This document shows positions 1-64,000 of a stretch of DNA of 64,000 bases, in pieces. Each line of letters opens with the position of its first letter. Positions within the stretch are counted from its first letter, which is position 1. Source of the DNA: Trichoplax adhaerens (Eukaryota > Animalia > Placozoa); contig NW_002060958.1 in assembly GCF_000150275.1 (NCBI RefSeq), positions 690,272 through 754,271 on the forward strand, given 5' to 3'. Made by a program: the position numbers and the translations under genes. The notes under the pieces are model-generated. The model was not told the DNA's origin. It was given only the letters and a program-made list of their open reading frames with translations, and ran no database searches.

Positions 1-394
1 CTTCGCAGCTACAATCAGCATAGAAGCATTCTACCATATTCTACGTATATTCAGCTTAATACTAGTCACAATATTTTACAGCGATCCATCATTCATCCAA
101 TATAGAAATGATTACAGCATTTTCATAGACATTATTCTTACCACTCAAAGTACGATGAACGAAGCATTTCCTAATATATGAATTACAATTCTATTTCTAC
201 CTCTACCTCTAACCTTATTAGTAGCTAAACACCTTACTGTATATAATCATCTGTATTCTAGCATAGAGTCTGTTCTTACAGTCTATAATTATGGGCTACT
301 AAGTATATCATAAGATAAATATAGAAAAGACACTACCGTATATCGTACTAAACATGGCTAATAGTCTACAATCACAATACTAACTTATTTTACA
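1..394 (-). mobile_element. Family R1 solo-LTR-like element, partial, inverted copy
   Basis: Reverse-complement similarity to 4266-4640; cut by the window edge. Confidence 0.7.
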
Positions 395-502
395 AGTACT
401 GACTGATGTTATTTGGTTAACTAGTACTTTGATATTTGCAGGTGCACAATAAAGGATAAATTATAAATTATAAGGGCTAAAGTGATACTGAAAGGTACTT
501 AC

Positions 503-3500
503 AGAAGTTGAAGTTTTCCTAAGCTGCAAAATGACGACGAATCAATCTCTTGTAATCGATTGTTCGATATATGCCTATGAATTAGTGACAAGGTAACTTA
601 GACTTGGTTTTTAGGAAAGTATTTCCGTAAAGTACCCGTATGCGGTGTTGTTTTATTTTCTATCTCTAGAGTATTTGATTTAAAAGTCAATGCAGGCGAA
701 GTAATTGTTATAACATATGTAGCTTTGCATAGTTATTAGATATTCAATTAAATATTGTGATTTTCTACGCTGTTTCTACGAATTACCAAATTCGACCAAA
801 CGTGATAAACCGTATGGCTATGAGATATCATAAGTTGCTATACACTTCTAACGGAATTGAAGGAAAATAGTAAAATTGTTTCCGTTACAGCATATCGCTG
901 ATAAAAAGTATATTTAACGAATCCCCAGTCATACTGGATAAAACAGACTACCATGTCATCTAAAGTAAAGTTTCAATTTATAAATTTACCGGCTGCTCTA
1001 ATTACTTTGTCAATCCAAAAAATTATGCTAATTCTACTTATTTTTTCCATCCTATTGAAATTTTAATGAAATCTAATCGATAAAACTGAGATTGTTTATA
1101 TGAATTTAACCATAAAGATATTTCTGAATTGCTAGAATAGCGTACTATCGCGCCACTTACAGGTATTTTATGCCGCATCCGTCTCCGAAAACGTTCGACT
1201 TCAAATTTCTGAGAGCATTACTTGATAAGCGTCTTAAAATAAAAATAAGAACATATACTAAAATCACAATAAAATTTTAATGTTAAATATTGCTATCTTT
1301 CTCTCTTATTTACCCTTGCTACAGCCATTCAGGCAACACTGTACCATTAAATTAGTTTATTTATGTATCGGTGTATGAAATCACACTAGCTAATCGTGGA
1401 GTGTAAATTTCAAGATGTTAATTAATAAATGTTGCTCATAAGAAACATAGAATATTGATTTTAAATATCGGGACAAAGACCTTTATTCTGCCATATCTTT
1501 CAAGTCGAAAAAGAAAAACACGTATAAAATATCCATGTAGGTGTACTAGTGTGCTATGTGAGAGTAAAATTTGGCAGAAATCTCTACTAATTTTAAGTTA
1601 GGTATTCCGACAGTACATTATTTCCTTTCCTAATAAGGTATCATAGAACGTACAGTACTAATATACTGCGGAACTATAATATTAATGATATGTACACATT
1701 AAAATATTTAAGGAAAATTCCTTTATCAAATTCCACATCGTATGCTATACGATAGTTCACCTATTCGCACTATTACCATTTAATAGATAATTGTACTTAT
1801 ACTCATTTATATTTAGTATGTAGCTATTACCGTGTTATACACTGCAATATACACTGTAATATCGAGATTATAGTAGAAACATCTACGTTAGGATAATTTT
1901 GTTGATTTACCCTTATATGAAGAGTTACTAATTTAGATATGTGATATTTAAATATAGCACTAGCTTTTATGGTGATATATATTAACATATACAGCCTACT
2001 AAAATTAATAGTTTAATTAGGGAATCGAGAATAATCTTCTTATAACTCAAATCACTGTGTTTGTAATTTACTTATGGCAGATTGTAGATTATCATAGAAA
2101 TGTTCCGTGATAGGACATATTGTAATCCGACAATTTTGTATTAGTCATTCGATGTCTATGTTCGTAAATACTGTTGTCTTCATTAGGTAGCAGTAGATAA
2201 AATCAGCTTGTTATTCATTATCAGGTTTCAGCGTTGATATTACTAACTAGGATGTCTTTGCTATTGTAAAAGAGTATATATAAATGTGATAAATCGTATG
2301 ATAAAGTTAGTTCTTATGATTAGTGTTTAACGTAAGATACGAGGCGTCTAAGTCTTTTTGTAGTCTACTAGTATGGGAAAAATGTTCCTGAAAGAGTAGA
2401 TACTGCTCCCTGATACGTGGTTCAGGGAATCGACTGATTGATCGTGCATTATACTATCTTGTTGCAAAGCTGTTTTGTAACAGTAGCTAAACAATCTCAT
2501 CGAAAAATATACAGTCAACTCCATACCTCCTTATCATTCAAAATAGAAAAAATAGATCGTTATGTTTTCATCTGCTATTATAGTACAATAGAATCTTACT
2601 TACAAAGTTGCTAATGATGCCAGCTTATGAAACGTGTTCGGAGCTATATATGCGATAAGGTTATTAGACAGAGATCTATTGAAGGTAAATAATATAAAAT
2701 TTTGATTTAATGCTCTTTTATATTTTAATTACTTTTGCAAATAAGTTGAAATAGTATCAAAATAATCTGTGCTGTATTTATAGTAATCCAACTGCGATCT
2801 TGTAGCTTTTAAAAAGCTTAGCCTTGAAAGGCATCGCTACGAATGAACTATTCTCGGGGGGTATTCATTAATTAGCTAAATTTCTGAAGTATGCTGCATA
2901 TTCATATACACAGATGATAGATTGCTGAAACATTAAGAACTTCCACAAAATGACCTACGAGTTTACCGTTAACATAGGTCTCTTTAAACAAATGCTAGTT
3001 AAAGGATAAAATAGTACAATAAAATATTCAACATGAAATCTCACGTACATGATTAGCTCGATTCATTACCGGTACTTAGCGGCACTTACAATAAATTTAA
3101 TTTTGATAAACATTGGAAATCCTCCATTTTAATTGTTTTTAAACGATTTTCGCTTATACGCCTTAGTAAAAGACGATAAAAATTTAGCTTGTTACCAAGT
3201 AATAAAAATTTGTATGCGTTTAGGAATATAATCAATTAATTGCTTACAATTGTTGTAATTTGACCATATGGCATAGTGAATATTTTTCAATACTATGTAT
3301 TAAATTGTATCGTAGATATCTATAAAAATCGAAGCAAGTTGATTTACCATAGATTAGTAGATAAGATAAGTTGATACTGTTTGTGAAGAACTTGATATAA
3401 GAAATCGAATTAAGTGCCGTAATTGCTTTAGGTAAAAGTAAATTTATGCATTTTCGTCAAATACTAAAATATTTTCGATCTTTAAATATCGCTTTTGATA

Positions 3501-6500
3501 TATTTGAGATTCAATCTACGTGTTTATATCATGATTCTTGTATTTACTTACGGGCAGTTTTCTAAATGACCGACTTCGCATACGGTCACGTTCATGTATA
3601 CATGTAGCGTAACTTACTATATTTATCTTAAGACTTATTTAAAAGCTTATAACCAGACAGTTGTGGAAGATTCTATGCTAGAGCACAAATGGTAATATAC
3701 AGTATAATAGGGTGTTGAGTTAATGTTAAGATTAGAGGTAAAAATAAAACTGTAATACATGTATTAGGATATGGTTAGCTCACCGTTTTCTGACTGGTAA
3801 AAAAATATCTAAGTAAATACTGTAGTAGTTTCCATAATGGATTAATAATGGTCCGTTGTACAATGCTGCCACTAATAATAATTAGAATAAGTGTAAAATA
3901 CAGTAGAGCACTACTTTGCAGATTATTATAGCTTCGAAAGATATGAAAAGCATATAAGCTATCAACTTAGATTATTCTATTAGTTATTTCTAGAAGTCTT
4001 TAGAAATTGTATTCGGAAACAGTAGAGCTGTACGTAGATTATCGTTATATAAGGATCTAACAAAGTTCTAATTTTCTATAAATTTTAGATATTTTGTGAT
4101 CAGATATAGCCTATTCTTAATATAAGTCAATTTCTATTATACTGAAAGCAATTCCGTGCTCTTCCTATACAATAAAAGCTACCTTTTATATCAATCTCGT
4201 TATTAGTTCTGCTAGCAACATAATGAGTTTCCACACTTTACCTATTCTACTTTATGTTATCTATTTGTAATGTAACTTAGTATTGTGATTGTAGACTGTT
4301 AGCCATGTTTAGTATAGTGTACGGAAGATATTTATCCTAAGAAATATTTGGTAGCTATAACTATAGACTGTAGCGGTATAGACTCTATGATAGAGTATAG
4401 ATGACTATATACAGTACAGTGTTGAGTTACTAATAAGTAAAAATAGAACTATAAATCATATATTAGGATATGGTTAATTCATTGTACTTTGGCTGGTGTG
4501 AATAATGTCTACGTAAATACTGTACCCGTATCCATATCGGATTAATGATGGTCCGCAGTAGAATAGTGTTACTAAGAATAATTTAACTATGTGTAAAATA
4601 AGGTACAAGGTTACCATGCGGATTGTAGCTGCAAATGCTACGAAAAGTATAAAAGTATGCAACTTTAGATTATTCACTTAGTTCGTTGTAGAAGTCTTTA
4701 GTAGTAGTATTCAGCTAGAGTAGGGCTGTGTGTAGTTAATCTTTGTATAAGATTTTATAAGACCCTTATTTTTCTAAAATTTGGAATTTCGTGATCGGTA
4801 TATATCGCACTATTCGATAAGTTAACATCGCTGTACACACTATAACCTTATATAGCTTTCCTGTAACACTAGTAGAAATAAAGCTTCTTACTTCTCTAAT
4901 CTATTTCATATAATAACAAGTAATTATGACAAATTTCCAATCTTCCGAAGTATTACACAACTATGTACCGTATATCACTATATTTGACAGTTTTAATCTA
5001 GCGTAAACTTATGGAAGTTTAATTCCTGCCATAATAGTATTAGGAAATTAAGCATATTCACGGCGTGATAGGATATGGAAATTTTACTACTTGAATTCAA
5101 GAAATACTGTGAATATAATATACCTGCAGCTTTAAACAAAGATGTAGAAAAGAATTTTTTTATCTAAGTCAGAATGAAAACTGATTCAATACTTACAAGT
5201 TTAAAAGGTTGGATAGGCACATAAAAGTATTTTTCTTTATCACTGTTATTCGATTTTGGTTTAAGGACCTAGTGTAGTGATAGACTAAAGTTAACATTGC
5301 ACCGAAAAAGTTTAATAAATATTATGTTTCAGTTCATAGAAATTAACAGCAATGCTTCAATTGATAACATTTTAAATAAACCATATCAGAGCATAAATAT
5401 TAACTTCGAAATCATCAAACGGATAAAATAACTTACAATGTTTCCAGTTTGGAAAAGTTGCAGAATACATAAGGCTCAATATAACTGATTTGATCGAATG
5501 AGACAGTCCTGCAACAGATTAAATATAAACTATGCATGTAAGATCTCTGTAATAAATTTCTCTTCCTATAATAATATATTTCCACCCGGTAGTCGAAATC
5601 TAGTATATTACTGGTATTTGTGAATGTTTTACAAACCGAAAAGTTAACAGTTGGAAAATTAAGACTACTATAAGAAAATTTAGTATATTAAATCTAACAT
5701 CAGAATTGTCCTCCTTAGCGTCTAACCACACTATGATTCATAATAATGACAATTATCCTATCGTTAGGAAGTTAAGTATATGACTAATCTCTTAATCAAA
5801 AAATGAATCTAAATCTTATTGCAAAACTCAGCTTATCTATGGTGAATCAACGTAACAAGAAATTATAATTTTTATTTCTTAGATAATATTATCAAATTAT
5901 GCACTTATCTAACAAAAGCATGTAAAAAACTCCTTCGGCTAATTATTATCAATACATTCTGGATAAGATATAACAACTACGTTATGGTTGCTATGAAAAA
6001 ATTATTCTAGGTCAGAGTAGCATGGTATGTAGAATTTATGATATCAGCATTCTGCTATTTTTTATATGTAGCGATTTTTACTGTTTGTATAAAATTAATG
6101 ATCTTGCGCCTGATTTAAGGGAAGATACGATACCCCAATTACTTTACTCGTAATAAAAGCTACTTAATTCATCAACTTTAGTTGAATTATAGCAAGTAAA
6201 AAACTGCAATACCATATAATTAGGTTCATGCTCTTTGGAAATATTTACAATTAGCAATGACGTATGCCTCTGCTAGCCTTATTAGTGATAGTTGCTATTT
6301 GGGTCCAAAATTTTGCCGATTATAATACTCTTATAATGATCAACTTACAGCTTCGTGAGATCTGGAAATTTACTGAATGAGTATGACTTGAGAACTTTGA
6401 TATTTCCATTCTTGATCGTTCTACAAATATTTATGAAGCAAAACATAAAATTTTAATTGATAGTTTTACTGTTCAGTAATTGAAGTGCTTACGTATTCAC

Positions 6501-7100
6501 TATACAAAATTTACCATACTTTTAATAAAAAGTGAATCTAACATGATTAAACGCTTATTTACTAATAAAAACTAATTAATTGATTCCGAAAGTTTGGAAA
6601 ACTGCTACGGAAATTTTTAATTATGAATTTCCTTACAAGCTACTAATTCCCTTTACACTTGCGTTTTGATGCGGAACTTGAGTCATTCGACGATCATCAC
6701 AAACAATTCGTATTTTAGCACATTGACAATACTCGGAACAGATTACGTTGTCCTCTAAAATTAAAAATATTAGCAATAATTTCAGTGGCTATGCATTTTA
6801 TCTAGCTAGGTAGGACTTTCGAAAAGTCGGCTGGTATTACTACCATTTATTAATTACCGGTAAATCATGGAAACTAAGTAAAAGCATAATTTCTTTATTA
6901 AATGATGAGTCAATGTTTCACTGTAACAATTCGCTAGTTCTTTAATGGTCATGATAGACCACAACTATGTTAAACGAAATTTTATATGTCCTAAAATGCG
7001 TAAATTTATCGATTGTTGCAACCTTACCTGATTTTACGAATGTAAAAAAGGCAAGGATAATCACAAATTGGCAAATATTAGACACTGAATTGCGCTGCAT
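503..7100 (-). CDS. 5' part of a paralogous LRR receptor gene (probably LRR-GPCR), truncated by the window edge
   Basis: Signal 7028-7100 (MQRNSVSNICQFVIILAFFTFVKS). LRRNT 6637-6754 (CSEYCQCAKIRIVCDDRRMTQVP; 118 nt, as in the other gene). 72-nt LRR exons: 6349-6420 (TIKNGNIKVLKSYSFSKFPDLTKL), 5437-5508, 5197-5268 (SLNQNRITVIKKNTFMCLSNLLNL), 3248-3319, 3090-3161, 2604-2675, 1161-1232, 503-574 (HISNNRLQEIDSSSFCSLGKLQLL). The 7TM is not in the window, so the GPCR call is inferred from colinearity. Confidence 0.85.
1825..2482. mobile_element. Family R2 solo-LTR-like element
   Basis: Ends TATTAC...GTAACA, flanked by a perfect GTAGC direct repeat; inverted homolog at 51537-52175. Confidence 0.75.
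3603..4110 (+). mobile_element. Diverged R1 copy
   Basis: Colinear but degraded similarity to 4266-4809 (ggattaataatggtccg; ttttgtgatcagatat); boundaries approximate. Confidence 0.6.
4266..4809 (+). mobile_element. Family R1 solo-LTR-like element
   Basis: TGTAAT...ATCGCA with a perfect CTATT duplication; very similar copy at 58675-59255. Confidence 0.8.
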
Positions 7101-9549
7101 CTGGAGCCCAAAATAATTAATGTCAGTTTAAGTTGTTGTATTGTTTTAAGTAATCCGGTATTTAGAAAGAGAATATTACTGCAACAAACTCAGATTATCT
7201 CAGTTTTTGTAATCGATGACAAGAACTTTAAATCCAAGCGTAGTCAATGCAGGTAAGCCGGTGCTACTAGACCGACTTTACTAACAGTTAACTTAGATTC
7301 GTGTTTGTGGTGACATTTCCGCGAAATTCAAATGATTTAATTCTTGTTTCCTTAATAATGTATGAATGGTAAACCATTGGCATAGCTTCACACTTACAAT
7401 TTTTACTTCACCTGATACCCTCTAGATATCGGAAGTTAGTTCAAATTGCTATCTGGTTGATGAAATGGAAATTTTGAATTTCACTGTAAGCCCTTGGAGT
7501 AGGAAGACTTGCTATATTATCCGGTTTATGGTAAATTGCATACTGTAGTTCTAGATGAATTACTAATAATATATATATGAATTGTTATTGAATTTTATTT
7601 GAACTAGATTGTTTACAAGAGGAAATTGTATTCTAAAATCTACTTATAGGCGAACGTACTATTGTGAGACCTTGATAGTGTAGGCTGACTTGATCTATTT
7701 GACGGTAAGAAATCGTATTTTCATTGTCAACTAAATTTTATGAGACTGCCTTTAATGTTAACTTGACCAAGCAGATCAAAGAGTATCGCATCTTTTAACT
7801 TACAACCAAGTAGTATTCGGGCGGAAAATTATATTGGGCTCAAGATATAAGCAGCTTTAATCAGGGAAATATGGGGCCATATGAAAGATAATTATATAAT
7901 TAAAACATGTAATCTAATTTGAGGCATTAAATTGCTGGATTAAATTGCATTAAATACCATTACCGTATTGTGATCTATTTCAAATAAGCAATTTTAAATC
8001 AGTTAGCATACTTGAAACATGACTATTCCGTCGTGATATCATAAGGATTAACTTTATCACTAAGAGTAATGATTCCTTGAGGAGTGCACGATATTTCTAA
8101 GGAGTTCAAAATAAAATGGTATAATAAACTATAAATCGATAATTAAGTTGTTTTCATGACTGGAACAGTCCTTAATAACTTAAAGATTCAGGTCAAAGTT
8201 TATGGATACCAAGTCATCAAGCTTCAAGGGGGAAATAATTTGTCCTCAATTCTTCAGTTACAAATATCGGCTGAAGCGCTATTAAAAGCTTATTGAAATA
8301 ATATATGATAAATACGGCGAATCATATACTAGTAACGGAAGTCTATGTACTTACATAAGTTCATCAAAGTAAATAATTGTACGTCAAAAATATAGCACTA
8401 CGATAGTTCGAAGTGCCCTGGAATTTACCGGTATGCGATGCTGAGAAATAACTTTCATCTAAAATACGCATTGTCTGTGATTTTGATAAAGAAATATACA
8501 AAATTTTACTATAATTGTGCTTTAAAACTATACGATTGGAATAAAGCACTTTACTTTAATTTGGCATATGTTCCAATTTCTTTTCTATTTATAAAATTCT
8601 AAACTACCAAACTATCCAGCTATGAATACAACCTTTTGTGCCTTTTATCCGACAGAAAAGTTGAAATTAACTATTATTACATCTGATATGCAATAATTAA
8701 AGATAGATATTAACGATACCTCATAAATTGAAAGATGATAAAGATTTTTCTAAGATGGGTAAAGTGCGACAATTAATGGAAGTGGAGGATTAAGTTCTGA
8801 CTAAGTGGACTAGACTAGCACAAAGAACTTTCTCAAAAGCTTTTTCAAATTTCTGCTATGATCAGCTATAATTCTTTGATAAGATTATTCGATACTGCTA
8901 CAAACCCTAAGATCTATTTCTAAACCTATTGTAAAAAAATACATTTATAATAATTTTACTTGCAGGACTTGCTGCTAATTGAATTTCTTCTAAATCAATA
9001 AACTCATTAAACAAATAAGAAAACAGTCGAACAATTTCAGCAAAGAAAATACCAGTGACACTATTTTTAAAATTAAGCATAAGTAAAAGAAGCTTATCCT
9101 TATTCTGATACTTGAGAGTCATTGAACAAATCAATATCAAATTAACCTACTTGAGAAATGAATAAGTATGAAGATAAAACTTAAAATTCATTTCGGAAGA
9201 AAAGACTTGCCAAAATATAGAGTTTTCGTAAGTCTTATTGTCCGACGATAATATCGCATTAGAGATAATGTCAAAAGAGTCAGCTACAAATAACGGTGCT
9301 ACATGAATTGTGTCACTTCGTTATACTTTAGCCTATACTATGCCGTGTGATAAAATCAATCACCAAATTTTAAACTCTGCTGAAAATTAGAACTTCATTA
9401 GATCTTTGTGTAAAGATAATAAGCATACAACTCTAGTCTAGCTGGATACAACCATTAGAAGGATTTTAGAAGGAACTACTGAATAGGTTAAAGTTTCCTG
9501 CTTATGCTGGTATGGGGACAATTTTAATAGCCATTTACAGCTATATAGC

Positions 9550-10058
9550 TGTTACGGTGTTGCCTTGTCATTAGAATAGTTTAATAAGTACAGCGGTAGC
9601 TAGTATGGAGAATATCCATATTTGTACCATTAAAGATAAGTAATGATTTAACGTGGATGTTGTTTGTAATAGTTCATTACATATTTGATATTGATTGTTA
9701 TTGTGTGATAGATAGCAGTAAGATGATTCAAGTTCTGGTTGATGATAGTTGAAGTAGACAACCTAAGAGCTTAGATTAAGATTAAGTATGAGTAAGAGAT
9801 TCAAAATATTTACTAATAGAAAAGCTATGTAAGGAACATCTCAGTTCAAGATGTTTCTCCTAGTAAGGTATAATAATAATACTGTTGTTGTTTGCAAATT
9901 AGGCGGTTCCTATATAAACGGGAATATTTGAGTTGAGTGGTGCTGTATAAAGTTGTAGATTTGTGTTTAACGTTAAGTAAAAGGACCTTTAATATAGTCA
10001 GCAGCTACTTATAGACTTTTACTGTACGTTACCTTGTCGTAGAAGTGAAATTGTGACA
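9550..10058. mobile_element. Family R5 solo-LTR-like element
   Basis: TGTTAC...GTGACA with a perfect ATAGC duplication; partial homolog from 40404. Confidence 0.75.
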
Positions 10059-12480
10059 ATAGCATAATTATCGTTCTAATTTATTTTAAAATTATTCACA
10101 TTACAGAGAGCAACATGCACTACGATCGATCACCTATTATCCAAGTATAGAAACTTTTGTTAATATGAGCAGCTAAACATGCCTTTTGATACCAAATATA
10201 GAAAGCTGCGCCACCATGCATCATACTAGGCATGGTTAGTAATCTACATTCGAATACATAGTTATATTACGTGCAGGCTTGGTACTTCTTGTACTATAAA
10301 ACACAAGCTCTGTAAGCGCTTCCATTGGTGCTAGCCCACAATGAAGTATAGAAGTCTTAAATATAAAATAATTTTATTTAAAGAATCAATTAATTGATTA
10401 ATTAATTTTTAACCAGTCATAGTATTACGGAATAATATAATAAAAGAACCTATCGACTAGAAACTTTTCCTTGATATTTAGTAAAACTACTTTACCCTAA
10501 TAATTAGCGACATTAAAGTCAATAGCATAGCTTTATAAGATGCAAGGAGAAGTGCTAAGTTAAATAAAGAATTAAAAAATTGCTAATAAGAAGAGTAATA
10601 TGCTTTATTATTGTACTATTCTTTATTCCGACCAATCTACAAGGACTTACTTAATGCTATGCGGCCAAGACTATTTTATCCTTAAGTAATAACGATACTA
10701 TTTTAATCACTTCCAATAATTTTTTATACTAATACACAATGAAGGATGCACCTACAATCTACTTAATAGAAGAGTTACACGATAATTTACAGTAGTATAT
10801 AATACATTACTATCTATTACTACTTTTCAATTCTTTCCTTATCTATTCGGATCCTTGAATTGGGAACCTGTTTCTTTTCTACCTCTCGATAATCCATGAC
10901 TTTTTGTAAACGAATTGTGAATAATTCCTAGTCTTTGCCTTGTAATAAGGCTGACTAAATCCTATCTATATCACTCATGAAACACACAATAAAGTTGGAC
11001 AAATTGAGTTCGAAATAACAGTCGGCTCATAACAGCACATAAAGCTTAAGGTTTATTGAAGCTAGTCTAAAATTTAGTGTTCAGAACGACTCTTTGCAAT
11101 CTTATATTTTACTTTTACACTCTTTTTTTCTATTTAATATACTTAGCTTACGCATTAAATTCCTTATATTGACAGTTTATTACTGTCTTATTAATTATTT
11201 AATCAAACCCTGTTTTTCCTATCATCTCAAAAATTTACTAGCTAAATTTTCTATTTTCAAAATTGATTTAGTGCTATCTATATGAGGCTATTTACTACAC
11301 CTGAGCTGTTATTAGAGATTTATAGAGAAAAGTTCATTTAAGGCAATTAAAGGCTCTTACGGTGTAACCATTAGTTGAAAAGTAGGATTAATTATTTCCT
11401 AAGATGTGGCTTAATTGAAATCATTGCCAAAATGTGTCGGTTCATACATTATCCACGGATTAAGTAACGCAATATTTACTATAAATTGCTAAGGATCGCC
11501 TGATATACATCGTTCTATTTCTATCAAATTAGAATGGGTGTCCAAATCATTTATTACTGAACTTCATGTACTATGCCAATTTTTCCATTATAACAATTCT
11601 TTTGGGTAGAGGTGGAGAATTTTATTTTTACTTCGTAAAACTTACAGTGAGAATCTTACAATCGAAAGTATAATTCTTGAGTTTTGCCATTCTATTATAG
11701 GGAATAATACTATAAGGAAATAAGATTATCTGATACAAGCGTCAATGTAATTAGGTATGCCACGCAACTCTAACTGGTGTGTTAGTAAGATTATCAACTT
11801 TCTTTTACAATATCATGATGTTAAGAATTGAGTGAATCCAATCCTTGATCGAACAAAATGCTAAATATAATGTAACCGTTATGGCTGTTATAGTAACCGT
11901 ATTACACACTAAAAGTGTAGGAATATAATTGTATTTGCATTACCAACTTACTGTAACGTTAGGCTTAGTAGTTTGTTGAACAACAGATGAGGTACAGTCG
12001 TGATAAATCGTAAGTGCTTAACTTACAAGTTAAGAATAAGTGGAAAATTAGAAGTATTGGGATCGAGAATCGGTAATCTTAGATAAAGGCATTTTGTATT
12101 AATATATTTATATGCGTTTAAATGAAGCTTAGTATTTAGTATTCTCCTTATAAAGTATTTCTTTTTATTTGGTAGATTTAAAGATGAATCATAATGTAAT
12201 TTAAGATTTTAATATAATAGCTCGTAAATAATATCTAAATTACTTTAGATAGTATTGGATGGATTGTGTCAACTAGTATAATGTTATACTTATTTGCAGG
12301 ACTCACTGATTACTGTAAATGGCTTGATAGATAAAATATAATAAATAAATAAATCGGTCTTATCCTCTAACCTCCATCTTGTTTCAAAGTGACCCAATCG
12401 TAGTGCAATCTAGTATTAACAAAGCTAAAATATTATAGTGTTTCTCGTAGCAGCATAGCCGGAGTACCTTAGGAATTCCT

Positions 12481-13048
12481 TGTCACGATACCATCGACTG
12501 TGTAGAGTAAATGACTAAATTTAGTGCTTAATGTTTATATATGGAGATAACTATTAATGACTTACAGTAAGAACAGCGGTAGTTATTATTTTGTTACAAT
12601 AAATTATGCTTTACTTTAGTGAGAGTGCGTTTACGGTAAGCAATGCTAATTGATTAGCGTGCTATATCTTGTAATGCTTATGATGAATATCCTGAAGATA
12701 TCCAATCATTGATGACACCACAAATAATTCTGTACAAGGACATACTGTAGTCTAATTATCTAAAATCGTTCAGTACATGTCTAAGATTATGGATAATTTC
12801 TGTACTAATTTAGCCATCCAATATGAAGTAAATTTCATGAACTGCTATTACTTGTACATGATAGCTGCTGCCGAAATATATTTAAGCTCGACAGATAGCT
12901 AAATAAAATGAGAATTCTATAGTTGTTTAACTTAGAAGCAAAGGCGTCTAAATTCTTGTTAGATAGTTAACGGATTCTGAATCCCGGAGACTATAGTAAT
13001 ATAGAGATTTGTTTTACGTTATCTTTGTCACAAAGCTAGTTTGTGACA
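12481..13048 (-). mobile_element. Family R3 (long form) solo-LTR-like element
   Basis: TGTCAC...GTGACA with a perfect TTCCT duplication; inverted homolog at 61935-62498. Confidence 0.8.
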
Positions 13049-14479
13049 TTCCTCTAATAGTCAGGATATATTATTACAAAAGTGTAACAACTGCTTAAAG
13101 AAATGTATAAATAAACTTGAGTAAACTGTTCGGAATTTCATTGGCTAAAAGCTATCTTACATCGAAGCAAATATCATTTTGCTTATATAGGCCTCTGTAA
13201 AGATATCTTGGATAGTTTTAATGATTTCGAAATTAGTTACTACTTAAGCTACTTTTATCGTTGCTATAATCTTAATTTGCGTAGGCTTATTGTATGTAGA
13301 ACAACTGGAATCTGCTTAATACACACAAGCACATTTATTGCTCGCTTTTAATTGCCATGATATCATTATAAGCGAAAACGCTGTTTAAATACACAAAAGA
13401 AGCTCATAAAAATGAAAGGTTTTCACATATTCTAAAATATTGCTGTATGAACAATGGATTCGTAATCCAATAAAATAATTTTCTTGGTTCCTGATTGAAT
13501 TGTAAGGTGAACTTACTATAGTAGTCGAGCAATTCAAACAAATTATGTGCATGAACGTCCGATTCTGCTCAAGGCAATGTTTAACCTTACTGAATCTTTT
13601 TAAAATGCATAAGCTAAATTAGGCAATTATTAGCAATTAAAAGACGGAATGCAGTACTATTATTTATGGCTTTCATGCTGTGTTTTGAAAATTTACTGCT
13701 GCTGCTTAATAGGCTGTATATTGACCATGTTTGCCCCATACCAGAAAAATACTCCCTGATATAACTATGGAAGGATAGTTTTACTTTATGTACACCAAGA
13801 GTTTCTGACAATGCTATAAAAAGCTGGTGCCTGAAGACCACTTTTTAGTTAGGTAGTCGGTTTATTAGTCAACTAGTTTGTCAATTGCTATTGAATTGTC
13901 AAGGCTATAATCTTGGTTGCCAAGATTTCTTCATTAATAAATAGTAGTAAATCTCTGACTACCTCGTCTACACTATCAGTGAGGCTATAATTATACTATA
14001 GTATTGTATCGTTGGAACTCAATTATTAAGTGATATAGCGCATCTCGCCTCTTTAAGTCAGTAAGAGGCGTTCTTCGTAAGCATTGACGTGTGTAGAATA
14101 CTTTGTCAATATTGGTATGTGACAGGTATGCATAGCTTTAAATTCCTTACTGTATTTTCAATTTGATTGGCTAATACTCTTCAACATTGATGGGAGAGTA
14201 GCGATTTTATAATGGTGGGTGATGTACTTATACAAGTTTGCAAACAGTCGCACCTTACTTTACACTAATCTATTGTTTGGCTTAATTCAAAGTCATAAAT
14301 GTACCATTTCTTCTATTGAATTCTTTTATAACTCAAATAAAATATTCTATAAGTTCTGAGCTAATAATTTCACCAATTACGTTAAGCTTAGAGTCCAGGA
14401 TCAAAGAAACCGTAATAATCCTTCAGATGAAAATCATTAAAAATTTGACTTTATTTGCCTACTTATGACCTGCGTCCTG

Positions 14480-14558
14480 ATTGGTCGTTCCTATGACGAA
14501 TGATTGTGCGAACACAAAATATTTATCAAAGAGGTTCTGCCTTGCCAATTTATAAATA
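14480..14558 (+). promoter_or_regulatory. Candidate core promoter of the mosaic gene
   Basis: TATAAATA at 14551-14558, GCCAAT immediately upstream and an inverted CCAAT (ATTGG) at 14480-14484; about 190 bp before the ATG at 14742. Confidence 0.4.
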
Positions 14559-14741
14559 GCCAAACTCATCCGTATGATATATTAATTTAAGCTATTGCTA
14601 TCGTTTGTTGAGTCAAAAGCAAAATTTAAGATACAAAACTATAGTTAATACACAGTAAAATCGTTTATATCACCATAGCAGTAGATCTGACTTCAAAATA
14701 AAAATTTTATAAATTGCATTCCATAATCAGAAATTTCATAA

Positions 14742-17700
14742 ATGAAACTAAAGGAATATAGTCAAACAGTGCTTATAGGGCTCTTTTTATTAACTTTCGG
14801 CAACGGCTATGAATATTATAGTTGTCCGGACAAATGCCAATGCCAAGATGGTGCAGTTCATTGTAGTTTGCTAGAAGATTCAATATTGGAAGTCCCGAAA
14901 GATACTCGTCAAATGTAAGTGATTTTGTCATTTACATCGTAGTTTTAGATCTAGTGTACGTGTTTGCTGATCATTTATTAGCGACGTAATGGACTTCCAG
15001 GTTAATTTTTGGCTTGAGATAGACGTAGTTATAGCAAGCATTTAGCGATTTTATCGACACGTTTATTTTACTAAAATCAGATCAAAAATATTTCGTACGT
15101 CTATTATTGCCGATACGTTCGTAGTATAATTGTAAATCGATCAAAGCATCTTCCAAGTCTATATTAATACGATTCTTTCCTCTAACTGTAAAGTATCTTT
15201 AAGAAATTAGTTTTTCAGAGTTATGCTTTTCTTTTACGTAGATTAAATGAAAATAGTTTAAGTAGCATGCTAAATTCTAATAGTATGTTAGCATCTATTC
15301 TTTTGATGATATTTACGCTATGCAATGTATTCTTTTCGCGACCATAAATATATTAGGACCATTAGATATTAACAGATTGAGATAAGTTACTTTTTGTTAT
15401 GAAGTAACTACTGTGAAGCTATAACTAGAAAAGATTATTAAAGTTAGAGAATCACCAATACTGATTGCTCATAGCATTGATAGATAAACAAAATTTATTT
15501 AATAAAGTAAAGTGATGCAAAAATTATTAGTTCCTGTTGTAATATTTTATAATATAATTTGTCACTTTTTGTAAATCGCCTATAAAAGATAAAACAATCT
15601 ATTGCGCTTGCCTAATTGAGAAATAATTCTTGATTTATTGCTCTACTCGAGCATTCCTTCAGATTAATTACTAAAATTCATCTTGATTAGTATTTTAGAA
15701 GAAAGTGTGGATTGTAGCCAAATCGCGGTTAGGAAGTTGTTACGCCTTGCTGAAGACTTAGATATCAATTTGATTGGAAAGTGCAAATCACCGAAAGAAT
15801 ATGCTGGATATTCGCTTAAAGATCTTATGGAATTAAAACTATCTAGAGCTCAAGGTGATAGTTCAGGAAATAACCAATAATTATGTATCACTCAGCCAAA
15901 TTTGTCAGAATAACGTCATCGTCAGCTAATTATGATAGACCTATGCCCTTGTAGCATTTATCCTTCTAGTATGAATATTTTATAATAAATTATTCAATCA
16001 ATTCTTGAATATAATTTGATATTTAAAAAATATTTAGAATAATTCGTAATATACGAGTATAACTGTATAGAGCGTTTCCAGTCAATGCTAGCCAAAACGG
16101 CTTATTATGTGCTAACATGAAGAACATAAAAAAAATACTTAAAGTCCGGAACTATGATTTTAATTTAATTTTAATCTTAAATTCTGCGATCGTGAGGGAC
16201 TAATCATTTAATATCATCTTTTCATGTTTTGCATGCAATACACTTTTACTCACATTTCTTAAATGGTCTATTTTATCAGTAAATATGCAGATCATTATGA
16301 CTTCAAAAGATTTGTATAAGAAAGACTGCAATAAGTTTTTAAATTTTTATGCTTCTGTTAAGTGAAATTTAAGACAAGATTATAAATTTATTCTAATTGC
16401 TATTTTTCTTCTAGCAGAGAATGAATTCGCTCGGAAGCCCAGGATAAAAAGAAGTGGTTTTAATATTTCGTCGGTTTACAACTTCCAAGGTATGTATTCT
16501 TTGCAAGGGATAAAGTAAGACTTAGTTTTACGATTGATTGCATTCGTATAAAGTTGATTATGAATCGTAGACTAACTTCTAATAATAAAGTATATGTAGC
16601 AATTTCGATGCTGCCTTTCACAAATTCGAATACTTTGATAACTGTCACATTAATTTGAAATTTCTTATTTCTTATTTTTAAAATTATTCTTATATGCTCG
16701 ATATGTGTACATTTGACCTTGTGAACTGTGAAAAAATCCAGTAAAACCTACTTTTGGCGCAGACTGTAACTTTACACTAGATGATTGTGGATGGAAACAA
16801 GTGGTAGGTATCGATTTCGCGGACTGGAAGCATGGTAAATATTCTAAACAAAATTAATGAATCCCGTAGATCTGAAATCTTTTAATACTGCATGTAGATT
16901 TACGCTCAAGTATGCATGCCTCGATTATGGATTTCTAATTTTCTTCAGACGGTTAACTTGATTAGTATTGAGAAAGTTTTGCTTATTTTACTTTGCAACA
17001 TTTTTCAAAACTAAACTATGGTCTAATTTTATTCATGTGGTACGGCTGATGTAATGTCTTACCGTAGTTAAAAATGTTGGCTTAACATTAACAAGCAAAT
17101 CCACCAAACATACCGCAGGCGAGTTTGCTTACATAGTAAGCCCACCATTGAGAGTCTCTCCTGGCGCTACAAAAAATGAGGTTAGTTTTATACACAAGTA
17201 TTTTATTCTAAAGTTAAAAAATAATGAATACACCGAAAGTTACAAATACGCTTTATAAAAATATCGTAATTGCAGTATTCTACAAGATCTCAGGCCTACG
17301 TTAGCAGAACAAGTACCAGAGGCGCTACATAATAAGGAGCTTTAGATTTCCAAATAATGCATTAAGCTTTATAATAAACGATAAATAATGCAATATATTA
17401 ATTATTGATGCTAGCTTAAGCTAACAGGGAAGGCGGATGGTGTCTGGATGGGATCACTTGATGTTTATCTGATTTATCCGAAGTATAACAATAAAATCGA
17501 CTTCGAGAAAGGAAAGTATCTTCCAGGAAGTTCCTCATCAGTGGGCAAACCGGAAACCATCTTTAGCTATTCAGTTAACCCTGATTATCCGGAATATCAT
17601 GTAAGCAATAATTTGATTTGTAATACGTCTAATTAGAGAGTCTTATTGTAGTTAAATAATCCTTGGCAGTTGTGAGACTAACATAATCTTACGTAATAAA

Positions 17701-20700
17701 GTCAAGTTAACAAGAAACTGTAGTTCTTGTTTACCTTTAAGAAGAGACTTTATCTGTGAAATCAAACTTCATTAAGCTATATGCGGTACTTATTCAAAGT
17801 CAGCTGTTGATTGAATGTAAGGTTGTTGCAGTTGCAATTGGAATTGAGTAAAGTAAAGTTACGGTCGTCGATCAAAACCAGTCTTAATTAAAGCATCAGT
17901 AGTGATGTTGGTGTTAGAAAAGTATCGTAATTCGAATTTAAAGCAACTAACGAGGCAAGCATATTGCGATAGAGAAAATTAGAGTAAAGATTTTTTACAT
18001 TGTCGTAATAAGTTACGGCTTCGGTCTTGACAATCCCCCGTAAAGAAATATTACTTTAATTACTTTGTTTGCTGAAAGGTAATGATCCTTGGAGATTCTG
18101 GATATCTATTCCCACCAGGAGATGGGACTGTTACCCTAATTGACTTTAAAATATGGCCAGCAGGTAATAATTATATGTATTTGTTAACATCAACAGAGAA
18201 TCACGGTCTGCAGTCTTACATAAATACTATGTCATCGGTTTAGTTATAGTTACTAAAAAATTTGCCCTACAACTGACAATAATATTTTTTTATCAACTTA
18301 CTGCATCAAATCGCTTATATATTGTTGATCGCCGATTCCTATAAAGTCGCAAATGCTCCATCTACTATTAATTTAAGCTACAAATTTGATGTATTTAGGG
18401 TTATATTACTGATTAATAAATCATAACTAAAACAAGAACAGATTCTCATATTTTTGAATAATTGCTACGGTACATTGTATCTAGAGGAAACCTGTATTAC
18501 ATCCGACGGTGATTACTATCGTGGACGTGTAAGAGTTACAGAAACTGGCAAAAACTGCATCTCTTGGTCAAAGGCACCTCCTCCATTTACAAGTTCAAAC
18601 TACCAAGAATACGATTTATGGACCAACTGGTGTCGAAACCCTGGTGCCAGTCGGGCTAAACCGTGGTGTTATATATCCGATACTACATTTGAATGGGAAT
18701 ACTGCAATATAACAACTTGCGGTCCAACAAATATTACGTCAGGCAGTCTTTATCCACTAGGAGGTGAGGGAATTTAGGAGGAAATTAAAGTTGCAACTCA
18801 CCGGTACTTGTACTCTTCATTTGCAATCTAATTGAGGAAGTGACCATATCGATAGATCTGGGCTTCTATTGATTGAATATAAACTATTTTAAGTATTTAT
18901 TAGAAGAACATTTTTCTTTAAATTATGCCTTTCCGCGAATGATTTTACGATATTTCACGATAATTTCAAAATGACGACAGTCTCTAGTACGAGTACGTTA
19001 ATTTCAATCTCTAATAATTCTGAAATATTCGTATTTGAAGCCTCAGATGAATTTCAATGAGTAATAACTACTAAATTTCTAAAAATTAAGGCCATCATAC
19101 AGTAGCTTCTAAAAAAGCCAATAAGCAAATATAGAAATATTGTGATATTAGTTAATGGGATTCAGAGGTTTTATTATAATTTTTTTAAATATCAATGCCT
19201 ACAAAGGCTTACAGGTCAAGTGTAATTACTAACAGTAGTGTAATATGCTGAAAATATATTCAAGTGGATTAATATCAGAACATATTACTTGATTTCAATA
19301 GAGAAAAATCCGGTAGCAATCACAGCATTGGAAAACAGAGCTGACTCCAAAGACGTCGGTCAATTAGCAGTATACGCTAACGGCTACTGGTTTGGAATTT
19401 GTAATTCTTCAGTTCAAGTAGCACCTAACATAATAAATCTTATGTGTCGGCAAACTAACCTCGGCTCTTATGGGAGTTACTGGAGTAAGAAACGACGAAT
19501 AATATTCCTAAAATACGAGTATAATAAAAGTTTACATGGTACCAATGACTGTTAATATAACTCAACATGCGTTTCGTTAAATTTTTACATGCACAGGCAT
19601 TCCAGTCAATATGTCAAATTCTCGCTGCATATCGGCACAGGCTATTTCTTGTCCTCAATCTGCAAAATCTTTTTCTGAATGTACCGTATCTGCAAGTCTT
19701 GCATCAGCTTCTTCTGCACAGAATGTTTGGATATCATGCTATGCAGAGCCTTCTCTCAATACATTAAGTAAGTTAGCCTTGGTATACATGCAAGTATTTT
19801 AATTATAGCATTAAAAAGTTGGATATGTTCTTGTAAAACAAAATTTATTTCATCATGAAATATGTATATATATACTAAATTAGCAGTTAGATTTTGGTGA
19901 CAAATACTAAAATATAATTTTTGGTTAGACGATTACTTTGCTCACTAACCAGAATGTGCACTTTCTAAATTTTAGCTGCGAATAAGTACAAGCTTGACAT
20001 CGACGTTGTAGGCACAATTAATAATTATACAGGTCTTCCTATGATCGGCTTTAACAATCAAGAAGGAGGAATTTGCTTACATGATTGGACTTATAATAAC
20101 AATGCTGCGTCAGTTTTCTGTAGAGAACTTGGTTACACTGGTGTGAGGCGAAGAAACGGTAAATATTTAGTATTTCATATCAGCTTTATGAAAAACGTAG
20201 ATACCATTATTAGCTGTCACGATTGTAACTTTAATTGCGATTAATTCGTAATAACTGCCTTAATATAGTTCAATTTCTTGAGGTAACCTACCCTATGAGC
20301 TTGATAAGTTTCGTTCGTTGTTTGGGATACGAGACAAAACTTTCTCAATGCACCATAGAAACTACCAGCACTCCCAAGCCTTGTACCTACAATATATCTT
20401 GGTACCATCCTAATGAAACAGCTACTGTTCAATGTGATCCCGGGAATGACAAAAAATACTATAGTAAGATACTTGATCGTTTATTATTTGCTTGCATTGT
20501 AATATAGGACACTATTTAAGTGTATTTGTTGTGAATTCGGTAGTCATTTAAGCAATGCGTAATAATATAGGAGATTAACAACAGGCAGGGTATTGAATAA
20601 CTATGATATGCTCTAGTAGCTGTTGAGCAATTAAAAATGAATTTAATTATAATTATAGAGTACGAGATTTAGTAACATTAATTTTTACCTCAAAATAAGC

Positions 20701-22020
20701 TACAACCAATCAGCCTTCTTACTGTACGTTCGAATATGGTTATTGTGGATGGAGTTCGGGCCAGGGAGTATCCTGGATTTGGAAACGCTCTGACGGCATA
20801 CATTACAAGCCGACACAAAAAGGTATTACTAATCATTTAAGATACCTATCCGAATATGAACATCTTGTCGATTATTAAATACTACAAATACAAATACAAA
20901 GATAAAACATCCGCTCTTAAATCGCTAAGATAAATCGTTGTGTTCTAATTGTGCCTGATTCTGTTGATCAGTCTATGCAGATTCAGGGTATGTTTTTGTC
21001 AAAAGGTTTCCTTACAATGAATCAAGCAGCTCAGCTACATTCACAAGTCCTATCTTTAAAAGAAAATCGGGATCTATCTATGTACGAATAAGGAATGAAA
21101 TATTTTATATTTAAATGCAGTAGTTTAAGTTCTATTAATAGGGACATAAACCATAAGAAATGCTATATATTTTATTCGCATAATAAATAAGTTAGCTATA
21201 TCTTGTTTTATAGATAACTTATGACCACTACGTAGGCGGTATATTAGGTAATAGCACGTGGAGAATGAAGTATAAGCTAGTCAACAGTAGTACATGGATT
21301 ACAATAAATGAAAGTACCGTAAGGCTAACAAATGGTTGGGAAAGTGTAAACGCATCAAAAAATAACTTCGCCCCAACAAACGATTTTCAAGTAAGCTCTA
21401 CGTATGGCTAGATCATCTTCGAATGAGATTCAACTTAAACTAGTCCTATGCAACTGATAATATGAATAGGCATTTATTGAAAAGCGATTATTTAGCGATT
21501 CTATTGCGATAATCTAAGATGATAAGTGTATGATACCACATTTTGGTAAAATAATATTTAAAAGCCAGAGAATATAGCTATGTCTCCATATTCATTTTAC
21601 TGCATTTAACAAATTATGACATTTTGCAATTAAATTGTACAACCTTTTATCACTCCTTTTTTTCCGGTGAATTGATTTTTCAATGATTTGCTATTACGTC
21701 TGTAGATCGAACTTAGTCTTAGTTGGGTAGTAGGTAATGATTTGCCCTCTTCCAGCGTATTTGCACTAGATAATCTCGTCGTTCATAACGTTATGGGTAT
21801 CTTTGGTAAGATGCTAGTTATTTCCGTGTATGAAAAGAAAACTTTTGGATGATATTAATATTAGAGTAACAATTTTATTTCTTAATAATTAATAGATAAG
21901 CCTACCACTCTACCTCCTACTATGACTACTCTTGCAACTGGGAATGCTCGCAGCCAATTTCAAAATTTGTATGCATTTGTTGCTTTTCTTATCATAGGAA
22001 TTTTTAAAATTATTTCATAA
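14742..22020 (+). CDS. Mosaic cell-surface protein, probably GPI-anchored: SP-LRRNT-LRRCT-furin site-MAM-kringle-SRCR-SRCR-MAM-GPI; 17 exons, ~834 aa
   Basis: Frame-consistent GT-AG exons: 14742-14914 (MKLKEYSQTVLIGLFLLTFGNG..CPDKCQCQDGAVHC); 15691-15854 (DCSQ..KCKSPKEYAGYSLKDL); 16415-16489 (RKPRIKR/S); MAM1 16763-16834 (CNFTLDDCGW), 17068-17180, 17415-17600, 18079-18163; kringle 18485-18763; SRCR1 19302-19484, 19597-19767; SRCR2 19976-20158, 20269-20463; MAM2 20700-20822 (CTFEYGYCGW), 20981-21081, 21214-21390, 21706-21805; last exon 21896-22020 (Thr/Pro stalk, GNA, hydrophobic LYAFVAFLIIGIF, stop TAA). Confidence 0.8.
18485..18763 (+). CDS. Kringle domain exon
   Basis: CITSDGDYYRG..TETGKNCISW..NWCRNPGASRAKPWCY..WEYCNITTC is the full 6-Cys kringle signature; phase 1-1 exon. 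Confidence 0.95.
19302..20463 (+). CDS. Two divergent SRCR domains, two exons each
   Basis: SRCR1: GQLAVYANGYWFGIC..LMCRQTNLG / SCPQSAKSFSEC..VWISC. SRCR2: GGICLHDW..AASVFCRELGY / VRCLGYETKLSQC..ATVQC. Confidence 0.8.
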
Positions 22021-22110
22021 AGTTGCTAAAGCCTTACTACAACGCGTAAGAAATATAATTTAAAAAAAATTACCCTAACTTAGATCAACTGCTTCTGTTC
22101 AAACCGTCGT

Positions 22111-22116
22111 AATAAA
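22111..22116 (+). terminator. Candidate polyadenylation signal
   Basis: AATAAA about 90 bp after the stop codon at 22020; weak evidence in AT-rich DNA. Confidence 0.35.
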
Positions 22117-24227
22117 CTATCGTTAAAATACTCCATAGTCATTAAAATATAAAGCTGATAAAAACTAATGGATTTTTGTCTGCCGCAATCAACAACAAAT
22201 GTCTACTCAATCGTTAAATTTAGCGAAGGTGTTATAAATAATAAAAACACTAGCAAGATGTTACGATTTTATCTGAACCTTGACAGATAGCAGCTCTGCT
22301 GGATGTTCTCCTGGGACTTGCTCGCCGGTTTTGCGTAAACCTATCGATACTTTATGTTTCAATGCGTGTTTCGTATTTTACTTACTGGAGAATTAGCGTA
22401 GGTAATCCGATTATTCTCCACATAAATGAAACAATTATCAATTATTTACTTTTTAGTTGTTTCCTTTATTTATCGTTTCCCTTTTTATTAGATCTAATAA
22501 TGTTATACTCTCAAAATTTCGTAAGTCTTGCTAGGCTTAGCAAAGAAAGCTCTCTCTTTAATATTTCCTTACTTAATATGACTTCGTAGCCTCATGTTAC
22601 GTCGTACTACGCTGTACGGTATGTGCATGAAACTATTGAACTCTGATATCATGCTTACCTGATTAATAAGTGTAACTACCGACGACGATGATACCTGGTA
22701 CACCGCTAATAAGCTAGCTTATGGCAAAGATTCTTATATTTATAACTTTAGCTTTTTAACTCAAGTTAAACGCAATAGAGCGGACTGCAGATTTTTACAG
22801 TGCTGCATAGGTTGCACAGCATAGGCTGAAATATCTTACTTAGAATACCAGTTACGCGAAGCATCAAAGAGAGAAAATGCACCAGTTGAATACCGATACA
22901 ATTTACACGGGCATCAATTAGAATTAGAATTGATATGAACCAATATAGTATCAGTTGTTATGTTACAAAAATACGTTGATAAGCTCATAATGAAACTTAA
23001 ACGCTAGATCAGATTACCCGTAATGCCTTATTAAATATTATTTAGTTGCAATTACAACAGCAGAACAAATCGGTAGGTATGCTACAGCAATGCGCTCTGA
23101 CACTACAGGCTGCTACGTAATACTATCATGGTTTCGTTTGTTTAAAAAAGCATTTTAATCGTCAGCAAAGAAATAGAATTTTAACTAAGGAATAGATTAT
23201 TCCAGAGTAAGGTAAGACTCTCAATCAGAGATTTCAGTAATTTAATGCTACTCTACTTTTTCATTCCGGCTTTTGCTCTACGCAGTCTACCGTATGAGGA
23301 AAGCGGGGCAATAACTCCAGCTTACTCAAGCAAATTCGGTATTCTGCGTTTTGTAATTCTTTATTGGATGTATTACTAACACAATCAGCTTGCAACAAGA
23401 AAATACGCCTAAGACTTTAGATTAAATGTGTAATAACACGCTATTAAAGAGCCTATAAAATATTAATGCCTCCTCCAACAAGCGTAATTTTTATTTACTT
23501 TATTTTAAAGTTTAGTCTTGACGTCTAAAACCAGCACACTACCAAGTACAGTATTCCTGTCTTTTATTTCTTATGACAACATCAGCCCAAAAATTATGTT
23601 TTACAATAAATGCTATACATAAATATTCTCCCAGAAACCATAGTGACACATTACTTCAAGCTGCTTTACTTAAGTAATTGAGGATGTCGCTCTAAATCTA
23701 AATCCAAACAATAAGCAAGTTGGTGCAACAGGCACTCTTTATATTGCTAATGGCCAATATCATAGAATGCTTACTAGAAATTATACTAGATACTACATAA
23801 ACCATCGAATGAACCCCTATATACTTTCGCATTTTGCATTTTCGAGTTATAATTGCACATTAGAATTCCAAAATTTTAGAGGCATTCTCATACAAAAGGA
23901 ATATGCATACAAGTTGTAATAGAACACAAATGCTAAACGCTTGATAAAACCATCGAATTATTAATAAATTAAAATTTTCTGCAAACAAAAGGAAATTTAG
24001 GAGTAATGAAGCTCTACTTGTACACAAAACTGTAATGAAATACAAATGTTAAACCCTTATTATATAACGTCAATAAACGTCGATGTAAGCTTTCTGAAAA
24101 TTTAGGTGCATTTATAGTGACATTTAGCATTAATGAAACTCTACCTACAAAATACTACTAAATAATTTATCTTTCAATCCCATGAGTAGATGGTTCCGTG
24201 CTGAGATAGTCATTGGTACAACCAGTA

Positions 24228-25329
24228 TTAATCGTCAGAGATTTCATTTACGAACGTTTCCATTTGAACCACCTTCTTTTCGTAGATACTATTAATGTCG
24301 ACTTTTTGAGTACGAGTGAATGTAGAAGTTACACCAGTTTCTGGTCGGCGCTTAAATATTAATCGAATAACTTCTACACTGGTCAAAGTGTATAAATAAG
24401 GATTAATTGCTGAATTTAAAGGCAAAACAAACGTTGCAATAAATTGTAGTGCGACAGTATCTACTTGTCCATCTTTTAATAGCCCTGCTACGCTTATATA
24501 GTAATATGGTACCCATGTCACTAAATCAGACACCAAAATTAGAGCCAATCTTACGGCTAAAGCCTTATTATCAGTTGTTGATGATTTTCGAATGTTTTTA
24601 CTGCTTTCTTTGACAGCGAAAAATATACGAACATACAGTATAATCATAATGATCCACGCCATAAATGTCATTGCTAAATAGGAGATCATCCAAATTTTAA
24701 AGTAAAAATTTTGGTAATTATTAGGCATGCACATACTACTGTACTTATAAATTCTTAAATAGCCTGGTTGTTGTATACTAAATAACACTGGCACAGCTGA
24801 GAAAATGATACTAAATGACCATAATACTCCTAATGCAATCTTGGCCCGTCCAACCGTCATTCTTTTAGTCGAGAAAGGATATACGATACAAATGTATCTA
24901 TCAGTGCTGATAATAATCATTATAAAAACCGATGTTAAACTTGATAATGTTACAAAAAAGCAAGCAATAAGACAAGCTGGATGCGATAGCCATGTTTCCG
25001 ATTTGATTCCATAATCACCACGAGTAAACATTAAATCAGCAATGGCAATGATCATTAAATAGAGACTCATAATTAAATCGGATACCGCTAGATTGCTAAC
25101 CAAAAAAGTAGGAACACTTTTTCTTTTTCTCTTGCTTAGGTGGTAGTTCTGAATCAGAACTAAAACATTACCAAGAAGAGCTAGACCACCAACAATCCAA
25201 ATAAATGTTTGTAAAGTGATGTGTGCCAGTAATCGATAGCATGAGGACAGAGTATCAGAATACATGCTTGGTTGACAAATTCTCACTTTTGCAGGAACCA
25301 TGCAGCAGAGATATTCTCGCTCTGTTATA
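24228..25329 (-). CDS. Terminal exon: hinge plus 7TM domain of the LRR-GPCR
   Basis: Acceptor AG at 25330-25331 (minus strand). Hinge reads ITEREYLCCMVPAKVRICQPSMYSDTLSSCYRLL. LGR-type motifs follow: TM2 SNLAVSDLIMSLYLMIIAIAD, TM3 STDRY, TM6 LILVSDLVTWVP, TM7 NSAINPYLY. Contains the 357-aa ORF of the track. Confidence 0.95.
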
Positions 25330-28300
25330 CTTAAATAATATTAAATTAACTGCAATTAGAATACCACTACCTAGTAACTATAGCAAATAAGTATTTGGAA
25401 ATATATGCTCCTGATAATAATTCGAAATATAAAGCTAAGGGTGTTCCTTAAGCTTTTTTAATTCTGAATCATTATCAGTTTTGCACAATAAGTGCCCATA
25501 AAAGGATATACATGTTATCGGATACATTTAAGTATTTACCGTGTCTGAACTACGGATAGCAATTTTTATAAGTTTACTTACACTGTCAAAAGCAAGGGTG
25601 GTCCATAAAACGATACAGGAGTAAGGTAGGCAAGATGATTACCTAATGCATTTCTAATATCATACGTAATAGTAACAAGTCGTAAGACAAGCTGACTATT
25701 AGATTTTATCTGATATAAATTATAGGCTTACTAAAACAGTACAATCTATAAGGTGAATATAGATAAAGCAGATTCAATAACGGACAGTTTATGAATCATT
25801 GCTGCCTTAACTCACATTATCTTCAATTCAATAAGCCCTTTAAAACACCTGCTTGTGAGTTTATCAATCTGATTATTTCTAATATCCCTTTACGAAAGAG
25901 CATCCGTTAATACGATGTGTTAAAGAATAGATAAATAAATGCACATTGACACTGTATCGACGTTACAGTCTAGCATAAGTGCAGTTTCTTATTTCTTAAT
26001 TTTTGGCTATGTACTTACAAGATCTGAAGAGATGGAAAATAATTTCCCAAACGCTGTTCACAGATATTTGAAATGTTATTATGAGATATATTCCTAAAAT
26101 TATTTGTAGGCTAGCGTAAGTTTATGATACATATTATAGGAGTCCTTATTCTAGTGTCTTAACCTTTTTCTAAGTAATCTTTTATTTAGCATTTGACATT
26201 GCAAACTTGCTAAGCAGGCTTTATATTATTTATTTTCAAAATTACAACATCTTGTTTCTATAATCTAGCCAATACTCGATATAGTACATTTCAGTCTTTA
26301 CTTACAGAGTAGTAATTACTTGATATTGCACAGCTTTTGAAAACGTTAAATTTTGTAATGCATTTCCAGATAATTGTCTGATGTATACCAGAGTGATATA
26401 AACAGAATAATGCTTAAAGATTAATAAAATTTATCGAGTAAGCTCTCTGCAATTTGATAATTGAAAGATCATAAGATTGGAATAAGAGTTAAAACCTTCA
26501 GTCGGTAACGCAAATTCACACATACTATAAAAATACGAGTATATCTTACAGATTTTCAAGACTATCCCGATAAGTCTCTGCTAGATCAGTGATATCAATG
26601 GTTTCCAGTTGATTATAACTAATATCTCTGAAAATTAATAACGATTATTAGACGTTAAAATAGCTATCATTAATTTAAACTTATAATCTAGCCAAAAATA
26701 GATACGACGATAGCATATGCTGTACGTATTTCAACAGCGTACATTTCTAAAACGCATTAGATAAGGCTTACTATACTTACATAACTTTTACCATTCTAAA
26801 AAGGCGAAATATCTTTTCCGGAATACGAGAAATATTACAGCTGCTTATTTTTCTAAAGTATTTATCAATTTCAACAATGTAATTGCTAATCTGATACATT
26901 TTAAATGGTAGTTTATTCAATTAAAATTAAATATAAGCAATTTCCAATGAAACTGAAATTTATTTCACTTTTGTAAAGTTTTCTGATAGTACAAGATGTA
27001 AGCGTTTATTTCAGGAAATTGATAAACATTTAGATTAGCTAATTTCTTTTTGTTTTAGAATAATCAATCTGAAAAAATTGTCAGCTACGCTAGTTGTTAT
27101 TATAAACAAAAAACATGATAATTCTGGCTATTTTGTGTAATTGCGCTTTCATTATTTATTATAAGTTAACAATCTACTAGGCCGTAAGAAATAAGTTTAG
27201 ATAGGATAATTGTATGATTTGTAGAAGCTAAAATTCTTCGGTATTACTATATGTCGTTAAAATTCACGTAGAGCATAATTATTAAAGAATGTTTGAGGGT
27301 ATTCGCTAGATTCTACTGTATAAATGCTAATATTCACGCTTCATAATATCAAGGTAAATAAAGTATTTAAATGTAATCACTTATTTGCAGGTTTATGATT
27401 AAGTACGAGATAAGCTAAGATGAGTAGCAATTCTCTATATTAACAAGTACTTGGAAATCTGATTGTAGAATAAACATTTAAAAACTTATTTTCTTATTGC
27501 ATGAAGGCACTGAAGTAGATAAGATTATAAATTAAATAAAAGCAATTTTAGTGGTAACAATTATAGTAATATCGAGATTCTGTGGATACCTGATTGTGTT
27601 AAAATAAATTCGCTAAGTTTCCATAATACTGCTAAGCTACTTCTGTACTTATAACGACTGTTCATAATAAATAACATTTTCATTTTGAACGATCATAAAT
27701 TCTTAGTTTAAGTACCAGAATTTCTTATCGTTGTATCAGTTGCGCATATTTGATAAGATATTAGATCAAAAACTTACACTGATAGTAAGAATGGGGCAAT
27801 ACCTTTCCAAAGTACTGCCATAATTCGTGACAAACTTATTGGATTATAGCTTAAATCTCTAGACAAAAATTGATAAATTTGTAACAATTAGCGCAAATCT
27901 ACGATTTAGGATTACCATAGATGATATAATTAATCCTTGACTGACAAGTAGCTGTGCTGTTGTAGCGAAAGTATCTCGCAATTATTCTATCTAATCTCAG
28001 GCAGAAATATAATTTAATGAATGCTTTATTACAAAGTTTAAGACTAGCTCATCTCGACGGTTCTTAAATAAATTTTGTTTAACTTTTTCGCGACAACAAA
28101 GTTATCTACAATCAAATCCGTATCATCAACAAAAGACTTATCCTCCACTAGATTACCGAAATATTTTACACTACCAATCGATCTGGATAAAACATCAATA
28201 TTTTTCTATAAATATTTAATAGCGCATGCTGAGTACCATCATAATTACAGTACACGGAGCCACCTAGATCTGGTTACCATACTTGACTTAGTGGCTAATA

Positions 28301-31300
28301 TATGTTAGTAATCAGCAATTTTTAATATATTAATTAACAACATCTATTATTAGCATCACGATAATGTGCATTCATGGAAATTTAACTACAATAAATATTG
28401 CTATCAAAATAATTTAGTATGTATAGTTGCAGTAAAATAATATCTTATGTTACTTATGCGATGTTTTTGGTAAAGGATTCTTCATATGCACGCGTAAGGT
28501 ATATTATAAAGACTACATCAAAAAATTCTCTTACTTACATGCTCACGATGTTATTATTCCTCCTGATCAAACTTGTAATGTTATTTCCTGCCAAAGATCT
28601 AACTCATATTGAAAAAGAATGTATATTAACTAAGTCTATAGTTATTACTAATAATTTTCTTTAGACAATGAACATATTGTAACATTTCTATAATCGACCA
28701 ATAATCTTCATACATTCTCTGGATGCTGTTTAATTTATTCAGGACTTGATTGTTCAGGTCAATTCCATTACTTATCAGATTGTTATAACTCAAATCGCTA
28801 ATATTTTTCAGTTGACAAGTAATATCATCACGTCGTTAGTGTTTAAAATCTTAGACCATTTTATGGCTAGAATTTATATGAAATTAGACTTACATAGAGT
28901 TTAAATTGAAAAATAAATCATTACAGTTATCATTAATCGCGGTAATGTTATTTTTGGCAATGGATCTATAACAAAATTTTAAAAATTCTATTATCAGGAA
29001 AGTTACTTTTTAAGAAAGGCAATCATTTTTCAATAAATAAATACATCCAGATTCCCCTATAATACCACTATCAATGTTTATCATACTCTTATAGCGAAGT
29101 AAAGAATTCTAAACCATTATTTCTCTTATAATGCTTAATATATACGTTGATTCATTATGCAATAGGTAATTTCAATATAATTTGGGTATGACTTTATCTA
29201 AAGAGATGTATATTATACTGTAAGTGACTGACGACAAGAGGACCGCCAGTATTTTAAGTCTTAATATACTAGACATAGTATTTCAAGACTGTAAAAGCTC
29301 AATTTAACATCTTATTAAGATAAACCGGATAATTATACTTTAACTCTTTGTTACGGAGCTTGATGCTCCTCCGTATAATTAATGGTCAATTTACGATAGT
29401 AGAATAACTGTAATGATATACTGTCGTGTGATTAAAAGTATTATTAGGGATAGTCGTGTTGTAGGCTACAATCCTCAATTGTTGATTGATTATTATTATT
29501 GTTATATAATTAATCATTATTTATTTATGTCGAAGTAGGCAATAGAACTAATGGTGAGATTTTACCATAAATTTGTGATAAATAATTGAACTTGCTAATT
29601 AATATTAATTAGTAACAAGTATTAATTAGCATTCGGTTTAGTCTATAGTAAGCCTGTATTGCACATTACATAATTTAATGTGAAAGATTAGCATCGGGTT
29701 ATTTGCGTGACATATAAAATTGTATGTAAGCTTGATTATTAATTTTTAATCTTAGTTCCACTGAGGCTAAGGTATAGTACACTAGCACTAACGTAAATGG
29801 GCTAGTAATAAATATATTTATTAACCTAAACCTATCGTTTGACTCGATTATTATATTATAGGAATGAGTTTGTTTTCTGTTACTGAAGATCTCCAGAGTT
29901 AGTCAGAGAACCATATGAATAGATAGACTAGTTTAGGTACGACTACGAAAGTTGTTTTGTGACACTCTTATAAGAAAGACATTCAGTATAATCCTATATT
30001 TGGCTGTTAGATACGTTCTTGGCTGGAGAATTACAGTCTTACAATAAAAATAATATAAGTTTGCTGTCTCATCCTAATAGCCACCCTACTGTACTAATAC
30101 AATTAGCTGAAATCATCCCACATAATAATAACCAAGTATAAATTAGAAATATTTGAAAATCCTCAAGTTTAATAGTATTTCTGTTATATTTTGATAATTT
30201 TATTTGAAGTAAATGTGCATGAATAAGTGCTATAATGGATAGATACAACTTGATTACTAGAGTTAACCAAAACATAGATAATTACAATACTTACAAACTC
30301 TGAACAAATGGCAATCCGTCACACGATAGATTTTTTATGCTGTTTTGACTGAGATCACTAGCGACATAAATTAAAGAAATCAAATAAATGGCGTTATCAA
30401 CACCTTTCAAGTTGTTAATAGTATTACAGGAAGCTAGCAAGGGCAAACATATAAAAAGTAATTAAGTCTTTACATCACTGATATTTTTGAATCTTTCAAG
30501 TAGCCGATGGAAGTAAATTGATTTTCGCTTAGTAGTCTATATAAAATAACTTGGACTTAGGAAGTACACTTTCTATTCGTATCACTGTAATTAGGATATA
30601 AAATGCCTATAATGACGTCTAAATATACAAATATAGCAGAATAAATGAGAAATTATAGATCACGCTGTTGAGGTTACTTACAAATTCGTTACCGATGATG
30701 AAGCGAATTTTAAACCTTCCCACGATTTTAGTTTATTTCCTCTTAGAAATCTATATTGATGAAAAGGTATAATTTGTACAATTATTAGAGCGAGCAATAA
30801 TAAATGTTATAAAGATTACGTAGCTGACTATAGTCTGAAGATAGTCATAGAAATTTTGATTGCTTATTACAGTGGAGCCTCAGACTAGTTTAAGATTGCA
30901 ATTGTAGGATTGTAAAAAAACAGATAAATGGAACGTTGATTGCATGATTGCGTAAGTGTCTAGAGTAGACGATAATTACAGGTACATATGCAGCAATTCT
31001 ATTGATATGTTATTTCAGTAGTTCAAGATAAAAATAGATTGCGCTAAATATGTGATTACTGTGAGATTTGTTTTGAATCTTCTAATTAGAAGCTCACATT
31101 AGAAATAAATCGGACGATACTGAATTTAGAACTGATCTACCGACTTAACTGGCAAGATACGATAATGCTACTAAAACATTGCTTTGTAAATAAATGCGCG
31201 TAAACGATGAGTTTAAATGTGAAAATTTAGATTATTTGATTGAAGCTTCACAGTTCTTGGTAGTTGTTGAATAAATTTAATTTATATAATATAAATAAGT

Positions 31301-34300
31301 TTACATAAAAACACATTTTCTTATTTTGAGAAGACGCCTTTACAAAGCAAAAATTAATAGAAGCATCTTATTGCTACGATAAAAATAGTTTTAATTACGA
31401 ATTTTCTGAGACATGCGCTAGAATAGCAGTTTAACAAAAAGGATATTATCAAGACTAGAGGATTGCTGTATTAAAAGAAGAATGGATAAAATGGATGTTA
31501 TACTTACTAAAGTATTTGTACGAAAGTAATTAAGGAATTATTGAAAATGTTATAAAGATAAATGAAACTAAGTGACTAATATTTTTTAACAACCTGAAAG
31601 ATGATTTAGGTATCATGTTACACAAAGCTACTTTCAAGCAGATTCATTTCTTCTTAATATTATCTAGTCGGCTTCTTTGTTATAGGATATTTAACAAATT
31701 GTATGCCTTTAGATAATAATTGCAATAGTGTTGGTTTAAGATATGTCGGATTAATGGTAGTAATCAAATTAAATCTGTATTATTTTGTCAAAATAATATC
31801 TTACTGTGACAAAGTGTAGCTCCATAAATTATAAATTAGGCAATAATAATTAATTAACCCGGTTGTTTACCATTTTGGTAGACAACCATGGAGCACTAGT
31901 ACTAGTACTGGTTGTTTACAATTATTATAAATGGAGCAATCAACAAAGATTTAATTATATGTAGCTAGATATAGTATCGTTTAATATAGGATTAGCTTAT
32001 GGGAGCGCACTGCTCCAATAATTAATTACTCATATTGGTGCTGAGGTCAGACTCGCTGATTGGCACCATAATTGGTTGTTTTTCATTAGTGTTTTTTACT
32101 ATCCAAGCTCATACTAAGTCATGTTAATTGTCTGGGAGTAACTCCCTATAGTAACGTATACAATTTGTAGAAGGAGCAATTTACTAGTATGCCCCACAAA
32201 TGAGTGAGGATGGTATAAAAGACCGAGCGAATTGCCATTCGCCGGCAGTAGTCGCTCCGGGCTAGGATAAACTAGTAGAGACTAGAAATCAGATGACTGG
32301 TGAATAAAAAGTGCTAGTGGTGTGAAAGAAACCTGAGTAGTTGTGTGACTGTGAGGAAAGAGTTAGTTTTCCCTTAGAAGAAGACTTCCAAGTTAGTGGA
32401 AGACATACACAATTACTATAGCACCTGACATAACCAAATCACAAGTGGGATTTGTGACAATTACTAAAAGATCAGACGACAATAATATGAACTATATTTA
32501 TCATATCATAAGATTAAATGCTAATAATGATTTCCACTTACAAAGTTTTTAATTCATTCAATTTTTGAAATACAGTTTCATTTATTGAAGTTATCTTGTT
32601 GTACGATAGACTTCTAAAAAGTAAACAGAACATTTTATGACGCAGAAATTTTATCGGATCTTAAATATGAATTTTTAAGATTAGCTAGTGCAGGTATAAT
32701 GTTTTATTCATGTTATAATGACTTACAGAACTGACAAAGTCGTACGAGCATTCATGAAATACGGCTCAGAAAGTAATTCAATATTGTTGTTGGGTAAGTA
32801 CCTTTAAATTTAAGAAAATACATATTCATATCTCTAGACCAAGATAATACATATTGCCATTTTGAATTAGTGTTATATTATAAAATTTAGCCAATTACAA
32901 CATCTACATTGAAAGATAAAGTATTGATTTGTAGTTTGATTATAAGCCAAGATCTGATTATAATGAATGAAGTCTTTCGTCGATATGGTAAATGCAAAGT
33001 AAGTGTAGCATAGTATCCTACGGCTGAATCACATCACTTAAATCTAGAATAACGCCGTTAAAACAGAATTTGTTGTTATTTTAAGTAATTTAATGGTATT
33101 AACTTCAGAACCATAAATTATAAAGAATATTTGTCTCCAGCAATTGCAATTTCTATTAGAGCAGAAACGAAATAATTCCGACAAACATCATTCGTACGAA
33201 CAATTACTAGCTTTTTAGCGTAATTGCTAGCAGATATAGACTCTTACTACTAAAACCTAACCGAAATATTATTCAGAGAAACACTTGGTTATGTATGCAT
33301 AGAATAATCAGTTTAAACAGAGAATGATGTTGAATTTGTAGATATCAACTTAGATATTTTTCAGCACTACAATGCCATACTATCCATATTACCACTCCGG
33401 TAAAATACGAGTTTTAATATTTATCTTCCTAGATTCACTAATTAAAGCAAAGCCTTTAAGTGCATTATCAATTTTATCAATGTTGCAAGAGCAAATAATC
33501 GCTTATTCTAATAAGTTTTAGGTTATATTAATATAACCTATAAGATCTCTAATTACGGGAAGCAACATCATCCTGGCTTAACAGTTCTAAATTTAAAGTA
33601 ATATTTTAATAATTGGTTTGTAATCTTTTCTACATTAAGTGTTTGTAATAGAGTGATTAAAAATCAATGATTACGATGCCTGTCGTTATAAGATAAGTTT
33701 TAAGGTATATCAGACACTGTCTGTTAGGTTTAGAAGATTAAACGCCAGAAAATAAGTAAACATACAAATGCTGCAAGTGAGTCAGATTGGCAAAATCTTC
33801 TGATTGTAAAAATTTGATATTATTTATTCCAAGGTACCTGTATGCAAAAGGAAACAAAATATTATCTATTATCCACCTTTTAGATAAAATACAATATTGA
33901 GTATTTATTCTGGGATACGTTATTTCAGCTCAGTTATTAATGATTTATTGTGATCGAAATATTTCATAATTTCACTAAGTAAAATCTTGGAAAGCGCTTT
34001 CAAAATCTTCCTTATAACTATAACATGGAAATTATGGTACTTTGTTGATAGATACGTAAGTGACAGAGGTACAAGCTTAAAGCCCTAAAACATAGTAAGG
34101 GCAGATCTTTCCTCTGACTTGGGGGAAAAAGGGAAAATACAATAATTAATAATTGATTATGGCATAATAATATATGATGTGCTGCTATCGAAAGATTTTT
34201 CGTCAAACGCTATAATTTTTTCGTAAAATGGAAGTAGAAATATAAAATATTCTCTGTTACATCTAAAGGATATGGTTCTATAATCAATTAGCGACTAATA

Positions 34301-37300
34301 ATTAAGGAGGAATAAACTAACTACGCTAGACGCATTTTTAGAAACTTAAGTGGCACAACTGGTAAAATGAACTCAAGTATTTTTGTTTCGATTATTTTAT
34401 AATTTTTTTAATATTATGTATCATAATTTTAGCTATAAATATGTTATGATTACGAACAGCTGTTGTAGCTTTACTAAAGGCCGTATAAATTTGAGCTCTT
34501 CTAATTGGTTACCGCCCATGTTCCTAGAATTATAAAATTGAAGACACGGTGATGCAATTTTGTCACAGCTCCTCTAAACGATTTGATATGGTCTATGGGC
34601 TATTCTTACTTCTAGTGTGTGATATAAATATGCTTACAAAGATTTCAATTCCACAAGTGAATCTAACGCTTTCTCGTTAATTGATACTAGTCTGTTGTTT
34701 CTGAAAGACCTATTAAAATTGTCAGGTAGCACATTTATGTCTAAGATATCAAAAACATGTTAAAGCCTGCAATCTAAACAACAGTTGTACTTCATATCTC
34801 ATTGTATCAATTTTGCTAGTGCATTTGTAATCTATACGAGTCAACATATTAGGTTTGTACATTTAGTGATTTTCACTATTCAACAGTGCCAATCTATGGA
34901 CACTTTCACATTTAAATTAACTTACAATCTTTTCATGTAGTTTGGATAACGTAATGTTTTAAAAAAATCTTTATCCAACGTTCTGTATCTGTTCCAATCT
35001 AAAAAGCTGGTAAATTTGTTGTTTTTTCAATTTGATATTGTTTTTATCTGATTTTGTGACCAGGTTTTAAATTCCTTTATTGCAAAATACTTACAGTGAT
35101 AATAAGGAGACAGTTTTAGAAAAGTTAAGAACATAGGGTTCTTCCAATGCGTTGTATGATACATTTCTAATACCATTAATGAATGTAAGCTTAATTAAAT
35201 TCAAAGTACTATATTAATATAACTTATCTATATAATAATTTTAATAATATGCTATTTTTGAAATAATCAAATATAATATCATGTGCTTCAACCAGTTCCA
35301 ATATTCGACGAATGAATATCTACTATCAGGCTTGCTCATGTAGTGGGATATAAAATAGCAAGGTATATAAACCAATGACTAGTAAACTTACAACATAGAG
35401 CAGTCATAAAAGTTTAAATCAGTTTGTGTTCGTATAAGATTGCTAGATAAATCGCTAAAGGAAATTATATAAAATAAATTTAGTGTTAGATTTTCAGTAA
35501 ACCTAACACAATTAATTCCTCAAGCTAGAAGTGTCCATGCACTGTAGTTCCAGTTTTATTTTGCATTGGGCAGAGATTAATAGCCAAGCTAATCATTTCT
35601 TAATGTTCAGAATTAGAATAAATAAAAAAGAGCTTACATCTTATCAATCTTCTGGGATCCTGAGATAAAGTTTTTGCCACCAAGTCGATGTATGTTGGTC
35701 TTCGACAAGCCCCTGTTGAAATTGAAATTATTATTGATAACATCAAGCAGCAGTCATGTCGATTAAGTATGGAATCCTAAATTCTAGCTTAAGTTCTTAA
35801 TTCACAGTTTTTAAAGTTAAATGATGCGTATAAAAATCTAATTTATTCGTTATAGTCAGACAATAAAATAGTATGCAAATATCACAAACCAGCTTCGTGG
35901 CAAGGATAACGTAAAACAAATCTCTAAATTACTATAGTCTTCCGGGATTCAGTATCCCTTAACTACCTCACAAGAATTTAGACGCCTTTGATTCTACGTT
36001 AAACTCAGCTAGACAATTGAGAACTGCTTTATTTAACTATCTGACGGGCTTATATACCCTTCTACAGCAGCTAACATTCACAAGTCATCTTATAAAAATA
36101 CTTAGGTGAGAACATCTACTAACTAGTTTTTCACAGTCGGACTACAATATATCCATTCACAGAATCATTTCAGTACACATTACAGCACAGCATTAAATTT
36201 ACTGTAACACATTTATAATTAGAGTAATTCCTATTGTAAGTAACTAGTTGTAATATAATATCACTATATTATATTAACCAAATTTAGATAGCTATATCTT
36301 CACGGTAGTTCGTACCGTGACACCAAAAAATAAAAGTTATAGTTCTAATTAATGATGGAGTTTATGGCCTTAGTACATTTAAGAAAGGTAAAGCAGCATA
36401 TTATATTTCCAATAGCAACTTAGACAGTAGTGTAAGGCACATTTTAATCCTACTTCCATAATAGAAAAATTTCGCAAACTTAATATATTATAGCAGGGTG
36501 CTCGACTGGTATAAATAAAGATTATCAGTCTTAATTAAGTTTATTCATTAGACTACAGTTAGAAATGTATTTGAATTTTCTATTGAGTATATTAATGCTA
36601 GATTTATTCGCTAAATTACGTATTGGTCATTTTTACTAAGATACATAAATCACAGCATTTTAATCGAATTTTTCAGAAAATTTATACGCGATGACACACA
36701 TATTTTCTAATGGAATCTTGATTATTTTTGATTCATTGTAGCTACGCTTATCAGCATGAAGGATAATGCAAAAAACATATTTATATGCTCGTCTGTTTAG
36801 CTTAAATATTGATAGAATATAGTATTAAAATGTAACTAAGCATTGCTGTGATAGCTGATGAATCGGGAACAACACGATAACTGGAAGAAAAGGGCCATTT
36901 AAAAGTGTGTATTTCTATCCCCCTTAAATACTATCAGTAAGGCGTAAAGACCTTCTAGTTTATATTCGCCTCTAAATAGAGTATAAAGATATAAATCTAC
37001 AAGATAGTATAATGAACATTATTTTAGAATTCTTCTTCAAGGTGTTTTATTATTTTAATAAGTATTCTAGCTTTAAAAATAACTTAATTTGGCTTAATTA
37101 CAGTAGGTTTTACCCTAGCATTATAACAAATAATAATCGCGACTCCTTTATTCGGGTTAGAACTTAAGCATATTCTTTAGAACAATTTTGATCAGAATAT
37201 CACGATTTCAGATTGTAATTCATGCAATATATTTAGTCAGTATCGTACAAATTCTCTAATTATGATAAAAACTTTCAGCCAATTTTGATTAGAAAATATA

Positions 37301-40300
37301 GTAGAATTAATATTCGTTATTCAATACAAGGTTAACCCAAATTTTTCAATCTGGGTCCCAATTTAAGATTGTTAGTCTGTCTTAGTTTTTTGCTATAGTT
37401 ACATATTGTATATTATGAGAGACAGATCTCTCTACCGTAGAAAAGTACAATTCATGGACTTAGTAATATTGGGAATCTAGGATACAATTTATCCGATCAT
37501 ATGTGTTTAATTTCTAGTTTTATTAGGAATACATTAGAATAGCAATTTGATAGTCTGATACCGCCAACTACTCTGCGTAGCATGTAAGAGGTGATGTAGT
37601 TAAGTAGAAAAGTAGTTCAAGTCTTAGTTCAAAATACTAAGTTTAGATTAGGATTTACTTGAATTCGTGAGTAAATCGTATTTTAATTGGTATTCAGATT
37701 AGTTGAGGCAATAATTCTGCCATTATTGTAATTTTTATAAGTTTTTTGCTAAATTGTAAATAAACTGGTGCTATAGTGTTGAAATTCAATAGTTATCCGT
37801 TCTACTTAAACTTTTACGTCCTTTATTTTTATAAAATTATGGCCTTATGAACATTTTACTTTGCTATCCTTTGTGATTTAACAAAATTTAAGATTAGAAG
37901 GTTACAAAGAGTATGGATGCCAATCAATATTTGCTGATATCACTTACAAATTTTTTAAGCTCCTATTTTCAGGAAAGCGTAAGCCAAGAAAATTTGATAA
38001 AGAATTTCCATCTAAGTATCTATTAAACATGATTAAACTTTATAAATATCTATTGCTCAATTTTAAAAAATGTTCATTTTAATATCGTAACTTTATATGA
38101 TATCGAGATAAATGGACTCGATTAAGTTTTATGGTGGCATGTACACGATAGCAGTTTATTGCTATTAATTACATATAATTAGTCAATGGCTAAAGTTACT
38201 TCATTTAATCAGATACAAATTTTGCTTCGCTAGATATAGATCCACATTAGCTTGCAATTATACTTAAAGCGTTGATTTAATTTGTTATATAAGATATTTT
38301 CGTTTATTATTCTGGCTTAAAGATATCTCTGATCATCGTATCTTTAGACATATTACAAGATTTTAAATTAGCGGGAAAAATTAAGTCTATATACTCTAAA
38401 CTATTAATTCAGCTTCAGTTACTAAGATTTATGGTTACAGTTTTTAATAAAGTGTTACAGCTAATGTTGAAATTTTTATGATGTATTTCTAAACATAACA
38501 GCCTATAGCAATAATTGCGCTTATTTAAATCATAAAGTTTTGGTAAAACATTTTATAGACGAATACTCACAGTTGTTCGATTGATTTAAGATCATGAAAA
38601 GCGTTTATATCGACAGAATTGATCAAATTAGTTTTTAGTGACCTAGAAGATTTGTGTTAAAGCAGTTCATTCATAATTGATTATTATTGATATGTCTTGC
38701 AATGTATTCGTCATAAACAATTTGGTGCTCATTATTTTTGATTTCTAAAAGAAAAAATCTTATATCACTAGAAAATTGCTTCAAAATATAAAAGATAAGT
38801 AAACTCGTGAAATCCGTTTGAAGTTAGTAAAAGTACCACATTTTTTAATTGCAGCAACACTTAGTATAAAAATATCTATAGCACCTACATAATGAATTTG
38901 AACTACTACTACATGTTGCCATCGCTCTGAAAGCATTTTAGTACGAAGTAAGAATCAGTGACTACAGTAATGCTAATAGCAAATTAGAGTATTATGTAAT
39001 AGTCGTTGCATATATCATGTGATATAGTTTGAATTAATGGTAATCTCAGTTTTCAATAGGAATTTACAAAGACTGTATGCAAAAATAATATTGGATCAGT
39101 TTTTTCGTAACTATCGATGATTGTACAATATTCTTTTTATAAATTTATTTAAATAGTAAAACACTCTGCTTTAGTCTTTCTATACGATACCGTATACCGC
39201 ACCAATTACTAAATTATGACAATAATTAGAAAATTTGGGAAAGAAATTTGCAAACGAGGCATATTTACTATTGGTCTTTAATTGTTCAAACAGAATGAAA
39301 TGCTTTTAAATTGTATTACTTACAAAAATTTTAGATTCATTAATTTGCTTTGATTCCCAAATTCAACTTTTCGAATTCTGTTTTCACTTAATGTTCTGAT
39401 ATTTCAGAAAAATAGTAATAATTAAAAATACAGTCAATGACCTATCGCACTGCTATTTGAGATATTGTACCACTTGTAACTATCTTTCAGTACCTAATTA
39501 GAGCGATATCTTATGACTATTATGAGCAATATAGAAATAATTCAGTTTCGGTATAAACCTCATAAGCTTAACTGTTGCTTTGATTCTAACTTTAATCTTA
39601 GATGCTCAAAATAACAGTTAAATGTTCTTCACTTTAAATTTAGTAGACCCTCAAAAGCTAATGAGGTATCGCTTAGTGTTCTCACCTGATTAAATTAAAA
39701 TGTAAGAAAATAAACGTATTAACAGCGGTTGCTGTCTTTCTATTCTAATTTGTTTAGTTAAGGTTACTGACTTCCTTAAATGACCTAGAATTGAGCCACT
39801 ACCTTTTATTTGCTACTTATACTAGTTATTGCAACACATTTACATTCGTGCTTGTTACCGATTAGAGTACAATTAATTTAACAAACTATTCTTCATTGAC
39901 AAGTACTTCTACCGCAGAGCTATAGATTACTCGTAATAATCAGGAAACGAATTTTGGTGATGATTTGCTATTACTGGTTTAGTTTAATCTTTATTATAAG
40001 AATATCTGTTTCAGTGTTTTGTTCGAATTGATTTCTATATTTATTACTGTTCCCACAAGTAAGATGTACGCTTTCCTGTCTAATACAATGCGATCTTAAT
40101 ACTGAACACATTTTCATGATAACTATGCATCCTCGGAATATTTCTAATTCTTTTCAAGCACCTGGTAACTAGTATATTCTGCTAAATGAAATTTTAAGAC
40201 GCGCTATTTACGGAATATCAGCATTTATTTGTTTTTCTCTGGTTAGATAAGATAACTGTGCTTATTGTATTTCATTGATTCTGTGTAATGTACTGTAGAT

Positions 40301-43300
40301 TTATTGAAGCGACTACTGTGGGTTTTGTCTTGAGTATGAAGTTTGCAGCATGTGTTTCTCGTTTTCGCTAGCTTAATGAAGTCACGTCAATTAATTACTA
40401 GGGTGTTATGGTATTAACTTGACGTTACGACAGTTTAATAGTAAAGTAAAAGCTAATATGAAAAATATCCATATTTGTAGTGCTACGTAAGATAAGTAAA
40501 TGCCCTAAGCTAACGTGGATATTATTTGCGATAGTTTATTACATATTTTATATTAATTTTTATTATGTGCAGTTAGTAGGAAGATAATTTAAGTTCTAAC
40601 TAATGATAGTCTAATTAAATAACTGTTACGGAGCTTGTTCCATGTGTTTTATGATAATTGGGAATAATATTGACCTCTTACAATATAGCCGGACTATTAC
40701 TATGCTTAGCAAAAGACGTAAAGTGCTTATTGCTATATCGATAATTAGAGCACGTATAATAAATACCAAGATGAGGGAAGCCAATTATTTATCGATGCCA
40801 CCTTGGAGAGGTAATACGTAGCTGAGGTAATACGTAGCTGATGTGATAATTAAGATTACGCAATAAGCTATACTAATGTAAAATAGCACCTAAATAGGCT
40901 ATAAATATTAATGTTGTAAGATTTATAAAGTTACAATAATTATATTATATCGGGGAAAAAATAAGTCCTAGCACCAGCAATGACAGTGTACAGTCATAGA
41001 ACTATATATAAACAGAAATATTTGAGTTAAGTTGTGTGGTGAAAAGTTGTACATATGTCCACTCTAACAAAATTTCTAGCTTTATAGTACTTTGCTGTGT
41101 GCATTTAATGTTTAAGTCAGTAGTTACTTTCACTGTATGTTTCCTTATTGAAGAGTATAAGTGGTGACATTTAGGGTTATTCAAGGTCTATTTATTTAAT
41201 ATTTTCAGAGCAATGCATTTCGTACTATATTTTATCCTGTAACTTTTCCTCTGAATATTACAAATCACGATTTGTGGCGACAACCTGGCATAAAACATGA
41301 ATTTTGGTATACTCACTAGTTCTTAATGCAATCATGTTTATTACCACTTAAAAGGTAATGAATTCGATATGTATCTTCTTTGATAAGTACCTCTAAAGCT
41401 TAACTATAGATTATCTATTACCTAGCGTGAAAATTAAATTTCGATGCACTCACTAGTTCTCAAATAAATACGATTAATATTGTTCTCATCGTTTTCTACA
41501 TGGAATTATTATGGTTTGATGAATATAAAGGTTAATTAATTTCAAGCTTATATAACTTTGATGTAATCCAATATTTAACCTTATTTCGTGTGGTGTTCTA
41601 AAGTACTACACGTATCTTACTTTGTAAAACGTCTCCTTTAACTCTGCTTGAAATTTATAAAATAATGCTTTTGAAGCTACTATAGTTTTACTTTAGTCTA
41701 CTGCAAACTGATGTTTGCAACTTGGATCACCTTCAAGCTATTTAAAGGTTTACCCTTATACTTATATATTAATAGCAACTGTTACAAGCTGACTAGCAGT
41801 ATACTATAATCATAATCATCATAATATGTTTAAATACTACTATTACATACGTACAAAGTTTGTAGGGAAGTTATATTAAAAAAGGGTGCCAGTTCAGAAA
41901 TCATGTTATCTGTTAAGTTCCTATTTAAAGTGTATAGATGTATTTAATCCTTTTGACCTTTGACAAATGTAAAATAGGAATCTTAAATAATCATTTAAAA
42001 TAAAATTAGAAATTTTCTTTATCAATGAAAATTTAATTTTTAATAGTGAATCAATAATACTCACAGGATTAAAAGTTTGGAATAGCTTATCCAAACGCAT
42101 TAATTAGACTAAGAAATAGGTATACTAAATGAAAAGCATATATTTTGATCTTACAAAATCTGTAGCGAATGCTGGTGCTTGAATGCAGTAGCAGAAATGT
42201 TGTTGATGTTATTTGAGTCCAAATTTCTGATTTTCCAGCAATTAAACATAAATAAATGTCAGTTACGTGGCTATTATCAAGTATTCTTTCTTATTTATTA
42301 ATGAAATCCCTTTATTTAGGAATGTGATAATAAAATATGTAGCTCGCTTACGTTGGGGTTTAAATTTTTAGTATTGCACTGACTAATTATTTAATTACTG
42401 TCATACTAACAAAATTTGCAGTTTCGTTAAATTCTGAAAATCTTCAGCATTGATATTAGTGAGCTCATTCAGGTCCAAGTTTCTATGCAAGTTGCAAATA
42501 AAAATATTAACTGTAAGGTATTTGATAATTGTAAGAATATGAAAGACAGTAAAATAAATAAGCGCATATTCCGAACACTGCATATAAAAAACAAACATCC
42601 CATTACATTACCTAGTGTGGAATCTATCAGAGAATTGAATTACTCTATTCCTATACTCGCAATACTAACGCATTCTAACTATTACTTTACTAATAATAAT
42701 TTAATAAAAATAGTACACGTTTATTTTTTACTACATATCTTATCGTAAATATTTTTCATTTTTTATTTTTTACTAATCATTTCACTGTATGCGATACGTT
42801 ATCGCGTATTATATTCTAGAGGTTATATGTTGTTTTCTGGTTGTTTGTAAAGTTTTGATTCATGTAATTTCTGTAATATTCTATATCATTCTCTGCCAAA
42901 TATTAATTACTGACTCAAGTTTCCTCAATACATAATTTTAACGTATCCGAAACCTATATAAAGAACTGTATTCGGCCATATACATTAATTTAGCTTATGC
43001 TAGAATCTATATCTATTATTCTAGGTATACAGCTATACAGTATCATTTAGGTTTATATTAGAATATCTTGATCTAGACTGACGTTATATAGTAATGTTTA
43101 ACTTTTGGATAAATCCTAATACCGTTTATGTACGTTATTTCAAAAACAACTTTAAATTTACTTAACTCGCTATACATTTGGCCCAGATTGATGTCGATTT
43201 CTTTAATAATCAGCATAATTTAAGATATCGATCGATAGAAACAAGCCTGGACCTACTGTATATACTTAATTGCAAGCGCTTCTAGCAGTATTTGAACTGA

Positions 43301-46300
43301 ATAATTAAACAACAGCTGTAACATAAGTTAGATTTGCGGTTATTAACTACAGCAGTCTTTAAAATTTTTAAGCTGCCAGATAATACAAAAAATAACGCTT
43401 TAAAAAAATGATTAATTTCTTGGATCGATGGGAATCATGCCTTTAGAACTTACAACTGAGTTAATTTCTGTAGGCATGCTAACGATGAATTTGAAACTTC
43501 CTGAATTGAATTCTGAGTTAATTTTCTGAAAAATTTAAGTAAATTCAATAGTAATATGACAGACTTTATCTTTCTATGTACGAAAAGAGTATTCATGACA
43601 TTTACTTTTAAGCTAAATTTGTCTATTTTGCTATTTTACGCGATGATTAGAAAAGCCGAGTAGTAAAAATTCTAAGTTAAAAATCGATACTTTTAAGCCA
43701 TTACTATTATCGGAAGCGACTAATAAATTAATCTTACCACCTTCGTTCAATATGAAAATAAATATATTATCATGCTGCACTTACAGTATTTTCAAATTTT
43801 TTACTCCGCAGAAAGAATTTGGTAATATTGCCGAGATATTGTTGTAGCTGAGATCACTGTGAAAGTATGCAACCAAATTATATCAGAAATACCATTATTG
43901 TTAGTTCAATATCTGTATCACTATTTTCCTGCCATCGAAAAGGGAGATATTTATTACTTTTTATTATAGCTCACATCAGAACAGAGACTAAATTAAATTA
44001 TGAGGAGTTTCATAATAAATGAATGAATGTTTTACATAGCTTATACGAAGTTTGCGTAATCATATTTAGCAGGATGATTTTCTTAGAACTATCGTTGAAA
44101 ATGTTTGTTTAACATATTTTAGTATTGAATTGCAGATTATGAGCTGTGTTTAATAGGACATGATGCAGAATAGCGTAATTTAATGGACTCATCATATGGC
44201 ATATGTAATAGCTCACAACCATAGACTGTAATTAAAGATTCTATATTATAGTACCGATTATCATATACAGAAAAGTGTTGAGTCGGTATTGATGGTAGAA
44301 GTAAAAGCAGACATGTAATTCATATATTAAGGTACGGATAGTTCATCCTATTTTGTGTTAGAAATCTAGTAGGTCCAGTACCAGAGAAAAAAACGTTCTT
44401 ATTCACTATTCAACATCTACTTATATAGCGATAAAATTCGTAAGTTGCGCCAGGGTTTATAGGTGACGCATGCAATACGAGCAAACATCATAAGATCGTA
44501 GCGCAATACCTTAACAGTGCATTTTTTACCCATGTACATAATGTAATCTTAACATATGGCGAATTCGAAAAGAAAACTACATAAATACTTTAGCTATTAC
44601 TGTAATAAATTGTGAAAGATCTGCAGTAGTAAAAGTTGCTAATTACTACCTAAATAAGTGTAAAATAAGGCAGAGTCTTGCCATTATAATTCTTGCTGTA
44701 TTAGAGACTAAAAGTATATAAGCAGGCAACTTTGTGTTATTTAGCCATTCTTTTTTATAAATCTTTCTAGAAGCTTTTCTAATAGTTTTATCCGACTGAA
44801 GTAGAGCTATGAGCAGGTTGCCTTTAGCTGTATAACCATTTAAACTATTCTAATTTTCTACAAATTTTGGAACTATGCGATCGTTTAAATAGTAGTTTGT
44901 GGAAATTTTTGTATTTTCTTCATTGTCTGAAAATGCAAATGAACAACCCATGGAAGACTATTGTTTAAATTAATTGCTACATATCGTCATAAATTGCAAG
45001 AAAATGCATCGACAATATTCAATTTGTATTTAATGCTAAGATTTCAACATAATTCTTTGGATTGTCAAACTAAGGCTTTTGCATAAAATCAGCCTTTGAT
45101 TCTTTGCTTAAAAGTAATTGTAAAGATTTCAACTAATAGTACTAGTAGTATATGGCTAATAGGGTGAAATGGCGCTTTTGTATTGTTTCTAGTACGTAAC
45201 TGTGGTTAATATGATACTGCAGGGTGGTAATAGTTTACTTACAGATTTCTTAGAGAGCTTAAACAAGCGAAGCTGCCTTGTTCTATTGTATCAAGTCTGT
45301 TGCCTTGCATTATCCTAGTTGATGAATGTTTCATTACGGTTCAAGACCAAACTCAAACTGATGTTATCTATAGAAATTACTTTTACTAAATCTGTACTTA
45401 CAGTGTCTGTAATCTTCTGGTGTCGCAAAATACCTTTGGTTCTATTCTCTTAATATTATTACCAGCCAATTGCCTTAATATATTTGACAAGATAACGCTT
45501 TCAGTATTGAAAATACGTTAGCTTTAGTCCTATTGCAAATATTCTGAAGAATTGATTACTAAATTTTGGAATTTAATGTTCTTATACAGTAACAAAGACT
45601 AAAACGCTTTATCAAATTATTGTTAGCATTTGCTGCTAATAGGCTACTGTCACAAAACAGCTTTGCAACAAAATGAAGTAATTTACGATCAATAAGTCAA
45701 TTCCTTGAACCACGTATCAAGGAACGATATCTGCACTTTCAGTAACACTTTTACTCTACTAGCAGACTACAAAAAGACTTAGACGCCTCGTATTTTACGT
45801 TAAATACTTAGTTTTAGAATTAACTTTATGATACGATATACTGCATTTATATACTCTCCTCAATAGTTCCTGAGTCGTAGTTAGTACGATTAACTTTGGA
45901 ATCATTCACTAAATTAGGCATTAATTTTAGCTACTGCTCTCTAATGCATACAACAGTATTTACGAACATAGACATGTGATGATTAGCACAGAATAGTCAG
46001 ATTAAAGATTCATTTCTACCTTATTCTCTCTACAGAGCTAGCTTGTAATAATATTTTTACGGTATCAAAAATGCTTTCTTATATAATTAAATACTTTTAA
46101 AAATAATTGAATTAATCAAGCAGCCATTAGTAGTCTGTCAGAATATTTGACTTATAAATGCAAATGCACTAGATATATTGTACTTAATGCGGACTTCATG
46201 ACTTCTTATGCTACATAGTGAAATAAACTGCTTAGATCAATTATGAACTGAAAATGTATCGTAACTAATAGTCCTTGACGGTACTCACTTATTTCATTTT

Positions 46301-49300
46301 CTAGTTTATGAAACAGTTAGGACTTACAAATTTCTTAAGTTCCACAGGCAAGCAAATGAACTTTCGTTAATAACTGGCAATCTATTTGATTTTAGGATTC
46401 TAGCAATTTATATATATAACTGCAAGATTAGTCTTTTTAAAGACATGCAGTGATAGTAACTATTATTTGTAATATGCAGCATGGAGGAAAACTTTAAAAC
46501 GCCATTTATTTTAAAACTGCAAGTAGTCAAAATTGTAACCATAAGAGTTTTAGCAATGATACTTTTCGCAGAAATTTTCACTTAGGTAGAATTCAGCCGG
46601 GCAGTCTAAATAACGATAGCAACTGCTAGACACTTTTTTTAATAATAAATGCCTCGATAGCAAACTCACAGCGTAACCAGAATTGGCATACCACAAAACG
46701 AACGTTCCGGAATGCTTTCAAGCCTATTTTCCGACAAATCTCTGTAATTAAAGTATTTTAGAGTTTCGATTACGGATAGAATTGTGTGTCACGATTATTT
46801 AAATTCTCATTAAATGTGAAGAGCGCTACTGCTAGAAATACAAAGTACAGGGCTTAACTACTATCACAAAATAAACTTTAGAATGGAAAATAAGATGTGA
46901 TTATATACCGTTGTAATAACAGTTACAGTAAGCGCATTAAATATTACTTTATTATAGTTTTATGATAGTGAATTATATTCTCCTGCATGAATATTATAGT
47001 GCCATATAGTTTATTACGAATTTATTAATAGGACAAGCGTATATGGATAAGTCCGTTAGCTGTGCAAGCTCACATTTTCTGTACTAGATTCCGATCCAGT
47101 AAGGACATATTGGTCTAATTAGATTACTGGCTTACTCTGATATTTGTTACTTAACCATACCGGCAACGAAAATTCTGTTTTAATGTGTGTTTTATATTTA
47201 GTAAAAGAACTTTGAAGTCAGTAGATTCTTATGGACTTTTACTTCATTTTTATTTGTCATGCAGCTAATTTATGACACATGCGCGTATGTAAAAAAGCAG
47301 GTAAGTATTAGTATATACTGCTTAGGAATCAAATTTCGAATAAAATTCTTTTATCCTAGAAGTTAGTATAAGTTATTAAAGTGATTTTGCTATCGCAAAA
47401 TTCGCTATGTGGTATAAATTAGGCAGTTTAGGCCACAAATTTAGTTACGCTAATAATTCGATAAATTTAAATAAAAAATGGTGTAGTGTGTACTACTGGA
47501 CAAAAAATGTTTGCAACAGGTTGTTATGACCGAGTAATAGTCTCCTGTTACTACTATTAGCTTCCCTACTGTACTACTACAATTAGCTGCAATCATCTCA
47601 AAGGTGGATAAGTTATTTTATTAAGTTAATTTGCTCCATAAGCGAAAGCAGGGCACGGTAATTTTAGATAGGAACTTACAAATAGGAAAGTCGACTCAGG
47701 CAGAAGAAAGCACCAGCTGGGATTGATGTTAATGGATTTCGCCTTAAAAAGCTGTAAAATAAAAGAGGTAGTTAAATGAATTACTTGCTATACAATGATA
47801 TATCATGGCGCAATATAAGTATTATATACGTTATTAACAATATTATAATCTATGGAAAGGAATTTCGATCCATTAACTTAAGGCATTTGCTATTCTAAAA
47901 TATAATTCAATCTATAAATCTTACATTTGCCGTAGATATCTTGTTCCACAAAAAGCATTGGGCTGAATTTGAGTAATGTCATTACTGCTGAAACTTCTGC
48001 AATCATATTTTATCGAAAATATTATTTGCAACAACGCCTAAGTATTCAATGGAAATACTGTAGACGCAATTTCTGAAACACAAAATTACTGTTTAACATT
48101 AATAAAGATTCGCTAGTTTAGGATCGATTAAAACAAGCCATTATCGCTGTCGTTAACATTCGATTCGCCTGTAACCGGCATTATAACTTTAATTAGATGA
48201 AATATTCTGTACCATTTGAAGTAAAGCGTTCATAGGACTTTGTTACATTAAACAATAACTATCATCGTTTTCCGTAGGATAATTGGACTTGTGTCACTGG
48301 TTGAAAACATTAAGTTAAAGCTTCAACCGATCTCATTATAGGATTATGTATTGTAATGTGATAAAGTGCTTCTCAAAAATAAGATAAGATCTACAGTTTT
48401 TCGTAAATTTTCTTGTATATTTGTCTTACTACTACCTGGGTCTTCTCTTAGACTAATTGTGGATTATATTTGGATTATCTCTTATACAATCTTACAATCT
48501 TAAATGCAATATATCTATTTTCGTATAATCTGCAATCTAACTATCTAAGTCTTAGATATATTTGAGACTGTACTACATCTAAATATCGCCTATACTTCAG
48601 TCCAGAAAATTTATTCACATTTTAAAATGTAAATAAGTGTTACGAGCTAGGAATAGCCCTATCTAGCAACAAGAATTGAGAGAGCGATCTCTATCCTTTA
48701 CTACTGTTATTTGGAATACCAGACAATTGGTATTGTAAGGCAGATAGGGTTAACATAGAGAGACTTTCAAGTCTACTAGAAAATCACAATCTAATTTACT
48801 GTCGACGGACTCTCTATTTATATAGGTTTCGGACCTAAAACCAGTTTAGCTACGCAAGTCACCCCCGTCTATTAGAAATTAACCAAATTAATACCCTAAA
48901 TGGATTCTATCTGTACAGATTAGATACAGTCTAATCCTTTTAAATTTACTATAACAGTATTAAAATAAGCAATACTTGTTAATAGTTTAACAGATACACA
49001 TAACACTATCCTACTAAGAAATTTCCTCTGAACTTAGGAATTGTACTTTGAACCTTAACAACCTTGGAGGTGATAGGTATAATCCAGTTTAGCTAGTTGA
49101 AAATTATTATTTTAGTCGATGTAATCCTAAATTAAGGATATGAAGTGCTAACCACTAAAATTACAATTAGGAAGACCGTAAAACATTTTTGAGATATGAG
49201 CATTTATAGAACGTAACATAGAAATAAAGTATACGTTACAAAGATTACTTTCCTGACAATTAGTTATAAATTGTTGTCCACTATTATTACTCTTATGTTT

Positions 49301-52300
49301 ATCAAGTAGGATAATTTTGACTCTTTAGTAGATGAAACCGCTGCAACGCCTCTAATTTAGATCAAATTATCGTATTATAAACTATTAATTTTATATATTT
49401 AAGTCTATTTCACTACCGTATTCAAAAAATAACTATCTAATTTAGAAGCAGCATANATAATATACTTTGTGAAGGCTACTATCGAGGATGNNNNNNNNNN
49501 NNNNNNNNNNNNNNNNNNNNNNNNNNNNNNNNNNNNNNNNNNNNNNNNNNNNNNNNNNNNNNNNNNNNNNNNNNNNNNNNNNNNNNNNNNNCCAAAATTC
49601 GATTCAATATCCAGCAAAGTAACCCCAACCTCATAATAACGGCAAATTAAGATTGTTTTGACTACAATATTATCACAATATTTAAATAACGTCCCTAGCA
49701 AATAGCTGTCCTTAAACTTGTCATACGTAAATGGAAGTGTAAAACTTATAAGAGTAAGTCATTGTAACGATTTTCATTTCTCACTACAGAAAAATTATTC
49801 CGTCATCAAATTAGTGATTACTGCTAGTATTAAATAGATATTTTGCATAGTATCACATTGTCATGGTACGAACTACCGTGAAGAAATAGCTATCTAAATT
49901 TGGTTAATATAATATAGTGATAATATATTACAACTAGTTACTTACAAAAGGAATTACTCTAATTATAAATGTGTTACAGTAAATTTAATGCTGTGCTGTA
50001 ATGTGCTCTGAAATTATTCTGTGAATGGATATATTGTAATCCGACTGTGAAAAACTAGTTAGGAGATGTTCTCAACTAAGTATTTTTATAAGAGGACTCG
50101 TGAATGTTAGCTGCTGTAGAAGGGTATATAAGCCCGTTCGATAATTGAATAAAGTAGTTCTCAATTGTCTAGTTGAGTTTAACGTAGAATCAAAGGCGTC
50201 TAAATTCTTGTGAGTAGGAATACTGAATCCGCAGATTTTAAGAGTTTTAGAGATTTGTTTTACGTTATCCTTGTCACGAAGCTGGTTTGTGGCATACATA
50301 AACCAGACTAATACAACTAAAAATACTGGAATTTAAACTCATTAATTAATTGCACTTGTAACATAAAAGCATAAATATCTTTGAACGAGTAACTTAAATC
50401 TAGCCTAATCCGATATAATAGTTGGATATTGACTGGATGAAAAAAAAGTTATTTTAAATTTTATTCTTGGTAATACATTTCATTAAACCATTCTTTATAG
50501 AATACCACTAAATTTTTTTATCTTTATTCAATAATGCTAGTACTGTGATCTGAAGCTAATTAAATCTTTACGAAAATTATCGATTTCTACACATCTGCTT
50601 TAGTGAAGTTGTATCGGCAAACTTACAATACACGAAGATTCTTAAGACATCCCAGCTGACCTACATGAATCATTTTAAGAAAATTTCCATACCCATTTCT
50701 AAAAGGAATGCGTGAAGTAAATTTAGCTTCTTCTAAATGATTCAAATATCATCATATAGATTCTAAATTGTATAGACAAGATAATAGATAAAGAATATTA
50801 TTGCAGTAAGTTAATATAACAATACATCGTTTGCAGATTCCATAATTTGCAAAGCGAGTTCTTTTCTATCGACGATATTTTATTAAAACCAAAATGCCTG
50901 ATGTAATAAAATAATTTTTAATAACAGTTCAGATATAAGTAGTTCACGAGTTGCACACAATACAATTTAGAATAATTTCTTAAGGTAATGTCGAAATTTA
51001 TTTAATTTTACTATCAATCACTCTAATACATGTGAAATTACAAAATAAAACATGAAGTAATAGCTTTCATGTTATAAACGATTTTTAAATAAGGAATAAA
51101 CTTACAATGTCTTAATTTTTAAGACTCGATTGAATGTGTTCATAGTAATGTTGGATAACGAGTTTCGATAAAGATTTCTGTATTTTTTATTGAAATCGTA
51201 ATAAAACAAATTAAATGATAAGACTATCTGCTACAATACGCCACAAACATCAATATTGTTAGATATGAAATTTCATTTGTTGCTCTTAAATTACACGCTA
51301 AAAATGTCTACACTAAGAGCAACTTTGATACGAAACATAAATACAATAGTAAAGCTATCATTTTCTTACAGATTTGAAAGTCTTGACAAGCCTCTAAATG
51401 CATTAGGCTCAATATGGCTAATCCGATTATCGCTCAATACTCTATGAAATATCGTAATATTTGAATATATTCAGAATATTTTAAGAATAACATGACTATT
51501 ATTCTATCAACAGAACCAGTAGATTTGTTTTGTAATTACCAAAAACAGCTTCGCAACAAAACGAAGTAATTTACAATCAATAAGTCAATTCCTTGAACCA
51601 CGTATCAAGGAACGATATCTGCACTTTCAGTAACACTTTTACTCTACTAGCAGACTACATAAAGACTTAGACGCCTCTTATTTTACGTTAAACACTTAGT
51701 TTGAGAATTAACTTTATGATACGATATACTGCATTTATATACTCTTCCTCAATAGTTCATGTGTCGTAGTTAGTACGATTAACTTTAGAATCATTCCCTA
51801 AATTAGGCATTAATTTTAGCTACTGCTCTCTAATGCATACAACAGTATTTACGAACATAGACATCTGATGATTAACACAGAATAGTCAGATTACGATATG
51901 TCCTATCACGGAATATTTCCACGATAATTTACAATCTACCTTAAGTAAGTTACAATTATAGTGATTCGAACTGTAAGTAGATAATTCGCATTCCGCAAAG
52001 TAACTATTAATTTCAGTATATATATATATATATATATATATGTCACAGTCATAAAAACCAGAGCTGAATTAAAACACAGTATATTCAAATTAGAATTTAA
52101 CTAAATAAGGATAGGCTAACAAAATTATCCTAACACAGATATTTATACTCTAATACAGTATATAACACTGCCACAGTAATTAATTGAATCTCTGATTGTA
52201 CTGGCACTTTATTATCATAGCCTACATAAATTTTAAATTGCCATTCTAAAACGGTATAATATTATTGTGCTAGATATTGCTTTATTGCATTTACAAGCAT

Positions 52301-55300
52301 ACAGTCTTAAGTCTTTATCTAAAATCATTTTTAGGAATGGTTATCATAAATATAATGTATATCTTATGGAAATACGCGTATTCAAAATAGAATGTACATC
52401 CAAATAAAATTTAAAAATTTAATTTTAATGATCATATACTGTAGCAATAATATATGGTATAAGCAACGTAGTTTAAGAGTTATATATCGTAGTTTAGTTT
52501 TTGTAATATATATTGAAAATTATCTATCGAAATATAAAGCGCCGTACCAAGCATCCTAGAGTAGTGTACTACATTGTTTACAGGACTGAACTAGAGTAAT
52601 AACCAATTATCCCATACGTTTCTATAGGAGGTGTTTAATATTATATTATATTTTGTATTTACTACGTTATATCCCTTTCTGAATGATACATGAGCAGACA
52701 TAGAATAAATTTTTATCTAAACTTTTCTTAACATTTATTCAGATTTGCCCTTTATCAAATTCAGTTTTATATTCTGCACTGTTTTAATTTATGTCGAAGA
52801 AGTTGTGTAGCTCTGTCGCTTACAACGTAGCTATTAGTTTAAATAGAAACGCATTCTATTAACTTTACGGTTTAGTGTAGTGATAGATTAAGCAACTGTA
52901 TGTAGTTCGTGAAACTTAAGTGGATTCTGTAATTACTAATTATTTTACTGCTAAGTCTATATACCATGTTTATAATCAAATTTATTATTTTAAATTATTT
53001 GAAAGACGTGACTTACAGATAAATGAGCATCCTTAAGCAGTAAAACATATATTCGTGTATGCTGTGGAGCGAATTGTTATCTAATAGTCTGAAAATAATC
53101 AAATTTTACGTTTATAGCATAATGATGAAAGTGTGTTCAGATTAGTAAATTTTCTTCCCATACAAACTGAACAATGATGGAAGATGGCATAAAGCATTTG
53201 CTTCAATGGTCCTTATCAAGTTACCCTTTAGCGAACTATGAATGTAAAAATTTTATAACTTCTTCAACAATGGCTAAATGAAGCGATCAAACAGTGACTA
53301 AATACTTTTCGTAGTATTTGTAGCCATAATCCACACAGTAACATTCTACCTGTTTTACACACATTCAGACTATACTTCAGACCATTTACAATCTATTACG
53401 GTAACTACTACAGTACTGACATAGACATTTTATCTTCTACGCAAAGTACGATGAACTAGTCATATCCTTATCCTAATACCCATATGAGTTTCATATTTAT
53501 TTTATTCGTAGTATCAATAGTTACTCAATACTCTACTGTATATTTATCTGTATTTTAACTTAGAATCTTTAATTACGATCAACAGTTACAAGCTGTTAAA
53601 ATAAAGCTTATGATAAACATAGAAAGCTACAATACCGTAAATCAAAATAAACAAGGCAAATAAGCTATAATGAAATACCGGTACTTATATGCGTTACAAA
53701 CATTTTTCACTAAACAGTAACTTCGGACTATTTAATAGTTTTTCTAAAGCCTTTCAAGTATTTATATTCGGCTAGATTAGAGCTATCTTTAGGTTATTTT
53801 TAAATAATGATTTCAAAGGTTCTAATTTTTTGCGAATTTTGGAATTTCGTGATCAGATATGTCGTAAACATTGTCAAATTCTTTTATAATGTAGAAAAGT
53901 TATTAAAAGTTTTGCGTGTATTTTACGCATTGAAATTTTCTTACAGAGTTCGAAGGTTTCTAAGGCATGCGAAATCGTTTTTCTTTATAATATTTAATCG
54001 ATTTTTATCTAAATAGCTAATGATAAATGCTATAATCAATAATTATACAAGATTAATTACATAAAATTCAACTAATTTTCATATTATTTAGTTAAATCTT
54101 TTAGCGAATAGCATCCAAAAAAAGCTAATACTTACAGATATCTCAGAGAAGGTAAAGTACAAAACGCCATCGGAGTAATACTTGAAATTTTATCATTCAT
54201 CAGCTTTCTGTAATTAAAAGTATAGCATTATTTAAGATAATTTCTAATTGAATAAATAACTTTAATGTTTGATAGCGTAGCAATTTAGTGTTAACTGTGT
54301 GCAGGAAGTAAATTGGAAAACATTACTTACTGCAGTAATAAAGTGCAATACATGCAAGTTCGGAGTACGAGGTAAAGGTAGCTTAAAGGATTTTAGGTAA
54401 TACTAATAATGACTTAATAAAGACTACGTAATAGCTTTTTCAGTTGATTACAAAAGGAGGAAATATATTTATTGAGTAATCTGTGCCTTAATTTGAAATC
54501 TATAGCAAGATCTTTTAAATTTCAATCGAATTTAAATTGGTAAGTACGGGATTCTAAACTTTAGGATAACGTTAAGGCTTGAATACAAAATTAGTGTTAC
54601 TTTTCAATTTTTGTGCAATTGAAGCTATCTTGCAAATTTGAGCCCTAAAAAGTTGTACATCATCTGCTAATAGTATTTTTTCATGGTTTCCTTATTTAAT
54701 GTTAATGAAAATATTGACGTTAATCATTTTAAAAATTTAAGTATAGCGTGATAAAGCGAAGCGAAATTGGTTTAGAGCGTTCAATTGTGCTTAAGTTTTA
54801 CTTACAAAGTTACGAGCTTCGGATATCTAGTAATCGTCCCGTTTGAAATTGTCATAATATTACCGAATTTAATATCCCTAGAAGATTATGAAGTAAAATT
54901 CAGTAACTATTAAGTTAATTGACACAGGCGCTACAATTTACGAAAACTTGAATGAATAACTATAGTAGAGATAATCGCCGTATTTTAAAATGGAGGAAAG
55001 TCTAGAGTTCTACTTCTACTAGAGCTAGTGCCAATAAAAATAGACTAGGAGAATATTCATATCTAATTGCTAAAGTATTCGAGGCATGATTTCTGTCACT
55101 CTCAAGGTTCGAAATCTACTAGCTGGAAATTTGCGTCATTAATACAGTGAAAATATCTTATAAATCGCAAGTACCTTAACAACACCCTTAACTGTATACT
55201 TCATTTTATTATCGCTAGCTGTTTGTATGATTTGGGCGTTTTACTAAATCATGTAAAAAGTTAACGAACTTAAATTGGGTAATTGTGTCGTATAATGTAG

Positions 55301-56476
55301 CCTTCCTAGGTATTTCTACGATATTACTTTATATATAAAATTCTCAGGTATTTAGCAAATGGATATTTTTCGTTATAAGGATTTGTAAAGGAAGTTTTGG
55401 GCGTAACAGATACTGTGAAAATCTTATTTCTCAAACAATGCTATGCTTTGTTCTATCCATAAGCTCACTAAATCGAAGGTTCAGACTAAACACGGAAGAC
55501 TACATCTTTGGCTAATAATTTCTTAGCCTGTTGAATGATATATGTTCGATTTACATTATTATAATTACTTTCTAACGTTGCATTTAGTGATGTTACAAGA
55601 GCTAACTAAATAGCTGCAATTTTTACCATCATACTTTGAAAATATGCAGCTACCATTAGCTGATAGTACTGCACTCCGTAGATATTACATAGATTTACTA
55701 TAACCTCCAGCATAACTTATTTACATTATCAAAAACAAACATTTTGACTGATAGTTTTTAATTAATTTTATCTCACTTCATAATGATAAAGTATTTTATT
55801 GAATAGTATATTGATTATTATACCAATTAATTTTAAATGCAGAACGTATCGTTTTCGCTTAATTATATATGAGAGCATTTATTAAATGTTACAATTTTTT
55901 TGTAAAAGCTAGCCTACATTGAAGTGATATCCCTCGTTGCGTTGGCTAAATCAGGAATTTGAGTCAGATCGTAACTACGACAAAAAATTGTACTAGTACT
56001 GCAAGAACAGTATTTCGCACATGGATAAGCCATTCCTTTATTCATCGAACAAATTATTCGTTAATATGTTGGTACACATTTTATAAAACGCTGGTAATGT
56101 GCTGAAGAATTTAGAAGATTTATATACTCTTCATATAGCTTACTGTATATTTATTTACGTAGAAGTTAGTGTTTATTCTAGCTAGTTGTAATCACGAATA
56201 AATAGCAGTTTGGTCACATATTATTATTGGTGCTAATTTATGTTTCTTAAATGAGTACTCTTCTATCTTCTGTAAAGTATACTCATTATTAAGCAAGCAC
56301 TCTGATAAAATAATACTGATTTGATACCAGCAATTTTAACCAAATTTAAAATATCTTGTCATATCAAACTGCTGATAATATCTGCATGACCAATTTACTT
56401 TCTCACCTGTTGATGCAGCTATAAGAATCCATAGTATCAAAGCAGCTAAGATATTCTTTTGGCATCCAAAGTACAT
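24228..56476 (-). CDS. Giant LRR-containing rhodopsin-family GPCR (LGR-like, RXFP/GRL101-type hinge, no LDLa); 48 exons, 45 LRRs, ~1506 aa
   Basis: Exons in transcription order, all GT-AG and in frame. Signal 56407-56476 (MYFGCQKNILAALILWILIAASTG). LRRNT 55918-56035 (CAKYCSCSTSTIFCRSYDLTQIP). LRR exons: 54806-54877, 54136-54207, 53945-54016, 53164-53235, 53017-53088, 51370-51441, 51106-51177, 50826-50897, 50627-50698, 47925-47996, 47680-47751, 46670-46741, 46328-46399, 45402-45473, 45243-45314, 43785-43856, 43454-43525, 42411-42482, 42155-42226, 41855-41920, 39324-39395, 38571-38642, 37948-38019, 35638-35712, 35392-35454, 35095-35166, 34926-35006, 34638-34709, 34458-34523, 33766-33837, 32727-32801, 32542-32613, 30682-30750, 30474-30536, 30295-30357, 28894-28965, 28714-28797, 28539-28598, 27778-27858, 26781-26852, 26550-26627, 26306-26377, 26019-26093, 25816-25887, 25582-25653. 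Hinge+7TM 24228-25329. Each LRR exon is 60-84 nt (mostly 72), phase 2-2, and reads roughly xLxxNxIxxI...F..L..L..L. Caveat: assembly gap at 49491-49591. Confidence 0.85.
29349..29964. mobile_element. Family R6 solo-LTR-like element (intronic)
   Basis: TGTTAC...GTGACA with a perfect CTCTT duplication; the same start (tgttacggagcttg) recurs at 40624. Confidence 0.75.
31805..32459. mobile_element. Solo-LTR-like element, GC-richer than its flanks
   Basis: TGTGAC...GTGACA, flanks CTTAC/ATTAC (4/5 match); single copy in the window. Confidence 0.6.
33430..33501 (-). pseudogene. Decayed LRR exon with a dead donor
   Basis: 72 nt, AG acceptor, donor GGAAGA (from GTAAGA); with one frameshift it reads ICSCNIDKIDNALKGFALISE. 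Confidence 0.5.
35880..36322 (+). mobile_element. Family R3 (short form) solo-LTR-like element
   Basis: TATCAC...GTGACA, flanks GCAAA/CCAAA; near-identical inverted copy at 49859-50294. Confidence 0.8.
38357..38421 (-). pseudogene. Decayed LRR exon
   Basis: AG/GT flanks kept, 65 nt; reads N*S*INSLEYIDLIFPANLKS(L). Confidence 0.55.
39629..39691 (-). pseudogene. Decayed LRR exon
   Basis: Reads NQVRTLSDTSLAFEGLLNLK* with stops on both sides and no phase-2 acceptor. Confidence 0.55.
40404..40990. mobile_element. Partial R5 copy followed by an R6-like element starting at 40624 (possibly nested)
   Basis: 40404-40620 resembles 9550-9760; 40624 starts like 29349. Right end not resolved. Confidence 0.5.
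44600..44882 (+). repeat. Degraded 3' fragment of R1
   Basis: gtgtaaaataagg, gcaactttg and aaattttggaactatgcgatcg match the R1 3' half. Confidence 0.5.
45648..46005. mobile_element. Truncated R2 copy
   Basis: Nearly identical to 51540-51893; begins TGTCACAAAACAGCTT. Confidence 0.75.
48638..49200. mobile_element. Family R4 repeat, LTR-like start
   Basis: Starts TGTTAC; diverged colinear copy at about 63322-63890 (aatagcccta, gtactttgaacctta, aattaaggat). No target-site duplication resolved. Confidence 0.55.
49491..49591. other. Assembly gap
   Basis: Run of 101 N, plus a single N at 49456, inside an intron of the LRR-GPCR. Confidence 0.99.
49859..50294 (-). mobile_element. Family R3 (short form), inverted copy
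   Basis: TGTCAT...GTGGCA, flanks CACAT/TACAT; reverse complement of 35880-36322. Confidence 0.8.
51537..52175. mobile_element. Family R2 solo-LTR-like element
   Basis: Perfect GTAAT flanking duplication, ends CCACA; contains a (TA)n tract. Confidence 0.75.
52017..52040. repeat. (TA)12 microsatellite
   Basis: Read directly from the sequence. Confidence 0.95.
53385..53863. repeat. Rearranged old R1 fragments (inverted 5' half, then forward 3' end)
   Basis: caaagtacgatgaac matches 146-160; ttggaatttcgtgatcagatat matches 4781-4802. Confidence 0.55.
55918..56476 (-). CDS. Signal-peptide exon (56407-56476) and LRRNT exon (55918-56035) of the LRR-GPCR
   Basis: ATG at 56476, hydrophobic core LAALILWILIAA, phase-1 donor gtgaga. 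The next 118-nt exon carries a CxxxCxCxxxxxxC cap and a phase-2 donor. Confidence 0.85.
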
Positions 56477-58674
56477 ATTGATTGTTAAAATTTAGTAAAT
56501 CAATATAATCCGAAATTGATTTTCTTTAAGAATTAGAATAAAATTTAAGCATCAAAACTGAACCTAAATTATAAGTATGTTTTCTATTCATGAAATTTTC
56601 ACTTAAATTGCTTGTTTGAAATGAAATGAGCTAAATCACTTTATTTTTTAATCTGTGATTCTCTAATTTTCACATGCGTTGACTAGTTGGTCTAATCTTG
56701 GCATTGTATGAGATTGGTAAAAATATGGTATCTTTATAACTAAAATTTAAAGAATATTTTAAATACTGGCAGATAGCTTAGTAAAAGGAATTTATCTTCT
56801 TAGAGGAAAAAGCTCAGATAACTATACTGACGAAGAAGCAAATTTCATTCTGTTCTCAAAACGTAAGGTAATAATAGGTATCATATAGTACTGATGCTGA
56901 TTACATATAACTATACTGCAGTTGAATACAAATTTTTTATCTTATTAATGAAGTAAAAGAATTCAACTACCATATTTTTCTTTACTTGTAAGGCCATATC
57001 GATGACTTTCGATTCATATACTTTAATAAAGGTCTTATGGAACCGTAGTTCGTCTTTTACTTTAGCAAGAGTTGCCAAAAATTTGTTTGCAAATTTCGAA
57101 AATGCGTTGCAATTTATTCAATGTTATTTAATACTTAGGTAAACGACACGTGAAATATAACTGAAAAACCAGAATTGAACCCTAAAATTAAGTCTGCATT
57201 CACTGACTGTAGATCTCCAGGTAAAACATATGATGGAGTCATTAATTCGATTAATTCTATTATGATCTTCAGTAAAAACTAAAAATGATATAAATTATAC
57301 CTATAATAAATCTTGCTTTAATTTTACTTGTAATCTTTTAGTGCAAGAGGAAAAACTGAAGACACTGCTGAATCGCAAAACTAATAATATTTACGATTTT
57401 TTTTAAGTTTAGATAATAATATGTCATATGGTACTAATAGCAATGAATGGTATAGCTTAATTAAATTAGAAACTAAGGATGGTGTTTCTTGAAGATCGTA
57501 CGAATCACTTTCGAGACTGAAAATTAGCATCGATTTTGGTATTTTTATGCACATCAGTTTTACTCAAGCACTGCAAGTTAAAATGCTTGGTATACGCGTA
57601 TTTCCTGTAGGTTGTAGATTATGTACTGTGTATTTACTGTATTTGAGCTTTATATCTATAATATTGCTACAATAGGGTAGAGTAATGTAGAACTATACCT
57701 TCATAGCTGTTACAAACGCACTAAAGGAGATTTTAATTTAAAATAACTAGTATGCCTCGATAACTCCTAGGATTAATTTCCAAAATTAGATTGAACCACC
57801 AATTATAATAAACTTATTCAAATTAATGATTTCGAACTGGAAAGATAGTCCTTTGAGCGATTTAGACTCGGCTTATTCCGTCTGTCAGAAAAAGAACAAA
57901 ATAATTCTCTCATTCAGTTTTAAATATAGCTGGAAAGTTTTTAAAATAAGTCAGATAGAGATTTTATTACTATATATATATCAATTAGTTTAAATATTGT
58001 ATTCTAGGACACGTAGAATGAACTTTTTATTTCAGATTTGAGTGAATTTTTAACAAATGTTTCCAAAGCTAATCTACTATTTTCAGAGAATGATTAATTA
58101 ATTCTCGACCTTTCGATATCTGCCATCAAATTCCATTCATAAATTTTACATTTAGTGACAGTCCACAACAAAAGTGGGATACAAATACAAGTAAAGTAAT
58201 GCTAGGCAAGATTATCTAATTTGCTAGTACCCTCGATTCTAATTACATTTAGATAAGTATCACGTTAGTAAAGGTTAGCTGGTCTCAACTTATCAGTATT
58301 TAGGTGCGATACCATAGAATTTACGTTAAGGCTAGAAACAGCATGTAGCGATACTATTAGATGAGTTATTTTTTTCAACTTCTATGTAGAAGTACGTAAA
58401 CTATATAAAACTTAAAAGTAATACCACATCTATAAATGTCAACAATAATAGGTATACAGTATACGAGCAATGTCTATGATAATGCAGGGATATCGAATTC
58501 AGCTTCGTAGAATAAAATACTAATTGAATTTCGTTCTCTTACTAAATTTTATAACTGTAAAGTAAATCTATTTGCAACCATTATGTTGTAAACAAGTTTG
58601 GTAACATATTCAAGTAGCTACGCTTATCTATCGTTGTTGCTCTTAGTCTTTCTTTACGGACAGCTCTATTTTAG

Positions 58675-59255
58675 TGTAATGTAAGTTAGTATTGTTATTG
58701 TAGACTGTTCGCCATGTTTAGTATAATGTACGGTAGCGTAACTTCTATATTTATTCTAAGATATATTTGGTAGCCATAACTAAAGACTGTAGTGGTATAG
58801 ACTCTATGCTAGAGTACAGATGACTATATGCAGTAATATATGTTGACTTATTAATAAGGCTATAGGTAAAAATAGAACTGTAAATCATATATTAGGATAT
58901 AGTTCATTCATTGTACTTTGGCTGGTGTGAATAATGTCTACATAAATACTGTACTCGTATCCATATCGGATTAATGATGATCCGCAGTAGAATAGTGTTA
59001 CTAAGAATAATTTAACTATGTATAAAATAAGGTAAGTGTATAAAATAAGGTAAAAGGTTGCCGTGCGGATTGCAGCTGCGAATGCTACGAAAAGTATAAA
59101 AACATGCAACTTTAGATTATTCTGTTAGATCGTTGTAGAAGTCTTTAGTAGTAGTATTCGGCTAGAGTAGAGCTGTGTGTAGTTAATCTTTGTATAAGAT
59201 TCAATAAAACCCTTTTTTTCTAAAATTTGGAATTTCGTCTTCGGTATATATCACA
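58675..59255 (+). mobile_element. Family R1 solo-LTR-like element
   Basis: TGTAAT...ATCACA, flanks TTTAG/TCTAG. Confidence 0.8.
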
Positions 59256-59342
59256 TCTAGCAAAATATAACTATTGTAAACGAGTTCTAGATAGAACTGC
59301 TAAATAATCTAAAGTTGTCAGCTTATACACTTTATGTAGCAC

Positions 59343-59670
59343 TAGTGCAAACTCCCGTCGCTTTGCTGACGGTTTACGATAATGTGCTCATTTAACAGGT
59401 AGTATTACCATTTGTCGTAGACCTGTCAGGGGTTCAGTAACTTTATACCGTGTACTGTGTAGTAGTAGAGTGTATGACATATACTGATATACATACCGCA
59501 TTTCTCTAATCTTATAGTAACTCTCCATTTTTAGCTATGTGGAACACTCTTACCCACTCATTCATACTGTATAATATATATATTTATATATTAGTGCAAG
59601 CTCCTGTCGCTTTACTGACGGTTTACGATAATGTGCTCATTTAACATAGGTTCAGTAACTTTATACCGTA
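59343..59670 (+). repeat. Local direct duplication
   Basis: tagtgcaa.ctcc.gtcgcttt.ctgacggtttacgataatgtgctcatttaaca occurs at about 59343 and 59592, each followed by ggttcagtaactttataccgt. Confidence 0.85.
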
Positions 59671-60709
59671 CCGTGTATACTATAATTTAAAGTGTTCATA
59701 CATAGTACCTGTGTTATTTACGTTACTGTACAGTCAAGACTTTTGATTATTAGTAACAATAATTTATAGCGGATCACCTATAATCCAATATGACAACTGC
59801 TACAGTATTGGCACAGAACTTATTTCTTCCAGACAAAACACGATAAACTAACAATATCGTGATATATGTGTTACTGTGATAAAGTGTTGTAATGAAATGA
59901 AACGTGTAGAAACCAAGCTACTAAACTTCTAACAAACTTTGATTCAACTTTCTTTGCACTCAGGTCAACTTAACAAAACTATGACAAAAAATAAAATTTG
60001 GGGAAACAACCGATCAACAATTTATTAAGAAAATGTGAGAGAGTCTAATTAAACAACCTTCCAATTACTTAATTCTAAGTATTATAAGTAGAGAAATAAA
60101 AAACTGCAGAATTGAAACTGTCAACAATCACACAACCTAACAAAAAGAAGAACGTTTAAACTTACAACAGTTCGACCCCGAAGGCCTTTAAAATTGAACA
60201 AGTTCTTCAAAAGAATCTTTTGCTCTCAACTCTAAATTTTCTGATTACTTTATCATTTATAGGCTTCGCAGAGCCCTCAGTGGTACTTAAAACTTAATAT
60301 TTATTAACCAATCACTCTTAAATTAAAAACCTTTTTAGAAAACTACTTTGCACCGCTTTAGAAAAAACAAAAATTATTCAAAGTTCAGACACAAATTACC
60401 TTATGATTCCCATATAAACACTATAAAACCATCAAACTAACTATGAAATACCTCAAGCTTTACTTCTAACTTAATTTCCAATGATAATACATTACAAATG
60501 TCTAAAAATTAATCTTTAAACATTAAGGTTTAGTCATAAAAATAACAGTCTAACTACTTAACAATCAACACAACCTCAGCCATTTGCCATCTTTTTTTTC
60601 TATTTTCTCAACTAAACTTTCCTACTGTAACTTTCATATCTCTTCATAAAATTCCAAAGTTTCAAATTCACAACAAAAAGTTCACATTTCAAAAGCTAAT
60701 ATCAACTCA

Positions 60710-60849
60710 AATCACTAGACATTTTATAAAATCACTGGGCATTTCATAAAATCTCTAGGTATTTCATAAAATCATTAGGCATTTTATAAAATCACTTGGC
60801 ATTTTGCAATATGACGGATGCGTTTGTCAACGGCAATTTGCAAAATGCC
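60710..60849. repeat. 20-bp minisatellite (~5 units) ending in a 12-bp inverted repeat
   Basis: Unit ATTTYATAAAATCACTAGGC; GGCATTTTGCAA at 60798-60809 pairs with TTGCAAAATGCC at 60838-60849. Confidence 0.85.
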
Positions 60850-61934
60850 TAATCAACATTTACGAGTAGATTGTAGCCAATATCTATTCAAATTCAAATA
60901 AATAATGAAAGAAACAAGTAAGGATAACTGCTACTATTACACATTTAGATAAGTCGACTACAGTATGATTGAACTCTAATTTATCCCAAAGCATGAATAT
61001 GGCAATAATGAATGTTACAATAACTCAAGTCTTGAATATATACAAGTACATTTCTATAGCCGTGATAATGCTTACAAGGTATGCATGGCCTGCAATAGAC
61101 GAAACATCTTTTTTGGAATATTATCTGTGCTACAATTTCTAATTTTGCTATATTTAGTTAAAATTACAAAGGCATCGGCTTTAGTCGTCATCCTGGATGA
61201 TTTTTTGTAACACCCTAACAATAGCTTTAATGCGCGAAATCAAGTGTATTAGAAACGAAAATTTCGCCACATAACTAAAAAGTAAACTTTACAAGTAAAT
61301 CTAAACCAAGATGTCGAAAGTGGTAATTCAGTAAACGATTCTCCGCAATTTTCCAACTGATGAGAAGAAGTAGAAAATTTAAACGCATATTTAAGATATT
61401 TAAAATAATTTGAAATCCATCCGTATTGCAACCGTTTATAGATTGCTTTTGCAATAAACCAATTCCCAACATGAAGTACTTTAACATCTGTATTACTCTC
61501 TCAAGGAAATAGCATGTTGCAGCTGTATGATAAAACGTGACTCCTTTTAAATTTCGCTAATACAATCACATAAACAAATTCAGGTCTATCACGTACAATT
61601 TCAAGGCAACTGAAGTATTTTGCTGGCTTGCAAAAATTTTTATTGACAGTACGATAACTAGAAATTTTCTCAACTATCAACAGATTTATATTTAATCTTT
61701 AGATAACAGGTAACATTTGCTATTAAATAATCTCTTTAACCTATCAATTAGATTTCACTTTTATCTAATTTTTGCTTCTGTCACTTGCGTATAATAAATA
61801 TTTTAAGAAATACTGGTATGGTCATTACCCAAGTGCTATATTGAAAGAATATTATAGTATCGTTTATCTCTATTATTTCGCAAATAGCGTATGCTAGCTT
61901 TTATTAAAATCATTACATTGTATGACATACGAGC

Positions 61935-62498
61935 TATCACAAACCAACTTCGTGACAAAGATAACGTAAAGCAAATCTCTAAATTACCATAGCTCCGGGC
62001 TTCAGTGTCTCTTAACTACCTCACAAGAATTTAGACGCCTTTGCTTCTACGTTAAAACAACTATAAAACTCTTCTTTTATTCAACTATCTGCCGAGCTTA
62101 AATACCCTTCGGCAGCTATCATGTATGAGTCATAAAAGTTCACGAACTTTAGCTCATGTTGGATAGCTAAATTAATACAGACATTATTCATAATTCTGGA
62201 CTTTTACTGAACGATCTAGATAATTAGACTACATGATGTCCATATACACAATTATTTATAGTATCACCTATAATTGAATATCTTCAGGATATTCATCACA
62301 AGCGTTACAAGACGTAACACTATCATCAATTAATATTAGTTACCTTATGAGAACTCTTACTACAATACAGCATAATTTACTGTAACAAAATAATAACTAC
62401 TGTAGTTCTTACTGTAAGTCATTATTAGTTATCTCCATATATAAATGTTAAACACTAAATCTAGTCATTTACTCTTCACGCTGGTTCGTACCATGAAA
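61935..62498 (+). mobile_element. Family R3 (long form) solo-LTR-like element
   Basis: TATCAC...ATGAAA (decayed ends) with a perfect CGAGC duplication. Confidence 0.8.
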
Positions 62499-63321
62499 CG
62501 AGCATATTAATTCTTTCTCAGTAAGGTTGAGAAATCAGTGCAAGTTTAAGTGTAATTTGAAAATCAGCAATGTGCACATATTCAATCATCCACTATCTTA
62601 TACACTCACGTTTTTATTGTGTAGCAAAGGGGTATCTATCTCCAAATATTAGTCACTTTCACACAAGTATTAACGGAATAACTTGAGCTTAAATAAACCT
62701 TTATTACGAATTCAGTTATAATAAAAAAGCTAGTCTTAGATGACAGGAGAGTACGAAAGAATCAAACGAGAGTTAAATCCTTTTGCTTATATAATATTCA
62801 ACATCAATTGATCATAAAAATGATATAAACAAAATCTATGCTACATTACCCTAAGTCTTATCTATGAGATTAGTATAATAAATTCTTATAACTTATAGTA
62901 GTCTTAGCTACCATTACAATACGATTCTTTCGACATAACAGTATGTTATTAAAATAACAAATCGATATTTACATAAGCATTCATAACACAATAGGTGAAT
63001 ATTGTAATTATAATGTTACGGCCATTCTTAGGAATGGCAGTAATAACAACAATACCATATGACTACTGTACCAATCTTAACAATCACACACATCTTTAAA
63101 ATAAATCGACCGGCATGAGCACTTTCAGTTGCATCATGTAAGTCCAGCGTTTACATCTATGTGAAAGCTACTTCACTACATATTGCAATATTGAGTGGCA
63201 ACGCGACGTAGAGCAACTTTTCATAGAAGCGTAATTTCGTTGTCTTAAGATAGCTTATGTAAGAATACACCAACACGGACTTCCAGATATCTCTAGAAGT
63301 CCATGGATATGAATTTGTCTA

Positions 63322-63890
63322 TGTACTAGGGGATAGAAATAGCCCTAGCTTGCAACTAAGATTGAGAGTGTGTCTAATATGTAATACTGTGAATTAGAAT
63401 ATCAATAATTATAAGTTGATGTTATAATGCAGATATAATTAAGATTTAAAACAGTCGGGCCTCTAATTTATTTAGAAATCGCAATCTACTTTATTATCCG
63501 CGAGGCTGCAGTCTATATAGAATTTGATATCTAGAACCAGTTCAACTATAAGAGTCACCTCATCTTTCTGAAACTAACCAATTAATGCTCTAAAAAGTCT
63601 TCATTTGTATGAATTTAACACAGTGTAATCCCATTACATTTTTTTATCAGTATTACATTGATCAGTTCCTAATAGTAATCTAACAAAGATATGTTAGACT
63701 ATAATACTAAGATATTTCATTTAGACATAGAAACTGTACTTTCAACCTTAACGTCAGGCAATATAGTCTGATGTAAATAGTCTGTAATTACTATTTGAGT
63801 CCAGCTAATCCCAAATTAAGGATTACCCTACTTACACTTACACTGTGAAGCAGTAAAGTTAAATTTAAGGAAATCGCAAACATTACTGAT
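63322..63890. mobile_element. Family R4 repeat copy
   Basis: Diverged homolog of 48638-49200; boundaries approximate. Confidence 0.5.
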
Positions 63891-64000
63891 AACAAGCATA
63901 TATCAAAAGTAACTTTGAAATAATGTACATGTCAAGAATGTTACTTTCATGGCATTATGATCCCTGATTTCATACTTCTGAAATATTATCTAATTGCTAA

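Follow-up and report, generated by a model that had tools for sequence, protein, structure and literature searches.

The stretch of DNA analysed here (the window) comprises 64,000 nucleotides of a Trichoplax adhaerens contig (NW_002060958.1, positions 690,272 to 754,271) and carries, on its minus strand, a chain of 48 exons that runs from 56476 to 24228. Joined together, exon 1, exon 2, 45 LRR exons and the last exon amount to 4521 nt and encode 1506 amino acids without an internal stop. The chain proceeds from a signal peptide-like start to a putative LRRNT cap, and then through the 45 LRR exons to a single exon that encodes a hinge plus a 7TM. According to an initial annotation, a single-exon 7TM is fed by 45 LRRs, and a separate phase 2-2 exon encodes each of them. 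Without the use of those coordinates, the window was scanned for exons bounded by AG and GT whose length is a multiple of 3 and whose frame is open at offset 1, and the candidates were scored with an LRR profile. Exactly 45 LRR exons emerged from the scan, all of them minus-strand exons within 54877 to 25582; over the full length of the window the opposite strand yielded no such exon, and positions 7000-24000 were likewise empty of them. Together, the scan and the open chain bear out this description, including its model length of 1506 aa.

Exon 1 (56407..56476) consists of an ATG and a hydrophobic, signal-peptide-like start of 23 codons plus 1 nt, and ends in phase 1 at the donor CAG/GTGAGA. 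Exon 2 (55918..56035), which passes from phase 1 to phase 2, carries the cysteine cap C-x3-C-x-C-x6-C; its Pfam LRRNT match (E 3.2e-5, 23.9 bits) falls just below the cut-off of 25.8. The hydrophobic start and the cysteine pattern are visible in these two exons; exon 1 as a whole and the exon 2 acceptor are placed from sequence only. The first 17 LRR exons, all of 72 nt, are LRR1 (54806..54877) and eight A/B pairs of cysteine-bearing exons: LRR2 and LRR3 (54136..54207 and 53945..54016), LRR4 and LRR5 (53164..53235 and 53017..53088), LRR6 and LRR7 (51370..51441 and 51106..51177), which hold an A and a B position without the Cys, LRR8 and LRR9 (50826..50897 and 50627..50698), LRR10 and LRR11 (47925..47996 and 47680..47751), LRR12 and LRR13 (46670..46741 and 46328..46399), LRR14 and LRR15 (45402..45473 and 45243..45314), and LRR16 and LRR17 (43785..43856 and 43454..43525), the last of the Cys type.

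An assembly gap of 101 N (49491..49591, with one more N at 49456) falls between LRR9 and LRR10, in what is, at 2630 nt, the longest intron of the gene. Neither flank of the gap contains an LRR exon fragment. The sequence next to the gap is unique and is followed farther out by dispersed repeats, and no other contig of the assembly bridges it, the only matches being the window itself and dispersed repeats. Since the A/B cysteine alternation continues over the gap, from B (LRR9) to A (LRR10), the number of exons hidden in the gap must be zero or even; one further A/B pair could lie within it. In either case the reading frame is unaffected, because all LRR exons are symmetric.

After LRR17 the character of the repeats shifts, and the next 28 LRRs are more irregular. 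LRR18 (42411..42482) and LRR19 (42155..42226) are 72 nt long and LRR20 (41855..41920) is 66 nt; beyond an intron of 2459 nt lie LRR21 (39324..39395), LRR22 (38571..38642) and LRR23 (37948..38019), each of 72 nt. Another long intron, of 2235 nt, leads to LRR24 (35638..35712, 75 nt), LRR25 (35392..35454, 63 nt), LRR26 (35095..35166, 72 nt), LRR27 (34926..35006, 81 nt), LRR28 (34638..34709, 72 nt), LRR29 (34458..34523, 66 nt, with the weak donor GTTCGT), LRR30 (33766..33837, 72 nt), LRR31 (32727..32801, 75 nt) and LRR32 (32542..32613, 72 nt), all of which are intact in Trichoplax sp. H2. The remaining exons are LRR33 (30682..30750, 69 nt), LRR34 (30474..30536, 63 nt), LRR35 (30295..30357, 63 nt), LRR36 (28894..28965, 72 nt), LRR37 (28714..28797, 84 nt), LRR38 (28539..28598, the shortest at 60 nt), LRR39 (27778..27858, 81 nt), LRR40 (26781..26852, 72 nt), LRR41 (26550..26627, 78 nt), LRR42 (26306..26377, 72 nt), LRR43 (26019..26093, 75 nt), LRR44 (25816..25887, 72 nt) and LRR45 (25582..25653, 72 nt), the final repeat ahead of the hinge. 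Besides the profile scan, Pfam evidence extends to LRR2 (LRR_8, below threshold), LRR3, LRR10, LRR15, LRR16, LRR18 and LRR32.

These exons obey a common set of rules. Length is 72 nt in 31 of the 45 and 60-84 nt in the others, and every exon is phase 2-2 with a length that is a multiple of 3. Acceptors are AG in 47/47 cases and donors are all GT, in the form GTAAGT in 27 of the 45 LRR exons, with weak donors (GTTCGT, GTATGA) in some irregular repeats. The codons split by the junctions encode L (34), I (9), V (2) or M (1) without exception, and position 5 of the repeat is Asn in 41/45. A search of the introns for extra exons (45-99 nt, GT or GC donors) gave nothing convincing.

The last exon (24228..25329) encodes a cysteine hinge (CC...C.P...C), a 7TM in which the DRY and NPxxY motifs are visible, a C-terminal tail and the stop. 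It matches Pfam 7tm_1 with E 1.1e-33 (117 bits, where the cut-off is 30.5). Among solved chains, RXFP1, TSHR, LHCGR and FSHR rank first, with E from 3e-34 to 5e-26, and the classes ranked after them reach about 1e-14. As judged by these matches, the rhodopsin-type 7TM is nearer to LGRs than to other rhodopsin-type GPCRs. The alignment with the nearest chain, RXFP1 7tmw (E 2.7e-34), includes the hinge, which pairs with RXFP1 residues 376-405 and has C, R.C.P, D..SS and LLA in common with it. The 7TM and the short cysteine hinge (C...R.C.P..D..SS..LLA) are thus where the gene resembles the type C LGRs (RXFP1/RXFP2, Lymnaea GRL101), and NCBI names its H2 relatives 'GRL101-like' or 'Relaxin receptor 2'. 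However, type C LGRs carry an LDLa and about 7-10 LRRs, whereas the Trichoplax gene has 45 LRRs and no LDLa: a D.SDE-type signature occurs in none of the frames of the window, and exons 1-2 contain only the putative signal peptide and LRRNT. In addition, its 7TM lies on a single exon, unlike that of some bilaterian RXFP/LGR3-type genes, in which introns in TM2 and TM5 are known (PMC11863921). LHCGR, FSHR and TSHR, whose 7TMs match the last exon at E 1e-28 to 5e-26, also combine an LRR ectodomain with a 7TM in one large last exon, but their LRRs number about 9-11 and their type A hinge is long, compared with five times the repeats and a short hinge here. That the ectodomain is far longer than in LGRs of types A, B and C, as had been proposed, holds true with 45 LRR exons, and it is plausible that such a product would coil beyond one horseshoe.

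Evidence from RNA comes from the assembled contigs of a single low-depth run (X5), which is blind to rare isoforms, with reads aligned to positions 24801-30800. It comprises eight spliced GT..AG joints and two loose ends that match the next exon; these 10 junctions, of the 47 in the gene, all join consecutive exons and link LRR33 to LRR39 and LRR40 to LRR44. The contig at LRR33, the most upstream exon seen in RNA (30750), has a 9-letter loose end matching LRR34, and LRR34 itself is represented only by the loose ends at both neighbouring exons. The spliced joints connect 28965 with 30295 (LRR36 and LRR35), 28797 with 28894 (LRR37 and LRR36), 28598 with 28714 (LRR38 and LRR37), 27858 with 28539 (LRR39 and LRR38), 26627 with 26781 (LRR41 and LRR40), 26377 with 26550 (LRR42 and LRR41), 26093 with 26306 (LRR43 and LRR42) and 25887 with 26019 (LRR44 and LRR43). 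The RNA splices LRR34-LRR39, six exons absent from every public model, with the shortest exon included. The contig that ends in LRR39 continues unspliced into the following intron, up to 27573. No joints from LRR39 to LRR40, from LRR44 to LRR45 or from LRR45 to the 7TM exon were seen in run X5 within 24801-30800. Three other runs (X1-X3), labelled 'RNA?', were rejected as RNA and are uninformative on expression, because they are genomic DNA that covers the introns evenly.

The 7TM exon is 100% identical to that of T. adhaerens XP_002116618.1 (TRIADDRAFT_60578), a public model of 505 aa that contains only the last few repeats and omits LRR44. The Trichoplax sp. H2 model, P0156, is also shortened (550 aa) and is partly in conflict with the RNA joints. 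LRR40 is found in the public models P0001 and P0156, and the NCBI models of the gene show only 5-6 repeats. Both the 505-aa and the 550-aa model begin inside an intron of the 48-exon model, and thus the 5' two thirds of the gene has no independent model support. That the LRR ectodomain and the 7TM belong to one polypeptide is indicated by the open 48-exon chain, by the union of LRR45 with the 7TM exon in both public models, and by the RNA from LRR33 to LRR39 and from LRR40 to LRR44; the joints from LRR44 to LRR45 and from LRR45 to the 7TM, together with the 5' two thirds of the gene, depend on the gene model and on collinearity with paralogs. Comparison of H1 with H2 over 12.7 kb reveals a difference of 0.30% in exons and 0.98% in introns (Fisher p 3e-4), and the exon changes comprise seven synonymous and one non-synonymous. 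Across these 12.7 kb H2 keeps every splice site and is free of stops, also in 16 exons left unannotated by the public models. In the H1-H2 comparison, the unannotated exons thus show purifying selection.

The nearest relatives of the gene are all Trichoplax proteins, and the 7TM exon has 76 matches in the Trichoplax genome. Exon by exon, the LRR array is collinear with that of a tandem paralog (Spearman 0.83), and 32 of the 45 LRR exons find their best match in a paralog rather than within their own gene. The H2 model of the tandem paralog, P0002, with which LRR24-LRR27 and LRR29-LRR31 align collinearly, places the Cys-type repeats, the irregular ones and the 7TM on a single polypeptide. The collinearity holds with two paralogs, which share the order Cys-type, irregular, 7TM. 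Such conservation of each repeat at its position suggests a fixed, very long binding scaffold. Hauser, Koch and Grimmelikhuijzen described 46 T. adhaerens LGRs in 2022, 41 of which are placozoan-specific and have unusually many LRRs; one example, Tadh-LGR-15, has 34 (PMC9545775). Like these receptors, the present gene comes from Trichoplax, encodes a rhodopsin-type LGR 7TM together with its own hinge, has an unusually high number of LRRs and no LDLa, and is one among dozens of paralogs, some of them in tandem. It is neither type A nor type B, and its LRR number is unusually high, 45 versus 34 in Tadh-LGR-15. The placozoan-specific Tadh-LGRs are named in Supplementary Table 2 of that work by CoGe TriadITZ identifiers only (PMC9545775), and the gene may or may not be among the 46 on the CoGe list. 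It adds a member to the family published in 2022 and is no new kind of system.

Taken together, these observations argue that the locus is very probably the intact, transcribed, full form of TRIADDRAFT_60578, a placozoan-specific LGR that is spliced constitutively as one long receptor. Constitutive, consecutive splicing would yield a single long LRR solenoid, which, as other LGRs do, would bind an extracellular ligand and signal through the hinge and the 7TM to G proteins. Variety of the binding surface would then come from the many paralogous genes and not from the mixing of exons within one gene. Given the size of the family and its restriction to the placozoan lineage, an outside cue (food, a microbe or another placozoan) is, as a guess, somewhat more likely as the putative ligand than an internal hormone.

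Toll-like receptors, which have about 19-25 LRRs, offer a parallel, since they too are cell-surface receptors in which typical 24-residue LRRs, repeated many times, follow an LRRNT cap, a cap that is putative in the Trichoplax gene. In contrast, they signal through TIR, whereas the Trichoplax gene would signal through a 7TM and has about twice the repeats; any functional tie to immunity would be speculative. Placozoans are without true TLRs (PMC6321704). The idea that the long-LRR GPCRs, the present one among them, play in placozoans the part of pattern-recognition or chemosensory receptors, with about 50-70 paralogs supplying the main variety and low-level in-frame skipping, of a kind that assembled contigs would not reveal, possibly adding variants, is rather unlikely.

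A division of the locus into two genes, one with the upstream Cys-type LRR exons for a secreted or anchored LRR protein and the other with just the downstream repeats leading into the 7TM, is quite improbable. The shift in repeat character after LRR17 and the long introns at LRR20/21 and LRR23/24 would suit such a division, as would the absence of RNA upstream of LRR33 in the aligned interval and the silence of the public models upstream; in H2, likewise, the 10 kb upstream are free of annotated genes. Nevertheless, the LRR array contains no second cap, stop, start, terminal exon, second signal peptide or second LRRNT, and because every exon is phase 2-2, an upstream-only transcript could not end its frame. 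Moreover, two paralogs keep the same order, and P0002 unites both kinds of repeat with the 7TM.

The initial annotation had proposed that transcripts could leave out different subsets of the 45 symmetric LRR exons and thereby combine a single 7TM with a repertoire of binding surfaces. The arithmetic of this proposal is sound: any subset can be skipped in frame, all 1081 forward pairings of donor and acceptor are open at the joint, and in most cases a hydrophobic junction codon would be restored. Also in its favour is the public model XP_002116618.1, an ab initio prediction, in its omission of LRR44. Yet LRR44 is present in the RNA, and none of the 10 junctions in the contigs of the low-depth run joins non-adjacent LRR exons. 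The exons hold their positional identity across paralogs, there are no recent duplicates among them, and no repeated selector-like elements adjoin them in the introns, where the sole repeats are transposon-like copies. A likeness to Dscam- or VLR-type systems exists in the many small modular units that encode pieces of a binding surface; unlike those systems, the Trichoplax gene lacks mutually exclusive clusters of near-identical exons, selector elements and signs of DNA rearrangement, and its RNA is spliced consecutively. Symmetric exons that carry one LRR each are the general structure of LGR genes. Because the vertebrate LH, FSH and TSH receptor genes share this structure, in which each LRR has its own exon of about 72-75 nt in the same phase, exon symmetry alone is no sign of a diversity system; a literature search on the phase of introns in LGR genes turned up no usable source for the LRR exons. 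The variety of the family arises from gene number, as seen in the 76 matches to the 7TM exon and the 46 published LGRs, and the dozens of genes are a different route to variety (PMC9545775). A combinatorial receptor at this locus is thus very improbable.

A decaying gene, with dead pseudo-exons making up part of the array and a short functional receptor like the 505-aa model, is scarcely credible, for despite the irregular repeats of 60-84 nt, the weak donors and the intron retained after LRR39, 45/45 exons are open with AG/GT splice sites, the unannotated exons appear to be under purifying selection with their splice sites kept, LRR34-LRR39 are spliced in RNA, and the public start codon is intronic and gives a product without a signal peptide.

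For work on this family, the long receptor proposed here means that the public models (505 aa in H1, 550 aa in H2) are without about 40 of the 45 repeats, the putative signal peptide and the LRRNT-type cap, and consequently that LRR counts, trees or cloning based on them deal with a truncated protein. The gene is one more well-documented case in the unexplained placozoan expansion of giant LGRs.

The window is AT-rich (G+C about 30%) and contains a single long open reading frame, at 24228-25301 on the minus strand, which encodes a rhodopsin-type 7TM domain (Pfam 7tm_1, E 1e-33). LRR exons were sought with an exon finder that made no use of the exon list of the initial annotation: it collects AG...GT intervals that have an open offset-1 frame and a length divisible by 3, and candidates were scored by a position matrix and later by a profile. 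This procedure, with the profile, yields exactly 45 LRR exons on the minus strand, from 54877 to 25582 (LRR1 to LRR45, numbered 5' to 3'); no LRR exon emerges from the opposite strand anywhere in the window, nor from the 17 kb separating the gene from the next one. Exon 1, with its ATG at 56476 (minus strand), encodes a hydrophobic start and ends in the donor CAG/GTGAGA; exon 2 encodes an LRRNT cysteine cap (Pfam E 3e-5, slightly below the cut-off); and the last exon (25329-24228, minus strand) encodes the hinge and the 7TM domain. The full chain comprises 48 exons, 4521 nt and 1506 aa, with no internal stops. Acceptors are AG and donors GT throughout, with GTAAGT at 27 of the 45 LRR donors; 31 LRR exons are 72 nt long and the remainder 60-84 nt; and the codon split at each junction is in every case L, I, V or M. 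The 45-LRR-exon 7TM gene of the initial annotation is recovered independently as an open chain, identical in length to the 1506-aa model proposed there.

The 7TM exon matches with 100% identity that of the T. adhaerens model XP_002116618.1 (TRIADDRAFT_60578), a protein of only 505 aa that begins at an ATG within the intron preceding LRR40, has no signal peptide, and omits LRR44. The ortholog model from Trichoplax sp. H2 (P0156, 550 aa) shares this start; it carries LRR43 in a 96-nt out-of-register version (26015-26110) and an extended acceptor at LRR45 (25582-25695), a site covered by no RNA joint. The solved structures nearest to the 7TM domain are RXFP1 (E 2.7e-34), then TSHR, LHCGR and FSHR. 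The short hinge can be aligned to the RXFP1 hinge, and no LDLa signature is found in the whole window. The 7TM exon has 76 matches in the genome. T. adhaerens is reported to have 46 LGRs in total, 41 of them placozoan-specific, with their own hinges and unusually many LRRs (34 in the paper's example) (Hauser, Koch and Grimmelikhuijzen 2022, PMC9545775); that list uses CoGe identifiers, with no mapping to this gene. Within this already published LGR family, the gene is a new member, here correctly extended.

Four sequencing runs were placed on 24801-30800, three of them genomic DNA and one, X5, on record as RNA. Spliced contigs of X5 contain eight joints that read CT..AC on the plus strand, that is, GT..AG on the minus strand, and that connect LRR35 through LRR39 (35>36>37>38>39) and LRR40 through LRR44 (40>41>42>43>44). 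In addition, two loose ends match the next upstream exon exactly, giving LRR33>34 and LRR34>35. All 10 junctions are consecutive, including those of the 60-nt LRR38 and those of LRR44, the exon skipped by XP_002116618.1; the RNA seen reaches no further upstream than 30750 and shows no joint for LRR39>40, LRR44>45 or LRR45>7TM, and the contigs are blind to rare isoforms. The joints contradict the LRR44 skip of XP_002116618.1 and two exon boundaries of P0156, those of LRR43. One X5 contig runs unspliced from LRR39 into the next intron for 205 nt (27573-27777, minus strand), where it meets a stop at once, and its terminal 9 letters do not match LRR40; it is an unspliced precursor or an assembly chimera. 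The LRR35-LRR36 intron holds a high-copy repeat (29345-30072), over which the depth of the DNA runs rises 10- to 25-fold and contigs carry inserted letters at several alternative joints; these are variant copies or structural polymorphism.

Comparison of the assembly strain (H1) with H2 bears on coding function. The H2 locus, located via P0156, was aligned to 36910-23025 at 98.9% identity. Within the gene, divergence is 0.30% in exons (8/2683) and 0.98% in introns (98/10000) (Fisher p 3e-4), and the coding changes comprise 7 synonymous and 1 non-synonymous. All splice sites in the compared region are kept in H2, and there are no stops. Since 16 of the exons compared lie outside any public model, this pattern indicates purifying selection on these unannotated exons as coding sequence.

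The same exon finder was applied to two paralogs, the one in tandem and the closest one (7TM 61% identical). Both share the order seen here: pairs of cysteine-bearing exons, then irregular repeats, then the 7TM domain. The LRR exons are collinear with those of the tandem neighbour (Spearman 0.83, p 1e-12), and for 32 of the 45 the best-matching exon belongs to a paralog and not to this gene's own array. The tandem neighbour, TRIADDRAFT_60575, is the next paralog downstream and occupies 1-6788 of the window (minus strand), continuing to G000:C1399:673847. Its signal/LRRNT exon lies near 6788-6636, its Cys-type 72-nt exons at 5508, 5268, 3319, 3161, 2675, 1232 and 574, and its 7TM domain 16 kb past the window's low end; the exon finder at a strict threshold gives it 38 LRR exons. 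The annotated H2 ortholog of this neighbour, P0002, carries Cys-type repeats, irregular repeats and the 7TM domain in a single chain. Neither another cap or start nor a terminal exon occurs in the interior of the 45-exon array. As judged from sequence, these observations speak for one gene in which every repeat would have its own conserved place. Between the two LGR genes, a plus-strand gene (18454-20507) carries a kringle domain (Pfam E 1e-19) together with SRCR domains; its position corresponds in the H2 annotation to a kringle/SRCR model of 778 aa.

LRR2 to LRR17 (43454-54207, minus strand) consist of eight pairs in which two exon types strictly alternate. Their cysteines are one residue apart, at F+1 in type A (F-C) and at F+2 in type B (F-x-C). 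Introns leading from A to B are short (75-270 nt); those leading from B to A are long (208-2630 nt). In the third pair (51441 and 51177), both cysteines have been lost together, and all three genes lack the cysteines of this pair at their usual positions. The pattern fits a disulfide that would link adjacent repeats and a putative two-exon unit of duplication.

LRR9 and LRR10 are separated by the longest intron (2630 nt), which contains an assembly gap (101 N, 49491-49591). The sequence bordering this gap holds no piece of an LRR exon on either side. Because the order across it is type B and then type A, either nothing is missing or one whole A/B pair, and because the exons are symmetric, the reading frame is safe with or without a hidden pair. 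The LRR count is 45, possibly 47. The flanks are unique immediately beside the gap, with dispersed repeats just beyond, and none of the assembly's other contigs spans it. Two dispersed families, at 49102-49260 and 49855-49950, have at least 40 genomic copies each (identity among copies 85-90% and 97-99%, respectively), and their proximity is probably why the assembly broke here. Other repeats resemble mobile elements: a direct intronic pair (45654-46004 and 51542-51893, 352 nt, 96-97% identity) and an inverted intronic pair (35883-36322 and 49859-50291, about 440 nt, 95-98% identity). Two copies of another repeat bear a small hydrophobic ORF (4474-4677 and 58885-59109, both minus strand).

The initial annotation had also proposed that exon skipping could generate a combinatorial repertoire from this one locus. 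Its in-frame premise holds, as all 1081 forward pairings are free of a stop at the joint. No other observation favours a repertoire: the observed junctions are consecutive in every case, near-identical exons are absent from the gene, and its introns carry no repeated elements beside exons, the only repeats being transposon-like intron copies. A combinatorial reading finds no support here. One LRR per same-phase exon is likewise how the vertebrate LH, FSH and TSH receptor genes are built. From repeat number alone, the ectodomain would be expected to coil beyond one horseshoe. Kamm et al. (2019, PMC6321704) report no true TLRs in placozoans, and LRR-GPCRs were not among the recognition receptors they considered, so that an immune or chemosensory role for this candidate receptor is left open, and is speculative. 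Variety in the placozoan LGR family comes from gene number.

Follow-up and report, generated by a model that had tools for sequence, protein, structure and literature searches.

A stretch of 64,000 nucleotides of the Trichoplax adhaerens genome (contig NW_002060958.1; here called the window) carries on its minus strand a series of small LRR exons, in which two cysteine motifs alternate. Do these cysteines clamp neighboring coils of a solenoid to each other, or are they a trace of how the repeats were duplicated? We consider, with a probability of about 0.7, that the zone 43454–54207 encodes solenoid repeats 2–17 of an LGR-type GPCR with seven putative disulfide staples, each linking a repeat of type A to the following repeat of type B, or A(i)-B(i+1).

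The predicted receptor gene

Judged by its predicted domains, the gene in the window is an LGR-type GPCR of T. adhaerens, belonging to the hormone-receptor class. Reading of the sequence gives the order of signal peptide, LRRNT, about 41 LRRs, a short hinge, and an RXFP1-like 7TM exon (Table 1). The cysteine zone lies in the front part of this giant gene. The long LRR array, the signal peptide, and the LRRNT correspond to the ectodomain of LGRs, the upstream exons being predicted. The 40 exons of the predicted chain, joined in silico, run in one phase, and no stop was counted among them. The frame of the LRRNT exon fits both exon 1 and LRR1. The downstream LRR array contains, close to its end, two cysteine pairs in adjacent repeats that are of a different kind.

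Table 1. Features of the receptor gene and its introns (positions in the window; strand as given)
Feature	Position	Strand	Remarks
Exon 1: initiation codon and hydrophobic segment resembling a signal peptide, 23 codons + 1 base	56407..56476	-	Sequence reading; GT donor at 56406
Exon 2: LRRNT cap, four Cys (C-x3-C-x-C-x6-C)	55918..56035	-	Sequence reading; AG acceptor, GT donor
LRR1 exon, without Cys	54806..54877	-	Counterpart heads 4 of 5 paralogs
A1 exon (AFCT)	54136..54207	-	
B1 exon (FACL)	53945..54016	-	Preceded by 119-nt intron
A2 exon (ALCH)	53164..53235	-	
B2 exon (FYCL)	53017..53088	-	Preceded by 75-nt intron
Dispersed 351-nt repeat, second copy, long intron between B2 and pair 3	51542..51893	+	96–97% identical
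Cys-free repeat, pair position 3, first	51370..51441	-	A-like by masked profile
Cys-free repeat, pair position 3, second	51106..51177	-	Weakly B-like by masked profile
A3 exon (SLCK)	50826..50897	-	Foreseen by the original prediction
B3 exon (LGCL)	50627..50698	-	
Assembly gap, B3-A4 intron	49491..49591	.	Single N also at 49456
A4 exon (AFCG)	47925..47996	-	
B4 exon (FFCL)	47680..47751	-	
A5 exon (SFCG)	46670..46741	-	
B5 exon (FACL)	46328..46399	-	
Dispersed 351-nt repeat copy, long intron B5-A6	45654..46004	+	
A6 exon (VFCD)	45402..45473	-	
B6 exon (FACL)	45243..45314	-	
A7 exon (SFCG)	43785..43856	-	
B7 exon (LACL), final Cys-bearing repeat of the zone	43454..43525	-	
About 24 more one-repeat LRR exons, 63–81 nt, phase 2-2, without A/B cysteines	25582..42482	-	
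Last exon: short Cys hinge and rhodopsin-type 7TM (DRY, NPxxY)	24228..25329	-	Pfam 7tm_1

The open reading frame of the last exon covers positions 1–260 of the 260 of the Pfam profile 7tm_1 (E 7e-34) and contains both signature motifs of a rhodopsin-type seven-helix domain. Its best solved relative is RXFP1 (E 7e-34), while TSHR gives 1e-28. The hinge is short and has few cysteines, in the pattern Cys-Cys ... Cys. Based on the 7TM domain and the hinge, the gene resembles type C LGRs, with the relaxin-family receptors the closest. It differs from them in two respects. Its LRR exons number about 41, against a type C norm of about 7–10 and about 10 repeats in RXFP1 and RXFP2. It also has no LDLa: a regular-expression scan of the six frames of the window found no LDLa-like cysteine pattern, and exon 1 joins the LRRNT exon directly with nothing between them.

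The public annotation TRIADDRAFT_60578 is this gene, but it comprises only the last 505 residues, and the whole cysteine array is absent from it. The public model P0001 joins the last LRRs to the 7TM domain by splicing. A search of a protein collection for longer models or sister-strain orthologs gave four placozoan matches, and the array seen here was in none of them. The A/B array was not seen in the other LGR family members examined, most of which are partial models. A search of the T. adhaerens genome with the 7TM exon gave 76 matches at E ≤ 1e-20. Public annotation of the placozoan LGR family misses most of the ectodomain.

Hauser, Koch and Grimmelikhuijzen (2022; PMC9545775) report 46 LGRs in T. 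adhaerens and describe 41 of them as placozoan-specific, with an unusually large number of LRRs and a hinge of their own. The gene fits this placozoan-specific expansion by its identity with TRIADDRAFT_60578, its repeat count, and the published description of the family: it comes from the same species and family, has a hinge that is neither type A nor type B, and has a high LRR number. The family is thus already published; those passages of PMC9545775 that match "cysteine" or "disulfide" concern caps and hinge regions only and do not include the A/B cysteine array.

Two repeat types and their introns

The zone contains 16 LRR exons, each of 72 nt with AG/GT borders and without a stop codon. 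Each is composed of 1 + 69 + 2 nt, and the flanking introns are therefore in phase 2. Fourteen of the 16 form seven A-B pairs, always A then B, and one Cys-free pair interrupts the series. In type A (n = 7), the cysteine comes straight after a conserved Phe or Leu, at exon residue 16; in type B (n = 7), it lies at exon residue 17 in the motif Phe/Leu-x-Cys-Leu. In LRR numbering, these are position 20, which directly follows the Phe-spine residue, and position 21. From the A cysteine to the B cysteine of a pair there are 25 residues, and from B to the next A in long runs 23. The 18 repeats after LRR1 correspond to nine two-repeat units, seven of which carry cysteines. The exon check reproduced the alternation, the seven pairs, and all motifs of the original prediction at their minus-strand places. 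The missed exon that it had deduced from an unpaired B exon is real and of type A, and the two repeats that it had described as lacking cysteine (beginning at 51370 and 51106) do lack it.

The introns inside the Cys pairs are, in order, 119, 75, 127, 173, 270, 87, and 259 nt, and those after the pairs are 709, 1575, 2630, 938, 854, 1386, and 971 nt. The proposed rule of short introns within pairs and long introns after them holds for these seven pairs but fails at the Cys-free pair, where the next intron is only 208 nt. In five paralogs, the medians are 142 nt inside and 448 nt after (Mann-Whitney p 1e-6), a tendency rather than a rule, with exceptions in both directions. Similar stretches in two of the long introns were considered as relics of pair duplication, and this was rejected, since both belong to a dispersed 351-nt repeat (40 matches scored among 642 candidates). 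Since each of the two introns holds one copy, part of their length is explained.

The assembly gap lies deep in the 2630-nt intron, with 1035 and 1494 nt separating it from the flanking exons, so that no reading frame is affected. From LRR1 to a 66-nt landmark exon, exactly 18 repeats are found in each of Q, Pb, Pc, and Pe. Because the repeat count here equals that of three paralogs, a hidden exon pair at the gap is unlikely, and no exon seems to be missing there.

Comparison of six genes (this gene and five sister genes) shows how far the pairing extends beyond the cysteines. When the Cys columns were masked, leave-one-out assignment to A or B was correct for 65 of 72 repeats, against a mean of 34.6 and a maximum of 48 with shuffled labels. 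Pairs without cysteines are still A-like and then B-like in the masked profile. These facts support a two-repeat module that is real beyond the cysteines, with A and B differing at many other positions. On maximum-likelihood exon trees, the A/B labels require 10 changes, versus about 24 for shuffles (minimum 17), and the AU test did not reject a single A clade. The expected separation of A and B exons is seen as this clustering of labels; two clean clades are absent, because single exons are too short. Likewise, the suggestion that the exon pair was the unit of duplication is borne out as to the two-repeat module, and the pair may have been the duplicated unit. The units group by position across genes, and the nine-pair array is older than the split of the six paralogs. 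For the deeper paralogs, same-position identity is barely above that of a shifted control, and positional homology rests mainly on equal repeat counts.

Proposed pairing of the cysteines

The paralog protein P0151 is modeled by AlphaFold2 as a regular LRR horseshoe, with pLDDT 87–95 over the A/B repeats, and the best structural matches of the model are TLR3, TLR13, and SHOC2. Together with the signal peptide and LRRNT upstream, this supports an extracellular location and a solenoid fold for the cysteine repeats. On such a solenoid, each A cysteine would bond to the B cysteine of the next coil on the convex or descending flank. Such a staple would turn neighboring coils into one rigid double coil, and the long ectodomain would carry seven of them.

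The cysteines could instead be inherited passengers of an ancient two-repeat duplication, part of a 48-residue super-repeat consensus with some bonds or none, the alternation reflecting ancestry. The many non-Cys differences between A and B, and a nine-unit array that antedates the six paralogs, agree with this. However, all 14 cysteines are kept between this gene and the neighboring paralog, against 40% identity at the remaining repeat positions, and an extracellular domain would not usually carry fourteen free thiols. Presence of the cysteines is also coupled within units: among the in-register units of the six paralogs, 34 have both cysteines, 17 neither, and 2 a single one (Fisher p 1e-11, computed without correction for shared ancestry). 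Both are missing together at several pair positions across the paralogs, and such losses are uncoupled across units. Unit position 8 is AB in three genes and Cys-less in two others with clear sequence similarity, and positions 5 and 7 show the same kind of double difference. Independent contrasts on well-supported branches number only three (2 concordant, 1 single), too few for a formal coupling test to reach significance, which leaves some room for the passengers. So do the two orphan cysteines, in Pe pair 2 (A: TGT to AGT) and Pd pair 3 (B: TAT): unless they are sequence errors, an unpaired cysteine is tolerated at least transiently. On balance, inheritance without a role in pairing is rather unlikely. 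Paired loss of this kind offers a clean natural test of disulfide co-evolution.

If bonds are formed, they might join B(i) to A(i+1), distant coils, two receptor molecules, or the receptor and its ligand. The distance of 23 residues from B to the next A in long runs would suit the first of these. Yet in this shifted register, presence of cysteines in the six paralogs shows no positive association (odds ratio 0.24). Every intact Cys run opens with A and closes with B, and isolated AB units sit between Cys-free units, so that with B bonded to the next A, each run would end up with two free thiols; A(i)-B(i+1) is the only pairing without any. The coupling and the run pattern over the paralogs favor A(i)-B(i+1) disulfides, and we give the other bonding schemes only a slim chance.

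The exon pairs could also act as cassettes, both exons of a pair being spliced in or left out together. This would give isoforms of varied length, the short inner intron holding the pair together. All LRR exons are symmetric (72 nt, phase 2-2), so any skip keeps the frame, and in the six genes the introns inside pairs are the shorter ones, as a tendency in the five paralogs. Against this, database models of the neighboring paralog skip single B exons and not pairs, although these may be prediction errors, and two of the long introns were partly lengthened by the dispersed repeat. Cassettes of this kind are very unlikely. Slightly less probable still is that the seven stapled A-B units are also putative splice cassettes. 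Given symmetric exons and a short inner intron, units could be included or skipped whole. The gene would in that case produce receptors whose ectodomains differ stepwise in length, all disulfides being preserved.

Comparison with known LRR proteins

LRR solenoids are normally held by end caps, and to our knowledge, disulfides between inner coils occur only as single cases. If the A(i)-B(i+1) staples are real, seven of them at regular intervals would be a new way of stiffening a very long solenoid, and would help to explain placozoan receptors with 40 or more repeats. The import is structural and evolutionary, and no ligand or physiological role is implied.

Parallels are TLR4 (Cys281-Cys306) and LGR5 (Cys348-Cys373), where a disulfide links two adjacent LRRs, both with 25-residue spacing. 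The TLR4 bond has the context Leu-Cys and then Phe-x-Cys-Leu, which is the A-then-B geometry. These proteins have a single bond each, whereas the Trichoplax gene has a periodic array of Cys pairs. Literature searches for inter-repeat disulfides in TLR4 or LGR4/LGR5, or for an LRR disulfide ladder, gave no confirmation. Drosophila "relaxin receptor 2" (P0144), a type C LGR, has one A-then-B Cys pair, compared with seven in the Trichoplax gene; its positions within the repeats and its spacing are the same. The repeats of human RXFP1 that align with this fly pair contain no cysteines.

Ribonuclease inhibitor also has alternating A and B LRRs, and its two-repeat unit is thought to be the duplication module. 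Its repeats are of 28 and 29 residues, the protein is intracellular, its cysteines are free, and a whole A+B unit lies in one exon, whereas the Trichoplax array has one exon per repeat in a predicted extracellular protein. A cysteine that recurs in every LRR is known from a Listeria internalin, and the term "cysteine ladder" stands beside Listeria virulence factors or InlJ in the titles of two papers. In the InlJ ladder, cysteine takes the place of the conserved Asn within the coil and is not known to form disulfides. LRR proteins are known to show periods longer than one repeat (PMC1899181), as in the STT super-repeats of TLR7-9 and small proteoglycans. The STT unit is composed of three repeats without cysteines, while that of Trichoplax is composed of two repeats with cysteines.

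The receptor gene and its cysteine exons

The G+C content of the window is about 30%, and a eukaryotic gene is carried on its minus strand. A scan for exons bordered by AG and GT finds about 40 short leucine-rich repeat (LRR) exons, chained from 54877 down to 25582. Their commonest length is 72 nt, and such an exon reads as 1 base, 23 codons and 2 bases; the introns are therefore in phase 2 on both sides. The 40 LRR exons joined by script contain 965 codons and zero stops. The terminal exons are listed in the table. Among solved structures, the seven-helix (7TM) domain is closest to the relaxin receptor RXFP1 (E 7e-34), with the glycoprotein-hormone receptors ranking behind it. TRIADDRAFT_60578 of Trichoplax adhaerens matches the 7TM exon at 100% identity, and its public model is 505 residues long, covering the final few LRRs and the 7TM domain only. 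Compared with the gene at 24228-56476 (minus strand), this model has neither signal peptide nor LRRNT, is roughly 35 LRR exons short, and also skips the exon at 25887-25816.

According to Hauser and colleagues (PMC9545775), T. adhaerens has 46 LGRs, 41 of which are placozoan-specific; these have an unusually large number of repeats and a hinge of their own. The passages of that paper on "cysteine" or "disulfide" treat the caps and hinges, not the repeats. The receptor gene family is already known, while the cysteine array appears to be undescribed in the literature searched.

The exon description in the original prediction is correct in all its elements on re-check. In seven type A exons the Cys lies right behind a conserved Phe or Leu, at exon residue 16. 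In seven type B exons it lies one residue further on, at residue 17, and is followed by Leu. The order of exons is A B A B, two repeats without Cys, and then five further A B. The predicted extra exon at 50897-50826 is real. Introns inside the pairs are 75-270 nt long and those after every Cys pair are 709-2630 nt, as had been claimed, but the Cys-free pair is followed by only 208 nt of intron.

Features of the receptor gene, and layouts of its cysteine array and those of its paralogs (A and B, repeats with Cys; n, Cys-free repeat)
Feature	Position	Strand	Remarks
Exon 1	56476-56407	minus	70 nt; start codon and hydrophobic signal-peptide-like segment, from sequence reading
LRRNT cap exon	56035-55918	minus	118 nt; four Cys, from sequence reading
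Last exon	25329-24228	minus	short Cys hinge and rhodopsin-type seven-helix domain; Pfam 7tm_1, E 7e-34
Extra Cys pair	30295-30357 with 28894-28965	minus	one Cys each, residues 12/14
Extra Cys pair	26019-26093 with 25816-25887	minus	one Cys each, residues 11/14
351-nt dispersed repeat, two copies	45654-46004 and 51542-51893		each within a different long intron of this gene; 96-97% mutual identity
Run of N	49491-49591		in the 2630-nt intron B3-A4; >1 kb to either exon
Pair register, this gene and Pb			AB AB nn AB AB AB AB AB nn
Pair register, Pc			AB AB nn AB AB AB nn AB nn
Pair register, Pa and Pe			(A?/AB) (AB/nB) nn AB nn AB AB nn nn
Pair register, Pd			ten-unit variant

Repeat types and coupling of the cysteines across paralogs

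The genome contains 76 matches to the 7TM exon at E <= 1e-20. The comparison covers the five closest paralogs (Pa to Pe; 7TM identity 56-61%), whose upstream DNA was typed for exons by the same scan. Pb is the neighbouring TRIADDRAFT_60575, which starts at 6420 within the window. In 6/6 genes the A/B repeats are confined to the first 18-20 repeats and always come as A then B. Two B exons seemingly absent in paralogs coincide with assembly gaps of those loci, and the gap edge in Pd shows a truncated B exon.

A leave-one-out profile, with both Cys columns masked, types 65 of 72 exons correctly; under shuffled labels the average is 34.6 and the highest value 48. At residue 7, type A prefers Ile and type B Leu; type A further prefers Glu-Pro at residues 11-12, and type B Gly at residue 4. 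By the same masked score, the Cys-free units within the zone are still A-like and then B-like. On maximum-likelihood trees without the Cys codons, the labels change 10 times (about 24 in shuffles, minimum 17 in 500). The AU test does not reject a topology that groups all A exons (p 0.25 for DNA, 0.40 for protein). The trees thus lack the interleaving of A and B exons that would have counted against the original prediction, but two clean clades are not demonstrable with 66 informative bases. The distinctness of the two types suggests that the original duplication unit may have been an exon pair, as proposed.

Between this gene and Pb, 14/14 cysteines are kept, against 40% identity at the other repeat positions. 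Among the in-register units of six genes (n=53), both cysteines occur in 34, neither occurs in 17 and a single one occurs in two (Fisher p 1e-11); in a register shifted by one exon, Cys presence has no positive association. In the unit tree, units cluster by position across genes at positions 2, 3, 6, 8 and 9, indicating that the nine-unit array predates the gene duplications. Position 8 is AB in three genes and is occupied in two others by clearly similar units that have neither cysteine; the same double difference is seen at positions 5 and 7. The well-supported branches provide only three independent contrasts, of which two are concordant and one shows the loss of a single Cys; this number is too small to give a phylogenetically corrected test any power. 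Two orphan cysteines are found in otherwise intact paralogs, Pe (L045-L047) and Pd (L041-L044). Their partners are AGT (Ser) in the A exon of Pe and TAT (Tyr) in the B exon of Pd, each one base off TGT. Each orphan could reflect a transitional state, a free thiol that is tolerated or an error of base calling.

Fold and the proposed disulfides

All intact Cys runs begin with A and end with B, and lone AB units also occur amid Cys-free units. Only a bond between the A Cys of one repeat and the B Cys of the next therefore leaves zero free thiols. The protein folded with AlphaFold2 was P0151, a database model of Pb with three intact AB units. It forms a regular LRR horseshoe (pLDDT 87-95 across the A/B repeats), and its nearest structural matches are TLR3, TLR13 and SHOC2. 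A short helical turn stops just ahead of the Cys in its first A repeat, which places the A Cys on the convex or descending side, opposite the concave strand. We infer that a disulfide between the A and B cysteines, as in the original prediction, is the best explanation, with a probability of about 0.7.

Near the hinge, two further pairs of adjacent repeats carry a single Cys per repeat, placed elsewhere within the repeat than in A and B; most of the five paralogs have counterparts at the matching places. These pairs may form further inter-coil disulfides.

TLR4 and LGR5 contain single bonds of A-then-B geometry, for which the literature searched gave no confirmation. Among 150 representative 7TM relatives, several A/B repeats are seen only in models of TRIADDRAFT_60575. 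A type-C LGR of Drosophila, "relaxin receptor 2", contains a single A-then-B pair, spaced as in Trichoplax, whereas the aligned repeats of human RXFP1 have no Cys. Based on the lone Drosophila pair, the placozoan array may be a multiplied version of a motif that is single in related receptors.

Introns, assembly gap and surrounding loci

Across the six genes, the median intron is 142 nt from A to B and 448 nt after B (p 1e-6; p 1e-4 minus this gene), with exceptions both ways. Copies of the 351-nt repeat lie in two of the long introns, so the length difference is partly due to mobile DNA and not to exon-pair history. Genome-wide, 40 matches to this repeat were scored among 642 candidates, mostly about 90% identical, and it probably represents a non-autonomous mobile element.

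The run of N is deep within an intron and thus leaves the reading frame untouched. Hidden loss of an exon pair at this gap is unlikely, since this gene and three paralogs all have exactly 18 repeats lying between LRR1 and a distinctive 66-nt exon.

The tandem paralog TRIADDRAFT_60575 occupies 161-6420 on the minus strand and runs on below the window start, with the layout LRR1, AB, AB, a Cys-poor pair, AB and so on. Its public models from two strains, P0151 and P0002, omit the same two B exons, by either prediction error or real single-exon skipping. The close paralogs Pa and Pe are arranged head to tail, with about 24 kb between them, on this gene's contig (G000 contig C1399, 1162874-1228000); one scaffold therefore carries at least two tandem pairs of A/B-type receptors. 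Open frames at 18454-20507 on the plus strand encode a kringle domain (Pfam E 1e-19) and match SRCR weakly; they are part of an unrelated gene between the two receptor genes.
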